Positions 1 to 64,000 of a DNA stretch of 64,000 nucleotides are shown here, one piece after another (the first letter of the stretch is position 1; the number at the start of each line of letters is the position of its first letter). The stretch is taken from IMG/VR virus record IMGVR_UViG_3300021400_000103; one strand, given 5' to 3'. The notes below the pieces were generated by a model, which was not told where the DNA came from, made no database searches, and was given only the letters and a program-made list of their open reading frames with translations. The position numbers and the translations under genes are program-made. Source of the stretch: a virus (taxonomy: Duplodnaviria > Caudoviricetes).

Positions 1-52
1 AACGGTAAAACAAAGAATTGTTAATTCAAACGGTGACTATGAACTAGTATCC

Positions 53-973
53 ATGTGGACACATTCCGATACGATCGAGTTGCCTGACGGACAACCGCTG
101 ACTAACAAAGTAAATCGTGGCGTGTATATTGACACAAAAGAAACAAGTGACATGTTGATCGAACCACCGGCAATCGATGATTATGACGTATCACCAAATA
201 AGTTGTGGAGTTCGCAGAAGATTAATAACGAACTTGAGAACAAAGCTACTCTGGATGATACATCGTTGACAACCGATGCAACATGGAGTGCTTATAAGAT
301 TAACAATGCACTATCTACAAAGGGAACTATTAACGACAGCATCACCGCTACCAGCTCGACATGGAGTTCTAGTAAGATAGGCGGGCTATTTGCAACCAAG
401 GCGGAAATTAATGATAGTTTGCTCTCTTCTACTTCAACATATAGTTCGCAGAAGATTGAGAGCCTGATCGCTACTAGTACTGGAGCTATTGATGATGCGA
501 AGACAGATACTACACACACATGGAGTTCGAGCAAGATTAATACGCAGATCAATACTCAGGTTGCTACCAAGGCAAGTATCAATGACAATACGCCGTCTAG
601 TAGCACCACGTATAGCGGAACAAAAATAGAAGCATTATATGCAAAGACAAACCGGAGCGTTGGCGATACAAGAACTCCAGTTTATTTTTCAGGAGGTGTT
701 CCAGTTGCTACATCTATAATTATACGAAATTATGGTATAGCAGCTGGAAATGTTTTGGAAGTTGATGCTCCACATGAATCACTAGTTATTGTTGGTAAGT
801 TAAATAAATATGCCGTTGCATTTATTGATTATAAGGGTAATGTTATTAATATACATGCAGACTCTACTTTGGCGGATATTTATTATGATGATACAAGAAA
901 CATATTAAGTGTATCAAATTCATATACTGGTCAACAGATTAGTGCATTGCTAATTGCGAGCGCTCCTCGTTAA
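53..973 (+). CDS. Phage tail-fibre/structural-like protein with six (I/L)(N/D)D-x8-(W/Y)S-x2-KI repeats
   Basis: Six copies of the repeat (e.g. INDSITATSSTWSSSKI); lies directly upstream of the endolysin; C-terminal part is AT-rich. Confidence 0.55.
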   Translation: MWTHSDTIELPDGQPLTNKVNRGVYIDTKETSDMLIEPPAIDDYDVSPNKLWSSQKINNELENKATLDDTSLTTDATWSAYKINNALSTKGTINDSITATSSTWSSSKIGGLFATKAEINDSLLSSTSTYSSQKIESLIATSTGAIDDAKTDTTHTWSSSKINTQINTQVATKASINDNTPSSSTTYSGTKIEALYAKTNRSVGDTRTPVYFSGGVPVATSIIIRNYGIAAGNVLEVDAPHESLVIVGKLNKYAVAFIDYKGNVINIHADSTLADIYYDDTRNILSVSNSYTGQQISALLIASAPR

Positions 974-1002
974 AAGTAAAGATTTAAAGGAGGTACAGAA
1001 AT

Positions 1003-2592
1003 ATGGCAGTTAATTGGAAACCATATGTATGTATGCAGACAAACTCCACATGTTATAGAAAGACCTCGACGATGAAAATTGTCGGGGTCTTATGGCATGA
1101 TACGGGATGTAACAATCCTTGGCTGAGTCGTTATGTACAGCCTACGGAGGGATCTGCAAATTATGCAAAAGACATTGAAAAGATTGGTAAGAACCGAGCG
1201 GGGACAGACTGGAACCATAAGGAAGTTCAAGCTGGACTGAACTGCTGGGTTGGAAAATTTGACGACGGATCTGTCGGTACAGTACAGAGTATGCCGTGGA
1301 ATTTCCGTCCATGGGGATGTGGTGGCGGAAGCCGAGGAAGCTGTAATGACGGCTGGATACAATTCGAGATTATGTAAACCAACACAGGTCTCCGTGTAGG
1401 GTAACCTGCATGTAAAAATACGCATTGAATTGCTGGAACGCCATAATGCTAATCATACCACAACGTAGGAATGAAATATGTCCAAGCGTGATGGTTACGA
1501 AAGTAGAAAGAAATGATTGGATGGGAGCGAGGTTAAATCCCCTGCTCTCTTTTTTAATTGGTAATCAGCAGCGAAGCTCCGAAAAGGAGAACGTTCAACG
1601 ATCATCCCGGGAGGGAGTAGGCAGCTTGTCGTCTGCCGGAGTGGTGCGCACCCTTATGAGGGTGAAGATATGATCTACGATATAGCTGTGAAGATGCTAA
1701 AACCGACAAGGAGTATGCCCTTAAAGCATACAAAGAAGCTGTAAAACTTACTGCGTGGATTTGCGAACAGTACGGAATTGACCCCCATGGTACAGTACGC
1801 AAAGCTGGCAGAGATGTCCCGACTATCCTCTGCCACTGGGACAGCTATAATCTTGGACTCGGCAGTGGCCATTCGGACATTTACGACTGGACGGCTATGT
1901 GGGATGCTCTTGGTATCAAGATTACAGACCGCAATGATCCGTACAACAACCCGATGATAACAAAACTTCGTAATGACGTGGCTGCACTGATGAAGAAAGT
2001 TGGCTGGTATGAAGAAGATGGTAAGTGGTACTACTACTATAACAGCGGAAAGTTCGCCGTTGGTTGGACAAAGATTAACAAGAAGTGGTATTACTTTGGT
2101 AATGACGGTGTTATGAGGACAGGATGGCTTCAGGACAACAAGAACTGGTACTACCTCAACGACCAAGGAAAGATGGTTGTCGGATGGCAGTTCATCGATA
2201 ACAAGTGGTACTTCTTCGCAAATAGTGGTGCCATGAAGACCGGATGGATTAAGTCTAAGAAGGATTGGTACTTCCTGAATAAAGATGGGTCTATGGCTAC
2301 CGGATGGATTCTGGATGGTAAGGCTCAGTATTACCTGAATAAGAATGGTGATATGGCGCACGAAGAGTGGATTAAGGATACTGATCCTACTGGAACAAAC
2401 AAGGGATATTACTGGCTCAGTAAGAACGGCAAGTTCACGTATCCATATTCTGGCAAGTGGACAAAGATCAAGGGAACGGATAAGTGGAAGTTCGAGGATA
2501 GTACCGGATGGTATGCCAAAGATGAGACTATCAAGATCGCCGGTGTATGCTACACATTTGATAAAGACGGATACTTGGTTGAAGATAAATAA
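1003..2592 (+). CDS. Endolysin, N-acetylmuramoyl-L-alanine amidase (Amidase_2) with C-terminal choline/cell-wall-binding repeats; spliced join(1003..1370,1686..2592), 424 aa
   Basis: RBS AAGGAGG; motifs WHDTG, QFEICED (formed only after splicing) and LCH...GHSD; GW-x4-KWYY-type repeats at the C-terminus; exon 2 is open and in frame with ORF 1897..2592. Confidence 0.9.
1371..1685 (+). ncRNA. Group I self-splicing intron (IA-like, with P7.1/P7.2), no ORF
   Basis: P1: exon GAGAU pairs with GUCUC (1388-1392), U-G at the splice site. P10: CACAG (1383-1387) pairs with exon 2 CUGUG. P4 TTGCTG/CAGCAG; R GTTCAACGATCA; S AAGATATGATCT; P8 CACCCT/AGGGTG; terminal G1685. Confidence 0.92.
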
Positions 2593-2595
2593 TGC

Positions 2596-2624
2596 TTGAC
2601 ATTATCCGTATGGTTTGATAATAT
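2596..2624 (+). promoter_or_regulatory. Sigma70/sigmaA-type promoter pointing into attP
   Basis: TTGACA-17-TAATAT. Confidence 0.5.
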
Positions 2625-2668
2625 ACCACTTGTGGTTACAAGGTCGCCAAAATAAAAACTTTCCCGAA

Positions 2669-2952
2669 TAGGCGTAAAAAATCGGCGTAAAGTTGAAAAA
2701 AATAGGCGTAAGGCTTTGAAAACCGCATAAATAAAGGCACAGGGGATTGGTCAAATGGTATGATAGGGGTCTCCAAAAACAGATGTGAGTATTTTTCAAG
2801 CACTAAAAAATATAACCGCAAGCCCGCATAAATAAAGGGTTTGCGGTTTTTTTGTCTCCTGACATTTTAGGCTTATTTCGGTAATAAGTGGTATCTAATG
2901 GTATCTATTTCGGCGTAAAATGGGCGTAAATTGTCACCCAAATGGGCGTAAG
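2669..2952. other. attP site: core region 2741-2778 is the 5' half of tRNA-Trp(CCA), flanked by GGCGTAA arm-type repeats
   Basis: AGGGGAT TG GTCA AATGGTA TGAT A GGGGT CTCCAAAA = acceptor 5' strand, D arm and anticodon loop; three GGCGTAA repeats on each side; adjacent to the integrase. Confidence 0.8.
2815..2852 (+). terminator. Rho-independent terminator-like hairpin in attP
   Basis: AACCGCAAGCCC...GGGTTTGCGGTT followed by a T-run. Confidence 0.6.
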
Positions 2953-2956
2953 TCTG

Positions 2957-2986
2957 TTGACAAGCATTTCTTCGTTATGTTATAGT
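2957..2986 (+). promoter_or_regulatory. Integrase promoter
   Basis: TTGACA-18-TATAGT with extended TG; RBS GAGGAGG before ATG 3008. Confidence 0.6.
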
Positions 2987-3007
2987 CACATTAGAGGAGG
3001 TGATATA

Positions 3008-4171
3008 ATGAAGAAACTTGCAAAACTTCCAAGAGGAGAAGGCAGTTTTTCCCGTAGAGCGAATGGATCTCTGGAGTATAAAAAGTATGTTCATGTTAAC
3101 AACGGCACTATCCGCACTGTCGTGTACGGTAAAACCGAACGTGAGTGCATGGAGAAGATGCGTGAAAAGGAAGCGGCCATAAAAGAGCGGAGTAAGTTCA
3201 CCTCTGATCAGTTACTCGGCGAAGCTCTTATCGTATGGATTAACAAAGTTAAGAAACCTACATTAAAGAAGCAGTCCTATGACAGACTTATAGGTGCAGC
3301 CCGTCAGATTGGTAAGTCAGATATTGGCCGCCGGTACTATAGCAAGATCGACACCATGGAACTTCAGCACTACATATATCATCTTCTTGAGTTGAGGTAT
3401 GCATGGGGTACGATCAAGAAATCATATGATCTGCTCCGGGCCTTCTATCGCTACATGTCTATAAAGGAACAGTTTCGTGATCCAATGGCGCTGGTTGTTA
3501 TGCCAAGGAAAGACAACGTCAAGGTAGATAGTCGGCAGATAGAATGGTTTGAAGAGGAAGATATCCAGAGGTTTACCGAAGCCTGTGATGCAAGGTGGAA
3601 TACTGGTCGACTAAAGAATAAATACGCCTATGCTATCGCCGCCAATATATACCTCGGATTACGTGGTGGGGAACTTCTCAGTTTAAAATGGAAGGATGTA
3701 GACTTCGACAGAAACACAATATACGTATCAAAGACTTTGATTGAATACCGGGATAAGAACGGTAAGACTAAATTTGAAGTGCAGGAATCTACAAAGAGAG
3801 ATAAGAACAGATATGTACCGATGAATTCAAAGGCCAAATCCTTCATGTTAAAGCATCTGGAGGAGAGTGAGTTTACGGATCCAGAAGACTTTGTGATATC
3901 AACGTCTAACCGTAGAACTACCACATTGAAGAATCTGTCGGACACTATCCGCAATATAGAGGAAGAAGCCGACACAACGGTACGTACTTACAATACGCAT
4001 ATCTTGCGTCATACATGCGCATCGCTGTACTTCAGAGCTGGCGTACCGGTCGAGACTATTTGTGCTATCCTCGGTAATACTCGTGAAGTATGTGAAAAAA
4101 CATATGTCCACTTCGCAGAGGAACAGCTCAAGAACGCTGCATCCAAAATTGTGCCGATTATTGAATTGTAG
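3008..4171 (+). CDS. int: Tyrosine integrase
   Basis: N-terminal RGEGS arm-binding region; GLRGGE, HILRHT and TYVH motifs; beside attP; start set at 3008 from the RBS. Confidence 0.93.
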   Translation: MKKLAKLPRGEGSFSRRANGSLEYKKYVHVNNGTIRTVVYGKTERECMEKMREKEAAIKERSKFTSDQLLGEALIVWINKVKKPTLKKQSYDRLIGAARQIGKSDIGRRYYSKIDTMELQHYIYHLLELRYAWGTIKKSYDLLRAFYRYMSIKEQFRDPMALVVMPRKDNVKVDSRQIEWFEEEDIQRFTEACDARWNTGRLKNKYAYAIAANIYLGLRGGELLSLKWKDVDFDRNTIYVSKTLIEYRDKNGKTKFEVQESTKRDKNRYVPMNSKAKSFMLKHLEESEFTDPEDFVISTSNRRTTTLKNLSDTIRNIEEEADTTVRTYNTHILRHTCASLYFRAGVPVETICAILGNTREVCEKTYVHFAEEQLKNAASKIVPIIEL

Positions 4172-4226
4172 GATAAATTGAAGTGTGCTATACTCATTGT
4201 ATAATCCAATACAGGAGGATATACAC

Positions 4227-4577
4227 ATGGCTAGAAAGAACTATACGGAAGAACAAAAGAAATCCGCAGTAGACAAGGTTAAAGAGGTTGGAGTTAACAA
4301 AGCGTCCAAAGAGCTTGGCATTTCTACATCTACACTTACTGCTTGGAGTAAAGCCCAGGTAACACCCGAAAAGGAAGAAGTACCTAAGAAAGATGTTACA
4401 CCTGTTAAGAAGACTACGGCTACAGTCAAAAAGACCCGCAAGTCTAGGAAAGGCTCACCCGAAGTTAAACGATTAGAGGAGCTTGAGAAGGAAAATCGCG
4501 AACTCTCAACACTCAACATGAAGCTGAAGGCTGAGAGAGATCAACTTAAGAAAGCAATTCGAGATATCATCTCATAA
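4227..4577 (+). CDS. HTH (IS3 OrfA/HTH_Tnp_1-like) protein with coiled coil, probable regulator
   Basis: RKNYTEEQKKSAV...ASKELGISTSTLTAW; own RBS AGGAGG; no transposase OrfB follows. Confidence 0.6.
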   Translation: MARKNYTEEQKKSAVDKVKEVGVNKASKELGISTSTLTAWSKAQVTPEKEEVPKKDVTPVKKTTATVKKTRKSRKGSPEVKRLEELEKENRELSTLNMKLKAERDQLKKAIRDIIS

Positions 4578-4583
4578 TCCTTC

Positions 4584-4619
4584 AAAAGCCCAAGAGGTTG
4601 TTCCCCCTTGGGCTTTTTT
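4584..4619. terminator. Bidirectional terminator between convergent operons
   Basis: AAAAGCCCAAG...CTTGGGCTTTTTT. Confidence 0.8.
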
Positions 4620-4623
4620 CGTC

Positions 4624-4797
4624 TCAGTTTATTGAATCCATATAAGCTTTAAACTTGTCCTCCGGGATGATATACTGCCTCCCAACCTTAACCTTCGGAA
4701 AATCCGGCTGGTTAATCATTTCATATATCTTCTTCATGCTAAAACCTAAAATGGATTGAATATCCTTTGGTTTGAGGTATTTAATCTCCATACGCAT
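4624..4797 (-). CDS. Excisionase-like winged-helix protein (57 aa, not in the ORF track)
   Basis: Translated by hand: MRMEIKYLKPKDIQSILGFSMKKIYEMINQPDFPKVKVGRQYIIPEDKFKAYMDSIN; RBS GAAAGG; convergent with int. Confidence 0.75.
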   Translation of the reverse strand: MRMEIKYLKPKDIQSILGFSMKKIYEMINQPDFPKVKVGRQYIIPEDKFKAYMDSIN

Positions 4798-5548
4798 TTC
4801 CTTTCAAATAATTATTTTTCTTTATTACAGCATCCAGCAGATCGTGGTTTACACCGCACTCTTCCGAAATATATGCCAGCGCTGCAATGTCTTTAGGTAA
4901 ACAACTCCCGCCATACCCACGATTATCTTCATATACGAATGTGTGGCTACGGCTAATGCGCGGATCTTTTAACCATACTTCCCGCAGTTCGTCGTAATCA
5001 ACTCCGCACTTCTTTGCTATATCATACATCTCATTGCAGAATGTAACCTTAGTTGCATAGAAGCAATTCTCCATGTATTTAGCCAGTTCTGCGGTAGATG
5101 CATCCGTCTTAACAATCTCAACGTCTGCCGTGTACACCTTCTGATATTCTTTAACAACCTCTGCTGTATCCTCGGCGGATCCACCAAGCGTGATCCATGT
5201 GCGATTCCTAAGATCCGCAAGTGGGTGATGATGTGTCTCGCCATAATACTCCGGTTGAAACACTATGCGCTTACCCAGCTCTTTCTTCTTACGTTCTGTA
5301 TACCCTACTGGCACAGTGCTTCGAATTACTATTACCTTAGTAGTACACCAGTTAAGCACTTCGTCCACCGCAGTTGTGTCACAGTGTCCGTCGTCTGCCA
5401 TCGGAGTAGGAACACACACAAATGCTATGTCGCATTCATTGATTTGTTCACGCGTGACATATCCTTTATATTTATCATATACAACTGCATCTTCGAACAG
5501 TTTATTCATAGCTCCGCCAACATGTCCATTACCGATTATTCCTACCAT
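4781..5548 (-). CDS. UDP-glucose/GDP-mannose dehydrogenase family (N-terminal and central domains only)
   Basis: GIIGNGHVG, FVCVPTP, IRSTVPVG, AELAKY and GYGGSCLPKD motifs. Confidence 0.88.
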   Translation of the reverse strand: MVGIIGNGHVGGAMNKLFEDAVVYDKYKGYVTREQINECDIAFVCVPTPMADDGHCDTTAVDEVLNWCTTKVIVIRSTVPVGYTERKKKELGKRIVFQPEYYGETHHHPLADLRNRTWITLGGSAEDTAEVVKEYQKVYTADVEIVKTDASTAELAKYMENCFYATKVTFCNEMYDIAKKCGVDYDELREVWLKDPRISRSHTFVYEDNRGYGGSCLPKDIAALAYISEECGVNHDLLDAVIKKNNYLKGNAYGD

Positions 5549-5556
5549 ATCCCCTC

Positions 5557-6438
5557 CTAAGCGTAATATGTTACTATCATTCCGGTTGGTGTAACCGTGG
5601 TCTTTGTGGGTTTCGTCTTATCATATTCTATACGCTCTGCTTCAAAATTACGGCAGAACAGTTTAACCACCTTTGGGTTAAAGAAGTAATTCATTTCTCC
5701 TATAATTTCGAACTTCTTGGGATGTTTATTCATACTCTTTAACCACACTTTGATCTCAGGATCCTTGTCTGAATAGATTAATTTATTTCCTCTAGCGACA
5801 ATGATTCTTTGGAACGGATAAAACGGATCTGTAACATTTACCCATCCAGACTTCCACGTACCCTCGAAGTAGTGGATGCCAATGGTTTTGGGCGTAATCA
5901 GATCCAATTTCCTAGTTGGGAAATACTCTTCGCCAAGTATCGTGAAGCCGTCATCGTAGGTTGTTAACTGTGATCCATGTATGTCATACATCTTGTACAT
6001 GTTCTTAATAAACTCTTTATGAAGTATTGCCCCAGGAACAAGTCCTTCTTTTGCTCTCTTATAAAGCTCTGGAAAATATTTGCAGTCGCATCCGAGTACG
6101 CCTGAGTCCGGCTGACTTGGTTCAAATTCCGTAATAAATCCATGGTTATACTGAAGCAGTTCGTCAAGTGGTTTTATGAGTTGTACGTCTGTATCAAGGT
6201 AGATACCGCTTGATTTACTAAGGAATTCAAGTCTTGCAGCGTTGCTCACGTAAGACCAGTTTTTATGCTCATATGCGGTCTTTGAATACGGAGTTGAGTT
6301 AACGTCAAAGTTATCTTCGTTGATTTCCACAATTTCATAGTCCGGGCATATCCTCTTCCATGACTCAATACACTTTTTGTTGAGTTCGGACATTTCTCCA
6401 TGCCCAAACCAACAGTAGAAAATCCGCTTATCTATCAT
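5557..6438 (-). CDS. Glycosyltransferase family 32 (DXD, OCH1-like)
   Basis: KRIFYCWFG, CIESWK and GIYLDTDV motifs. Confidence 0.85.
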   Translation of the reverse strand: MIDKRIFYCWFGHGEMSELNKKCIESWKRICPDYEIVEINEDNFDVNSTPYSKTAYEHKNWSYVSNAARLEFLSKSSGIYLDTDVQLIKPLDELLQYNHGFITEFEPSQPDSGVLGCDCKYFPELYKRAKEGLVPGAILHKEFIKNMYKMYDIHGSQLTTYDDGFTILGEEYFPTRKLDLITPKTIGIHYFEGTWKSGWVNVTDPFYPFQRIIVARGNKLIYSDKDPEIKVWLKSMNKHPKKFEIIGEMNYFFNPKVVKLFCRNFEAERIEYDKTKPTKTTVTPTGMIVTYYA

Positions 6439-6457
6439 AGAGTTTTTTTCCCCCCCC

Positions 6458-6898
6458 CTACTTGCCAGTGCTTCCGATTCCGCCCTGTCCTCGCTCCGTA
6501 TCAGAGAGAGTGTCTGTTTCTACTATATTAAAGAGATAATACGGGAGCAGTATCATCTGCGCCAAACGCTCTCCTCGTTCAATCATCTGAGGTTGTTCTC
6601 CGACATTTGTAAATGCCATCATAATTTCGTTCCTATAATCATTGTCGATAACCCCAACATTATTAGGCAATGTCAGATGTCTCTTAATACCAACACTACT
6701 CCTCGGCACAACCATTCCCCAGAACCCATCCGGGAACTCGCAAGCGATACCACTACCTATAATCTTTGTTTCTCCTGGTAAAATCATTACAAACGGTTCG
6801 TGGATGTCTGCATATAGGTCGATTCCAGCCGAATAGGCGGTACCTCTTTTTGGCAGTATCGCCGTATCACTAACTTTCTTAACCTTTAATTCAAGCAT
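6458..6898 (-). CDS. dut: Trimeric dUTPase
   Basis: SAGIDL, PRSS, GVIDNDYR and RGQGGIGSTG motifs. Confidence 0.96.
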   Translation of the reverse strand: MLELKVKKVSDTAILPKRGTAYSAGIDLYADIHEPFVMILPGETKIIGSGIACEFPDGFWGMVVPRSSVGIKRHLTLPNNVGVIDNDYRNEIMMAFTNVGEQPQMIERGERLAQMILLPYYLFNIVETDTLSDTERGQGGIGSTGK

Positions 6899-7055
6899 TT
6901 TTTAATCCCTCCAATTTTTCTTTTAGCTGCCGAATATCAAATGATAACCGTCTACTTGTATTCCAATCCGTTGTGTTCCAACGGTCTTTCATATCTAAGA
7001 CGAATTTGGCGTTTTCCAATTCATCTATCTTTGATCTGATTTCTTCTTCTGTCAT
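6891..7055 (-). CDS. Small hypothetical protein (paralog of 7052..7216)
   Basis: Hand translation MTEEEIRSKIDELENAKFVLDMKDRW...; overlaps neighbouring genes. Confidence 0.6.
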   Translation of the reverse strand: MTEEEIRSKIDELENAKFVLDMKDRWNTTDWNTSRRLSFDIRQLKEKLEGLKNA

Positions 7056-7216
7056 GCGTACCCCTCATTTAATTGGTTAAAACAGTACACAATCTGTTGC
7101 GACAACCTAAGACTCTGTAGCTCATCTATTTCGTCCCAGTCATCCTTGCAATCCAAGATAAACTGTTTGTGTTGCAGGTCTTGAAGTTGTGCTTCTATAT
7201 CTTGCCTGTTCATCAT
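7052..7216 (-). CDS. Small hypothetical protein (paralog of 6891..7055)
   Basis: Hand translation MMNRQDIEAQLQDLQHKQFILDCKDDW...; RBS AAGGAG. Confidence 0.6.
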   Translation of the reverse strand: MMNRQDIEAQLQDLQHKQFILDCKDDWDEIDELQSLRLSQQIVYCFNQLNEGYA

Positions 7217-7325
7217 TTTTTTCTCCTTCTATAATATGTACGGTTACCCCAACTCCGCCGTACCGCATCAGTCGCCCAAAAATTGTCACTCGTTGCCGAG
7301 GCTGATGTTGCCCATGAAATGTGTT

Positions 7326-9581
7326 TTATAAGTTCATCTTTTTACTATGTTTATATCGCATCTCAGTTTCCTGCTGTTTGCCAAGATTAAATGCTGTTTT
7401 GTAATCTCCTGTTAGATATCCAGTCACCCTACGAAGTCTCTGTATGTGATGACTCCCACATTGTGGACATACATCGTTCAAGTCGTCCGTATATCCACAC
7501 TCCAAACATGTGTCGCAAGGAACATTTACAGCAAAATAAGGTACATCCTTATCCATCGCATAATTTACAACGGTTTCCAATGCTTCTAAGTTTTGTTTTG
7601 CACTGGCATCAAACTCCGCATAAACTATGCAGCCTGCCGACGAATATCCTGTCAACTGTGATTCAATATCGATTTTTGTAAACGGATCACATTCATACCA
7701 CACAGGCACATGAATTGAGTTTGTGAAATACAATCTATCAGACACTTTTGGTATTTCACCATATGTCTCTCTGAATTTCTTCATTGCCGTATAACACAGA
7801 TTTTCTGCGGGGGTATAGTATACTCCGAAATTTAATTTGTATTCTTGTTTAAACTCAGAACACCGATCTTTAAACAACTTTTCTATTTTCTTAGCTAATT
7901 CCATACCACGTTCTTCCGTATGATCACATCCAATAAGAATCTGTAATGTTTCCGCAAGCCCTATTTGACCTATTGCCAATGTTCCGTGTTTAAGTGCTGA
8001 TCGAATACCTTCTTCTGGTACATATCCTTCCATCGTTCCATTCTCATACATAAACTTTGCAGATGCAGGACTTTGTGAACAAATCCATTCAAATCTTTCA
8101 ATAAGCATATCCTTAGCTTCATAGATTTTGTTATCAAGTAAAGACATGAATCGTTGTATATAAAATTTATGTGCTAGGTCTAATTCATCTTTATCTCGCG
8201 TGTTATATTCATGTTGTTTTACAGCCTCCATTGCCAATGTAGGCATGATAATAGTTACCGGACAGATGTTTCCACGTCCATCTTTTAGTTGCCCAAAGCC
8301 GTTAATATCAAAGCCGTTAGCAGTCCGGCATCCCATGGTTGAAAAGAATGTCCTTGGATCGTTTTTGTCGTATCCTTCGTTACCGCTCCAATCACAATTA
8401 GCATAGTTAGGATAAAGTCTCTGTGATGTAGACCGAAGTGCTAACTGAAATAAGTCATAATTCGGATCTCCAGGATGACGATTAACACCTTTCATACACT
8501 GGAATATTCCACACGGGAAAATAGGTGTCTTATGGAACTTCCCAACCCCTTTTATCGAACCTTCGAGTAACGCTTTAGTTACCATACGTCCTTCCGGTAA
8601 TGTGCATGTTCCATAGTTAATACTTGTAAACGGCAACTGATTTCCGCTTCTCGATTGTAGAGTATTGAGGTTATGGTACATACCTTCAACGGCCTGTTGT
8701 GTTTCTTTAATCGTCATATCCATTGCGTATTGATACACTTTAGGGAATGCTTTATATATTTCATCATCAATACTTCTTCCACTATTGTCTGTCATATCTT
8801 CAAAATCCATATTAATGGCTTCGTTTAAATATCTTGTGCCAGTCTTAAAATGTTTCCAAAAACTTTTTCTCACATATGGAACCATTGTCCAATCTAAGTG
8901 TGTGGCTGAAACGCCGCCAAACTGTTGTAGGCTTTGAAGCTGAAATATAACTGCCACTAACTGAAATGCCGTATTTACAGAGTTGGCAGGTCTGATATCT
9001 GTTTGACGAGTATTAAATCCATTAGCCAATAGTTTATCAAATGGCACTGAGAGGCAATTGTGCATCCCAACTGCGTAACTATCAAGGTCGTGAATATATA
9101 TCTCATTATTCAAATGATTATTTCTTGACATTTCAGACATGCAGTAGTTTAAAGCGTAAGACTTCATAACTTCACTGCTGGCTTCTCCTCTTCTTCCACC
9201 AAATGAATATTCGTCAACATTAGCATTTTGGTTTTGTACGTCAGACGCCTTTAGTTTCTTACCAACGCCTTTCATAAGCAGACTATTACGTTCTCGTTCT
9301 CGTGTTCTCTTGTCTCTATAAAGAATGTAACACTTCGCAACATCCTTACGATTTGAAGCCATTAATTTATTTTCAACAGTATCTTGTATTTCTTCCACAT
9401 TGAAGTTTTTGTTCATGTCTTCAATATAGTCGGCAATATCATTAGCTTTTGTCCGAGCCTTAGTGGTTATTTCTCCGTCTACTTCCTCAAATGCTTTAAG
9501 AATAGCATTGACTATTTTGTCTCTATTAAATGAGACCTTCCTACCATCCCGTTTAACCACTTTCATAAACGTAGTCTCCAA
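7326..9581 (-). CDS. nrdD: Class III anaerobic ribonucleoside-triphosphate reductase with ATP cone
   Basis: VVKRDG ATP cone; IYIHDLD, MGCRT, TPAEN; CxxC...CPxCG; RRVTGYL glycyl-radical motif. Confidence 0.97.
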   Translation of the reverse strand: METTFMKVVKRDGRKVSFNRDKIVNAILKAFEEVDGEITTKARTKANDIADYIEDMNKNFNVEEIQDTVENKLMASNRKDVAKCYILYRDKRTRERERNSLLMKGVGKKLKASDVQNQNANVDEYSFGGRRGEASSEVMKSYALNYCMSEMSRNNHLNNEIYIHDLDSYAVGMHNCLSVPFDKLLANGFNTRQTDIRPANSVNTAFQLVAVIFQLQSLQQFGGVSATHLDWTMVPYVRKSFWKHFKTGTRYLNEAINMDFEDMTDNSGRSIDDEIYKAFPKVYQYAMDMTIKETQQAVEGMYHNLNTLQSRSGNQLPFTSINYGTCTLPEGRMVTKALLEGSIKGVGKFHKTPIFPCGIFQCMKGVNRHPGDPNYDLFQLALRSTSQRLYPNYANCDWSGNEGYDKNDPRTFFSTMGCRTANGFDINGFGQLKDGRGNICPVTIIMPTLAMEAVKQHEYNTRDKDELDLAHKFYIQRFMSLLDNKIYEAKDMLIERFEWICSQSPASAKFMYENGTMEGYVPEEGIRSALKHGTLAIGQIGLAETLQILIGCDHTEERGMELAKKIEKLFKDRCSEFKQEYKLNFGVYYTPAENLCYTAMKKFRETYGEIPKVSDRLYFTNSIHVPVWYECDPFTKIDIESQLTGYSSAGCIVYAEFDASAKQNLEALETVVNYAMDKDVPYFAVNVPCDTCLECGYTDDLNDVCPQCGSHHIQRLRRVTGYLTGDYKTAFNLGKQQETEMRYKHSKKMNL

Positions 9582-9590
9582 TCTCCAGTT

Positions 9591-9998
9591 TTAGTAATAT
9601 CTTTTCGGATCTAACTCAATCCCTAACCAATCCTTCCAGAACTTAATCACGTCATCAATGTTCTTTTTATCCTCATCGCTTAGTTCCTTCTTCTTGTTCT
9701 CCGGCTTGTTATACTCAGGATCTGTGATCTGAATCCGGTAACCAAGCTCTTTCTCAATATCATCAATAGACATCTTCTTTCTTTCCGGTTCTTTAACCAA
9801 TTTCCACGCATTAACGTGCGTAATAGCGCGGAAGAAATCAGCAATAGAATCTTCTGTATTTTCGCCAGCAGGGAAAAAAGTGTTAAGAGCATTTTTGCTG
9901 ATTACAAATCCATCCGCTTTATTATAGGTTCCAAACGTACTTTCATAAGTCCGTCCATTTTCATCAGCCAATCCAACCATTTCGTATGTAAGCATCAT
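9591..9998 (-). CDS. Hypothetical protein
   Basis: Start trimmed to the ATG after RBS GGAGG. Confidence 0.6.
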   Translation of the reverse strand: MMLTYEMVGLADENGRTYESTFGTYNKADGFVISKNALNTFFPAGENTEDSIADFFRAITHVNAWKLVKEPERKKMSIDDIEKELGYRIQITDPEYNKPENKKKELSDEDKKNIDDVIKFWKDWLGIELDPKRYY

Positions 9999-10230
9999 CG
10001 TCCTCCAATATTCCAAGATCCATAAGGTCACCAATAAATTCAATACCAACTGTAGAATCCACATTATCAACGTCAATGGAAACCTCGTTGTCGAAACCAA
10101 GATTTGTTACAAACTGAAGACTTGTGTCGTTGATCTCTATGTCTCCGATTTTTACTGCTCCGCCCTCATACCGAGTAGCGAGTCTTACAAATGACTTCAC
10201 ATCCTCATCGTTTCTGAACTTAACTGTCAT
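9964..10230 (-). CDS. HPr-like protein (divergent, no His15)
   Basis: FVRLATRYEG...INDTSL; size and pattern of the HPr fold; paralog of the neighbouring gene. Confidence 0.5.
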   Translation of the reverse strand: MTVKFRNDEDVKSFVRLATRYEGGAVKIGDIEINDTSLQFVTNLGFDNEVSIDVDNVDSTVGIEFIGDLMDLGILEDDDAYIRNGWIG

Positions 10231-10232
10231 AC

Positions 10233-10475
10233 TTATTCTCCTTTCGTTTTAATTCCCATCTGCTTGATGGCATTTTTAAATTCTCTGGCAGCCGTCGGAT
10301 CTGTAGCCACAACATGGAGATCTAACCACTTGTTAACCCCCATTGTTACAATTCCAACTACCGATTCACCATCAATGGCTATACTGCCATTACTTAAAAT
10401 AACATCTCCATCGTACTGCTCTGCCAACTGAGCAAATGTCTCGATTTCGACTAAATCTTTAAACTTGATTTGCAC
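10233..10475 (-). CDS. HPr-like protein (Ser46 motif kept, no His15)
   Basis: FAQLAEQYDGDVILSNGSIAIDGESVVGI resembles HPr ...VDAKSIMG; GTG start after GGAGGT. Confidence 0.65.
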   Translation of the reverse strand: MQIKFKDLVEIETFAQLAEQYDGDVILSNGSIAIDGESVVGIVTMGVNKWLDLHVVATDPTAAREFKNAIKQMGIKTKGE

Positions 10476-11040
10476 GTTCCACCTCCGATTTAATAACTCC
10501 ATATAACTCACTCCATGTCTCACACCGGAGACCAGTCCAATCTTTATTCCAAGGATAAACTTCGCCGTAGCATATCTTTATAGGAGCATTGCTTGTTTCT
10601 AAATTTTTTGTTACGTCATCAATGAAAACAGCGTCTTGAAGCTGGATATGTGACTTGTCTTCATGATGGTCTCTGTCTACGCCAATTAACCTTGCAAATG
10701 GGAAGCATTCCTGCTTCCACAATTCCTTAAGTTTTAAATTTGGAATCCGACCGGATGATACAAACACAATCTCAAACTCATCTGCCAGTTTATTGATAAT
10801 CCATGATGCACATTTCATTAGCTTGACAGACTCAAAAAATCGTGGCTGGCAGAAATACTGATCGATATATGTTCGACTAGCACAACTTAGTTCATCAAAA
10901 TCCCACGTCTGTATCTCTTCTGGATCTACTGGTTTGAAACCTGGATAGTATTGGAAATCATAGTTATATAAATTACATATCTGTGTAATCGAATCGAATA
11001 CAACCCCATCAAGGTCTATTGCTATCCTTTTTATCATCAT
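10459..11040 (-). CDS. 5'(3')-deoxyribonucleotidase (HAD/NT5C family)
   Basis: IAIDLDGVV and VFIDD motifs. Confidence 0.85.
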   Translation of the reverse strand: MMIKRIAIDLDGVVFDSITQICNLYNYDFQYYPGFKPVDPEEIQTWDFDELSCASRTYIDQYFCQPRFFESVKLMKCASWIINKLADEFEIVFVSSGRIPNLKLKELWKQECFPFARLIGVDRDHHEDKSHIQLQDAVFIDDVTKNLETSNAPIKICYGEVYPWNKDWTGLRCETWSELYGVIKSEVERANQV

Positions 11041-11563
11041 TCAGTGCCCACCTTGTTAACATATAAATTTCATTTTCAAGAGCATCCCAAGATGTATTCA
11101 CTACTAGGTAATCAAATGTATAGTCATTCATAGATGTTTCTGATGGATGATTCCGCTGTTCAGGCGTAAGATGATTTACATAATCCGGTCGTACTACCCT
11201 CACAGCTCTCCCATGAAATCGCTCTTTCATGATCTCTGCTTCATTCGGGAATCTGCAATCAGGAATCAACACAAAGTCCCATTCATCCTTAAACATGTCT
11301 ATGATTTTAACCATCATGTCCACCCAGTAGTTTGGATCTTTTGCTCTAACTACATCGGTGCCAAGATGCTGCAGGAGTGCTCTCCCCTTTTCATCTTTTT
11401 TACCATCCCATCCGAAATACTGTTTGCAGATATACTTCAGCATATCTGCATAGTGTGTAATAACTACACGCTGTCCACGTTTCTCAAGACTGTCTTTTAA
11501 TTTCTTTGCTACAGTGTCCTTACCAGACTCTGCATACCCACTAATAGTGATAACTTTTGCCAT
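11009..11563 (-). CDS. Deoxynucleoside-monophosphate kinase-like protein
   Basis: GYAESGKDT P-loop; RALLQHLGTD, DCRFPNE and HPSET motifs. Confidence 0.8.
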   Translation of the reverse strand: MAKVITISGYAESGKDTVAKKLKDSLEKRGQRVVITHYADMLKYICKQYFGWDGKKDEKGRALLQHLGTDVVRAKDPNYWVDMMVKIIDMFKDEWDFVLIPDCRFPNEAEIMKERFHGRAVRVVRPDYVNHLTPEQRNHPSETSMNDYTFDYLVVNTSWDALENEIYMLTRWALNDDKKDSNRP

Positions 11564-11589
11564 TGTGTAAATTTTCTCCTTCTGTCTAC

Positions 11590-12351
11590 CTACCATGTTG
11601 TATAAACGTCTATAGTTCCATGCGAACATCCAGTGTCATACACCTTACCAGGGCCAACAGACGTTTCAACCACCTCATAGAATGAATGATCAGATGATGC
11701 GACACAGACATAACCATCGGCATCACGGATTGTTCCATCGTCGGCTACGTGTTTGCCGGGTATGCTTACCGCTGTAGTAGCACCGGCAGCCTCGTTTGTT
11801 GAATACCATGTCTCCCGATGGCCATTGTAATGAATAGATCCGTTACTTTTAGTTAAATGATTGTCTGTAACGTTATACGCCGATGAATATTGCAGACCAT
11901 CATCCGTATCTGTTTCTGGTTCCTCTGTGGTACTTTCTTCGGTTGTCGGTTCTTCAACCTTTTCCTCCACAACGATTTCTTCAATTACCACAACCTCTTT
12001 CTTTGGTTTTAGTGCGTATTCATTGGTCTCCGATAATACTACCGGAGTTGCTTCGCCATTTTTGTATTCCTGAATCTCATCACGCAGATCCTCGATTTCA
12101 ACCATTAATGTAAGATTCTCTACAAACAATTCGTCAGCTTCGTCCTGTAACTGGTTAGTTTCTCGCACCTTTAGGCATGATAAATTAAACACCTGCTCAT
12201 TTAACTCCGCAATCTGCTCATCCTTCTTTTGTAGCTCCTGTTGATAGTGCTTATTTGCAACCAAGTGGAGAATTAAAGAAGTTACCACCGCCGTTAGGCA
12301 CAAAAAACTAACAATAATACCAATAATACTTCCAATATGCTGTTTACTCAT
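11590..12351 (-). CDS. Membrane-anchored coiled-coil protein with C-terminal 3D-like domain
   Basis: N-terminal TM helix; acidic linker; ...VYDTGCSHGTIDVY. Confidence 0.55.
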   Translation of the reverse strand: MSKQHIGSIIGIIVSFLCLTAVVTSLILHLVANKHYQQELQKKDEQIAELNEQVFNLSCLKVRETNQLQDEADELFVENLTLMVEIEDLRDEIQEYKNGEATPVVLSETNEYALKPKKEVVVIEEIVVEEKVEEPTTEESTTEEPETDTDDGLQYSSAYNVTDNHLTKSNGSIHYNGHRETWYSTNEAAGATTAVSIPGKHVADDGTIRDADGYVCVASSDHSFYEVVETSVGPGKVYDTGCSHGTIDVYTTW

Positions 12352-12384
12352 ATTCCTTCCTTCCTTCAACCAATGCTCAATGAT

Positions 12385-12428
12385 ATTATAACATGAAATG
12401 TTATATAATGCAATGGTTAGTTTATGGC
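12385..12428 (-). promoter_or_regulatory. Promoter with conserved upstream box GCCATAAACTAA
   Basis: TTGCAT-17-TATAAT with extended TG; box 3 nt upstream of the -35, shared with the promoters at 30605-30649 and 55494-55537. Confidence 0.75.
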
Positions 12429-15400
12429 TTTTACGTAGTCATTTATCCACCATTCAAATACGCCGGGTACAGGAACCCAATCTTCTTCTCCCTCTCCGCC
12501 CTTTCTGACTTTCTGTTGCTTTTTCCACTTTTTGATCATAAGAATATCGCCGTCTTCAAATGGTGTGTCACGGAAGGATTTTAGCACTGTTCTATCATTC
12601 GGCTTACGACTCTTGTGTACCTTCAGCTGACAGGTTGTACCATCTTTGATTCGGTATGCCGTGAATACTGGCGAATACGTAGCGTTCAGTCTAGTAACTA
12701 ATATAAGGTTGGCATTAGCATTTGGATCTATATATTCTATGTAGCCAAGATATTCCTGCTGATTCTTTACAATAGATTGTGTAGAACATGGCAATCCATT
12801 GTATTTTAGTTCGCGTAACAAATTGTAGGAGTCTAGTTCTTTATATTCAGCCTCAGATACTTTAGTCGCAAATCGTTGTTTAATGTCTTCAGGTATTTCA
12901 GCCAGCTTAAACAGTTTTTCATAGTTATAACCATTAAATTCTCCGGTTTTTTTATACTTCTTACACTGTTCTACTATCTCCGCAAACTTCTGCTGGCGAG
13001 TTGGTTCTTGTATTGCCGCAGTAATAGCATCTATATTGACCTCTTTCACTGCAGCCGGTTTATATTCTGCACAATACTTCTCAACAAATGGGTAATCCAG
13101 CCCTAATTTTGAAGCTTTAACGGATGTTTTAAATCCTTTCGCCTTATCAAATAATTCATTAAATCGATCACGCTTGTATAGGAGTTCGTTGATTTCTCCG
13201 AAGTCAGAAAAGTAGTTCAGTTTGATAAGGATGTCAAGTTGGCGAGAGTTACATGTGGTCTTCATAGCAATGTCTTTAAGTAAGTCTATGAAATTGGTAT
13301 ATGCACGTTCTTGTGAAAGTGTATATAATTGTTCAGATACTTCGTCATTCAGAAACTTAATAGAACCAATACCCTTTATGATTAGATGTTTTTCCTTGTT
13401 GTATGAATACTTGGCTCTTGACATTCCAAACTTAATATTACTCAGTTGGATATTAAAATAATCAAGTTCTTTCTTCAGTTTTGCCGTACGCTCTGCATCA
13501 TCAGAATAATTATTAAGGCATACTGTCATATATTCATACGGATAATTAACCTTGAGATATGCTCCATAGCACATATCAAGCGACGTTGCAGCAGCATGAG
13601 GACTTGCAAATCCATACGCCATACAACCTTGAATCATCTTCCATGTCTCATCAAACATATCTTCAGATCCCGTCTGAATCTTCCAATTATCTCTCAATCT
13701 CGTTTCAAGTTTTGCAAAGTCATCCGGTTTAATCTTCTTCTTTGAAATTTTTTTGATCAATCCTATTGATTCAGCAGGGGTAACACCAAGCCACTCAAAG
13801 TATTGCATAAGATTTTCCTGGAATAGTATATAGTGTTGTGTCTGTTTAAGGACTTTGTCTAGATCGTCAGATCCAGTGGAATAATTCTCATGATTTAAAA
13901 ACTTCTGCCTCCAAGCATCAAACGATGGTCTTATCGCCGCTGCTATCAACGCACCATCCTCGAATGACCTAATCCCATATTGTTTAGCCTGTTGCATCCC
14001 ATTATCGGAATCAACCTGGTTAAGGGTACATGTGATTCCATTTTTAAATAAATCCCACACTCTTTGATCGTCCTTGATAGCGTCAAGTAAATCATGCGCA
14101 TCCATAATCGGAATGCCTATTTCTTCAAATGTTTCATGAATTAATTTCCACACGCTAACAATCAGATAGTCATTCTTCAATACCTTAAACAGATCGGCTT
14201 CTCCGGATGTAATCATAACACAGTAAAAATCACCAAACTTTGCAACTCCATACTCATACATAAGGTCTTTATCGCTTAAAACATGGGCGCATGGATGCAC
14301 TGATCCACTGACGATTGTTCCTACATAATGTTCCGCCTCTTCTATTAACGGTTTCCACTTTTTATCTTCTCTGTATTGGTCGAGATTTTTAGCAACATCA
14401 TTGAATTCGTCAAATTGTAATCCGTGGCTTCTACATACGTTTCTAAATGCCTCTCCTTCTTGCATGGTACCATAGGCCACCATAGGAAAACAGCCATTAT
14501 CTCCGAGCAATTCTTTTGATGCTTTGACAAATGGCTCTTGAGCCTCAACATTGAAATCAATATCTGGCAAGGCTCTATTTTCAATCAACCTCGCTGTACT
14601 TGCAAATCTGTCAGGGAATATCGGTAGATTGATCTTAAATCTATCGAGCTGAGTCATGCCAAGAAGTTTGTTCGTGTAGAAAGAAGCGCAACTTCCACGC
14701 CCGCCTCTTGTTAATATACCGCCATATTTATTTACCGCCAAGTCAACGTTTCGAGTATTAAATAAGAAATAGTCACAAGTATGTATTTGTTCGTTGGTGT
14801 CCTTAATTATTTGGAGTTCATAGTTAATCCCGTCGATATACTTAGGTAAATCCTCATCGGATATATGTTCTTTAACTTTAGTTTCCTCAAACTTCTTCCA
14901 CACTAAGTCTTCGAGCATCTTCATCCTATCATCGAGAGGAATATCCGGATAAATATTTGGCATTTTAATTTCATAGTCAAGCTGAATTTCTTCTATATTA
15001 TCAAATATTAAAGTATTATTGATAGCATCTTCAATCTGCTGCTCACTGAGAACTCCTTGCTTTTCAAATCTTTCAAAGAAAGTATTGTAATCAGGAAAGT
15101 CTAATATAAATTCATCTTCTGCTACAAAGTATGCGTCCGGCTTACCCTCTAATTGTCTCTTGCCAACCATTAAATCATGACGCTCCTTGGCTTGCCAAGG
15201 GTAAATATAATGAGAGTCGTTAGCAGCTATAAGCTTAAGTCCAGTTGATTCTGATAACGCTATCGCTTTTTTGTTAATATCTCGCTGAATATCAAAGGCG
15301 TGGTTCTGAACCTCTAAAAACACGCTATCCCAAAAATGGTTGATAATCGGCATGAGTATTTTCTCAATACCATCCTCGTCTCTGAGAAGTCCCGCACAAC

Positions 15401-15821
15401 ATGCACTTGTAATATAGAGATCATCCTTGTCAAAATCCATCAAGTATTCCAAGCTCCAACGGGGTTTGTAATAAAAGCCATTCATATGCGCAAGACTATT
15501 ATAGTAGTTACATTTCTTACGTGCTTTATCAGTACGCGGAATAATCATTATGTGATAGTTGGATTTATCCTTGAGTTCTGGGTTATTATCAACTACAATA
15601 TAACCTTCGAGTCCAGGAAGGCAACGAAGGTTGTTATTTTTACATAAATCAAACGCCTCAAAAATATCCCCAAAGACACCGTGTTCAGTGGTGAAGTAGT
15701 TGGTGTGACCAAGTTCCAGACACCTATCTATATACTCTTTTTGTTTAACATTACTATCCCCTACGCCACCAAACAGAGAAGAAATATGACTATGTTTATG
15801 ATAATTATTATACCTGTTCAT
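12417..15821 (-). CDS. dnaE: DNA polymerase III alpha subunit (C-family)
   Basis: PHP motifs HKHS, TEHG, NDSHY; GRGS; LPDIDF; SVHPCA; YGFASPHAAA. Confidence 0.95.
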   Translation of the reverse strand: MNRYNNYHKHSHISSLFGGVGDSNVKQKEYIDRCLELGHTNYFTTEHGVFGDIFEAFDLCKNNNLRCLPGLEGYIVVDNNPELKDKSNYHIMIIPRTDKARKKCNYYNSLAHMNGFYYKPRWSLEYLMDFDKDDLYITSACCAGLLRDEDGIEKILMPIINHFWDSVFLEVQNHAFDIQRDINKKAIALSESTGLKLIAANDSHYIYPWQAKERHDLMVGKRQLEGKPDAYFVAEDEFILDFPDYNTFFERFEKQGVLSEQQIEDAINNTLIFDNIEEIQLDYEIKMPNIYPDIPLDDRMKMLEDLVWKKFEETKVKEHISDEDLPKYIDGINYELQIIKDTNEQIHTCDYFLFNTRNVDLAVNKYGGILTRGGRGSCASFYTNKLLGMTQLDRFKINLPIFPDRFASTARLIENRALPDIDFNVEAQEPFVKASKELLGDNGCFPMVAYGTMQEGEAFRNVCRSHGLQFDEFNDVAKNLDQYREDKKWKPLIEEAEHYVGTIVSGSVHPCAHVLSDKDLMYEYGVAKFGDFYCVMITSGEADLFKVLKNDYLIVSVWKLIHETFEEIGIPIMDAHDLLDAIKDDQRVWDLFKNGITCTLNQVDSDNGMQQAKQYGIRSFEDGALIAAAIRPSFDAWRQKFLNHENYSTGSDDLDKVLKQTQHYILFQENLMQYFEWLGVTPAESIGLIKKISKKKIKPDDFAKLETRLRDNWKIQTGSEDMFDETWKMIQGCMAYGFASPHAAATSLDMCYGAYLKVNYPYEYMTVCLNNYSDDAERTAKLKKELDYFNIQLSNIKFGMSRAKYSYNKEKHLIIKGIGSIKFLNDEVSEQLYTLSQERAYTNFIDLLKDIAMKTTCNSRQLDILIKLNYFSDFGEINELLYKRDRFNELFDKAKGFKTSVKASKLGLDYPFVEKYCAEYKPAAVKEVNIDAITAAIQEPTRQQKFAEIVEQCKKYKKTGEFNGYNYEKLFKLAEIPEDIKQRFATKVSEAEYKELDSYNLLRELKYNGLPCSTQSIVKNQQEYLGYIEYIDPNANANLILVTRLNATYSPVFTAYRIKDGTTCQLKVHKSRKPNDRTVLKSFRDTPFEDGDILMIKKWKKQQKVRKGGEGEEDWVPVPGVFEWWINDYVKAIN

Positions 15822-16557
15822 ATGCAAAATCTCCAAATATCTTGTTTTCCATATTCATTCTTGCCATTTTTGCTTCTTCAATTGTATCAAATGAGCCTAA
15901 ATAAATAGTCTTCCCATTCACCATTATTCTCGCAGTATATTTATCACCGTTTGTTTGAAGACTAACTCCCTTAACTCCTAGTTTATTATTTACATTACAT
16001 GGTCTATTTATTCCATTTGTTTGTTTATTGGCTATTCTTAAATTATCTTTTCTATTGTCTAATCTATTTTGATTTTTATGATCAATTATGTCGCCTACAT
16101 CGGGACGTAATATCAACCTATGTTGTCTTATATTTAATCCATTTTTTTGATGCGCTACCGCATATCCTTTATCATTTTCAAACCAACAATAATTCTTTAT
16201 TAATTCATAATCTTCTTTGTCAAAATAAAAACATTTATTAGTGTTAGAGGTATAACCAACCCCATATTCCTGTGATAAATCGTATTTATTATATTTTTTA
16301 TGAGCTTTAGATGTTTGTTCTTTTTGATAACACCCACAAGATTTCGTATGATCTTTATTTAATCCCGTGGCGCTAATGATAACATAATTACCACAATCAC
16401 ATCTGCATACCCAACGGGAATTTTTCGTAGTATTACTATATGTTCGATATAATACTGTCAGCCGACCATGGCGTTCACCAGATCTATCCTTATAATTTGC
16501 ACCTATTTTATTTGGTTTATATTCTGGGTATTTTTCTTTCAGTTCATCTTCTGTCAT
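15808..16557 (-). CDS. Free-standing HNH homing endonuclease with AP2-like C-terminus
   Basis: GRLTV...CRCDCG...SCGC; DHKNQNRLDNRKDNLR; YLGSFDTIEEAKMAR; AT-rich. Confidence 0.88.
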   Translation of the reverse strand: MTEDELKEKYPEYKPNKIGANYKDRSGERHGRLTVLYRTYSNTTKNSRWVCRCDCGNYVIISATGLNKDHTKSCGCYQKEQTSKAHKKYNKYDLSQEYGVGYTSNTNKCFYFDKEDYELIKNYCWFENDKGYAVAHQKNGLNIRQHRLILRPDVGDIIDHKNQNRLDNRKDNLRIANKQTNGINRPCNVNNKLGVKGVSLQTNGDKYTARIMVNGKTIYLGSFDTIEEAKMARMNMENKIFGDFAYEQV

Positions 16558-16571
16558 ATAACTGTCTCCTA

Positions 16572-16865
16572 TCACTCTCCCAACTTTTTCACTACTTCTT
16601 CCGTTATCTCCGGCAACTCCATCCATGCGAGCGGTTTTATCTCATAATGTCCTAAGTCACTATCGTAGTCGTACCATCCACTTTGATGTTTTCCTTTATA
16701 ACGATAAAAATCGTATTTATCTGTTCGATACAAATCTGTAGAAAAATAGCACACAGTGAACCACAAATTTTCTTTCTTAATTTTCCCATTAAAGCTCTTT
16801 AAGCACAGGTAACATCCAGCCTTTTTCGGTAGATCACCGTCTTTGCAAAAATGAAATACACTCAT
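16572..16865 (-). CDS. DUF551-like hypothetical protein
   Basis: LPKK...YLC...AWMELPE pattern. Confidence 0.5.
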   Translation of the reverse strand: MSVFHFCKDGDLPKKAGCYLCLKSFNGKIKKENLWFTVCYFSTDLYRTDKYDFYRYKGKHQSGWYDYDSDLGHYEIKPLAWMELPEITEEVVKKLGE

Positions 16866-16878
16866 GACCAACACTCCT

Positions 16879-17490
16879 CTAACTAAACTCACCACTAACC
16901 CAGTCTACCGGATAGTCCGGATCCCTAGAATAATCCATTTCGTCAATACCATAGTAAGGATTTACAACTTCGAGTCTCTTTGCTGCTTCTCTGCGTGTCT
17001 TATCATATTCATCGTGAATAAACGGAATCCAAATGTCGGCTTCGTCTGGCTCACAGCTAATCGTGTGTAGAGTCTTTTTGGGAATGTATTCATCGTTTTT
17101 ATCAGCAATGAATTTGTCAAAATTACTTATATCATATACCCATTTCAAAGGCTCAGGTGTCCTATGAGCATGATCAAGTATTTTCTTTTTATATTGTCCA
17201 ATCGTAAATTTTTCGCCGTACTCGTCTTCAATCTCTATCTCGTCTACATGTTCTTTACAAAAATCAAGCAGCCCTTGAAATGTTGTAAACGCTTTATGGC
17301 GCTGAAACAGAGGTCTCCAACCACAACTCAACTTGTTAAGATGGATTTCGTAGTAAAAATCCGGCACATCGTGAAGCTCATATTCCTTGCTTACATACTC
17401 AGGATATTTACCACCATAATCCATTTTTTCAGCAAAATACTCGTGTGCTATGTCTTTATTCTTTGTTGTAAGATAATAGTTAGTTCCCAT
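16879..17490 (-). CDS. Conserved phage hypothetical protein (MGTNYY family)
   Basis: MGTNYY...HLNKLSCGWRPLFQ...DEYG. Confidence 0.6.
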   Translation of the reverse strand: MGTNYYLTTKNKDIAHEYFAEKMDYGGKYPEYVSKEYELHDVPDFYYEIHLNKLSCGWRPLFQRHKAFTTFQGLLDFCKEHVDEIEIEDEYGEKFTIGQYKKKILDHAHRTPEPLKWVYDISNFDKFIADKNDEYIPKKTLHTISCEPDEADIWIPFIHDEYDKTRREAAKRLEVVNPYYGIDEMDYSRDPDYPVDWVSGEFS

Positions 17491-17492
17491 TG

Positions 17493-17747
17493 CTAATACT
17501 CCTTAGGAAAATTCGTGATATTCCCGCCACCAGGCATATCATCGTCATCGTCGTCATTCAGCAACTCACACATGAAATCATCATCAAAATCTCCTGGCTT
17601 CATTATGATCATGTCGCCACTCAATGTCCTGCAAACCTCATAACCACCAGCTCTTAAGGCATCTATCACACCCTCCAAATCACTTAGAAGGTGTGTGTAG
17701 AACTGTCCGATCTGGTGGTATCCTGTTTCTTCGTTTTCATAATACAT
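17493..17747 (-). CDS. Hypothetical protein
   Basis: Tightly packed ORF in the operon. Confidence 0.5.
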   Translation of the reverse strand: MYYENEETGYHQIGQFYTHLLSDLEGVIDALRAGGYEVCRTLSGDMIIMKPGDFDDDFMCELLNDDDDDDMPGGGNITNFPKEY

Positions 17748-18825
17748 ATTTTTCTATGCTCCAATCTTCATCTCTTACCTGGAAGGCGTCACCTATCTCA
17801 ATAATCTCAGGATGATTATGTAAGGCGACTTTAATTGCATACTTGTCAACCTCGGATGCATAATACTTAATATTTGTAAAACCCATTTTCTTCAAGCAGT
17901 ATAATCCCGTTGCGATGCCGTCATACATAGACAATACTTCTAACGGTGTGTCTCTCGGTATGTTTTTGAGTCCTTGCTCCAAAATATATATAATTACATC
18001 GGCAGTCCATCCATTACCAATACCTTTTAACCTTTGAGTATCGCTAACTCCAGGTGCTTTTGTATAATCATCTGGGAGCGTTTGTAATCTCTCCGCTTCG
18101 TTAACTGTAAGTTTCCTTATTATGTAATGGCCGTCTGGCATATTACACGGGAATCTGCCAACTTTAATATCTATATAACCATCTTTAATATTATAAATTT
18201 TCCCTTTATCAACTACTAATCCTTCCAGCTCTTGTGGTAGCGGAGTGAAATATAATCCAGTTTTAGCACCTTGCCCACCACCGTTAGCTGTGAGATTTAT
18301 AGATTTACCATAACAACTATAAACTCTATGGGCTTGAGCGGTAGAACCTATATCTCCTACCCTAACTGGCTCAAACACAATACAAGTCTGATGTTTCTTA
18401 AAATAATCTCTTGTGGTACCTGCGTGATCAGTACAAAGACAATAAGCTTTTTCTTTTTCGACTACGCTGTTCTCAAGTTGAAGAATATCTTTTAACAAGA
18501 TTCCTTTTTCTTGTGGTTGAGGACATTCCCAATTATGACAGTATATCCTTCTGCGTCTTTGAGCAGATAACAAAGCTGAATCTATATGAGTCAGCGGATA
18601 TCCCAACTCTTCTGCTATTTGATCTTTAATTGCTTGTGAAGCCGACTCATTATTCTCATATAAGAAAAAATCTGGTTTAAACTTATCTTTTGCTATCAAG
18701 TAATTTTTAAACAGTTCCCACCCCATTCCTGATGCTTCTGTTTCTCTATTCTTCTTTTGGGCTATTGACCAAAAGGTACATGGGCTGCCTCCAAGTAATA
18801 TCCTTAAAGTTTTGTTTTGATTCAA
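17737..18825 (-). CDS. DNA (cytosine-5) methyltransferase, circularly permuted
   Basis: GGSPC (motif IV) at the N-terminus, then ENN (VI), QRRRR (VIII), EAERLQ (IX) and GNGW (X); motifs I-III (LSMYDGIATG, ASEVD, GD) at the C-terminus. Confidence 0.88.
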   Translation of the reverse strand: MNQNKTLRILLGGSPCTFWSIAQKKNRETEASGMGWELFKNYLIAKDKFKPDFFLYENNESASQAIKDQIAEELGYPLTHIDSALLSAQRRRRIYCHNWECPQPQEKGILLKDILQLENSVVEKEKAYCLCTDHAGTTRDYFKKHQTCIVFEPVRVGDIGSTAQAHRVYSCYGKSINLTANGGGQGAKTGLYFTPLPQELEGLVVDKGKIYNIKDGYIDIKVGRFPCNMPDGHYIIRKLTVNEAERLQTLPDDYTKAPGVSDTQRLKGIGNGWTADVIIYILEQGLKNIPRDTPLEVLSMYDGIATGLYCLKKMGFTNIKYYASEVDKYAIKVALHNHPEIIEIGDAFQVRDEDWSIEKYVL

Positions 18826-19153
18826 TGTTATTCAGAAGGAAACCATGGTTTAATGTGCGCACAACCTCTTTCCTCCTTACTTAAGTTTTTATTTAATGTA
18901 CAATATTTTGTATTTTAATAACGAATTTTGTAGTTAATCTGCAATATTTGTTACTTTATTGACCTGATGAAAACAAAATTTCATTAGTTCATGAGATCGG
19001 CGACATCCGCCTTACTCCTCCGCTTCTTCCTTCTTCATATAATATGCTGTCGGACAATCCTTGTTCTTCTTCGGAATCGACAGTCTTCCAAGAATATAAC
19101 CGTCCTTCAGCATCTTTTCCAAATGCTCTGCAAATTCCTGCTGTGACTCATAC

Positions 19154-19396
19154 TCAACATTCGTCTGTGTTTTGATGTTCATTGTTTTCGTCCTCCTCGA
19201 TGATCATATTTACTTTATAAAATACAAGGCCAATAAGTGCCAAATATACGGTTAAAAGTAAGTTATTAACATGTGCCATCACAAAATTGAAACGAGTTAT
19301 TTCATTCGTATATATAGATAAAATCAGTCCTGCTATACTCGAAATGAGCATCAGTATTGTCAATATTAATACTATTTTTTGATGTATTGTTTTCAT
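19154..19396 (-). CDS. Small membrane protein
   Basis: Two hydrophobic segments. Confidence 0.55.
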   Translation of the reverse strand: MKTIHQKIVLILTILMLISSIAGLILSIYTNEITRFNFVMAHVNNLLLTVYLALIGLVFYKVNMIIEEDENNEHQNTDEC

Positions 19397-19704
19397 TCGA
19401 CCACCTCTTTTTTCTTTCTGGACTTCTTTAGTCGCTCCGCAGCCAATTTCTTCTGTTCGTCCGTCATCACCCTAGACTTGATTTCACCACGGAAGCTAAC
19501 CAACTTCTTAGGGCATCTATATATCTTGGAAGCCACACTACCATCAGTGAACTTCTCAATCTTAACCAGTTCCCAATCTTTAGACGACTTAACACGCTTG
19601 TCTAACTTAGTCATCACTGTGGTGTCAGACGTCCATATCTCTGCATAGATATCTTCTCGTCTATAATTAATCACAGTTTCCTGTTCTTCGAGTCCTACAT
19701 TCAT
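19393..19704 (-). CDS. Conserved phage hypothetical protein
   Basis: EEQETVINY...AEIWTSD; ATGA overlaps with neighbours. Confidence 0.6.
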   Translation of the reverse strand: MNVGLEEQETVINYRREDIYAEIWTSDTTVMTKLDKRVKSSKDWELVKIEKFTDGSVASKIYRCPKKLVSFRGEIKSRVMTDEQKKLAAERLKKSRKKKEVVE

Positions 19705-19946
19705 CGTGTTCCACCTCCAAAAATCTGACCGAATATACCGCCAAACGCATTATAAATGTCATTATCCCCATACATGTCGCTCGACCTTGCTGGCTCTACT
19801 ACTTTGTGTTTCCCATCCGGATTGCGGTATATTTTGTAACCCATACGTTTTAGATCATCACATTCTTTAACATACTTATCTATTTCGAACTCGTACAATC
19901 TATCCAGTTCTGCAACAATCACGTCAGGACGACTCACGATTACCAC
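19701..19946 (-). CDS. Hypothetical protein (shares RNxDGKHK with 43978..44253)
   Basis: Paralogous motif within the window. Confidence 0.55.
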   Translation of the reverse strand: MVIVSRPDVIVAELDRLYEFEIDKYVKECDDLKRMGYKIYRNPDGKHKVVEPARSSDMYGDNDIYNAFGGIFGQIFGGGTR

Positions 19947-20143
19947 CTCTTCCTACTCTGCATTTTGTTCTTAACCATTATTACAACTACGATAATTGCA
20001 ACTATTGCTATTGGAATCCATGTAGGTGCCAGCACCCACCACCAAGACCAATTAATAACCTTTGTTAACTTCAGCACGATAAATACTATTGTTAATATGC
20101 CAAAGAAGGAAATATCTATATTCACATTACTCTTCATTGCCAA
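19940..20143 (-). CDS. Small membrane protein (IVLKL...INWSWWWVLAP family)
   Basis: Characteristic phage TM motif. Confidence 0.65.
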   Translation of the reverse strand: MAMKSNVNIDISFFGILTIVFIVLKLTKVINWSWWWVLAPTWIPIAIVAIIVVVIMVKNKMQSRKRW

Positions 20144-20483
20144 CCTCCCAGTCGTATGCGATTGATTTACAACATTCCAAAATCATATTATTAAGATCAT
20201 CATACGTAAGTCTATGACCACATTCAGCGTAAACACCACGATTAGAATGCTTATACCACCACACTTTTAGATCTTTATAAGTAAAGTTTGGATGACTATT
20301 ATCATTCCAGTCATATGCAGCCACCGAAAATGTTGGGTTGCTATAAGACACTCCAGTATTGTTGAATGGGGATGGCATTTCTTTCTTATGTTTATTAAAG
20401 TTAACACGGTCTAACTCAGCCTTTATGGAATCCAGAGCAGCCTGGATTAATCTCGTATCGTTATATCTATATTGAACTACCAT
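20127..20483 (-). CDS. Hypothetical protein
   Basis: ORF in the operon. Confidence 0.55.
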   Translation of the reverse strand: MVVQYRYNDTRLIQAALDSIKAELDRVNFNKHKKEMPSPFNNTGVSYSNPTFSVAAYDWNDNSHPNFTYKDLKVWWYKHSNRGVYAECGHRLTYDDLNNMILECCKSIAYDWEVGNEE

Positions 20484-20514
20484 TCCAACTCTTCCTCCAA
20501 TCTCCACTCAATTC

Positions 20515-21156
20515 TCATATTCCGTATTTGATCCATTTAGCCTGTCGCCTTCTTATCTTTTCTACCGTGTCTGAAATGTCGATTACTTCTTGGGTTTTTC
20601 CACCATCTTTCAAATAACTAACGGTGTAACTGTTTGGAATATGAAATTCGCCGTTTTCATCCGGCTCATCACACAGTTCTTCATCATAGCCTTTCTTAAT
20701 AACCTCTATATCATCATTTGGTTTCCACCTTTTCCATCGTTTTACGTAACAGTCAAAACACTCCGGAGTTATCCATGATTTACCAACCATCGGTGCTTCT
20801 CGCCCACACCAATAGCATACGTTCTGAGAGATGTGCTCATATTTGTTTATGATCCGATGTACCTTGTTAGACGATCCGCCACAATATAGGCGAGCTTGAC
20901 CGTATTTTTCTTTAATCTGAAGTATAGTGAAGTCCTTCTGACCTGATTCATTAATGGCAGCGCCAAGCTCATCCATATACATCTGCCCAAAAGCTTTATC
21001 CCATCCAGGACTCCACCCCCATTCTATCCATGTATAGTCATAGTTTTTGGGGATCTTACCTCGCCAATCTCTCGGCATAAGCCAGTAATACTTTTTAATC
21101 AGACGCTTGTTCCGCATCTGAAGTTTTTTCTTCTGCTTCCTCTTCTTCTTTGTCAT
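20515..21156 (-). CDS. Conserved phage hypothetical protein (QIKEKYG motif)
   Basis: GW...QIKEKYGQARLY...CYWCG. Confidence 0.6.
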   Translation of the reverse strand: MTKKKRKQKKKLQMRNKRLIKKYYWLMPRDWRGKIPKNYDYTWIEWGWSPGWDKAFGQMYMDELGAAINESGQKDFTILQIKEKYGQARLYCGGSSNKVHRIINKYEHISQNVCYWCGREAPMVGKSWITPECFDCYVKRWKRWKPNDDIEVIKKGYDEELCDEPDENGEFHIPNSYTVSYLKDGGKTQEVIDISDTVEKIRRRQAKWIKYGI

Positions 21157-21493
21157 GGTTTGTATTCCCCCATTGTTCGTAGTATTTAAACCATCCTAAC
21201 GCCCACAGATCAGCGTAGTATTTTTCAATATCTTTTAATTCCCATCCGTTATAACAAGTAGAATCTACCGTCTGTCCATTTTTATGTGTAAACTGAACCT
21301 CTGCCTCATACCTTGGAGCTGTCTCAAATCCTTTTCTTTCATACCGTGAAAAATCCCATCGATAAATATTAATAAAGTAACGTTTCCCATAATCGTCACT
21401 CACACATTTTTGAAACAAATCCGTACAACACTCAATGTATGATGGAGGATCCCATCTTTTATACCCAGCGTCCAACAATTCTTGATTTGTCAT
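21095..21493 (-). CDS. Hypothetical protein
   Basis: ORF in the operon. Confidence 0.55.
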   Translation of the reverse strand: MTNQELLDAGYKRWDPPSYIECCTDLFQKCVSDDYGKRYFINIYRWDFSRYERKGFETAPRYEAEVQFTHKNGQTVDSTCYNGWELKDIEKYYADLWALGWFKYYEQWGNTNHDKEEEEAEEKTSDAEQASD

Positions 21494-21503
21494 ATGTGCC
21501 CCC

Positions 21504-21701
21504 CTATCCTATATATCTATATTGACAGTTTAGACAGTAGTATCTACGTTTTGGCGGATCTGTGGCAAATATAATTGAACAGTCCACATGGACACCTGCT
21601 CCACATTTGGGACATATAAACAATTCCTTGTCCTTGTAAATATCAATATTGTCAGCCTCACCACTACTAAAAAACTCTTCTTTTGTTGGCAACTTATTCA
21701 T
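21504..21701 (-). CDS. Small zinc-ribbon protein
   Basis: CPKCG...CLNC. Confidence 0.55.
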   Translation of the reverse strand: MNKLPTKEEFFSSGEADNIDIYKDKELFICPKCGAGVHVDCSIIFATDPPKRRYYCLNCQYRYIG

Positions 21702-22705
21702 ATTCTTATCCTCTCTCCCAATAGTTTTCGAAACACACTTTCTCCCCTATCTGTCGGAGCCATCTTTTCTCCAAGTAAATGATTCTTGTCGGTGATTACA
21801 CCCACCTTTGTAAACCGCCTAAGCATCTGTATCTTTGGATCTCCCACTATTTTCTTGAGTTCTTGATCTGTATCCCATCCAATAATAACCTCGGCAAGTC
21901 CGCTTTTAATTAGTAGCTGAAGCTGACCATCCGATAATGCCGCTGTCTCAGAAGCCACAGTATTCTTAATATTCCAACCCCATGCTTTAATGCAGCTTTT
22001 AATCCCCTCAAAAATAATTACGGATTTCCTGTATTTAATTTCTGAAATTGCTTGCTGATACCCCTGAAAATAGTCAATTGTTCCTATTTTGTCGTAATTA
22101 ATATACTTCTGTAGACCAAGCAACTTATATTCTTTAATCCGTGTTCGTCCTTTAACTCCGATAAATCTGTTATCTGAATCAAGTACCGGATATACGATCC
22201 GATTTGCCGATTTGTCAATCCGAATGTTATAGTGTCGCAAGGCTTCGGGAGTCATATCTTCATCCAACCATTCCTGTGGTAACTCGTCGCTATACTTTTC
22301 TATATAGTCGGTATTCCAATCCAGAACGTGTCGTTCAACGTGTTGTTTTTTCATACCTGTATTCTGCTTGTGTAGCGTCTTAAAGAACTGCACCGTAGGG
22401 GTTTCAATGTGTGGTTTGAATTCGATACCAAGGATGCTCGCAACTCTCTCAACCGCTTTTCCGAATCCAACATTATCCTTAGTCATGATCCAGTTAAAAA
22501 TATTCCCGCCTTCACCACATCCAAAACAATGCCACGTATTTGTGTCCGGGTAAATGCACAACGACGGTGTATCATCCCCCTCATGAAACGGGCATTTTAT
22601 AAAATACTTGTCGCCCTTGCGATGCAGTTCTTCTGTCTGCTCAATATAGTCAACTAAGCTGATTTTACTTGCTAACTCATTTAATTCCTCCTGGCTATAC
22701 CGCAT
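21698..22705 (-). CDS. dnaG: DNA primase (CHC2 zinc finger + TOPRIM)
   Basis: CPFH...TPS...HCFGCG; IFEG; WDTD. Confidence 0.92.
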   Translation of the reverse strand: MRYSQEELNELASKISLVDYIEQTEELHRKGDKYFIKCPFHEGDDTPSLCIYPDTNTWHCFGCGEGGNIFNWIMTKDNVGFGKAVERVASILGIEFKPHIETPTVQFFKTLHKQNTGMKKQHVERHVLDWNTDYIEKYSDELPQEWLDEDMTPEALRHYNIRIDKSANRIVYPVLDSDNRFIGVKGRTRIKEYKLLGLQKYINYDKIGTIDYFQGYQQAISEIKYRKSVIIFEGIKSCIKAWGWNIKNTVASETAALSDGQLQLLIKSGLAEVIIGWDTDQELKKIVGDPKIQMLRRFTKVGVITDKNHLLGEKMAPTDRGESVFRKLLGERIRI

Positions 22706-22708
22706 CGG

Positions 22709-23347
22709 TTAACCCTCTCTATTTATCAATCTCCCCAACCTACGTTTAATCACTTCATCTGACGGGTAAAATTCATTGAAACACCAGTTAAATGCTTCTA
22801 TCTCTGAATACCCCAGCTCTACCATATCTTCCCACCACTCGCGTCTTCTCCACTCCCAACTTGGAGAGTGGATATCTGAGAAATCGGCCTTCTTGCCATC
22901 CTTCAAGATACGTTGCGCAATTTCTAAAAGCGTGTCGTCATTATCTCTCCACCAACTCAGTTCCTTCACGCATATCTCAGGATCAAATTTTTCTTTCTTA
23001 CGTTTACAACGATTGTAATATTTCATGACAGAATCTATTTTATATTTCAAAAACCCCTGCTCTTCACTGTCTATAAACGAAGTCGAACTCAATACTATGC
23101 TGTGCTTACCACAGCTATATGCATGTAATACCATGAGATATGGGTAATACTTCGCTGCATCTTCTATTGTATTAATATTTAGGTCGTGTTCTCGTCCATC
23201 TTTGCCTATTATTTTAATGCAACTATTACGAAGAATCTCTTCTACCTTATTATCTCTTTCGTTATCCGGAACATCTTCTGCGTGTATAGCAAGGTGATCA
23301 CAAAAATCACATTTACCGCTAATGTGATGATCTTTAAACTTCCCCAT
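22709..23347 (-). CDS. Hypothetical protein
   Basis: ORF in the operon. Confidence 0.55.
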   Translation of the reverse strand: MGKFKDHHISGKCDFCDHLAIHAEDVPDNERDNKVEEILRNSCIKIIGKDGREHDLNINTIEDAAKYYPYLMVLHAYSCGKHSIVLSSTSFIDSEEQGFLKYKIDSVMKYYNRCKRKKEKFDPEICVKELSWWRDNDDTLLEIAQRILKDGKKADFSDIHSPSWEWRRREWWEDMVELGYSEIEAFNWCFNEFYPSDEVIKRRLGRLINREG

Positions 23348-23514
23348 TCTCCCACTCCTTTCTCGTTTGCCCTTTCATTCGGCGACGAAAGTCTCGACGT
23401 GTTTTATGTTTCCAAAAATGCCATGCTTTACGGCAATTTTTTACCCAACATGCATATTTACGGTCGAATTTATCTTCATCCGTCATGCGTTTATGGCGAT
23501 TATCCTTACTCATG

Positions 23515-24330
23515 TTAACCTCCAACTGGTCGATATATGCAGGAAAGTCGATGGTCACAAAGTATATTACAGAAAAATGACTTTGAATTATCCGGCGCCC
23601 ACAGAACTTCCTGTTCAATCTGATGAATCGTATCTATCGCCCATTGTTTTGTTTCTTCGAGTTTATCCTGTTCAAATGGTAGTTTGAGTGTCTTTTGGTC
23701 TCTGAACATGTTCCAGGTTAGCCAATCAACCTTTCCATACTCCTCCAAGACAGGAATACTATAGATATATTCCTGCTTTACATAATGATCAAACTGCTGC
23801 TGATTGGATTTAGAAACACTACCATCTTTAAGATATTTGAAACTAGACGATTTTTGATCCAAGATAATAATTTCACCATTTTGTTTATCTCTTAACAGGG
23901 CATCTATATATCCTTTAAATCTATACTCTCCTACCTTAAAGTGATATTCCTTTTCCACACCCAGCACTTCGTACCTGTCGAAATCAAAAGATATATTATT
24001 AAAATAATCCAACCCCTGATCATAAGCCTTTTGTCCTAAGTCGGCGTATCTATTCGGCGGAAAATCACATGTCACATAATCTCTGTAATGATCCTGGTAC
24101 CACTGAGCTGCAGTAAAGATGTCTAATTCGCCATTTAAAAATAGCTCAATACATTTATGACAAAGTGTTCCAAACTGAGCATACGCATTTTCTTCACCAC
24201 TTTGTTTCTCAAGGTACGATAAATACCAAGCATAATTGCATGATCCGTAGGCATTGACCCTACTAAAACTCCACTCCATCTCATCCAACTTTTTTCTTAT
24301 TTCTTCTGGTGTTAATTCCCACTCTTGCAT
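23515..24330 (-). CDS. PD-(D/E)XK exonuclease (RecB/Cas4-like, 4-Cys)
   Basis: WSFSR...C; GTLCH; GYIDAL...ILDQKS; C-terminal CxxxCxxxxxC. Confidence 0.85.
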   Translation of the reverse strand: MQEWELTPEEIRKKLDEMEWSFSRVNAYGSCNYAWYLSYLEKQSGEENAYAQFGTLCHKCIELFLNGELDIFTAAQWYQDHYRDYVTCDFPPNRYADLGQKAYDQGLDYFNNISFDFDRYEVLGVEKEYHFKVGEYRFKGYIDALLRDKQNGEIIILDQKSSSFKYLKDGSVSKSNQQQFDHYVKQEYIYSIPVLEEYGKVDWLTWNMFRDQKTLKLPFEQDKLEETKQWAIDTIHQIEQEVLWAPDNSKSFFCNILCDHRLSCIYRPVGG

Positions 24331-24331
24331 A

Positions 24332-24637
24332 CTAATCCTTCTCCATGTAATTAGGTTTTACAAAATCATAATCCTTTGCTAGCTGTTCTTGGCGTCTATT
24401 ATATTCGTCAACCTCGTCGTCAGTGTATGGTCTGGTCTCCGATAAAATGTCAATTTTATTTATGTCACCGCCGACCCTGCAATACTCATGACCGCCGTCA
24501 ATAAAGCATCCACGCTTACCGTTTGACTCTTTCCAACACGTACAACACACCCAATCATGCACATGCTTGCTTTCAATGACTTCGCCACAGGTTTTGCATC
24601 GGATCGCATTCCTTATGATTTTTGTTCCTCGCTTCAT
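24332..24637 (-). CDS. Cys-rich phage hypothetical protein
   Basis: NAIRCKTCGEVIESKHVHDW...IDGG. Confidence 0.6.
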   Translation of the reverse strand: MKRGTKIIRNAIRCKTCGEVIESKHVHDWVCCTCWKESNGKRGCFIDGGHEYCRVGGDINKIDILSETRPYTDDEVDEYNRRQEQLAKDYDFVKPNYMEKD

Positions 24638-24641
24638 CCTA

Positions 24642-24869
24642 CTACCCTTTCGTTGTGTTTCTCTCCTGTATCTTGAATTTATACTCTCTTTCTAATGCAG
24701 AGTCTCCATTGATATAGCGCCACATACTTGGGTTCTTAATCACATTATGACCATCTGTCTCCAGCCAACATTGATGACCGCTATAAAACCCAAGATATAG
24801 TCGTCCGTTTGGATCACGAACCTCTACCCTTACAAAAGGCACAGGCGGTCTGTCGCAACTCTGCCACAT
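24642..24869 (-). CDS. Hypothetical protein
   Basis: ORF following GGAGGT. Confidence 0.5.
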   Translation of the reverse strand: MWQSCDRPPVPFVRVEVRDPNGRLYLGFYSGHQCWLETDGHNVIKNPSMWRYINGDSALEREYKFKIQERNTTKG

Positions 24870-25013
24870 TAAACCACCTCCTTGACATCGGGGCAAATCT
24901 CGCACTCTAAATACACATTGTTATCTCCCTTATCAAGTTCCACCTCATAATATCCATTTCGGATATCTATAACAGTTCCCACTTCATCGGTTAACACATC
25001 ACGTACACGATCA

Positions 25014-26408
25014 TTAATTGTTATCACTGTCATCGCCCTCCTTTTCAAACGGATTATGTTTCACAGGTTGCTTTTCTGCTTCTTGAATTCTCATGCGAGA
25101 ACCATCAGTTGTGATATTGATATACTCATCTTCATCCATCGCTTCTGCGGATCTCGCAAAATCAACATGTAATACATAGTTACCAGCGTCTAAACCACCA
25201 TCATTCATTATTTCCTCCGAGGTTTTCATTCTGTATGTTATTCCTGCCGATGCAATATTGTTTAATTTAACACTCTCTGCTATCTGTCCAATACGATTTA
25301 ACTGTGCGGCGGCCAACACTGGAATATTAAGACCTCCTGCGATTTCGTTCTTCATAAAATTGGCTTGGATACCAAGAACGTTATAATTTGTTGACATATC
25401 CTTTTCATTGGCTTTGAAGTAATCGTAAACGCCAAACAAATTATCTCCATATCGATACATGAAAACTTTGTACTGATTGTAAATCTCGATTTCACTAAAG
25501 TTAGGAGCAAAGATATGTTTATAGTGACGAGTTTTCAACCAATTTCTAACATCTTTTATTGTTTCTGTTTCTGTTTTTCCAACCCCGCCACGTTTAATGC
25601 GATCTTGTGGTATTCCAGTTAAATTAGCCAACATTCTAATTGTGAATAACTTATTATTCATCTCCGTATCGTGGTATAGAACAGACATATCCATTTTTAA
25701 CTTATGCGTGGTTTCATTTAATAAAATGGTTGATTTACCCTGTTTATAAGCAGCACAAACCATTATCATGTCGCCACGTTCATGTACCACTCCAAGTTTC
25801 GTAAGCGATGGGAAAATAGTCGGAATACCATAGCTGCCATCATCGTTTCTATCCTCAACGATTTGTTCCCACGTATCGTCAATATCGTCCCCATCAGAAT
25901 GCATATCGTCGTCTATGATATATTTCTCAGTGACACCATTAATGTCTTTGTGTAACTTCTTTTCAAGTGTTTTTAGGTCGACTTCTACATTGGTGCAGTC
26001 CCTAATCAATCCATTCATTGTCCTATACAAATCCCGCTTATACGCCATTGTCAGGACTTCTTTAACAGCCAACATATATTCTTCAACCGTATCCCTGGCT
26101 GCAAAAGACGATAGTTCCATATACTGCTTTATATCGGTTAACCCCTTAGACTCCATTGTCTTTGCTACGGCTTTATTAGATTGAATAACATTGGTAAGAT
26201 TTAGTACATCTATGTTTGTTATTCCGTTTTTATACAACTCCTCAATTGCCCACATCCAACATCCGTTCTCACTGTGGTAAAAATAGGCTGGTTTTAACAT
26301 CTCGGAATGAAGAGTAAATTCCGGATGCTTAAGTGCAGTAGCTACCACTGTAGCCTCTGCACTTTCTGACACCATTGTCTCTATTGGATTTGCCATGACT
26401 TCCCCCAT
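25014..26408 (-). CDS. dnaB: Replicative DnaB-like helicase
   Basis: SAEATVV N-domain; AAYKQGKST; DTEM, YDY and AAQLNR motifs. Confidence 0.9.
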   Translation of the reverse strand: MGEVMANPIETMVSESAEATVVATALKHPEFTLHSEMLKPAYFYHSENGCWMWAIEELYKNGITNIDVLNLTNVIQSNKAVAKTMESKGLTDIKQYMELSSFAARDTVEEYMLAVKEVLTMAYKRDLYRTMNGLIRDCTNVEVDLKTLEKKLHKDINGVTEKYIIDDDMHSDGDDIDDTWEQIVEDRNDDGSYGIPTIFPSLTKLGVVHERGDMIMVCAAYKQGKSTILLNETTHKLKMDMSVLYHDTEMNNKLFTIRMLANLTGIPQDRIKRGGVGKTETETIKDVRNWLKTRHYKHIFAPNFSEIEIYNQYKVFMYRYGDNLFGVYDYFKANEKDMSTNYNVLGIQANFMKNEIAGGLNIPVLAAAQLNRIGQIAESVKLNNIASAGITYRMKTSEEIMNDGGLDAGNYVLHVDFARSAEAMDEDEYINITTDGSRMRIQEAEKQPVKHNPFEKEGDDSDNN

Positions 26409-26864
26409 TTACTCAAAGAGGTCTGATACCATCCTCTTTCCTGCTGTCTTGTTAATAACTGTGGTTGGCTGATCCACTTCGTTGATTTCAATCCGGTGAC
26501 TACCAACTGCATTTTTTGCCACCTGATGAGTCCATGCTGTTAAAATATCGTGCGAATTGCAAATACGATATAACCCTTGTGGGTATGTAAGTTTCATCTC
26601 TGGATGCGCTATTGCATAATTAAGGGCGAACATAACGTATTCCGCTGGCTTAATCTCGTTATAAATAATGTCATTTACGATTTTCCTGAGGACAGGAATT
26701 TGGGCGTAATTAACCTGTTCAATAAATTTTGTGATGATATCCTGAATCAGCTCACGATCCTTCGCACACTCTTCGTGATACCACTTCTTTCCAACTCTAA
26801 TCTTTGGCTGATTATCGTAGATATATCCGCCACAACTACAGTGTGTCCAACCGCATTTTTGCAT
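26409..26864 (-). CDS. Hypothetical replication-associated protein with zinc finger
   Basis: CGWTHC...YHEEC; directly upstream of dnaB. Confidence 0.5.
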   Translation of the reverse strand: MQKCGWTHCSCGGYIYDNQPKIRVGKKWYHEECAKDRELIQDIITKFIEQVNYAQIPVLRKIVNDIIYNEIKPAEYVMFALNYAIAHPEMKLTYPQGLYRICNSHDILTAWTHQVAKNAVGSHRIEINEVDQPTTVINKTAGKRMVSDLFE

Positions 26865-26928
26865 TTTAATTCCTTTCTTTTATCTAACCTACGGTTTATA
26901 AGTTTTCGAACGAATGTAGGTTAATTAG

Positions 26929-26999
26929 CAGCCGGTGCAGGTGCTGCCCCTGCGCACCTGGGGTCAAAGCCCAGTTCACTACTGTTATGATAACCGGCC
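26929..26999 (-). tRNA. tRNA-Gln(UUG) with non-canonical D and T loops
   Basis: GGCCGGT/ACCGGCT acceptor; TCAT/GTGA D stem; CTGGG-CTTTGAC-CCCAG anticodon arm; GCAGG-GGCAGCA-CCTGC T arm. Confidence 0.75.
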
Positions 27000-27139
27000 A
27001 AAAATATCTTTGTGTGTTGCACCACAACTTGCATAGCAGAGGTTGTGGGAGTAATGTTTTTTACAGAAACTTATTGCACGAAAACTGTATACATTAACTG
27101 AGCTACTCACTATAGATTTCACTCAATACTGTATATAAC

Positions 27140-27226
27140 AGACATATCAAGAATCGAACTTGAACCTCGGTTTAAACACTTCCGTATGCTGTTAACTTTA
27201 ATCGACTACCATTACACCATATGTCT
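27140..27226 (-). ncRNA. tRNA-like element (perfect acceptor and T arms, enlarged D loop, degenerate anticodon arm)
   Basis: AGACATA/TATGTCT; TCAAG-TTCGATT-CTTGA; GGTGTAATGGTA. Confidence 0.6.
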
Positions 27227-27340
27227 ATATTTTCCGGTTAACCTATACACCGGAAGGTAGAAGATACTATATGTCCATAACATCAGAATACTCGTTGGCT
27301 TACCATGGACGCCATAGTATAAAGAGTGGTTATGGATTAG

Positions 27341-27413
27341 TCGGAGTGACACGACTTGAACGTGCGCCCTCTTCGGCCCAAACGAAGCGGTCTACCAACT
27401 GACCTACACCCCG
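27341..27413 (-). tRNA. tRNA-Pro(UGG)
   Basis: Cloverleaf; CTTCG-TTTGGGC-CGAAG; GTTCAAGTC. Confidence 0.92.
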
Positions 27414-27418
27414 AAAAT

Positions 27419-27492
27419 TGTGCCTTGGGGGACTCGAACCCGCCGACAACTTGATTAAAAGTCAAGTGCTCTACCACCTGAGCTAAAGGCAC
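27419..27492 (-). tRNA. tRNA-Lys(UUU)
   Basis: Cloverleaf; CTTGA-CTTTTAA-TCAAG. Confidence 0.92.
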
Positions 27493-27496
27493 ATAG

Positions 27497-27570
27497 TGGA
27501 CACTGTAGGACTCGAACCTACGACAACTCGGTTATGAGCCGAGGGGTCTAACCAACTGACCTAAGTGTCC
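27497..27570 (-). tRNA. tRNA with CAU anticodon (Ile2 or elongator Met)
   Basis: Cloverleaf; CTCGG-CTCATAA-CCGAG. Confidence 0.9.
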
Positions 27571-27637
27571 TTAATGGCGGTCTCACCTATACTACCGCCA
27601 GGGTTATGCGAGAGGAGGTTCGCCCTATGGAGGCGAG

Positions 27638-27726
27638 CGGAGAGAATGGGATTTGAACCCATGCGTCAGAGTTACTGACCTGTCGGTTTTCAAGACCGAT
27701 CCCTTAAACCACTTGGGTATCTCTCC
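27638..27726 (-). tRNA. tRNA-Ser(UGA)
   Basis: Cloverleaf with long variable arm; TCGGT-CTTGAAA-ACCGA. Confidence 0.93.
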
Positions 27727-27781
27727 AAAAGTGGGCGGGAGAGTCGCATTTTTCCCGCCCATGGAGGAAGTTAGTTATGAT

Positions 27782-28201
27782 TTACTTGAATGGCAAATCA
27801 TTCTCAATCCCTTCCGGGACATCTACAAATGAATTATCCTGTGGAGCTGCGGTATTATTTGATTCCTGTGCTTTCTTTGATTCACAGAATTCAATGTTTT
27901 CTGCTACAAACTGGAATCCATACACCTTCTGTCCATCTTTGTTTGTATAGTTGTTGTTTTCGACCCGTCCTTCGACGAGAACTTTTGTTCCTCTAGTAAG
28001 ATACTTCTGTACAAATTCACCAAGCTTCCCGAGTGCTGTAATACGGAAGAAGTCGGCTGTTGTGGCGTTAGTGTCGTCCTTCTTCTTAAATCTCTTGTCT
28101 ACAGCAAGGTTAAAATTTGCAATACATGTGGCATTTTCTCCAGTGCTAAAACGAATTTCCGGGTCATGTGTGAGCCGACCCATAAAAATAATTTTGTTCA
28201 T
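27782..28201 (-). CDS. ssb: Single-stranded DNA-binding protein
   Basis: MNKIIFMGRLTHDPE; acidic tail ending DLPF. Confidence 0.95.
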   Translation of the reverse strand: MNKIIFMGRLTHDPEIRFSTGENATCIANFNLAVDKRFKKKDDTNATTADFFRITALGKLGEFVQKYLTRGTKVLVEGRVENNNYTNKDGQKVYGFQFVAENIEFCESKKAQESNNTAAPQDNSFVDVPEGIENDLPFK

Positions 28202-28219
28202 AAAATTCTCCTTTTATTC

Positions 28220-29137
28220 TTAATTATTAAGTGCTTCTAAATACTTCTGTGCGTCTTCAACGGTCTTAAGTGCATTAGGATTTCCCAGACTCTTAACCGT
28301 CTGCATTACTTTTTCAGATTTCTGTCCACCAAGTTCGGTACACTTTGCAATAATCTGTTTCTTAAGGGCGTCTAAATCATCGTTTGGAACATCTACTGGT
28401 TCAACATTCGTCTGAATTGGTGGTGCCTTGGGTGTTGGTACTGCTCCGCTATTACACCAATCGTAAAGTGCTTCACCGTCTTTTGCGTTAATCACGGAGT
28501 ATCTGTCCATACCCCACAGACCCGTATTATCCTTGTCTGCATGGGCAACATGTGTATCCTGATCAAGCTGAAGCGAGAGCATTACCTCATATGTTATATC
28601 TTTATCTGTCTGAGACCCAAGTCCAACCTTTTTAGGAACCTGCTTCCCATTCTTCTCTTCAAGTACCCATTCGTCCTTACCTCTTGCACTACAAAGAATG
28701 TGTGCAGGAGCATTCAAAATTTTTTCATTCAGCTTGTGATGTCTAGGTTTGAGTTTTGACCAATTGGTAAAACTATTACCTGGCATCTTATCATGAAGAT
28801 CATTCATAAATTTCCACTCATGCGTAAGACTATCCACAATAATCACTTTATATCCACCATCAACAGCTTCATCAATGGCTGCAATATATGACTCAGGTGA
28901 AAATTCTTTTAACTGTAGTAAGTCATAATCATAATAGTAATCACCATGCGGAGATTTCTTACCTGCATATAACTTATCTCTATCGCCCTCTGTTCCAATG
29001 TATGCAATTCGGCTACCAGATTTTCTAGCTAATCCAGTCGCCATTTCCAACATACTTTGTGTTTTGCCGCCGCCACTTGGGCTTACAAAAATAACTTTTC
29101 CATGAACCTTTTCACGCATTGCTTTAACAAATGCCAT
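28220..29137 (-). CDS. Sak4-like AAA ATPase/recombinase
   Basis: SPSGGGKT; IIVDSLTHEW; adjacent to ssb. Confidence 0.8.
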   Translation of the reverse strand: MAFVKAMREKVHGKVIFVSPSGGGKTQSMLEMATGLARKSGSRIAYIGTEGDRDKLYAGKKSPHGDYYYDYDLLQLKEFSPESYIAAIDEAVDGGYKVIIVDSLTHEWKFMNDLHDKMPGNSFTNWSKLKPRHHKLNEKILNAPAHILCSARGKDEWVLEEKNGKQVPKKVGLGSQTDKDITYEVMLSLQLDQDTHVAHADKDNTGLWGMDRYSVINAKDGEALYDWCNSGAVPTPKAPPIQTNVEPVDVPNDDLDALKKQIIAKCTELGGQKSEKVMQTVKSLGNPNALKTVEDAQKYLEALNN

Positions 29138-29311
29138 TATTTATTTCCTCCTTATCAATGCACATAATCCCGCCAATTATTGGCGAAATAACCACCATTA
29201 CCATTCTTGTCTTTATTAATCTGAGTTATTCCACGCTGCTTCATACGCCAACGTGCAATGTTACGATCAATCTTTCTGTCGTGTTTTGTGACCAGCTTGC
29301 GCTGATTATTC

Positions 29312-30256
29312 TTACCGAATTCTTCCATTTGACTCCTCCTGTAAAATTGGATACGCCATACCTATAAGTTCCTTGATCTGCGGATGTGGTCTGCCGGTTG
29401 TACCGTGATACCTAAGATCCACAATGTGTTGCCATTCTTCTTCCGTAGCGGTAACTACTATCTCTGTCTTCAGATCCAACGGTAGTACACCCCTCGCTAT
29501 CTCTGCTGGAATGCCACCCTTGCGCAGATTCATATACTGTGTCTCAGCCATCAACATTGCATAGTGCCAGTTCTCATAGTTTAAGATATCTGTCGCATGT
29601 ATATCCGGCGCAATCACCGTAATCTGATGATCATTTTTATCGTTACCATAGTCCACATACCTCGTCGATTCCTGGCTAAAGACTATATTGGCTCGATGGC
29701 GAGTCAATTCATTGGCTACAGCTCTGTTTGTAACAAACTTGAATGTATGTGGAATCATTCTCATCTTGTCACCAACATACTCGTCACTTCTTTCGATTTC
29801 TTTCCTATCCGCAACGATTAGTTTCGGGCTGTCCTGATCAATAAAAATCGGAGTGTCTTCTTTAAAAACTTCAGGGTATTTAACATGGAGCAATGCTTTC
29901 ATCTTATTTATTGGATAATAATTCTGTCGCTCGAACAGCTCCAAAAACGCCCTAAATGACCCAGAGATATAATTAGCGCCACATTGTATATACCGCAGGT
30001 CTTCCGGCAAAGCACCAGCTATGAATTGCTCCATCAAATAATCATCCAGCCAAAAATAAACATATTCATGTTCCAATGTGGTAAGATGCTTATTCGCAGC
30101 CAAAGATGTAACCATCTTAACAGCTGATTCGTCTGTGATCTTATCCTCGGATTTATAACAAGTACGGGCGCATTTTTCTATAAATTTGTATGGGTCAATA
30201 TCGTGCTTAAACAATTCAACAGATTGTCTTGAAATCTTCAACCTTGTTTCCTCCAA
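29312..30256 (-). CDS. thyX: FAD-dependent thymidylate synthase
   Basis: RTCYKSE; LEH; ELTRHR...SQESTRY; ARGVLP; HPQI. Confidence 0.93.
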   Translation of the reverse strand: MEETRLKISRQSVELFKHDIDPYKFIEKCARTCYKSEDKITDESAVKMVTSLAANKHLTTLEHEYVYFWLDDYLMEQFIAGALPEDLRYIQCGANYISGSFRAFLELFERQNYYPINKMKALLHVKYPEVFKEDTPIFIDQDSPKLIVADRKEIERSDEYVGDKMRMIPHTFKFVTNRAVANELTRHRANIVFSQESTRYVDYGNDKNDHQITVIAPDIHATDILNYENWHYAMLMAETQYMNLRKGGIPAEIARGVLPLDLKTEIVVTATEEEWQHIVDLRYHGTTGRPHPQIKELIGMAYPILQEESNGRIR

Positions 30257-30269
30257 TGGTTAGTTACTG

Positions 30270-30464
30270 TCAGTAATCATAATATTTTTGATCGGCATTA
30301 ATATATAAATACCGATCTAGACTTATTGGTATATCAACCAACTTTGCTTTATTTCCACAGATTGGACAACGTTTATTTGTAACGTTTCCGACTGATTCTT
30401 TAAAATCAAACACATGCCCTTCACAACAAAACATGCGTTGTTGTTTCCATTGTTCATTACTCAC
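30270..30464 (-). CDS. Small zinc-ribbon protein
   Basis: CCEGHVF...CPICG. Confidence 0.5.
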   Translation of the reverse strand: MSNEQWKQQRMFCCEGHVFDFKESVGNVTNKRCPICGNKAKLVDIPISLDRYLYINADQKYYDY

Positions 30465-30500
30465 TGTTCATCGGCTACCTCCTTTCTTCAGGTTCTATCG

Positions 30501-30583
30501 TGCACCCGGCGGGACTCGAACCCGCACGGTCAAAGACCCCGGGATTTTAAGTCCCGTGCGGCTGCCAATTACGCCACAGGTGC
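30501..30583 (-). tRNA. tRNA-Leu(UAA)
   Basis: Cloverleaf; CGGGA-CTTAAAA-TCCCG; variable arm. Confidence 0.93.
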
Positions 30584-30604
30584 GTATCTATCTCGGACAC
30601 TATC

Positions 30605-30649
30605 ATCATATCATAGTCTCGCGCATATTGTCAAGTATTAGTTCATGGC
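30605..30649 (-). promoter_or_regulatory. Promoter with conserved upstream box GCCATGAACTAA
   Basis: TTGACA-18-TATGAT; 20/21 identical to 55517-55537. Confidence 0.75.
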
Positions 30650-30698
30650 TTTTTCGAAAAAACGTTCTGCCCACCATTTGGATGGGCAGAAATAATAC

Positions 30699-31622
30699 TT
30701 ATTGCTTTAGAAAATCACCATACTTCATCATGAATCTAGCTTTTGTTGATCGTGGTATTGAGTAATATTTCAGTAATTCTTTCCACAGATCCGGCTCAAA
30801 TAACACATCTTTTGCTGTCACTTTATGCTCATCCGCCATCTGATTAATTTTATCAATCATTCCGCTGGTATATAGACTGTTGGTAGATATAACACCATCA
30901 AAACCCATCTCATCAAAGGCTCTTCGGAACGCTCTAATACAATTCGTATACAACTGTTCGGGAGTTTTAAATTCCGTAGGTGTCTCTGTTGATTTAACAA
31001 TGACTTTACCATACAAGTCATGTAAATTTGGATTTCCAATATATACGCTTTGTTCGTTTGCTTTAAACGCCAGATCAATTAACACTGGAGACACGCTTCT
31101 AACAATACCATTTGGCAGCTTGACCGTCTTATTTTCTACATTAAAGTCTTCGATGTGTAGACTAAGCATATCGCTAAACTTCTTTCCACGAATCCCTTCA
31201 TATACACACATCACCATAAACCGGTCTCTTGGATTCTTGATATTTCCAACGCTCTTCTCTACAACTTCACGAGTTAAGATGCTCATCTTGATCTGTAACT
31301 GATTAACGCATTGATATATCTCCTGGTGAGTAAAGTCAGCAAAATGATTCATGCCATCGTCTACTAAATTATTTCGCATTGCCCAATATACATAATTCTT
31401 CAGGTTGATATGATGTACTAATAACGTCTCAAACGATTTATAGTTTTGATATTTATGAGCTTCAAAAATATCCGATTTTGTAAAATTATATAAGTCTTTT
31501 CCTTTACTAGATTCAATTGGTTCATATCTATCAAACGTCAATGGCCAGTAGTTGTCAGGGTATTTCTTTATATCAATCTCACTCAAAAACCGTTGTTTCT
31601 GTTCCTCATTGTACATTTTCAT
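30699..31622 (-). CDS. Integrase-fold protein lacking a full catalytic set; MrpR/SroF(YopR)-like lytic repressor candidate
   Basis: MYNEEQKQRFL...GKDLYNF; NPRDRF...YEGIRG; SLYTSGMI; no HxxR motif. Confidence 0.6.
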   Translation of the reverse strand: MKMYNEEQKQRFLSEIDIKKYPDNYWPLTFDRYEPIESSKGKDLYNFTKSDIFEAHKYQNYKSFETLLVHHINLKNYVYWAMRNNLVDDGMNHFADFTHQEIYQCVNQLQIKMSILTREVVEKSVGNIKNPRDRFMVMCVYEGIRGKKFSDMLSLHIEDFNVENKTVKLPNGIVRSVSPVLIDLAFKANEQSVYIGNPNLHDLYGKVIVKSTETPTEFKTPEQLYTNCIRAFRRAFDEMGFDGVISTNSLYTSGMIDKINQMADEHKVTAKDVLFEPDLWKELLKYYSIPRSTKARFMMKYGDFLKQ

Positions 31623-32743
31623 ACCTTTTCACCGCCTTCCTGCGGGACAGATATGCCTCCAAAAATACCCATTATCTGCTCATCCGTCCACCTTTCATCT
31701 TTTAACTCTGGGTTGTCATATATCGTTTGTCGTAAGTGCTGCGTTAATAGATTCTTAAATTTGATTTTTTGTATCGATGTCCATTTCTTTTTCGGTAGCA
31801 CCCTAGACAATGCTTTAGATGCTACCCCAAGCCTGACGAGTCCTTCTTTCATATTAATCTTGCCGTGTAATTCCGGTATATCATAGCCTTGATTAATCTC
31901 CTGAAGCAGGAGGTTACATTCATTTCTCTGATCATATCCGGCACTATCGATCCTGCGCATTTTTGTTTTTTGGTCTTCTTGATGGATAAACTGTTTAGCC
32001 CTGGATTCATCAAAGGCAATCAGTCGAACCTCTATCGTCATATCAAAGCTATGATCTTCATCATACACTCGTTCGAACGCCTTTAGTCTGTGGTACCCAT
32101 CGACAATGTCTATACAGCGTAACCTATTAATACACATTATCTTATTTTTATGATCATAATCAAATGGCTTCTCGTCACCCTCGTATGGTATTAAGTTGAG
32201 TGTAATCGTATTGGGAATAAAATCTCCATCCTTAATGAGATTATAGATTTTTTGAACAGCTGTCTGGTTAACAAATGGTTTATATGTTATTTCTTCTCCA
32301 CGAATCATCACTTGTAGTGCCCTTTGCGTATCGGCATTATACCTGATCAATCCCGCATCTCTAAGCTTCATCAGATCAGCAATTTTTAATATTCCAATCC
32401 ATTGATCATAACGTACTTCATGCGCGGGTACATTTATTGGCAAAACAGGATCCTTCTTGATGTATTTTAAACCCTTAAATTGTCTAACTTCACGATCTGT
32501 AAAGAACTCCGGTACAAGCGTTTTATCGAGTTCATTACAAAACCAATAGTTTTCTAACTCATTAAAACTGGATAGACTTTTTCTGCCAGACACAATATCC
32601 GAGATGATATCAACCGGGAGATTATATTTTTGAATTAACCGGTCTCGAAATTCGTCAAAGTTTTCCTTTGTGTTACCTACTTTATATAATCGTTTTTGCA
32701 GCTTGAGTTGCAACTCGTACTTATCTCTTAACATTCGCACCAC
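31619..32743 (-). CDS. DndB/ParB-like (DGxHR) protein, SroE(YopQ)-like candidate
   Basis: YNADTQR; FIPNTITLN; IVDGYHRL; FIHQE. Confidence 0.6.
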   Translation of the reverse strand: MVRMLRDKYELQLKLQKRLYKVGNTKENFDEFRDRLIQKYNLPVDIISDIVSGRKSLSSFNELENYWFCNELDKTLVPEFFTDREVRQFKGLKYIKKDPVLPINVPAHEVRYDQWIGILKIADLMKLRDAGLIRYNADTQRALQVMIRGEEITYKPFVNQTAVQKIYNLIKDGDFIPNTITLNLIPYEGDEKPFDYDHKNKIMCINRLRCIDIVDGYHRLKAFERVYDEDHSFDMTIEVRLIAFDESRAKQFIHQEDQKTKMRRIDSAGYDQRNECNLLLQEINQGYDIPELHGKINMKEGLVRLGVASKALSRVLPKKKWTSIQKIKFKNLLTQHLRQTIYDNPELKDERWTDEQIMGIFGGISVPQEGGEKV

Positions 32744-32779
32744 CTCCTTTCGGTTAGTCCTCTCTGTTTAGTTACTTGC

Positions 32780-32808
32780 ATTATACAATAAAATCGTCAC
32801 AATGTCAA
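32780..32808 (-). promoter_or_regulatory. Consensus promoter of the repressor-like operon
   Basis: TTGACA-17-TATAAT. Confidence 0.8.
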
Positions 32809-32846
32809 AAGGAATGTGCCATAATTATGACACATCCCTTTGTGCA

Positions 32847-33044
32847 TTATGTACGAATACCGTGTTCTTTATACATTCTCCTGATCAACATGTCGTGGCA
32901 ATTTCTCGGCAAAATGAAGGTGTCGTTGGTTTCCTGTTTCTTATAGATAAAGTGCCTGTTCTGCCTTTCCAACACATATCCGTTATCTCGCAATGTCCTT
33001 TGTACATCTCTTAGGGATATTGATCCCTTACCTTTTGAGGCCAA
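32847..33044 (-). CDS. HicA-like mRNA interferase-fold protein (no HicB nearby)
   Basis: LRDNGYVLERQNRHFIYKK...ILP pattern; 65 aa. Confidence 0.65.
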   Translation of the reverse strand: MASKGKGSISLRDVQRTLRDNGYVLERQNRHFIYKKQETNDTFILPRNCHDMLIRRMYKEHGIRT

Positions 33045-33081
33045 TATTCACACCACCTTTTCCGTCGTATAGTTTATAATA

Positions 33082-33423
33082 CTACTCACTCTCTTCCCAT
33101 TCTGCTGGATTATACTGCATACTCAGCCATACCAAGAACGAGATAATGCTATTCCTGCCTTTACTTTGCCAGCTTCCGTCGGGATATGTCCATCTCTCAA
33201 ACATCCAAATAGACGGATTATTCTCTATGATTTTTCCATTATGGTCTCCTTTTGCCATATTTCCTCTATTTGGAGATGCCGACTCTGCCCATGTACTCCA
33301 TGCTCCGTATATTCTATCTGAGAACAAAGGAGGACGATCCTTAGGTTTCATGGCATGAGGGAATATATAATAAGCAAGATCTCTTTCAGATATGTTGTTT
33401 TTGATATACTCATAGTTTGTCAT
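33082..33423 (-). CDS. Hypothetical cassette gene
   Basis: RBS GGGAG adjacent to the 18-bp site. Confidence 0.6.
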   Translation of the reverse strand: MTNYEYIKNNISERDLAYYIFPHAMKPKDRPPLFSDRIYGAWSTWAESASPNRGNMAKGDHNGKIIENNPSIWMFERWTYPDGSWQSKGRNSIISFLVWLSMQYNPAEWEESE

Positions 33424-33640
33424 ATGATCTCCCATCAAACTATTCTTTTATTCTCTTTGCTCTGGTGGAATCAATGAAACCGCCTCATATTCCTTTTGAT
33501 GAATGCATTTTTTAGCATCGCAACACCATTCCCACCAAATATCTTCAACATAGCTTTTTTCACAACTAACACATGGTTCAACCACTAAATATTCATCATC
33601 TGTGAGTATGTTCATATCTAACTCCCATCAAACTTTGTTT

Positions 33641-33853
33641 TTATGCACTGTACTCCACAACTCTATCCATCCCTTTAAATTTAATTCTTATCTTTACGGG
33701 GACTCCATCAGGTATGCTCCCCTTAGATTTATACACTCCTACAATCTCAGCTGTTTCTAATGATTTATGATTTTTTTCGCATTCTTTAGCTTTTTCTTTA
33801 TCCGCATAATCGGTTTTACAAATATCACAAGTATATAATTTCTTTTCGGTCAT
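33641..33853 (-). CDS. Small C2H2-like protein, cassette gene
   Basis: YTCDIC...CEKNH; stop codon inside an 18-bp site. Confidence 0.6.
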   Translation of the reverse strand: MTEKKLYTCDICKTDYADKEKAKECEKNHKSLETAEIVGVYKSKGSIPDGVPVKIRIKFKGMDRVVEYSA

Positions 33854-33865
33854 AATATCCTCCTG

Positions 33866-34081
33866 TCAAATATCTTCTTTATAACATTTTTGTCTTTGTA
33901 TCCTAACCCATTTAACCGCATCCTTGCATTGATTACATACTTTTGAATCAATATGCAATCCTTTTTTATATCTCTCAAATTCATCATTAGAAAATAAAAC
34001 TGGTTCTCCACATATAATACAAGAAGTCCCTATTGTATCTCCATTATTGACCACTTTTTGATGCGACATTACATATTTCAT
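33866..34081 (-). CDS. Small Cys-rich protein, cassette gene
   Basis: CIICG...CNQC; bounded by sites. Confidence 0.6.
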   Translation of the reverse strand: MKYVMSHQKVVNNGDTIGTSCIICGEPVLFSNDEFERYKKGLHIDSKVCNQCKDAVKWVRIQRQKCYKEDI

Positions 34082-34210
34082 TAATAAACCTCCTATCAAA
34101 AGTAGTTTTTATTTAAAAGTCTAAAGCAACCCCTTAACCGTCTATTTTACCCTTAAAATCCTAAAATAGCCTTATTAAAACAAAAAATCTGTTTTAATGT
34201 CATTTTCTTC

Positions 34211-34786
34211 TTAATATCTTATTGTCGTCGGCATATGCGGTACTATGTATTTAAAGTTATCGACTTCTTCCTCAACCATCCGGTCATACGTCAATATAAC
34301 AGTATCTCCCCACCACACCTTCGGATCATAGAATTTAATTTGGCGACCATCTACTTCAAATGCCTTAATAATTTGGGTTTTACCATGTGAATTCTTTTTG
34401 GTGATAACAATATCTCCTACCGGTGTATGTTCCGTATACACCGTAAAATTAGTAGGCACACGATGTGTTTCAACTGTGTTCATTTTTACTTCTCGTTTAG
34501 GTTTTTCTAAATTACGGGTTCCAACCTCCCATTTATATCGACACGCCTGACATGCGAAACGAATATATGTCGTTTTTTGTATGGTTAATTCTTGCGATCT
34601 GCATGTATGCCACACGGGTTCTTGGTTTGTGCTTTCACTAATTGCAATACCAGGTGTTCCACATATTGGACACTCTGTTGCTGATTCCGTAACTTTCCAC
34701 CCTGGAATAGGAGGAATATATCGTTCAAAGTTTTCTTTTTGCTCTTCTGGAGTAGGACAAAATATCCTTCTAAAATCATTAGTCAT
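34211..34786 (-). CDS. Zinc-ribbon hypothetical protein
   Basis: CPICG...CQAC. Confidence 0.55.
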   Translation of the reverse strand: MTNDFRRIFCPTPEEQKENFERYIPPIPGWKVTESATECPICGTPGIAISESTNQEPVWHTCRSQELTIQKTTYIRFACQACRYKWEVGTRNLEKPKREVKMNTVETHRVPTNFTVYTEHTPVGDIVITKKNSHGKTQIIKAFEVDGRQIKFYDPKVWWGDTVILTYDRMVEEEVDNFKYIVPHMPTTIRY

Positions 34787-34813
34787 CTCATATTCTCCTA
34801 TCAAAAATTACTT

Positions 34814-35068
34814 TTATGCTTTTAAAATTATACAAGATATATCAGGATCATACTCACACGACACACCTTTATATTTTGCAACGATACCTTTAGACTTATC
34901 TATTGATTTTTCATTGATCCAATCATATGAAGTTGTAATTAACTCAATAAAATTTCTACCAATAATCATATGTGGTTCTACACCATACTCTGCCTCGAAA
35001 TCATAAATGGCTTTATTAACATCATATTCCCAAAATGAATTGTCTTTAATTTCTACTATTTGTGTCAT
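34814..35068 (-). CDS. Hypothetical protein
   Basis: Stop codon inside site 34800. Confidence 0.55.
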   Translation of the reverse strand: MTQIVEIKDNSFWEYDVNKAIYDFEAEYGVEPHMIIGRNFIELITTSYDWINEKSIDKSKGIVAKYKGVSCEYDPDISCIILKA

Positions 35069-35129
35069 ACAATTTTCTCCTTATAGTCAACGAAAGATCC
35101 AAACATACCTTATTATCTATTCCCTTACA

Positions 35130-35654
35130 TCATTCACCAACAACCTCTATTTGACAGCTTTTCATCACTTCAAGTGCAGCCTTATGCTTCTCCGGTGTAG
35201 TACCTGCACAGCAGGAAGCATCAACAATGATGTTATTCTCTGGGAAGCAAGTCTTTAAGATAAGTGCGTTTGTGATTACACAAATATCCGTGCAAAGACC
35301 GATTATCTCAATGTCCGAATCCTCAAAATTGATAAGATCATTTTCAAGCCAAGACCTGGAACCAAAGGTAGACTTCATACACACAACGTACTCATAGTCC
35401 GTAGGAAGTAGATCAGTAGGAATCTTATGACCATCTGATCCTACAATACAGTGCGGAACCGGCAGATGCCTACCTTCATTCGTTTCCAAGTAATCTTCAT
35501 AATGAGTATCTTGTGTAAACACAATATCCCACTTGTTGTCTACATATTCTTTAATCTTCTTTTTAACATTAGGGATGATAGCAATCGCTTCATCTGTACC
35601 AAGCGCACCATCAATAAAATCTTTCTGCATATCAATAACAACTAATGTTTTCAT
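35130..35654 (-). CDS. Isochorismatase/nicotinamidase-family cysteine hydrolase
   Basis: VIDMQKDF; DTH; HC; KSTFGS; GLCTDICV. Confidence 0.9.
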   Translation of the reverse strand: MKTLVVIDMQKDFIDGALGTDEAIAIIPNVKKKIKEYVDNKWDIVFTQDTHYEDYLETNEGRHLPVPHCIVGSDGHKIPTDLLPTDYEYVVCMKSTFGSRSWLENDLINFEDSDIEIIGLCTDICVITNALILKTCFPENNIIVDASCCAGTTPEKHKAALEVMKSCQIEVVGE

Positions 35655-35681
35655 ATTATTACACCTCGTACAATGTTTACT

Positions 35682-36080
35682 TTATTTTTCTGTTTCCTTT
35701 AATATCTTAAATAACTCCTGTGATATCTGATATTCCTTACTATACTCATTACCTCTGTATTTCAAACTATCAGCATAATCGTATATTTTTGATCGCAATG
35801 CCGGTTTTTCGGTCTGATGAAACATATACTCTTTCATCTTGTCTATGTAACCTTGGTTAATTTCTATAACCGCATCCTTATACATCTTGGATACTTTCTT
35901 TTCCGTGCTTTCCATAGCGTCTTTAATTATATCTGTCATGTCAGGCGGATACAGAAGATAGTTACTATATGATTCTAGGTCGCTTTCAGCCTGATCTAAA
36001 ATCAGCTTAACAAGACCTTTCTTTAAATCTTCTACATTTTCTTCTCCCAAGAGATATATTAATCCGTTTATTTTATCCAT
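35682..36080 (-). CDS. Hypothetical cassette gene
   Basis: Bounded by sites 35668 and 36095. Confidence 0.6.
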   Translation of the reverse strand: MDKINGLIYLLGEENVEDLKKGLVKLILDQAESDLESYSNYLLYPPDMTDIIKDAMESTEKKVSKMYKDAVIEINQGYIDKMKEYMFHQTEKPALRSKIYDYADSLKYRGNEYSKEYQISQELFKILKETEK

Positions 36081-36111
36081 TTATTTCTCCTCCAATCAAA
36101 AGTTTATTTTA

Positions 36112-36264
36112 TTATTCCATATACTCTTCTTCACTATATTCAGCCCAATCTCCTACATCAAAATATCCGCCAGTAACCCAATATACAAATCTTTCCATCC
36201 AATTGTAGAGTTCAACTCCATTATTAGAGTTTATTATTTCTATTAATTTTTCTAAATTCGTCAT
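36112..36264 (-). CDS. 50-aa protein, copy A
   Basis: MTNLEKLIEIINSNNGVELYNWMERFVYWVTGGYFDVGDWAEYSEEEYME. Confidence 0.7.
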   Translation of the reverse strand: MTNLEKLIEIINSNNGVELYNWMERFVYWVTGGYFDVGDWAEYSEEEYME

Positions 36265-36562
36265 GTTTATCCTCCTATTATAAAAATTTTATTTAAATAT
36301 GTTATATGTGACATATTTTTATCAAATATGTTTTATATAACATATTGCCAACGTCAGCAAAATGATATGATTTGCCGACATATCCTAGCCCACCAAGGAC
36401 AGTACCGGATTCAAACAGATCCACCATAAGTCTCAACAACACCGCCCCTGGCATGATGGATATGGCAGTATGATAAAAGTAGTTTGTCTGAAATGAACAA
36501 ACAAGTTTCATACACTTCATAAAGAATTAATCATAATGTTAATCTCCTATAAAAGTTCTATT

Positions 36563-36841
36563 TTATTTTTCATAATAATCACATGGATCATCACTAAACT
36601 TTCCAAGATGATGATACATATCTTTATGACTACAGAATAATCCCCAATCACTACCTCCAGAATAATATTTACAGTTATAACAAATATCGTATCCAGATAA
36701 GTCTTTATTGTGTAAAGTACAATTATGCTCTTTATCTGCTTTAACGACATAATGTGATAGTGTACAACAAGCCACATTAACTTGTTTACTTTTTATCTCA
36801 TAAGAAGACTGTTGACAATATTTACAAGTTTCACATTTCAT
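36563..36841 (-). CDS. Cys-rich hypothetical protein
   Basis: CETCKYC...CYNCKY. Confidence 0.55.
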   Translation of the reverse strand: MKCETCKYCQQSSYEIKSKQVNVACCTLSHYVVKADKEHNCTLHNKDLSGYDICYNCKYYSGGSDWGLFCSHKDMYHHLGKFSDDPCDYYEK

Positions 36842-37374
36842 ATTATCTATCCTCCTTAAATCGCACAAGCCATGTACCATAGTTTGGTTCATACTCAACC
36901 GACTCGCACTGTTTTATTAATTCAGATACTGTGTATGTATCACATAGTTTTACACGAAACCGAGACCCATAACACATACCAACGACAAGGAATACTACAC
37001 CAAATGGGAGCGCAGGAATCCCAATCGCGGACAATTCACTTTTAAATATGATAAGGATTATAAACAAAATAATCCCAATTATTAATAGAACCAATCCAAA
37101 TATCCACATCCAATCGTAGTTAATTTCTTTTATTATCTCCATCAGTATTTTTCCTCTCTTTCGCAATCAATCCATCATTATACCCACTCAAATAAGCCAA
37201 GTCATATAGCCGATTTGCGTATGTTTCCCAGTCATCTGTAGGTGGTTTTAATTCAGATGTCGCTTTCTGTTTTTCAAGTGTTTTGATAGCTAGATCTAGT
37301 AACATTTGAATTAGAATATTTATTGCATATTCTTCGTTTGACATTCGTCTGCCTCCCATCGAAAGTTTACTTTA

Positions 37375-37530
37375 TTATTCCACATACTCTTCTTCGCTAT
37401 ATTTTGCCCATTGTCCTGGGTCAAAATATCCGCCTGGATCAAACCAATACGCAAATTTTTCCATCCAATTGTAGAGTTCAACTCCATTATTGGACTTCAT
37501 TATTTCAATTAATTTTTCTAGATTTGTCAT
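37375..37530 (-). CDS. 51-aa protein, copy B
   Basis: MTNLEKLIEIMKSNNGVELYNWMEKFAYWFDPGGYFDPGQWAKYSEEEYVE. Confidence 0.7.
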   Translation of the reverse strand: MTNLEKLIEIMKSNNGVELYNWMEKFAYWFDPGGYFDPGQWAKYSEEEYVE

Positions 37531-37831
37531 GTGCTTATCCTCATAAAAACTCTATTTATCTTTATATACTTTGCCAAGATAATAACGCAAATATCATATT
37601 TGCTTTTTTTTATTGGTTTTCTGCCCCAGTCCATACCCAAGATTATGAAGTTGCTGTATAGCTACATCCCTCTCCCATTCAATCTGCTCGAAAGCACCTA
37701 TGTAGGTTTTTAAATCCTGCATATATTCCATAAGCTGAACTTTGGAATCAGACTTCGGATCTTCAATATAGAAGCGTATTCTTTCTAACCACTCATAAAC
37801 CTCTTTTGGACTATGCATATCTGGCCTCCAA

Positions 37832-38380
37832 TTAAAATTTCATTGTATAAACAATATTATGTCTGTTAATTAACTCGCTTATCTGATCCACCAAGGATTT
37901 ACATTCATCTTCAACGTATTCTTTAGAACGTACAGGATAATCATCTAGATATTCACTCTCAAATTTGATTCTTCTCTGTACATTCGGATCATCACCCCAA
38001 TATCTCGCCATTAATTCAAAATCTTTACCGTCCCCATAATGACCACAATCAAATCCTAGCCACCACAAATTACTTTCCACAGGATAAGTACCATTATTAT
38101 CATCCGAATAAGTTAATCCACCATGAACATTGAAATATGCATCCATTCTTATTCTGTCATCATCGTCAAATGCTGCGAAAAATATCGGCAGAATACCTCG
38201 ATTACCTATTTCTTCGCCATCTAATTCAGCCTTTGGGATATCTAAGTAATCTGTAAATCCCTTTTTATATAATGGATGCCCTGGTTTGATACCTACATAT
38301 CCGCAGCGATGTCCCATACCACCAAAGATAACTACACATCTGTAACCCTTATATGTAAAATCTGATTCTACCTTATACAT
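37832..38380 (-). CDS. Conserved phage protein (GHRCGYV...VHGGLTYS...WWLGFDCGH)
   Basis: Recognisable motif family; function unknown. Confidence 0.7.
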   Translation of the reverse strand: MYKVESDFTYKGYRCVVIFGGMGHRCGYVGIKPGHPLYKKGFTDYLDIPKAELDGEEIGNRGILPIFFAAFDDDDRIRMDAYFNVHGGLTYSDDNNGTYPVESNLWWLGFDCGHYGDGKDFELMARYWGDDPNVQRRIKFESEYLDDYPVRSKEYVEDECKSLVDQISELINRHNIVYTMKF

Positions 38381-38630
38381 TTAATCTCTTATATTACCTC
38401 CTTCTACCAAATCCTACTACAATATCCGAACCACAGATATCACAATGAATAAAACAATAGCCAGTTTCTTTTTCATACTCTGTTAATTCATTTCGATCAA
38501 TAACCAATCCATATCTTAAATCTTTTGGACACCGACAGATGGCGTATATGTATCTATCATATTTAAGTTGGCCTAATAATTGTGGTTTTGTATGATGATA
38601 TTTCATATTAATCTCCTATAAAACTCTGAT

Positions 38631-39320
38631 TTAACTGTTTGCAATAGATGCTATATTAGATTCAATTTTCTTATATGTGTCATTTGCCATAAGAATGTTT
38701 AGAACTGACTGACTTAACATATTTCTAGTGCTTTCATCAAACACAGTCTTAACATTTTTATTGATTTCTTGACGTATCTTATCAACTTCTTTATCTAAAT
38801 ATGCTTTTACCTCATTGTCTATCCCACAATTAGCTCTAATATATTCATCAAAAGAATATTCATCTGTTTTAATGTCATATTTATCTGAGTAACGATTCTT
38901 CGCTACGGACTTTACAACCTTAAATTTGCCATTATTTATAATATTTTTCATACATCTTTTTACATATTGGATAAATGTCAGTTCTTCTTTTGGCGTATCA
39001 TCCCAAATTAAATCTCCGCCAATAGTAATTTTTTCTGTATTCATATAATCTTCTATGATTTCCTTTATGATTTCCCCAGTCTGCAGCTGTATTTTTTCAT
39101 GAATATCCGCTAAACATTCTTCCTTTATTTGATTAATTACTTCTCGATATAAGTTTTCTTTAAGACTCCGAACAACGGCAGTAACAATACCATTAGCAAA
39201 ATTTTCAGTGTTGAAATTTATATTGATAATTCCATTACTATTTTCTGTACTTGTATTTTCCATACCGTCCATCTCCTCCATTTCCTCCTGAGTTGGTTCA
39301 TAATCTTCATCGTAATACAT
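38631..39320 (-). CDS. Hypothetical helical protein, cassette gene
   Basis: Bounded by sites 38618 and 39335. Confidence 0.6.
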   Translation of the reverse strand: MYYDEDYEPTQEEMEEMDGMENTSTENSNGIININFNTENFANGIVTAVVRSLKENLYREVINQIKEECLADIHEKIQLQTGEIIKEIIEDYMNTEKITIGGDLIWDDTPKEELTFIQYVKRCMKNIINNGKFKVVKSVAKNRYSDKYDIKTDEYSFDEYIRANCGIDNEVKAYLDKEVDKIRQEINKNVKTVFDESTRNMLSQSVLNILMANDTYKKIESNIASIANS

Positions 39321-39585
39321 ATGTATATCCTCCAATAAAAATTCAGTTTTATTGCCTTTCGAAGTTTTTAATTATATACGGTAGTCGCTTCATCCTTGTC
39401 CTTTTACACTTTCGGAGCTAATCCTGACCCACCGCTTAGATGATTAGTTTAAACCACACGAGGGTACTACCATGTGGTTACAGGGCACATATTCATTTAT
39501 ATACCGCAGCGAAACCTCTTCATCAGGAGGGATAATCCGCTAAGATTGGTACCACTGCCACCCCTGCGGTAATAGAAGACTCATT

Positions 39586-40674
39586 TTATTCATCAAATTT
39601 CATCAAGAACTTCGGACTAACAGCCTTAAATGATTGCTTACCATCTGCCGTTCTAAACACTATTCCTTCTCGTAAAGTGTCATATAACTTACTTGTTCCG
39701 GTTGCGTAATCAAGAACTTCATTCACCGTCATACCCTTAAGTTTTACCGCTGTATCAAGTATTGGAACAAATTTAAGCCCTTTACTTTCCATTAATTCCT
39801 TAGCTTCCACTGATCCAAGCCTACCCGACGGATAAATCACATTGAATACATATAACTCATATCCATCTATATGATATTTATTACCTTGAATCCCAGTACC
39901 GCAGCACTCACCCTGGATTGCAATCCATTCATTATCTCCAATCAATTCATTGAGTATCTGTTCTATATTATATTTCTCAGCTACCGACCAAAATGATGAA
40001 TTATCTTTTTTCCACTTCCTTAGATTACGACTACACACGGCGAAATCATAAGTTGTTTTATTCCACCAATGTTTTCCTTTTATTTTCTGTAATGTAAAGC
40101 TGCCGGACTGCCCATCGCATTTTTCTGTAGCTATCCATTCGATATCTAAATCAAGATAAAAAGGACAGTTTTGGATACGAGTTTCATCCGTTTTAGAAAT
40201 AAATGATGGGAAACCTCGTGCCTGTTTCTTTGGTAATACAAGATCTCTAAACCACTTAAATTTCATTAAGAATTTTGGATATCTCTTCTTAGGTTGATAG
40301 TCTTTTTCTTCAACCTCCTCTTTATCCATTGTTGGTTCGTACTGCGTAATCCCCATTACTTCTGTTACATCCTGCCCAATTTCGTAATCTCCTTCAGGAA
40401 GAAAAGAAAGAGGAAAGCATATACCTTGGGACACAACTCCCGACATCTTCATCGTCTTAATCCTAAACTTCTTACTTCTAAGAAATTCATACTCTGGCTT
40501 TTCAGGAAATACAGAATCAATTTCGCAAAATACTACCTTGTCTCCTACGTTAAAATCCGATTTCTGTACTATAACTTGCCAACCCAAAACTCCGGCTAAT
40601 ACAATTCGATCTTTACCTTCTATCGGAGTCATCCATTCTATTTTCTCTATATGCGCTAACGCTCTATCACTCAT
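39586..40674 (-). CDS. RNA ligase (DRB0094/Rnl2-like family)
   Basis: EIDS; KTDETRIQN; TEKCDGQS; QGE; REGIVF; SFKAVS. Confidence 0.88.
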   Translation of the reverse strand: MSDRALAHIEKIEWMTPIEGKDRIVLAGVLGWQVIVQKSDFNVGDKVVFCEIDSVFPEKPEYEFLRSKKFRIKTMKMSGVVSQGICFPLSFLPEGDYEIGQDVTEVMGITQYEPTMDKEEVEEKDYQPKKRYPKFLMKFKWFRDLVLPKKQARGFPSFISKTDETRIQNCPFYLDLDIEWIATEKCDGQSGSFTLQKIKGKHWWNKTTYDFAVCSRNLRKWKKDNSSFWSVAEKYNIEQILNELIGDNEWIAIQGECCGTGIQGNKYHIDGYELYVFNVIYPSGRLGSVEAKELMESKGLKFVPILDTAVKLKGMTVNEVLDYATGTSKLYDTLREGIVFRTADGKQSFKAVSPKFLMKFDE

Positions 40675-40985
40675 TTAGTTTTCTCCCCTTTAATTTCAAT
40701 GTATTTCTGAACATTATCAACAACATTGATCACAGCTATACCAATCGCCAATGCAGCGAGAATTGTTTTCACAAAATCATTTATAACTTTCTTCATAAAT
40801 CCAAGCTCCTTTCCGTCCACATCTCGCACATATCGTCAGGTTCAACCTCTACTACGAAAGTGCTAAAATCATCAACATCCTCACCACACCGAGTTAGACC
40901 AATACAACATGCCGTTTCCGTAAATCCCTTACCCTGGATAAACGTATGCTTAAGTTTATGATAGAATTTACAATTACCACATTTT

Positions 40986-41591
40986 TTATCCATTCAGTTC
41001 ACCGTCCTCAGTCTCCGGCACATGGTCGGTGGATTCACGATTAAGGATCTTGAAAGCTGGGCGAACCCCACCAGAGGTGGAAGCGTTGCTGTAGCTCGCA
41101 TTCCCGTTGCCGTTCACAAAAGCGAAGTAGGCAGGAAGCGCAACCGAACGCAACCACATATACTCATATGAACAACCTCGTCTTTCCGCAATACGATGTC
41201 TACGATTCTTAAAATATGGTATCTGACCATCGCAAGCGTCAAAGCCTTCATTTAATCCGCAGACCTCCTGTAATGACAGGAGCCATAGATAGTCTCCATG
41301 ATACCCCTCACAGAGCTGGACTCCGTACTTCTTCTTCATTTTCTTTGCGAACCTGTTTCCAAGTCCATGCAGATACTCCCTCATTTCTGACTTATCATAT
41401 CCGCCATCAGTTGTGTCAGTAGCATTCATTCGCCTTGCATCGTCCAGGAACTGATCAAAAACGAAAAGCATCTCGTCACCCTGCTGCTGAATTGCCGTAG
41501 CGGAGTATTTACTCCCATCAAATTTGAATTTTATCCGGTCGCCAATCTGAAAGTGATTGGTCTCGATTTTTATCTTACGATATACCTTCAT
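40986..41591 (-). CDS. DUF6273-like C-type-lectin-fold protein with a DGR variable-region-like C-terminus
   Basis: SEMREYL; LWLLS; WLRS...FAFVNGNGNASYSNASTSGGVRPAF. Confidence 0.7.
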   Translation of the reverse strand: MKVYRKIKIETNHFQIGDRIKFKFDGSKYSATAIQQQGDEMLFVFDQFLDDARRMNATDTTDGGYDKSEMREYLHGLGNRFAKKMKKKYGVQLCEGYHGDYLWLLSLQEVCGLNEGFDACDGQIPYFKNRRHRIAERRGCSYEYMWLRSVALPAYFAFVNGNGNASYSNASTSGGVRPAFKILNRESTDHVPETEDGELNG

Positions 41592-41662
41592 TTTTCCTCC
41601 TTATCTGCTTCTATTATTGTTTCTGCATCATATATTGTCTGGAATTTTAACAACTATCTCCA

Positions 41663-44600
41663 TCACTCTATATCTCCTTCTGCCTTGTTTCTTTTATAAT
41701 TCCCACAGTTAGGACAATAATCGTAGTCGTAGATGCTTGCTCCCGTTTCAGCATCATAACTAAACTCTTCACCACAACGAGAACAAACCCACATATCTAA
41801 TGTTTTATCACCATATATATAGTGTCTTCTTGTCCAATTACCGTTTGGATGAAGTGGTGTGCCATTTTTTAGAGCATTTTCAAGTATTTCATCATCCATG
41901 ATATTCAGCGTTCTATGGGTTTGAATTATTTTGTATATTCTATCGGGAATTTCAATTACTATCTTCATCAACGTTTACCTCCCCAATAATGTTCCAAAAG
42001 TTAACTCCTGTCGTTTTCGCAGAATCAGCTATATATTGCTTAACACTTTCCCTTTCTTCCTCGGTGGCATCTCTCATATTAAACATCAAAGGTCTTTGAT
42101 TGATAACAGCATCTACTACTAACGATTGGAAGTATATACTGAGTCCATTTAATATTTCTCTATCTCTTTTCAACTCATTTAACCACTCCGCAAGCTGTCT
42201 AAAATCAAGGCACCCTTGCAGATTACCATGTGTGCGCTCATATTCTGCATTGTTTTTATATCTTTCAATCGCTTCATCAAGTGTCATTCTTCCACCTCTA
42301 TCTTTGCACCGCAGTTAGGACAATAATGATACAAAGAAATAACATCTTTTTCATTCTTATCAGCACATTCAATTACAATACTCCTGCACTCTGAACAATG
42401 CCAATTTCCAAATTTAGGATTATAGTCATATTGTACCCATTCCCAATGTCCCGGCTTTCTCTCCGGCACTTCGGAAACAATAGTCTTATTTCCAACAACT
42501 GACACCTCATATATACCGCTCTTATGAAAAACAATTCCTGTGCATACTTCATATTGGGATTCTGTTTTGTTTTCAAAAACAATAGGTTCTTTGACAGAAA
42601 TGTATTCTTCATTGCCTCCTATGAATTCAGCCATTCTTATACCTCCATCTTTGCACCGCACGCACAGCAATAATCCTGTGATGTATCTCCTGCAAGTTTT
42701 CCACATTCAGAACAATAAGGTTCATCAGCCTCATATCTCTCCAACACTGATATGGTATGTGTTTCTCCCATCTCGTCCTGTCCTGTATAACGTTTTACCG
42801 CATTATGAGTTTTATGTTTCATTACCCAATGCCCCGTCTTTGGTTGTGGTGTAACGGGTTGTAACGCTTTGATATCATCACGCATTTGCCAAAATTTTGT
42901 TGCTCCCATATGTTCTGCATATTTTGCTTGTACTTCAAGTACCGCCTGTCTGCTGATACAATCTCCACATTTCTTACGATTTTCATAGTGTGTTTTCAAA
43001 AGCCACTCTAAATGCTCAAAATCCTTTTCTGTCGGAAGTGCCACAAGTGCAATCAATTCGTCATGATCCGCTTTGTGAAAAGCATCGATCAATTTTGTTC
43101 TGTATGCTTCAACTGTCATACAATCTCCACACTTCTCCGGCTCGACAGATTTCGCATTGTTAATCATGTCAAAAACCAAACTGAGATTGCAGGCATCGCA
43201 CATAGACTTTCTCTGTATTTCGCTATAATCACAAGTGTTGTTACATAAATTGTTTAGTTTTTTGAGCATATCTTTTCGATTTATACAATCTCCACACTTC
43301 TCCGGCTCGACAGATGGAAGTTTTTCCAAATCACGGACAAAAATAACTTCCTCATAGTGGACGTCCTCACCATTTATCACAGGCGCAATCGGTGCGATGG
43401 TCTTTAGACCAAGAACTGCTTCTCTGCTGATTAAATCACTCATCATCCACCTCCAAATTAATACCTTTCAACACTTCCAATGTCCCCTCATAATGCTCAA
43501 CAGCCTTGTCTATGTCGACAGGATTTCCGTCTAACTTATCCTCTCCTTCTGCCTTGTATGGTTCTGGCAATTCCATCCACGCTATAGGTGTTTGCGAGAC
43601 GTACCAAAATCTCTCTCCTGTATCATCTTTCATTCCACACGCATCCATAGTAACTGTAGGTACGCCACCGCCGTTATCTGTGACAAACACATCCACATCT
43701 ACTTCGGGAAGTCTCTCGCTAACAGAAATCCACCTTGTCTGTTCTAATGCTTTGATAACTGTATTACAAAAATCAACCATCGTTTCACTTTCACACTTAA
43801 AGTCTGTAATCAATCCTTGTGCTATTCTTATCGCTTCTTCCCTTGTCATACTTTCCCGCTTTCTGCTTTGCACTTGCCATGCAATTCTTCCAACTTCCAA
43901 ACCTATTCACAACTTAAACCAATATCAAGAAATCTTAATATCGTCCCGTCCTCAAATATATATTTGAATATCATTCCTTACCCTCCAAATGGTTCGTAAC
44001 TCTTTTTTACAAAATCCAACTTATGCTTACCATCCGAATTACGGAAAATACGCATATTCATGCCCTTAATACGGGTCACAAGTGCATCATACTGTTGCTT
44101 CTCCGCAGGATCGGTTTTACCTAATCTATAGTGCTTGTCAAGATCCTCAACAAGACCACTCTCTAATCCTGTCATAAAGGCATTGAAATTCCTTTTCTGT
44201 TTTGCTTCCTGCGCCTGCTTAAACACACCATATAAATCTTCGTACTTATTCATTATCCTCGCTTTCTGTTCTCATATATTGAGCAACTTTTTCAAAAAAC
44301 CATTTTCTATCGATATGTATTTTATCAGCTTCATATGCAATCTCGTAATATAGCATTTCGGCCAAATCTTTTGCTTTTTGCTCCGCTTCTACTATCCATG
44401 CTTCTTTCATTTATTCCTCACTTTCCCCGTACACTTGCAGACTTCCATCGGAGTTGTATAGTGGTGTTATGCTTCCTTTGTAACCACCTTTCCATATTAA
44501 GTATTTCACTTTTGTGTCGTTGGCGTATACTATCTCATATATATTTGCCCCATCATTCCACTTTTTAATCGATGTGAAATATCCTCCGCCTGTTGTCTTT

Positions 44601-45386
44601 AATGTATCTTCCGCATCTTCATATCTTGTTCCACATCCTGTTAGCAACAGACATACGCACAATATTGCAATTATTCTTCTCATCACTATTTCTCGCTTTC
44701 TGCCCAGTAGAAATCACAATGACTTCTAACTATTCCAGACTGAAATATACATCCATTGTTTATGCAAGAATCACATAGACTCCTTTCAATAACAACGACA
44801 TCTTTTATCATTTGCCGTATGCCTTCTTCCTCGCTTTCTGCCTTATATGTTTCTATGAAGAATGGCATCCATGCTTTTACAAACCAATTCTTATACCAAC
44901 ACCCATTTCTTGCATAATTTTGAATGCATTTGCTGTTCCAAATAAGATCATGTACTTTTCCAGTTGCGGTGCTGATAAATACATGTTGACCATCTTGTGG
45001 ATACTTATTTCTTCTCATTGGAATCCATTCCGGCGAAATTTCTCGCTTGATAGGTTTGTATCTTTCTATTGCTTTTTCTATTGTTACAAGAGCAAATTTG
45101 ATACCACTTGCCCAGTCTTTACTTTTTGCTTCATCAATGCAATGAAGTAAATAATTCTTTGCTTCTGGATATGTCATTTCTGCCTTCATCATTTTTTCTC
45201 ACTTTCCGCCATATCTAACTTATACCTCAACTCCAAATATCTCCGTTTCCAACGCTTTGCTTTCTTTCTGGCTTTGCGGAGTTGTTCCTGAAGCTCGATT
45301 GTAATAGTATCATCAGAAACAATTATCTCATTATCTTCAGTGACAGCTTCAGAACCAACGTAAAAATGCTCTCCAAAAATACTCAT
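41663..45386 (-). other. Block of small mosaic ORFs (zinc ribbons, DUF551-like, lipoprotein 44411..44686)
   Basis: CxxCG, WISVSERLPE and DCISRQAV modules; LLTGC lipobox. Confidence 0.6.
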
Positions 45387-45848
45387 GAACTCCCATAACT
45401 GAAAATGAATCTATCCATCTTGATCTTCTATCTTTTTTAACCTGATTTTACTTAAACCCAGGTAATCTGATAAAGATCCATATTGACTACGCAAGTAGTC
45501 TTCATAAATTTTATTACCAAGATCTGTAAGTTTAACTTTTATAATGTGGTTAAGATTTATTTTCATAATCTACCTCCAACTGATTCTCGTATAATCTCGG
45601 TCAATAAAACGCTCATAAGAATAATTATTATCCTTTAACCATTGTTCAGTAGTGTCATATAAAGAGGCCGCATACCTGTCATAGACACAACAACTGTTAC
45701 CATGTTTTACACTATATTTAATCAAGCGTTTTACTTCCTTTAATTCTGCTTTAGCCTCTTTTTTCTTCCATTTTTCATAGTTAGTAATACTAAGCATTTG
45801 TGCTCTCGCTGCATCCATCTTTAATCAACCTCCTTATAAAACCGAGTT

Positions 45849-46397
45849 CTATCTACTATGAAAATACGGGAACTGAATCCACACATCATTTCGTCCGTTG
45901 TTGTATTCTTCCACATTAACTATAATGTCATCACCAGAATGCTGCATGTGTACTTTATCATATTTCTCTTTCAATGCTTTTCCGACAAATTCCCTTAATT
46001 CATCTACATTTTTAGGTATCGGCTTTTTAGGTTCTTCTTTTTCTTTGTCAGCATAAAATTTCTCGATATCAAACCATTTATCTTTCGTGATATGACCTAT
46101 ACATTTAACAGTGCTTCCCCATCCAGCATCACGAACTCTAACATACTTTCCAACCAATCCTTCCCATGTATCAGATTCTAATGTATCCATGATCCGCATG
46201 ATGCACTCCATACCAGATGCAGAACCTTTGAATTCCTTTGCACCAACATAACCATGTCCCAGCACATACCCTCCAAAGTTACATCCAATTCCGCTACCAT
46301 CAATCGTAATGCCGAACGTCAAGCATCCGTGATCCGCCATTGACAATGATACGTTTGTTATTTTACCGTTCCATGTTTTGAAATCTAAATCTCTCAT
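45849..46397 (-). CDS. Conserved phage hypothetical protein flanked by a 21-bp direct repeat
   Basis: DHGCLT...FGGYVL...WEGLVGKYVR. Confidence 0.65.
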   Translation of the reverse strand: MRDLDFKTWNGKITNVSLSMADHGCLTFGITIDGSGIGCNFGGYVLGHGYVGAKEFKGSASGMECIMRIMDTLESDTWEGLVGKYVRVRDAGWGSTVKCIGHITKDKWFDIEKFYADKEKEEPKKPIPKNVDELREFVGKALKEKYDKVHMQHSGDDIIVNVEEYNNGRNDVWIQFPYFHSR

Positions 46398-48332
46398 TTT
46401 TATACCTCCTTATAAAACCGAGTTTTTATTGGGTTCTTCTAGAAGAAAATCATTGAAATTCACATCAGTTTCTTTGGAAATGCTTTCAATGTATTGATCC
46501 ACTCCTTCAGATTCTTCCTGTGTAGCATCTCGCATTTCTTCCAGATCAATAATCGGTTTGTGTTTCTTTATTCTCGTGATATGTAATGTGACTTTCTTTT
46601 TCATTTTATATCTCCAACAATAATGGTTTTATTTGGTTATGATTTTTAGATGTCGTTATCAGATTCATGATACCAATCGCAAAAACCATCTTTTATACTT
46701 TTATGTTCTTTGATACAATAATTGTATAGAACGATAATGAACCATGTTGTCCATATAATTGTTGGAATAATAATATAAATCATTGTTCTGTGCTCCTTAA
46801 CGCTTTTATGGTATTATGTTATTTACTGATTTAAAATGTCCTTTTAAGTTACTTAGCAATTATTGACCATTGCGTCTCTAACAGGCGTTTCTCGCGGTTC
46901 AAAGCAGTTATGGACTTCTCTTGCGTCTACTTCGCAATTCCATTTTCGACAACGATCATAATACCATTCGTAATGCTTGCAATCATCGCAATTCATAAGT
47001 GTCCTTTCTGTAAATGTCAGCATTTGATAACGCTTTTATAGTGTTAAATATTTAGTATTCTACACCAAGTTTTTCCGCAAGCTCATATAATTCGTTTGAT
47101 GAAAAATCCTCAATATATCCATACACATTACTATTATTTTCTAACGCATTTAATAGATTCCTGAAATTTTGAAACATAATAGACAATACAACCTTTTCCT
47201 GGGGTGTATATTCGATGCTCATCTGTCTATACCTCCTCAACGCTTTTATGAGGTTATTAAACTAACTATTTTCGGTTTGAAGATCCTTTATGCCAGATAT
47301 GATTTTATTCATGCAATTATCACATATATCCATTTTGTGATATGTCATATCGACAAAAAACAACCTTTTTTTTATCTTATAACCAATATGTCTACGGCAT
47401 TCAATATAATCTCCGCAAATATCACAAATTTTTGTTTTAATTTTCATATTCACCTCCGATTTCATACTGTCCCTGACAAATTGATCTTAATCTCTTCGTT
47501 AAGTCATCATCTATTTCGTCAAATAGTTTATTCATTTGATCAAAATTTATACTTCCTTTAAGAAATTGCAGTAATACATTATTTATTTGTCTACATGCTT
47601 TATCACATTCTTCTTCAACTCTTTTACATAACCATTGTTCATGTGTCATTTTTTTCATATAGTATCACCTAGTTTCTATTTTCAACATACTTCTATAAGC
47701 ATCTGATACATAGTTATACACAATCTATATTCCTACATCGTCTATTACCTTCTGTATCTTAGCCGTATTTATTCGCCGGATATATTCTTCACTCGGTTCA
47801 TAACCGTTGCATTGTCCGTACTTATCACAAGCAGCCTCAGACGGAATATCAAAATGAATATGATTATCCCAATCAACGAAGTGATGACCGCAATCTCCTT
47901 TGAAATGAGCGCAGTTTTTACATTCTAAGTCCATAACCCCTCCTATTATCTTCTCTCATGCCTAAAAAACTTAACCCCACACCCAGGGCAGAAATTAGAA
48001 TTATTTGTGGAACGATTTGCCTTAAATTAGCATCCGCAGAGTTTACACCTATAATATCTGTTATAAGAACCTTCGATATATTCGCAGATAGCTTCTGGAT
48101 TATGCTTAGTAATATCCGGTCGCTCAGGTTCTATAAACTCCATAAAATGATCCAGATAATCTCCTGCATACTCAATATGTTCCCGACAAAAATATGCGGG
48201 ATATCCATTCTTATGAGCGACAATATGCGGATCATATTTGTCAATCTGCTTAAAGCATACATTACACCGCCTTAGTGTATTGGCTAATAATTCATCGAAT
48301 TTATCCATATTTTCTTCCCCTTAAATTCTGAT

Positions 48333-49310
48333 TCAGTTCCTCTTCTCTCCTTTATCCTTCAATGCTATTAACGCGTTACCACAAGTTATTCGATCCGAGT
48401 CCTCTTCTTCACTAGGCACAAATACAATTACATCCCACCCAGCTTCAACTAAAGGACGTTCGAATTTTTCATAAATATTGAAATCCTTCACAATCTCATA
48501 GTGATTATTGACTGCCTCTACTGTTTCATGAATAGGAGTAATCTTCACAATGCATTTAGATGGATCAAAAAAACGATTCATCATGTCCGGATCAAGAACA
48601 GATTCGGATGTTACGGCAAAATTAAGTGTAAACTTTCTTTTTAATGGATTTGGAAGTTCTTTAATAATGTTGCTAATTTCCTGCAATGACAATGACCTAT
48701 TTCTAAACATGGTATTTCTATCCGATTCAACAAGCGTATTAATTGAAAACTGTAACCCAAATCCATCTTCACTACCGTAGTGGTATCCAGTCACAATCCA
48801 TGATTGAAGAAATTGCTTAAGGTTAGTGTATCCCTTAGGCATCATCGTTGATACCACGGGGTGATATTCCTTAAACATTTCATGCCCTGGTCTGCGAACA
48901 ATGTTTGCTATATCTACTGCGGCATCAATTACTCCGAAGTTAAAGGTTGGTTCGCCCATTCTAGCAAAATGGACATTGAGTCTCTGACCTTCCTGTATCC
49001 CAGACAAAGCAATACCTGACATTATTTCATGGACTAATTCCGTCCTTGATACATTCCCATAGAATCCATACTTAGGACAATCACAGAAATCACAATCCAT
49101 GCAACATCCTTTTTGTGACGATACTGTTACAACCAACTTATCGGCTAGATTTACAGGTTTATGATCCACTTTATCAATCCGTTTGGTATAACCAAGAAAA
49201 TCTGCTTTGATATTGTTTTCTTTTCCGTAATCACCTACGTACAAATATTCAAGTTTCAGATCAGTATCCGAGACTATTTTGCCAGTATGTGTTTCTGTAA
49301 TTGTCCTCAT
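48333..49310 (-). CDS. RlmN/Cfr-like radical SAM enzyme
   Basis: VSSQKGCCMDCDFC; ARMGEP; LQFSINT; C-terminal ITCG. Confidence 0.8.
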   Translation of the reverse strand: MRTITETHTGKIVSDTDLKLEYLYVGDYGKENNIKADFLGYTKRIDKVDHKPVNLADKLVVTVSSQKGCCMDCDFCDCPKYGFYGNVSRTELVHEIMSGIALSGIQEGQRLNVHFARMGEPTFNFGVIDAAVDIANIVRRPGHEMFKEYHPVVSTMMPKGYTNLKQFLQSWIVTGYHYGSEDGFGLQFSINTLVESDRNTMFRNRSLSLQEISNIIKELPNPLKRKFTLNFAVTSESVLDPDMMNRFFDPSKCIVKITPIHETVEAVNNHYEIVKDFNIYEKFERPLVEAGWDVIVFVPSEEEDSDRITCGNALIALKDKGEKRN

Positions 49311-49324
49311 ATTTTTACCTCCTA

Positions 49325-49723
49325 TTACTCGTCATCATCCTCGGCATCTGCCGTAGTCAGCATAGCCTGAAGTTCCTCAACGGACTTCTCCTTAAGAGCC
49401 GCATCCTGCTTATCAGCCATAATTTCGAGAATACGCTGATTCTGCATTCTCTGTGCCGCAGCCTTCTTAGCACGATCACTTGCAGCGAGTTTATCAGCAA
49501 CTATAATCTTGATAATTTCAATCTTGTTATTGAGTTCCTTATCCTCTTTGGATACAGCCTGTAACAAAGACTCCTCAGATGCATTTCTCTGCTGAGATTT
49601 CAGCGACTTAAAAATCTTATCCAAATCCTCTACGCTCAAATCCCACAGATCCTCTACGGAAATAAGACCTCTGTAGTTAAAACGATACTTCTTCTTCACC
49701 GCTACCTTAAACAAATCTGCCAT
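49325..49723 (-). CDS. Conserved large-phage coiled-coil protein
   Basis: KYRF...GLISVEDLWDL. Confidence 0.65.
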   Translation of the reverse strand: MADLFKVAVKKKYRFNYRGLISVEDLWDLSVEDLDKIFKSLKSQQRNASEESLLQAVSKEDKELNNKIEIIKIIVADKLAASDRAKKAAAQRMQNQRILEIMADKQDAALKEKSVEELQAMLTTADAEDDDE

Positions 49724-49743
49724 TTTAGTTTCCTCCTTTGATA

Positions 49744-51810
49744 TTAAAATTTTATTTTAAGGATGCGCTCTGTAGCACCCTTAACTTTTACTACAAGTTC
49801 GTTCCGTACTGTTGAACTAAATCCAATGCCGGACAACTGATCACTAGTTTCTAATACATGTGCTTTCATTGACAACGCTTCCAATACTTTACGATGTGCG
49901 GGATAGAGTTCGTTATTTAAGAACTCCGAATACCAAGCATTAGGCAACTCCGGATTTACGCAATCCTTCAACATAAAGAAGTAATGCTTATTACCAATTC
50001 CGTTCTGTTCATCCCAATAGTTAGGTGAATAACATACAACTGTTACAGGAGTAAATGTGTTGGTGTGTACACCCCATACTTCTTTTGACGCACAGTTGGA
50101 AGGAAGTGATTCTTTTATAAGGAACTGCCCGTTCTTAAGTGTCACCTCTGCCACTTCTACCTTTTCACCAGTACGCATACCATGCGGATAATCAAAGGAA
50201 TAGATGTTACCATCAAACTCAATCTCAGCTCTAAACCCTTTCTTTACGCTACCAGAAAACTGATGAACAAAGAATTTATATGAACCATCCCGCATAGTCT
50301 TTCTGTTAGCCCAAGTAATGTTTTCAACGGCAACATCTTTTCCAGGATGAATGATATCTACATCTAACTGACCCTTTGTGGGTGAATAAGCGGGTTTTCT
50401 ACCATTACAATAATAGATTTCAAAACCGCTGGGTTCTATACAGTGTGCATCAAGATCACAGTCGTCTACACCTTCTTCGTTCCACTGAATAGAAAACCGG
50501 AGATCCCCATCCACTTTACCGCCCGCAGACTTTACTCTTTCCTTCATGGAGTCCGTCAGATTACCGGCATATGCCCAAGAGAAATTATTATTCCACTTAA
50601 ACATAGTTTTGGAATCCTTGTGAACCGGAGCAATCAGCGACATAAAATTAGGGATATGCTTGCTTTCCACATATGCTTCAATTTCAGAAACAGTAGGCAG
50701 AACATCTGCAATAAATTTGTCAATACTGATTTCCTCAACTCTATCGAACTTTTTAGGATTAGGCTTTGTCTCTTTTTCAAGTTCATCGAATAATGATGCA
50801 GCACCAGCCATGCGCTTTGCGGTATCACGATTACTGAACAATATATTATTGACAGTAATATCATCAACATTTGCATATCTTCGTTGCAACGAATCCAGAT
50901 AACCAAGTTCTGTAATGGTTTTCTGTGCATCCTCAAGCATCTTTTTTGTAAAGATAGGCTTTGAACGCTTATAATTAGTCGGAGCGGTAACTGACTCATA
51001 TCTCTTTACCGCTTCTTCCAAATCCATATCCTCAGATACATCAATAAGGAGAGTTCCAATCGCAGTATTGCGGATCTTGGCTACCGATTCGGGAAGTGTA
51101 AATGCCGTTTCCCACGCATATTTATCTCTATCCTCTTCCACCAAAGTATCGTAGAACTTCTTATGCGTTCTGAACTGCTGGATCATACTCTTGTATTCAT
51201 CTCCCTTGTATAAACTGCCTTGATTAATGAGATCAAGTACAGTATCTACGGCTTCCAGTTTCAGTTCATCGAGCGAACGCTTATATACATGCTGAATATC
51301 TCGGTAGTGGCTACGCTGCGTATCAATTGTATCGATGCTATAATTATTTCGTTTAGTCCATACAAACTTTGATGGTACGATATAATAGAAATGATCCCAT
51401 GTAATACTATTGCAATCTTCATCCAACATAAAATTGCGTTCTGTACCGTAATGAGCATCCTTAGTGATAAAAACATCCCTAATAGGACAGCTCTTTACAT
51501 AGTCAGACATAGCCTTGAGTACAGCGTTCCATTTTGGATCAGAAGTTTCACAATCCCATACTGTAGTAATATTTCCGTTTTTCAGTTCTACTACATTACC
51601 GATCCCCTTAATAAAATGCCGACAACAAGAACAGTCATACTCTCGTCTTGTTCGGTATATCGGGTTATCTGCTGCCGGAATTGTATCGAGATACACCTCC
51701 CAAAGTTTGTCCTTGTCAAGATCAACCTCAAACAGTTTGTTGTTCTCGTCACACATCCTTGCCAGCTGTGTCCTTACTGCATCTCTGATTGTTGTAAATG
51801 TTAAGCTCAT
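49744..51810 (-). CDS. Conserved large-phage protein (YfaP-like DLDAH domain)
   Basis: YDCSCCRHFI; LRFSIQWN...DLDAHCIEP...LDVD...VENITW. Confidence 0.7.
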   Translation of the reverse strand: MSLTFTTIRDAVRTQLARMCDENNKLFEVDLDKDKLWEVYLDTIPAADNPIYRTRREYDCSCCRHFIKGIGNVVELKNGNITTVWDCETSDPKWNAVLKAMSDYVKSCPIRDVFITKDAHYGTERNFMLDEDCNSITWDHFYYIVPSKFVWTKRNNYSIDTIDTQRSHYRDIQHVYKRSLDELKLEAVDTVLDLINQGSLYKGDEYKSMIQQFRTHKKFYDTLVEEDRDKYAWETAFTLPESVAKIRNTAIGTLLIDVSEDMDLEEAVKRYESVTAPTNYKRSKPIFTKKMLEDAQKTITELGYLDSLQRRYANVDDITVNNILFSNRDTAKRMAGAASLFDELEKETKPNPKKFDRVEEISIDKFIADVLPTVSEIEAYVESKHIPNFMSLIAPVHKDSKTMFKWNNNFSWAYAGNLTDSMKERVKSAGGKVDGDLRFSIQWNEEGVDDCDLDAHCIEPSGFEIYYCNGRKPAYSPTKGQLDVDIIHPGKDVAVENITWANRKTMRDGSYKFFVHQFSGSVKKGFRAEIEFDGNIYSFDYPHGMRTGEKVEVAEVTLKNGQFLIKESLPSNCASKEVWGVHTNTFTPVTVVCYSPNYWDEQNGIGNKHYFFMLKDCVNPELPNAWYSEFLNNELYPAHRKVLEALSMKAHVLETSDQLSGIGFSSTVRNELVVKVKGATERILKIKF

Positions 51811-51847
51811 TTTTAATTCCCTCCTTTTGCCTTTTGCATTATATTTA

Positions 51848-52267
51848 TTACCATTTTTTATAAAAACCTTCATCAAAAGTATCGTCATTGACAAGACCGA
51901 AGTTATATAATTTATCAACGGCTTTAATCAGTTCGTCTCCGTACCAACCATAATCAGTATTTTCCAAACCATTTTCCAAAACGATACACCAAGATTGGAG
52001 TACACAATTCATCAGTCCAGCAGATATACCACGATGATTCGTAGCCTTTTCTATTGCAAATTCTGTATCATCTTTTAGTTGCTTAAGAATGTTATCTTCT
52101 GTCCAATCCAATACATTTCGAGTTCCATCTCCGGTATATTTAAACCCATACTTTTCCCATTCATCAGCTGGAATAAAATCAAGAAATCTTTTAGTCCAAC
52201 GATGATCTAACATTTTATCCTGCTCTACCTCATCATAATGTTCTTTAACCCATTCTAATGTTTTCAT
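51848..52267 (-). CDS. Hypothetical protein
   Basis: RBS AAGGAGG; HRGISA motif. Confidence 0.6.
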   Translation of the reverse strand: MKTLEWVKEHYDEVEQDKMLDHRWTKRFLDFIPADEWEKYGFKYTGDGTRNVLDWTEDNILKQLKDDTEFAIEKATNHRGISAGLMNCVLQSWCIVLENGLENTDYGWYGDELIKAVDKLYNFGLVNDDTFDEGFYKKW

Positions 52268-52282
52268 AAAATTTGCCTCCTT

Positions 52283-52990
52283 TTATTTGGGATTACCCCT
52301 AAATGACAACTTCGTATCGAATCCGTGCATTTCGATCTTGTCATTATTCGTTGCACCGATAGGATCAATGCGCTCGGATTCTGTTTTGAGAAGAGAAAAA
52401 TGTTCTTCTATTGCCATAAATATATCTTCCGGTGAGATTAAATCTTTGATCCCACAAGCTGTCAGAATTGGTGGGTTGTTCTTGCCAAACATGATTTCCC
52501 TACGAACATCATCATTGTTATTTATAGCATCTTGTAGAACATTTATATTTGATATTACAAGTTCTCGGAAAGTCTTTTTCCTCCGGCTAATATATGGTTC
52601 AATTCGAGCAAATATCTTAAATCCAAAATTGATATACTCCAACCGAACAGTGGTTCTTGGTCGATCATAATTCTTCCAAGTAGATATTACCTCTAATGAA
52701 TATTCTGCAATATATTCACGCCAATCATACTTTCCTATCTTCCCGGAATACACACCGGAAACAGTTACTAACAGTAACCAATAGGTAGCACCACATTGTA
52801 GTAATATAAATCCTTCCTTTGGTAATTTTTGACTACTACGGCGTATATCCATATGGTTGCATAATGAAGCACCAAATCTACCTTTGGTTACAATATATGA
52901 TCCTCTTCGGTCAAATACTATGGCGTCATCGGAATTTTGCAGGTAATCGTAATAGTCCGTGTTCTTGTCAATAATCCTAATAATAATCAC
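52283..52990 (-). CDS. Conserved phage hypothetical protein
   Basis: IIDKNTDYYDY...HGFDTKLSFR. Confidence 0.6.
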   Translation of the reverse strand: MIIIRIIDKNTDYYDYLQNSDDAIVFDRRGSYIVTKGRFGASLCNHMDIRRSSQKLPKEGFILLQCGATYWLLLVTVSGVYSGKIGKYDWREYIAEYSLEVISTWKNYDRPRTTVRLEYINFGFKIFARIEPYISRRKKTFRELVISNINVLQDAINNNDDVRREIMFGKNNPPILTACGIKDLISPEDIFMAIEEHFSLLKTESERIDPIGATNNDKIEMHGFDTKLSFRGNPK

Positions 52991-53006
52991 CCCCTCCCAG
53001 TTATCA

Positions 53007-53411
53007 CTATTCGTCTAGTTGTTTCTTCGTCAGAGGCTCTTCTACCGAATCCCGTTTGGAGTCATATTCGAACCAAGTACCAATTTCACACTTGTCAAAA
53101 GTATCTTTGTCTGTATAGAATCGATTCGTTTCATATCTGCTATCTGATTCATTATATTTCCGAATACGAATAATATACTCATCCGGATGGTGATGCCAAA
53201 TAGGAACCATTTGCGTCCAAGAGTATTTACCGTTGTAATGCACTATCGGCATCATCTGTACCCAAGATTTTTCAGGAACAAACTCTTTATCATATACTTC
53301 TCCATCAGTTATTCCCTTACTACACCCAGACAGTAATATGATACATAATGAAATTATGCTAACAACAAGTCTTTGTTTCATTCTCTCGCCGAGATCATCG
53401 TGTGTTGGCAT
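53007..53411 (-). CDS. Lipoprotein (LSGC lipobox; second ATG at 53381)
   Basis: MKQRLVVSIISLCIILLSGC. Confidence 0.65.
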   Translation of the reverse strand: MPTHDDLGERMKQRLVVSIISLCIILLSGCSKGITDGEVYDKEFVPEKSWVQMMPIVHYNGKYSWTQMVPIWHHHPDEYIIRIRKYNESDSRYETNRFYTDKDTFDKCEIGTWFEYDSKRDSVEEPLTKKQLDE

Positions 53412-53464
53412 ATATTACCTCCTCATATTTACCCAATCAAACTTTGATTTTATTGACTAACTTC

Positions 53465-54094
53465 TCACTTATACAACTGATACTTCCTGCTGATCTCATG
53501 CGCCACCTCGTCCGGCAGAGGCCTGAAGCCTATACAAGTGAGGGTTCTGCCAATGCCATCTGCTCCGACTTCCTCCGGTTCAAGTTCAGTAAGGCAGTTA
53601 TCTTTGATTAGAAAGAAGTCCTTTCCTTCTTCTAATCCCAACTCTTTTGCCTTATCTACAGCTTTCAGCAGATGATTTTTGTTTTTCGCTTCGCATACTG
53701 TTTTGGTAAAGATACCATTAATCCAATCATCGTATATATCTTCGTCAATTCTTACTATTGATTTATAATGATGTTTTATATCTTCTTTATTTACTAATTC
53801 TGGTTTAGGAAAACCATTATTATCGTGCCCCTCAAAAATGTAAAAAAATCTTTCTCCATTATCTGCCGCTTCTTTACACCATTTATATAAATCTGGATGT
53901 CTGTATGGAACTATTCTTTGATCGACTCGTGTGGGTTCATATACACGCATCTTCTTTATTCCATAATCCATTACTCTGCTTGAATTAGATTTAATTAGAT
54001 ACATAAACCATGCATTAGATCCGTGAGCCGCCATGGCACATGCTTTCCCCGAACTCATGTGCAAATCTTTCCGTATAATTATCAATTGTCTCAT
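53465..54094 (-). CDS. Peptidyl-tRNA hydrolase, Pth2 family
   Basis: QLIIIRKDLHMSSGKACAMAAHGS; KTVC; IKDNCLTE; TCIGFRP. Confidence 0.85.
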   Translation of the reverse strand: MRQLIIIRKDLHMSSGKACAMAAHGSNAWFMYLIKSNSSRVMDYGIKKMRVYEPTRVDQRIVPYRHPDLYKWCKEAADNGERFFYIFEGHDNNGFPKPELVNKEDIKHHYKSIVRIDEDIYDDWINGIFTKTVCEAKNKNHLLKAVDKAKELGLEEGKDFFLIKDNCLTELEPEEVGADGIGRTLTCIGFRPLPDEVAHEISRKYQLYK

Positions 54095-54186
54095 TCTGTT
54101 GTCTCCGTTTCCTCTAAAATCTTAAGTAACTCTGTTCCAATCTTGTATTCGGTGCTAAATTCATTCCCATAAAATTTAAGTTTTAT
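54091..54186 (-). pseudogene. 3' remnant of a paralog of 35682..36080, truncated at the 18-bp site
   Basis: LKFYGNEFSTEYKIGTELLKILEETE vs LKYRGNEYSKEYQISQELFKILKETE (17/26 identical); no in-frame start codon. Confidence 0.7.
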
Positions 54187-54207
54187 TTACATCGTTTCCT
54201 TTATTTA

Positions 54208-55209
54208 TCATGTAAACTTTGGTGTCTCTAAAAATCCAATACATTTTAATGACTCTGAATTTTCATACCTCACAGCCCGATCACTGTAAAATATTAGGTC
54301 TCCGTTTTCCTTTATATAGTCATAATATTTCTTATACATATGACTATGTCTGTAATACTGTTCGTTCCTTACAGCCTCTTCCACCTTATCAAAGTCCAGC
54401 TTATCAACAAACTTATAGTGCCGGATTGCAAACCATATAGGGCATTCCATTTTAGGCGTAAGGTAGTGCGCATTTGCGTAAAAATCATTTCCCTCATAGT
54501 AGAATAACGGATACTTTGACAGACCAACAACAAACTGGAATACACGCCCTCTGACACCGCCTTCAATTAGCGTTCCGTGTTTCCATTGTTTTTTACATAT
54601 ACTCCCTGGTTCGAAATAAACGCATTCTGAAAACCAATTTTCATCACAACAAAACATCGATCCTTTAGGAAACATATCAATCATAAATCCTTGATACCGT
54701 TTAGTTTCGGTCATTTGAAGCAACTCTGTAATTGGATGGTTTTCACATCCAATATACGTTAGGTATTCATCTGCATCTACTACAACACACCAGCGATTAA
54801 TTCCATGCTGCACTAACGCATAATTCAGCCATGCGACTCTTCTCTCGGAGGAATATGTGTCATCTGATCCATATAATATGACGCCATTTTCCTTTGAAAG
54901 CCAATCTCTCGTTCCATCTGTAGATCCATTATCTACAAATACAAACCGGTCAATGCCAAGATCTCTGTAATATCTGATGAATTGTGGTATCCTGAATCGT
55001 TCATTACGTACTACACAAAACAAGACAGGATTGTTTCCATTATCAGTCCAGTTGTTAACAATCTGATAAATATTAATATGTTGCAACTCGTTTAAGATTT
55101 GTTTTCGCCTTGTATCATTGGACTGTATATATGTTTCTAGCTTAGGTTGTATAACGTCCGGACTACAGTTCAGTTTATGACTGATCTTGTCTATAACAGC
55201 GTCGTCCAT
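54208..55209 (-). CDS. Glycosyltransferase family 2-like
   Basis: VRNE...YYRDLGIDRFVFVDNGSTDGT...WCVVVDADEYL. Confidence 0.88.
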   Translation of the reverse strand: MDDAVIDKISHKLNCSPDVIQPKLETYIQSNDTRRKQILNELQHINIYQIVNNWTDNGNNPVLFCVVRNERFRIPQFIRYYRDLGIDRFVFVDNGSTDGTRDWLSKENGVILYGSDDTYSSERRVAWLNYALVQHGINRWCVVVDADEYLTYIGCENHPITELLQMTETKRYQGFMIDMFPKGSMFCCDENWFSECVYFEPGSICKKQWKHGTLIEGGVRGRVFQFVVGLSKYPLFYYEGNDFYANAHYLTPKMECPIWFAIRHYKFVDKLDFDKVEEAVRNEQYYRHSHMYKKYYDYIKENGDLIFYSDRAVRYENSESLKCIGFLETPKFT

Positions 55210-55493
55210 TTACTTTCCTTCCTTTTCTTTGCAATCATCAGGCTCATCTAACCTCATTTCGCATCCAGTAACAAACCACTCCCTTCGAGTCGTTCCGTAG
55301 TATGTCTCGTAGTCCCATAAAGCATATTTACAATTTGTGCAATCGGTATTTTCCGTTACTTCTTTGCAGAATTCAGACATATTTTCCTCCATTAATAGCC
55401 TTTGTGGTTAGTTTCTTGCACTCCAGTCTTAAGATTATCCGGATGAGCTAGGCATCCGGAGTTGGTTTTTTCACACATTTTTTGCTTACTACA

Positions 55494-55537
55494 ACATTAT
55501 CACATACTATTGGCAATGTCAAGTATTAGTTTATGGC
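55494..55537 (-). promoter_or_regulatory. Promoter with conserved upstream box GCCATAAACTAA, upstream of the accessory array
   Basis: TTGACA-17-TAATGT; shared box. Confidence 0.7.
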
Positions 55538-55756
55538 ATTGTGGTGGAAAAATATGGCTCATTTCCAATGCGTTGTCGTGATTATGTTTCCCTCTTTGCT
55601 GTTGTTTTTATGTTTTAGAAATGTTTTTGCCATATTTTGACAACATACAAACGACTCTGCATCTGTCATATGATGAAACTCCGGATCCCATGTAGCAATT
55701 TTTTCTAATATTAATACAGCTTGATCATATTTATTCATTTTTTTTGCTCCCCACAC

Positions 55757-56776
55757 CTACATTACCATGGACGTAATCATATTTGTTGCTTCTTCTCTTT
55801 CCTTGTTGTTTGTTACAATATACCTTTGTGTTGTGGATATGTTACTATGCCCTATTACTCTCCTGACATATTCAACGTCGTTTTTCTGTTCATATAGAAT
55901 AGATGCCAAACCACTTCTAAATTTATGAGGACTCATCTCGTAGCCAAGAGCTGCTTTTGTATATTTTTTTACCATTTTTACAATGCCATTAACGCTAATA
56001 CGCTCGTTGGATTTCGATATGAACAATGCAGAACTTTTTGGATCTGTTAAAATTTCATTTCTAGTATATATCCATAATTCTAAAATATCGACTAGTTTGT
56101 CATCGAGATAGTACATATGTCTTTTTTTTCCTTTGTCAATGACCATAATAGTTCTATTTATAAAATCAATATCTTCCACATTTATACTTCTCAAAGCACT
56201 TTCTCTCATTCCAGTAGCCATCAATAACATGAGCATCGCTCGATCTCTGTTAATATACTTGTTTCTATTATACTTAACCTCATATGTTATTTCTAAAATG
56301 TTTTTAAAATCATCTGCAGTCGTATGTAACCTGTTACTTTTAATTCTATCAAGATCATTATTTTTGGGTCTGTCAATCCCAGCATCCACCAAGTAATTTG
56401 TTTCAATCTTACCTTTTTTACATAAATAAGTAAAATAATTATTTAAACAACTCCAAACACATTGCCTATATGAATCCGACGTTTCACACTCAACTATTTC
56501 TCCTACTCCACCTTTAAATCTTGTTTGAATACTGACAAAGTACTTAATTATTATCTTATCTGTTATGGTTTCTACATCCACATCAAACAATCCGGTTTCC
56601 TTTTTTACCCAATTAAAAAAATGATCAATCTTCCTGACGTAGTCACGACATGTCATTGCTGATTGACCATTGGCCTTAAGATAATAATACCATTCAATTA
56701 CACTATCTGGCATATTATCTATTTTCTGTTCGATTTGTTTAAAAATCCTTAGTTCATTTTCAAGCCTTCCATTCAT
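55757..56776 (-). CDS. Second tyrosine recombinase (XerC/D-like, catalytically intact)
   Basis: TGMRES, DKGKK, HKFRS, IGHSN, TQRY; no arm-binding N-domain. Confidence 0.9.
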   Translation of the reverse strand: MNGRLENELRIFKQIEQKIDNMPDSVIEWYYYLKANGQSAMTCRDYVRKIDHFFNWVKKETGLFDVDVETITDKIIIKYFVSIQTRFKGGVGEIVECETSDSYRQCVWSCLNNYFTYLCKKGKIETNYLVDAGIDRPKNNDLDRIKSNRLHTTADDFKNILEITYEVKYNRNKYINRDRAMLMLLMATGMRESALRSINVEDIDFINRTIMVIDKGKKRHMYYLDDKLVDILELWIYTRNEILTDPKSSALFISKSNERISVNGIVKMVKKYTKAALGYEMSPHKFRSGLASILYEQKNDVEYVRRVIGHSNISTTQRYIVTNNKEREEATNMITSMVM

Positions 56777-57273
56777 AATTCCACCTCCGTACCAAAAACA
56801 TATTTGCCTTCATCTACCTCTTCACATATAGTATAATAATCTTTAGTTATCATGATATGTTTTAAAAACGTAATATCTAGCAACTCCCCAAGTTTTCTAT
56901 ATTTTTTTGTCAATTCACAATCATCATATGATATACTTTTAACACCCCCTGGGTGATTATGGAAGCACATAAACTGTTCTGCACCAGTAAGTAACAACCC
57001 TGTAGCTAGTTGTTTTAGATTGCACTCGCAGCCGTCGCTTTTTCCAATGGCTACTTGTATAATACCATTTGGTTTGCAATCATAATTTAATGACAATGCA
57101 TATATATGTTCAGAGCTTAATTTGTCCATATATAGGTATGTATTAAACATATCCACTATTGCTGAGTCAGACAATAGATTAAAACCTTTTATACTAATGA
57201 TTTTAATCTCTACCAACGATGGATTTGGATTATTTATAATATCATATACTCCTATCTTCATATATCCCTCCAT
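56773..57273 (-). CDS. RadC-like JAB-domain protein
   Basis: SEHIYAL...FHNHPGG...SYDD...FLKHIMI. Confidence 0.75.
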   Translation of the reverse strand: MEGYMKIGVYDIINNPNPSLVEIKIISIKGFNLLSDSAIVDMFNTYLYMDKLSSEHIYALSLNYDCKPNGIIQVAIGKSDGCECNLKQLATGLLLTGAEQFMCFHNHPGGVKSISYDDCELTKKYRKLGELLDITFLKHIMITKDYYTICEEVDEGKYVFGTEVEL

Positions 57274-57284
57274 ATTTCCAACAT

Positions 57285-57998
57285 TTATTCGTTACATATT
57301 TTTTCGTTTCCCAAAAAATAATTATCTCTACCTTTCGCATAAGGATTTCTATTTCTCACAACAAACCCTCCTTTTTTCTGCTCGGAATTAAAAAAATCAA
57401 TAAAATCCGTATAATCTATATTTCGATTTTTTTCCTTATCCCGTTCTTTCTGCTTATCAGAAATAGATACAATTAATCCATCTGATATCCGTAAATAAAA
57501 ATATGCACAGCAATAATCTCCCATAACTCCAGCCTTTGAAAAATCATTTTTTCTCCAAGTTATGTATCTTTCAAAATACAACTGTCCATTATTAACGTCC
57601 TTATAAACGGTGCCAGGAATCCCAACCCCTACATTATCTTTTAATCCAGAGTTCTCACAGCTCCAATATTTATATAATACTGCTTTTACTTCGCCATTTG
57701 TCGCTTTTACTTGTGCGATTTTCCTATCCATTTCTTCTTCAGATAGGTTTCTTATTCTTTTTGTTTTTGTATCCTCAATATACAAATCTCCATTTTCTCT
57801 ATATGTAAACATGATATGATTGGTTGTAAGGTCTCTCGCCCTTCCCTCCGCATCATAATAAATATGTGCCCCATAATCGGTTCCATTGTTGTATCTTTCC
57901 TGTCCCTGCTCTTTATAATAAGCATTATCAATTGCTTTTTTTGTTCCGCTTACTGTTATACCAACCAAATTTGCCAATGCATAAACGAAACCAAACAT
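57285..57998 (-). CDS. Hypothetical protein with hydrophobic N-terminus
   Basis: RBS GGAGGT. Confidence 0.6.
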   Translation of the reverse strand: MFGFVYALANLVGITVSGTKKAIDNAYYKEQGQERYNNGTDYGAHIYYDAEGRARDLTTNHIMFTYRENGDLYIEDTKTKRIRNLSEEEMDRKIAQVKATNGEVKAVLYKYWSCENSGLKDNVGVGIPGTVYKDVNNGQLYFERYITWRKNDFSKAGVMGDYCCAYFYLRISDGLIVSISDKQKERDKEKNRNIDYTDFIDFFNSEQKKGGFVVRNRNPYAKGRDNYFLGNEKICNE

Positions 57999-58541
57999 AC
58001 CGTAGCACCTCCCTTACTCAACCAACCACATTCCACCGCTCATCAACCGCAACACTTCCCTTTTCATCTAACACCTTTAACGTTAACCGTCGTCTCTTCT
58101 CTATATCATCCAATATCTTCGGCTGCATTACCACCGGTGTTGTTCTTCTCACACACTGTGCTTCTTGATTAAACCACTGATTAATCTCCATTTTTGAAGT
58201 CACCACCATCGGTCTCATCTCCTTTCCACTACCAATCGATATCATCCACAAGCTCGACGACTTCTTTGTGTGCAATCTCTAACCGCTCTATCTTTGGATC
58301 ATATGGTCGATTTTCCTTATAAAAAGAGATCTTGTCTTCCAGCAACGTCGCCACCCGATCAAGATCCTGTAAATCAACCTTATACCTAATTGGAAACTTC
58401 ATATGCAGTTCCTCCTCATTCGTGGTGACATCCTCCCCCACCTGAAGAGGTGGGGGCTTCTTGCCGGGAGCGGATAAACCAAGTATTCCATACTAAATTG
58501 CCCCCTTTAATTATAGATTATCGCTCTCTTAGTTGTCAACG

Positions 58542-58874
58542 TTACTTCTCGAGTTTCCTTTCTGCCATGCTAACCAACCGGCTGGTTGCTTTACCCCAAG
58601 CCATATTCGTAATGCCAAGCATTTCCATATATACCTGAAGATCACCAAGCATAATCCCAATGGCATTCTTAACCTGTTTCCTTCGATCTTGGAGATCAAC
58701 TTCCCTTGTATCTCCATTATAATGCTGATCCGCATACTGGTAATCTACAATGCTACACATCACCTCGGCCATACCCTTAATCGCTCTGCTTTCCTGTTCT
58801 CTCTCGGTTATATTGACATCATACGCTAAAATCTCGATTGCCCTTCTTGCATCCATACCGCTCTTCTTCTCCAT
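58542..58874 (-). CDS. Hypothetical protein (possible MazG-like helical fold)
   Basis: KGMAEV...MLGDLQVY. Confidence 0.4.
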   Translation of the reverse strand: MEKKSGMDARRAIEILAYDVNITEREQESRAIKGMAEVMCSIVDYQYADQHYNGDTREVDLQDRRKQVKNAIGIMLGDLQVYMEMLGITNMAWGKATSRLVSMAERKLEK

Positions 58875-58875
58875 A

Positions 58876-59859
58876 TTACACCTCCTCAAAAAATTCTACA
58901 TAACTGTTTTCCAGTGCTTCATTTCTTGCTCTTACAGCGTCTCGCTTGTTTGATCCGCTTCTTGTTCTCTCGTTATAAGATTCAAAGTACTTATCTGTTC
59001 CATCAAAGAATCCTGCAATCCAAGCTGCAACGTCTTCAGTATCTCTTTCTTCTTCTATTGCTCGTTCTATAAATGGTACGGTGGAAATCAGGTGTGTTCT
59101 AACAAGTAACTTCTTCCGCACTTTTGCGTCTTCAATCAGCGCATATACTTCCATAATTTTATCAAAGACATCTGTTATCTTCCGACTCTGTTCATTGGTT
59201 ATTTCCGTTTCCAACATTATCCTCCGGATATCCTTGTTTTCCAACGATGGATCATCCACAAACAGCATTGTATAAGTCTTCATAACAATATCTTCATTCG
59301 TATACTTCTGAATTGCCTTTTCTGTTAACGCCGACTTAAACAATTCGTGTTTACCCAGCTCAATAATAGTGGAGATAGATTTTGCTTTCACCCTGGTCAA
59401 TTCAATTGCGCTCAACGGCTTTCCGTTGTTCAACCTGTAGAACATCTCTGAGATTTCATCATCGGTAATGTCTTCAAAGTAGTAAATCGTGAGCGAATAA
59501 TCCTTGATTTCATCCTGCAAATCTTCCGACATTTCTTCAAATCCAAGACCGTTAATATCAATAACCTCGTCTTCAATTTCAATTTCCGGGACATCTTCTA
59601 GCTTATACTCTCCGTTGATAAAGCCTGTAATAGCACTCATCCTCTGCTTTCCATCAAGCATATCGTAGACACCATCTCTCTTCGTTGCATAGAATGGCGG
59701 AATCGGATAACCAGAAAGCATTGAGTGAATCAATAATGACTTCCGTTTTGTATCCCACACATAACCACGCTGTACAACATTCTCAAATGTGATTTTGCTT
59801 GCTCCTACCATCTTTGTAATCTGCTTTGCACTCCATGTAATATTGGCTTTCTTAATCAT
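58876..59859 (-). CDS. DUF262 (GmrSD N-terminal, ParB-like) protein
   Basis: QRGYVW...SLLIHS...GYPIPP...LDGKQR...FYRLNNG. Confidence 0.85.
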   Translation of the reverse strand: MIKKANITWSAKQITKMVGASKITFENVVQRGYVWDTKRKSLLIHSMLSGYPIPPFYATKRDGVYDMLDGKQRMSAITGFINGEYKLEDVPEIEIEDEVIDINGLGFEEMSEDLQDEIKDYSLTIYYFEDITDDEISEMFYRLNNGKPLSAIELTRVKAKSISTIIELGKHELFKSALTEKAIQKYTNEDIVMKTYTMLFVDDPSLENKDIRRIMLETEITNEQSRKITDVFDKIMEVYALIEDAKVRKKLLVRTHLISTVPFIERAIEEERDTEDVAAWIAGFFDGTDKYFESYNERTRSGSNKRDAVRARNEALENSYVEFFEEV

Positions 59860-60413
59860 ATCATTATTCCTCCTTCTAAATTATACAACTGGTTCAGTAT
59901 CTGGTTTGTGTACGCGGATCATCACACCGTCATCAAATGTTATTGCTCCGCGACTTTCGATGTCTTGACAATCTTCTGCTTTGTAAATTTTCGGCGTATG
60001 CCAGCCTTGCCAATTATCAAAGAATTCTTTGTTCTTACCAGCAATTGTTTTTGCCCCGTGAATCGAATCACTTTCTCCGATCCAGTTCTGTTCATACTGC
60101 CCACCAATCACCTGATACTTTTTCATAAACACCTCCTTATTAACTATTCTCGAATTCCTCTTGCCAATCGACCAAAAAACTGTCAAGTTGTTCAAAGGTC
60201 ATACCATCGTAATTTCCGAGACATCCACGAACAAAATACACTACACCTTCATCTGTTTCAACTTCATATATATCCAACGGATCTGTACTTGAATAGCATT
60301 CCTGTGCCTTCTCACTAAGTGATCGCAAAGACAATTCAGCATTTAACTTCTGCTTATTATTAAACTTCATAGTATCTCCCTCCATTTATTCGTTAAAATT
60401 GTTTATTTCGTTA

Positions 60414-61112
60414 TTAGTGCGCTCTAAAAATTACATGCTCGCCCCTCTTCAGGTTCCAACAACCCTCTCCATTGAATGCACACTCACTACAATTTCCACC
60501 GCAATATGTCGCACCGTACTCCGGCGCTGTTGTCTTTCCATCCTCATACAGTACGTGACTGCAAGGAAGGTTGTGCTTGTTCTCCATTTCCATACCACAC
60601 CATGCCGACATGATCGGTTTCACATTCTCAGGGAAAATATTATTGTCAAGAAACCGGTTGATTCCCTTATAATTCTTTGTAAAGAACAGAATCATTGTAC
60701 GAGGATTATCAATACCAAGCTGCTTCACATAGGCAAAATCCTCATCCCTAAGGTCTCCACCAACATTAATCCTGAGTTCCGTTACGAAATTGGCCTTAAC
60801 CTGGGTATTAACCTCATCCCAAAACCTGGTGATATCTACCTTATGGATTGCTGAGTTTTTGCACCGATCGTTAATAACCTGCGGATAGATTAGATCGCTC
60901 TTCAGATCATAACAATCCCACATACACTCACTGCAATTTACACAATCAATCACCGGCAGAAGTGATACCGTCCAACAGTTCTGACCTGTTTTACGGTTAC
61001 CACGCTGAAGTTTAACATGGAGATTTTCAACATCCACCATCATTTCATTTCGCTTATCCACCAGTTTCTGTACTCTACTCTTAACCGCATCTCTACCAAT
61101 TGTCTTTGCCAT
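60414..61112 (-). CDS. GP88-like Cys-rich phage protein
   Basis: GNRKTG...SLLPVIDC..C..C..CY; RINVGGD; FTK. Confidence 0.65.
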   Translation of the reverse strand: MAKTIGRDAVKSRVQKLVDKRNEMMVDVENLHVKLQRGNRKTGQNCWTVSLLPVIDCVNCSECMWDCYDLKSDLIYPQVINDRCKNSAIHKVDITRFWDEVNTQVKANFVTELRINVGGDLRDEDFAYVKQLGIDNPRTMILFFTKNYKGINRFLDNNIFPENVKPIMSAWCGMEMENKHNLPCSHVLYEDGKTTAPEYGATYCGGNCSECAFNGEGCWNLKRGEHVIFRAH

Positions 61113-61159
61113 AGTATTTTCCTCCATTAAAAAAAGGAGCTGTCTGCTCCCATTAGTTG

Positions 61160-61687
61160 TTACTGTGCAACTTTCTGTGGTTCAACACCGTGATCCCGAC
61201 AGATTGTTGTAACCTCTTCGTTTGTAAGTTCTCTGATAATTCGCATCGAACCACAGATGATCCACGGTTCCGGCTGCATACTGTTTGTCTTATATTCGTA
61301 ATATCCATTTACAGGAAGGTGGTCGAGGCATGCTCTCTTCGCAGCCCACCGACCTTTTCTCCAACCATTTTCTCTCGCTTCCTGCTGATAATTGATTTCC
61401 GTACTATACTCAACCTCGCACCAAACACAGTCTTTTCTCTGTGCGAGCGTTCCATCCTTCTGCTTCTTGCCAATCCAATCAGCTTTTGGAATCTTACCAA
61501 GGTGAAGACCAGGTCTGTATGCAAGGGATCCACCGCATCCGCTTGCCTTAACCTTTCCGTCTGCTCTTCTTTCTCCCTCTACTGCATCAATCCAAACACC
61601 AATTGGCATCTGCGTGTTTGCTTCCACATAAAGCGGATAGAGGTTACCATCTTTCTTCTTTCTGAATAATTTGAATGCTGTTGCCAT
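61160..61687 (-). CDS. Conserved phage/MGE hypothetical protein
   Basis: AFKLFR...LYPLYV...LAYRPGLH. Confidence 0.6.
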   Translation of the reverse strand: MATAFKLFRKKKDGNLYPLYVEANTQMPIGVWIDAVEGERRADGKVKASGCGGSLAYRPGLHLGKIPKADWIGKKQKDGTLAQRKDCVWCEVEYSTEINYQQEARENGWRKGRWAAKRACLDHLPVNGYYEYKTNSMQPEPWIICGSMRIIRELTNEEVTTICRDHGVEPQKVAQ

Positions 61688-62952
61688 AATAGGATTCTCC
61701 TTTCTCCTTTGGATTAAAAAAGGACTATGCCGTTTGGCTTAGTCCTTGTTACTAGATCATATTTCTTATATCTGTCATTACTCGTGACAACTCATGTTCC
61801 GTTTTTGTCTGTTCTGCTCGTTTTAAGTATTGTCTAATTTCATTTTGTGGTCTTAGTACCATCAGTTCCGGTATCGCCTGATAGCAAAACTGTTTGTACG
61901 ATTCAAGTTCACTACTTGCCCCAAGTCCATTGATCAAGTTTTTAGCTGCCATACGTCACCTCCTCACATATGCTTTAAATACGCCTGAATGTTTCACACT
62001 GAAAACCATCGAATGTTCCATCGTCATTCCAACCTGCGCCGGTAGAAATGCTTTCTATTAAACCCAGGTCGGTTGCCTTCTTTGTCAACTCGTACGCTGT
62101 GTTTCTCACCGCTTTTGTCATCTTGTTATACGGAAGCGTAAACTCAAATCCCTTTGGATAAGATTCAATTCTCTTTAACAGATCTTCCATTGTCATAGCT
62201 TCTACCTCCTTACGGTTCTGAATCATCTGCATTAAGCCAATTCATATATAACACCGTTGCATCATAATCGTCTTCTGTTAGATACGAATAACTTGCCAGG
62301 AACTCTTCCTTCGTTAAGACCTTGAAATCTGCCATCTTAGCAATGTCATTAATAAACATATGATCAATAATCATTCTTTCGTCAATATCAAACGATGTTC
62401 CACATTCTGTGTCATACGTATAAAAGCCTTCAAGGTTATTCTCGTCATGAAATAACCGATGCAATTCCATTTCCCTACCGCAGTTCATACACCTGATCTT
62501 CATAAGCGCCTCCTTAATAATTGAACACAATTTCATATCCAAATTCCATACAATTCAGGTTAAGATCATCTAACTTTGTTTCTCCCGCAGCCCTCTTTTC
62601 GCTTATGTCCAACGTGTCGTCATTAAGTATCGGAATAATTGCGGCCTCAATCTCCGCCACTTCATATGGCGTTGGCTCGTCATTGGCTTCACCAAAGATA
62701 ATATACACATCGTAAGACCTAGGAGCGAAAATATTCAGATAGTAACCAAAAGTAGAATTGGATTTTTTCCATGTGTTATTTTCTTTTCTTCTTGTAATCT
62801 CATCGTCGCATGCTTTAATCAGCTCGTCCAACCATTTCGCCTTACGAGATCCGAAGTCTGCAGTTTTTCTGTCATCTACGAGTTCATAATAAGTTGCTTC
62901 GAGATCGCTATCTACCATTTTACCAAAATCCATATGCGCTACCTCCTTATAT

Positions 62953-63885
62953 TTATGCTGCCAACAGCGTTGCCACTGTTCTATCAAGGATATCGTTTCC
63001 ATCAAGAGTTCTCTTGAAGTGATTTTCCTTGTAATTCTTTGTTTCCCTCAACGGAGCCATATGACTTGTAGTATCAGCAACTGCATGAACAAGTCTTGCC
63101 CCTGTCTTATCCATTACCGACAAGTCCGGTGCTTTTCTGTATCTATACAGAATATCGTCACGGATTGTTTGCTGATTTGTCTTCTGCCGATCCGTCATAT
63201 CATCTGTAATCGGGATGATGTTGTTCACAATCTTATACAACTTGAAGTCACTAATCTTTACCTTATGCAACTGTTCAAATGTATTCTTAGTTTCCTCAAT
63301 ATACTGATGTGCAAACTGAAGAGTCGTCCTCGCTTCATCTAACTTATCTGTAATACTGCCGGTATGACGAGCAGACCAAACTCTCTTTGCCTGACTCAAC
63401 GCCATATTAAGCGTGTTGTTACATACAACTCTTACATTTGTCATCGTTACCTTAACTGCTCCTGTTCCATCGTGTGTATTTGTGAACACCAGGTATGGAG
63501 CAACCTCATCACCGAGGATATCAATTGTTTCCGGCATCCTTGCTAACAACCAAATAACCTTTCCGTCTTTCAACGAACCGGCGGTTTCATACTTTACTCC
63601 TTCACCAAGCAAAGCATCTGTAAAAGCGAAAGCATCAGCGTTCTGAACGATCTTATATCGACTACCAACCACTCCAAGTGGCTTTCCATCAGAGCTTCGC
63701 ACGTTTGCCCAACTTCCTTCAATTTGTGTACCATCCTCAAGGAAAATCGGCTTCTGTTCGACCGTCCAATCAATTCTTGCCAACCGAATTGCATCCTCAC
63801 TTGTCGGTGCTTCCTTAACAATCTCTCCCATTCCGTGCCATGGGACTTCCCTTACGCTAAACATAGTATCAATTAATGCGCTCAT
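62953..63885 (-). CDS. DUF932 phage/plasmid-like protein
   Basis: MFSVREVPWHG; YETAGSL; NTHDG; RVVCNNTL. Confidence 0.9.
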   Translation of the reverse strand: MSALIDTMFSVREVPWHGMGEIVKEAPTSEDAIRLARIDWTVEQKPIFLEDGTQIEGSWANVRSSDGKPLGVVGSRYKIVQNADAFAFTDALLGEGVKYETAGSLKDGKVIWLLARMPETIDILGDEVAPYLVFTNTHDGTGAVKVTMTNVRVVCNNTLNMALSQAKRVWSARHTGSITDKLDEARTTLQFAHQYIEETKNTFEQLHKVKISDFKLYKIVNNIIPITDDMTDRQKTNQQTIRDDILYRYRKAPDLSVMDKTGARLVHAVADTTSHMAPLRETKNYKENHFKRTLDGNDILDRTVATLLAA

Positions 63886-64000
63886 TTAGTTTTCCTCCTT
63901 TGTTATGTATTAATAGATTTCTTTGTTACCTTCTTCGTCTATAATCAAATCCAATTCCCAACCGTTCTCCGCATAGAACTCACTTCCATCCATCTCATCT

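Follow-up and report, generated by a model that had tools for sequence, protein, structure and literature searches.

A strict 18-base palindrome between small genes of SPbeta-like phages as a candidate set of addressed crossover joints

Cassette exchange by Cre or Flp, as used in the laboratory, relies on heterospecific lox or FRT sites in which inverted arms surround a 6–8-bp centre; identical centres alone recombine, and a segment between two different centres is swapped with its order unchanged. Many short Xer-type sites likewise flank mobile small gene modules in the pdif/dif modules of Acinetobacter plasmids, which are served by host XerC/XerD and whose asymmetric arms (an XerC side and an XerD side) resemble host dif. 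The window analyzed here, 64,000 nucleotides of IMG/VR record IMGVR_UViG_3300021400_000103, derives from a large SPbeta-like gut phage that carries a strict 18-base palindrome between many of its small genes, and this element has the inverted arms around a 6–8-bp crossover region that characterize dif, loxP and FRT sites. Compared with lox/FRT exchange, the phage arrangement is natural and holds 13–26 different centres per genome, whereas its exact arms span only 6–11 bp and its enzyme is a candidate only. Unlike pdif, the phage element has symmetric arms and a candidate enzyme encoded by the phage itself, and its sites each carry a centre of their own, kept in a fixed order.

In the PeSL cassettes of T4-type phages, too, small accessory genes of a hyperplastic region are bounded by a short conserved motif that is tied to modular shuffling. 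PeSL, however, combines an early promoter of sigma-70 type with a stem-loop and is exchanged by homologous recombination, whereas no fixed-distance -35/-10 pair was found at the palindromes (upstream information ~0 bits) and their centres differ from site to site. The initial annotation had called the system integron-like, and the two do share a tyrosine recombinase and arrays of small, co-oriented genes with recombination sites between them. The analogy fails beyond that point: the phage sites are duplex-type palindromes of 18–28 bp (18 bp with 6-bp AT arms in the window) rather than the 57–141-nt single-strand attC hairpins at cassette 3' ends, there is no intI/attI/Pc platform, and the recombinase, 23 kb from its usual partners, does not head a single array but has sites to its left and right along the genome. 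The SPBRE of the same phage group is likewise intergenic, AT-rich and repeated, and an integrase-fold protein binds it, but it is an asymmetric double A-tract of 15–26 bp, read by a monomer, phage-specific and located at other positions (PMC10516654; bioRxiv 10.1101/2025.11.27.690993). We found no description of the palindrome in the searchable literature.

The 18-bp element in the window

Searching the window for ATMAAA-N6-TTTKAT returned 13 exact matches against 0.16 expected, with a maximum of 2, in dinucleotide shuffles. All 13 fell on the plus strand, which for genes of the minus strand is the coding orientation; in coding sense the layout reads ATAAAA-N6-TTT(G/T)AT-N-GGAG, followed after ~8 nt by ATG. 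The arms and the GG carry 1.7–1.9 bits and the spacer ~0, and the G variant of the right arm (TTTGAT) is always on the SD/gene side. A degenerate search, which tolerated up to two arm mismatches and required an SD and a start, gave 15 coding-strand sites, none on the opposite strand and 0–3 in shuffles (about 1 expected). The total reaches about 20 once 53436, 54169, 41517, 24442, 28200 and the degenerate 45836–45853 are added. Arms that are 6 bp long in the window's 6-6-6 layout reach 9–11 bp in pW2 and phi3T.

Twelve of the ~20 sites, all of which belong to the minus strand, lie within 33.4–39.4 kb. Exact copies there are 33434–33451 (ATAAAA-GAATAG-TTTGAT, with the TAA of 33448–33615 in its left arm and GGGAG 0–1 nt after), 33627–33644 (centre ACAAAG, between the stop of 33641–33853 and the SD of 33448–33615), 34095–34112 (ACTACT), 34800–34817 (GTAATT), 36095–36112 (TAAACT), and the perfect palindromes 36549–36566 (TAGAAC) and 39335–39352 (CTGAAT). 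At 33434, 33627, 34800, 36095 and 36549 the upstream TAA lies in the left arm or directly beside it, and at 34800 within it. The mismatch search added 33865–33882 (ATAAAG-AAGATA-TTTGAC, then AGGAGG), 36280–36297 (TTTAAA-TAAAAT-TTTTAT, then an SD), 37831–37848 (ATACAA-TGAAAT-TTTAAT, then TGGAGG) and 38618–38635 (GTTAAA-TCAGAG-TTTTAT, then AGGAG). Farther along, an exact perfect palindrome with centre ACTCGG stands upstream of gene 45849–46397 (46412–46429), the exact site at 53436–53453 (centre TCAAAG) has its SD further downstream, and the exact site at 54169–54186 has no SD after it and is followed by a start-less remnant (54091–54168). The replication module contains few sites; one is 24442–24459 (centre TTGACA), which together with 41517–41534, in the 5' end of ORF 40986–41591, makes up the two exact sites within called ORFs. 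The exact site at 28200–28217 is atypical, since its centre GGAGAA is the SD of gene 27782–28201.

These data bear out the initial description of the element in several respects: enrichment over shuffled sequence, all six example coordinates, a count of ~20 (reached with degenerate copies), conserved arms around a variable 6-bp spacer, an upstream stop often given by the site with GGAG 1 nt on, and scarcity among replication genes.

Putative recombination footprints and the candidate enzyme

Several features of the window look like traces of recombination at the sites. Gene 45849–46397 is bracketed by same-centre copies that form a 21-nt direct repeat of centre, right arm and SD, the partner of 46412 being the degenerate copy at 45836–45853 (left arm GATAGA, centre ACTCGG, then TTTTAT). 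A gene-plus-site unit is duplicated at 36089–36266 and 37352–37532 (86–89% identical), with each unit ending in a site of centre TAAACT, the former with 36095 as its 3' end and the latter with the degenerate 37358–37375 (ATAAAG-TAAACT-TTCGAT); the centre of 36095 also occurs in another IMG/VR phage (G003) beside unrelated flanks. The remnant 54091–54168 begins in site 54169 and resembles the C-terminus of the protein encoded by 35682–36080. The protein of ORF 40986–41591 starts at position 58 of its 241-position PHROG profile, and the 5' part of this ORF may have been replaced at site 41517.

The XerC-like tyrosine recombinase gene that had been reported intact (55757–56776, minus strand, 339 aa) does retain the full R-K-HxxR-H-Y set, as TGMR, KGKK, HKFR, GHS and RY in an alignment to 4a8e and XerD. 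The protein matches only the generic Phage_integrase family (PF00589, 6.7e-33) and is 39% identical to its counterpart in G001, compared with 26% for the DNA polymerase. In relatives this gene belongs to an XerC-YopQ-YopR triad; it is the positional equivalent of YopP/SroD. The usual partners are encoded elsewhere in the window, on the minus strand: a YopQ/SroE-like DndB/ParB-fold protein (31619–32743; match to YopQ at 5e-17) and, adjoining it, an integrase-fold repressor homologue of the MrpR/YopR/SroF family (30699–31622). The latter has the N-terminal core-binding domain of that family (Pfam MrpR_N_CB, PF22822; 49.3 bits against a cut-off of 27, E = 8e-13), and tblastn found the phi3T yopR homologue. 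The XerC-like protein is our candidate enzyme for the sites; a YomM-like second conserved tyrosine recombinase and annealing-type recombinases are equally possible.

Same-centre palindromes in relatives and at published junctions

The palindrome is not special to the window phage: sequence comparison indicates that its core, TAAAA-N6-TTTTA, is common to SPbeta-like large Firmicutes phages. ATAAAA/6 ranked first among 6-N-6 inverted repeats in nine phages of the SPbeta supergroup, including SPbeta and phi3T, with 6, 11, 14, 13, 17, 13, 19, 26 and 10 copies of ATAAAA-N6-TTTTAT against means of at most 1.15 in Markov simulations. In these relatives palindromes extend up to 28 bp and are also placed in late regions, and the symmetric flank is G..C in pW2 and phi116 and A..T elsewhere. 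pCD1602_4 has 8 copies of the variant TTAAAA/6. One copy is annotated in the SPbeta record merely as 'stem_loop'. Phage Sundance carries YopQ/R-like genes and tyrosine recombinases but no palindromes, a point against the reading of crossover joints.

Breakpoints were mapped in pairs among SPbeta, phi3Ts and BUCT083, which serve as model relatives of the window phage. In the phi3Ts–SPbeta comparison, 8 of 14 palindromes showed an identity jump above 0.3, against 25% of the 72 gene starts used as controls (Mann-Whitney p = 0.0105). The order of same-centre sites is conserved in every pair (phi3Ts and SPbeta share 8, BUCT083 and phi3Ts 11, BUCT083 and SPbeta 7), and at GATCAA, TATTCC, GAATAC, TCGGTC and GAGGGA exact identity stops 0–4 nt away from the site, on one side or on both. 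For BUCT083 versus phi3Ts, 8 of 56 homology-block ends lie within 30 nt of a palindrome centre, with 0.46 expected. A cruder earlier test was not significant (a block end within 60 nt at 4 of 14 palindromes versus 20 of 130 other gaps, p = 0.18). Breakpoints in these relatives do fall at site edges, but most mosaic boundaries lie away from palindromes.

Junctions from a published evolution experiment with phi3Ts and SPbeta are listed in Supplementary Table 1 of bioRxiv 10.1101/2020.05.06.055103; we calibrated their coordinates as x = 2286447 - c, with which junctions 3 and 4 fit exactly. The only non-homologous junction, N1, coincides on the SPbeta side with base 1 of the TATTCC palindrome (116414); on the phi3Ts side it is offset by 14 nt from the TATTCC copy, a point against the reading of joints. 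Junction 7 (30 bp) is a variant palindrome, ATAAAATGCATATTTTAA, that both phages carry between unrelated flanks, so that both N1 and junction 7 map onto same-centre palindromes. The three laboratory hybrids that were sequenced have crossover intervals of 1.4–18 kb of perfect identity, which cannot be assigned to a palindrome, and one junction has no palindrome. We read the sites as crossover joints because same-centre sites are collinear, homology ends at their edges, and two laboratory junctions fall on palindromes. By extension, the window sites would act as joints like those of the model relatives. The proposed cassette system is supported in part: in relatives the sites act like recombination joints, matched by footprints in the window, and the XerC-like gene has its catalytic set, but the integron-like form is not supported.

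Competing readings and biological meaning

A set of fixed crossover joints, with the enzyme only a candidate, is the most likely role of the palindrome. We put the chance that the 18-bp sites are addressed joints for gene exchange between phages at about one half. Each copy would carry its own 6-bp centre as an address; when two related phages share a cell, crossover would occur between same-centre copies, and the genes between two joints would be exchanged with gene order preserved. The cut would be made by a phage tyrosine recombinase, either the YopP/SroD-type protein of 55757–56776, whose counterpart in SPbeta is expressed from the lysogeny module, or a YomM-like enzyme encoded outside the window. 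The tight stop-site-GGAG spacing would then reflect compact intergenic space rather than a translation signal. Because each site has its own centre, ordered exchange between genomes is predicted, not the shuffling of units within one array that had been envisaged. The orientation bias of the G-variant right arm counts against joints, since a symmetric crossover site does not predict it.

That bias, with the TTTGAT arm constantly toward the gene, fits a palindrome that mainly docks a dimeric regulator or other phage protein at gene starts, exchange being a by-product of short-homology recombination. Annealing proteins or RecA would then act on a conserved island of 18–30 bp, as proposed for T4-type PeSL cassettes, and SPbeta does encode a Sak4-like annealing protein, YorG. 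Sequence-conserved arms with a free spacer are typical of a dimer operator, the flank is lineage-dependent, 10–17 of 13–18 sites per genome are intergenic, and the distance from a site to the SD that follows it is 1–10 nt in the window, G001, E3, pW2 and phi116. We nevertheless consider this reading unlikely, if one to be taken seriously: no consistent -35/-10 geometry was found around the sites, no common regulator gene tracks the motif, none of 10 intergenic sites in c-st is within 30 nt of a start, and SPbeta 116414 follows yorZ ahead of a terminator and a convergent gene. A free spacer should also drift, yet identical centres persist beside unrelated flanks. The operator alternative raised initially may describe a primary role, but it gives no account of these retained centres. 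The more specific idea that the sites are operators of the MrpR/SroF-type repressor (30699–31622), an SPBRE equivalent silencing accessory genes in the prophage, draws on the presence of that protein beside a YopQ-like gene, on the absence of the SPBRE-type direct A-tract repeat from the window, on an ATAAAA tract common to SPBRE and palindrome (the two abut at three phi3T loci), and on MrpR ChAP-seq peaks at yorE, yorM and yorZ, near palindromes. We regard it as improbable. The phi3T protein SroF binds as a monomer to an asymmetric 26-bp box, the 17 SPBRE cores of that phage and its 14 palindromes are mostly at separate places, and the palindrome is invariant though MrpR-like proteins are only 22–29% identical and SPBREs differ between SPbeta and phi3T. 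Moreover, pCD1602_4 has the variant palindrome yet lacks the YopQ/R-like pair by BLAST (a weak partial YopR-like match aside), whereas Sundance has the pair and no palindrome. Identity of the palindrome with the SPBRE operator itself was rejected: the window contains 3 one-mismatch matches to GAATAAAAATAAAAT, the SPBRE box of lytic promoters, against 3.0 expected, and the phi3T positions are distinct.

An RNA element, either a short AU hairpin or a protein-binding motif 5' of the SD that tunes translation or mRNA processing, would explain the constant 1-nt distance to GGAG in the window, the placement of every window copy on the coding strand, and perhaps the stem_loop label in SPbeta. It is nonetheless very hard to sustain, as the frequent T-to-G change creates an A.G mismatch and no wobble pair, the arms are conserved by sequence and not by covariation, an AU stem of 6 bp has very little stability, SD adjacency is absent in c-st, SPbeta and StaphSPb, and certain copies stand beside terminators or between convergent genes. 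Pure A/T arms in an accessory region of 33–36% GC could suggest a chance product of AT-rich intergenic sequence, a reading to which we give practically no credence: the shuffles refute it, and reversed-pattern controls gave 0–2 matches in relatives against 10–26 palindromes.

Crossover joints, if this reading is right, would account for the replacement of accessory genes, among them counter-defence, RNA-repair and modification genes, under a fixed gene order in very large temperate phages of Bacillus, Staphylococcus, Clostridium and gut Clostridia. An orphan recombinase gene in the SPbeta lysogeny module would gain a function as well, and the joints would be a source of orthogonal recombination sites of natural origin. 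Direct tests are possible in B. subtilis, and two such junctions stand unrecognized in the published table (bioRxiv 10.1101/2020.05.06.055103). More tentatively, SPbeta-like Firmicutes phages might run a natural heterospecific-site cassette exchange, in which a conserved YopP/SroD-type or YomM-like recombinase joins identical-centre palindromes only; with dozens of joints per genome, each bearing a unique address, phages residing in one cell could then swap accessory genes position by position, their order intact.

A repeated palindrome in the window and in distant phages

The 18-bp palindrome ATAAAA-N6-TTT(T/G)AT, whose 6-bp centre we use to name individual sites, occurs in the window as 13 copies matching ATMAAA-N6-TTTKAT, all on the plus strand, that is, in the coding orientation (0.16 copies in shuffled sequences). 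The coding-strand layout is ATAAAA-N6-TTT(G/T)AT-N-GGAG followed after about 8 nt by ATG, with the arms and the GG nearly invariant and the centre free. Counting degenerate copies that have an SD and a start codon after the site brings the total to about 20, with none on the other strand and about 1 in shuffles, and 12 of these sites lie within 33.4–39.4 kb. The observation of the initial annotation that about 20 junction sites recur here is upheld.

The palindrome is also multicopy in distant phages: the IMG/VR contigs G001–G005, phi3T, Geobacillus phage E3, Clostridium botulinum phage c-st, SPbeta, Perkons, a Staphylococcus SPbeta-like phage, Mammaliicoccus phage phi116 and Bacillus cereus phage pW2. 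Leads to G002–G005 came from a pattern scan of the whole collection, in which the matches listed were mostly single chance hits. When every 6-N(4–8)-6 inverted repeat was counted without a preset motif, ATAAAA with a 6-nt spacer ranked first in nine genomes (6, 11, 14, 13, 17, 13, 19, 26, and 10 copies; simulated means at most 1.15). The same count finds eight copies of a variant, TTAAAA with a 6-nt spacer, in Clostridioides phage pCD1602_4 and zero copies in Brevibacillus phage Sundance. Copies are mostly intergenic. Sites precede an SD by 1–10 nt in the window, G001, E3, pW2, and phi116, but they are not SD-adjacent in c-st, SPbeta, and the Staphylococcus phage, so that SD adjacency does not define the palindrome. 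We found no description of it in the literature searched.

Within the window, the gene at 45849–46397 sits between copies of a 21-nt direct repeat built from the centre, right arm, and SD of an ACTCGG site, with the left arm decayed at the downstream copy. This arrangement is the expected product of a circular site-plus-gene unit inserting at a resident site. Elsewhere, a small gene and its downstream site (centre TAAACT) are duplicated at 86–89% identity, and the duplication stops right after the SD of the site. The same centre also occurs in G003 between unrelated flanks, a single match that could have arisen by chance. The site at 54169 is followed, with no SD, by a C-terminal remnant of a paralogue of the gene at 35682–36080, while the site at 41517 lies inside an ORF whose product begins at position 58 of a 241-position family profile.

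Homology breaks and laboratory junctions at the sites

We examined the palindromes as joints in three phages, SPbeta, phi3Ts, and BUCT083. A crude test of block ends gave no significant difference (4 of 14 palindromes versus 20 of 130 other gaps, p = 0.18). When the 300-nt windows flanking each site were compared, 8 of 14 palindromes showed an identity change above 0.3, compared with 25% of 72 gene starts used as controls (p = 0.0105). Between BUCT083 and phi3Ts, 8 of 56 homology-block ends lie 30 nt or less from the centre of a palindrome, where 0.46 would be expected. Sites with the same centre share their order in the three phages (8, 11, and 7 in common, pairwise), and exact identity often stops 0–4 nt from the site. 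At the GATCAA site the left flank is unrelated and the right flank is identical for 1386 bases; at GAATAC the identical run is 4873 bases to the left and 4 to the right; and the TATTCC and TCGGTC sites are unrelated on both flanks in some pairs. All these flank identities are ungapped, and an indel adjoining a site could imitate a break.

Junctions formed in the laboratory bear on the same question. Three sequenced phi3Ts-SPbeta hybrids (Hyb1–3) contain three crossover intervals, each bounded by a palindrome, and a fourth junction without one. Because each interval is a stretch of 1.4–18 kb of perfect identity, the crossover cannot be placed within it, and we dropped the hybrids as proof of crossing over at the joints. 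The study behind these hybrids also tabulates junctions from extrachromosomal phage DNA, 16 of them homologous and one non-homologous (Supplementary Table 1 in bioRxiv 10.1101/2020.05.06.055103). We converted its chromosome coordinates, c, into positions on the SPbeta record by x = 2286447 - c, which fits junctions 3 and 4 exactly. In these calibrated coordinates the non-homologous junction, N1, is SPbeta base 116414, where the TATTCC palindrome begins, and on the phi3Ts side it lies 14 nt from the TATTCC site of that phage. Junction 7, to which the table assigns 30 bp of homology, is the variant palindrome ATAAAATGCATATTTTAA, with the centre TGCATA; both phages have a copy between unrelated flanks. 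Such sites cover, by our rough estimate, about 1% of the genome, and it is therefore unlikely that both minimal-homology junctions (2 of 2) landed on them by chance.

Regulatory readings and candidate binders

One regulatory reading equates the palindrome with SPBRE, a repeated element to which the SPbeta repressor MrpR, a protein of integrase fold, binds (PMC10516654). In phi3T, SroF, a repressor of this type, reads, as a monomer, a 26-bp asymmetric double A-tract (bioRxiv 10.1101/2025.11.27.690993). We rejected this reading on the SroF-DNA structure and on the map of SPBRE in phi3T, where 17 SPBRE cores and 14 palindromes occupy mostly different positions; the window contains no SPBRE-type repeat. 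At several phi3T loci (L140, L141, L143, and L145), SPBRE abuts the palindrome, 18–22 nt start to start, and because of this direct abutment the repressor and any binder of the palindrome may interact there. A promoter for YonO was rejected because YonO uses a single late promoter. Inspection of the aligned sites also showed no consistent geometry for a sigma-A promoter, an extended -10, an UP element, or anti-SD complementarity.

The phyletic link to the lysogeny-module proteins YopQ and YopR looked perfect in six genomes and is broken by Sundance, pW2, and pCD1602_4, and no gene was found to track the palindrome among the phages compared. The 237-aa protein encoded at 60414–61127 was rejected as a binder since phi3T, E3, and c-st lack it. 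This protein has a weak GP88 Pfam match and shares 68% identity with its counterpart in G001, versus 22–40% in most other shared G001 genes.

Phage context and candidate recombinases

The window is a portion of a large temperate phage, SPbeta-like, whose hosts are gut Clostridia. Past about 4.6 kb, the minus strand carries nearly all genes. The window carries a tyrosine integrase (2942–4171), genes for an NrdD ribonucleotide reductase, a DnaE-type polymerase, a primase, and a DnaB helicase, five minus-strand tRNA genes (Pro, Lys, Met, Ser, and Leu; 27340–27726 and 30500–30583), an MrpR/YopR-family gene (30699–31622), and a YopQ-like DndB-fold gene (31619–32743). Megablast against GenBank phages returned no near-identical phage; the nearest complete relative is G001 (131.8 kb), most of whose genes share just 22–40% protein identity with the window. 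Viral and metagenome contigs scanned with the window's MrpR-like and XerC-like proteins yielded distant loci only, and the motif is absent from genomes holding relatives of the window's RNA ligase. That ligase, which has a PHA02142 OB domain, belongs to an apparent RNA-repair and modification cluster in the accessory region (39586–40674 and 48333–55209), together with a PTH2 peptidyl-tRNA hydrolase, a 724-aa DUF8224/phrog_1735 protein common to Ackermannviridae and phiCbK, a weak radical-SAM match, and a glycosyltransferase. Inside the ORF at 42637–43446, a direct repeat of about 33 nt occurs three times at a spacing of 162–165 nt (42956–43315), which suggests an internally repetitive protein. 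RadC-like JAB, GmrSD N-terminal-domain, and DUF932 genes (56773–57273, 58876–59859, and 62953–63885), located upstream of the XerC-like gene, may be defence or counter-defence cargo.

The XerC-like gene itself (55757–56776), upstream of the YopQ-like and MrpR/YopR-family genes, was annotated at the outset as intact, and its product indeed keeps the full set of catalytic residues; it is 39% identical to its G001 counterpart (26% for the polymerase). A counterpart lies directly upstream of yopQ-yopR in G001, phi3T, SPbeta, E3, Perkons, phi116, and the Staphylococcus phage. The three genes form one operon in relatives; in the window the XerC-like gene is 23 kb upstream of the other two (30699–32743), with the site-rich accessory region between. 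Lysogens of SPbeta probably transcribe this module (PMC10516654), and the laboratory junctions arose in lysogens. A second catalytically intact tyrosine recombinase, YomM-like (G001 13902–14909, locus L121; SPbeta 40301–41302), is a conserved feature of the late region in those palindrome-bearing phages that were examined, at 54–68% identity among Bacillus, Geobacillus, and staphylococcal phages. We know of no function assigned to this recombinase of the SPbeta-like late cluster. Both recombinases are candidate enzymes for the sites, and an annealing protein, YorG for instance, may also act on islands of 18–30 bp.

From the breaks at site edges, N1, and junction 7, we consider a recombination role for the sites likely, at a probability of roughly 0.5, and rate the bare claim that they are joints higher. 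The cassette system proposed in the initial annotation is partly supported, and its integron analogy fails; the closest working analogy is heterospecific lox/FRT cassette exchange.
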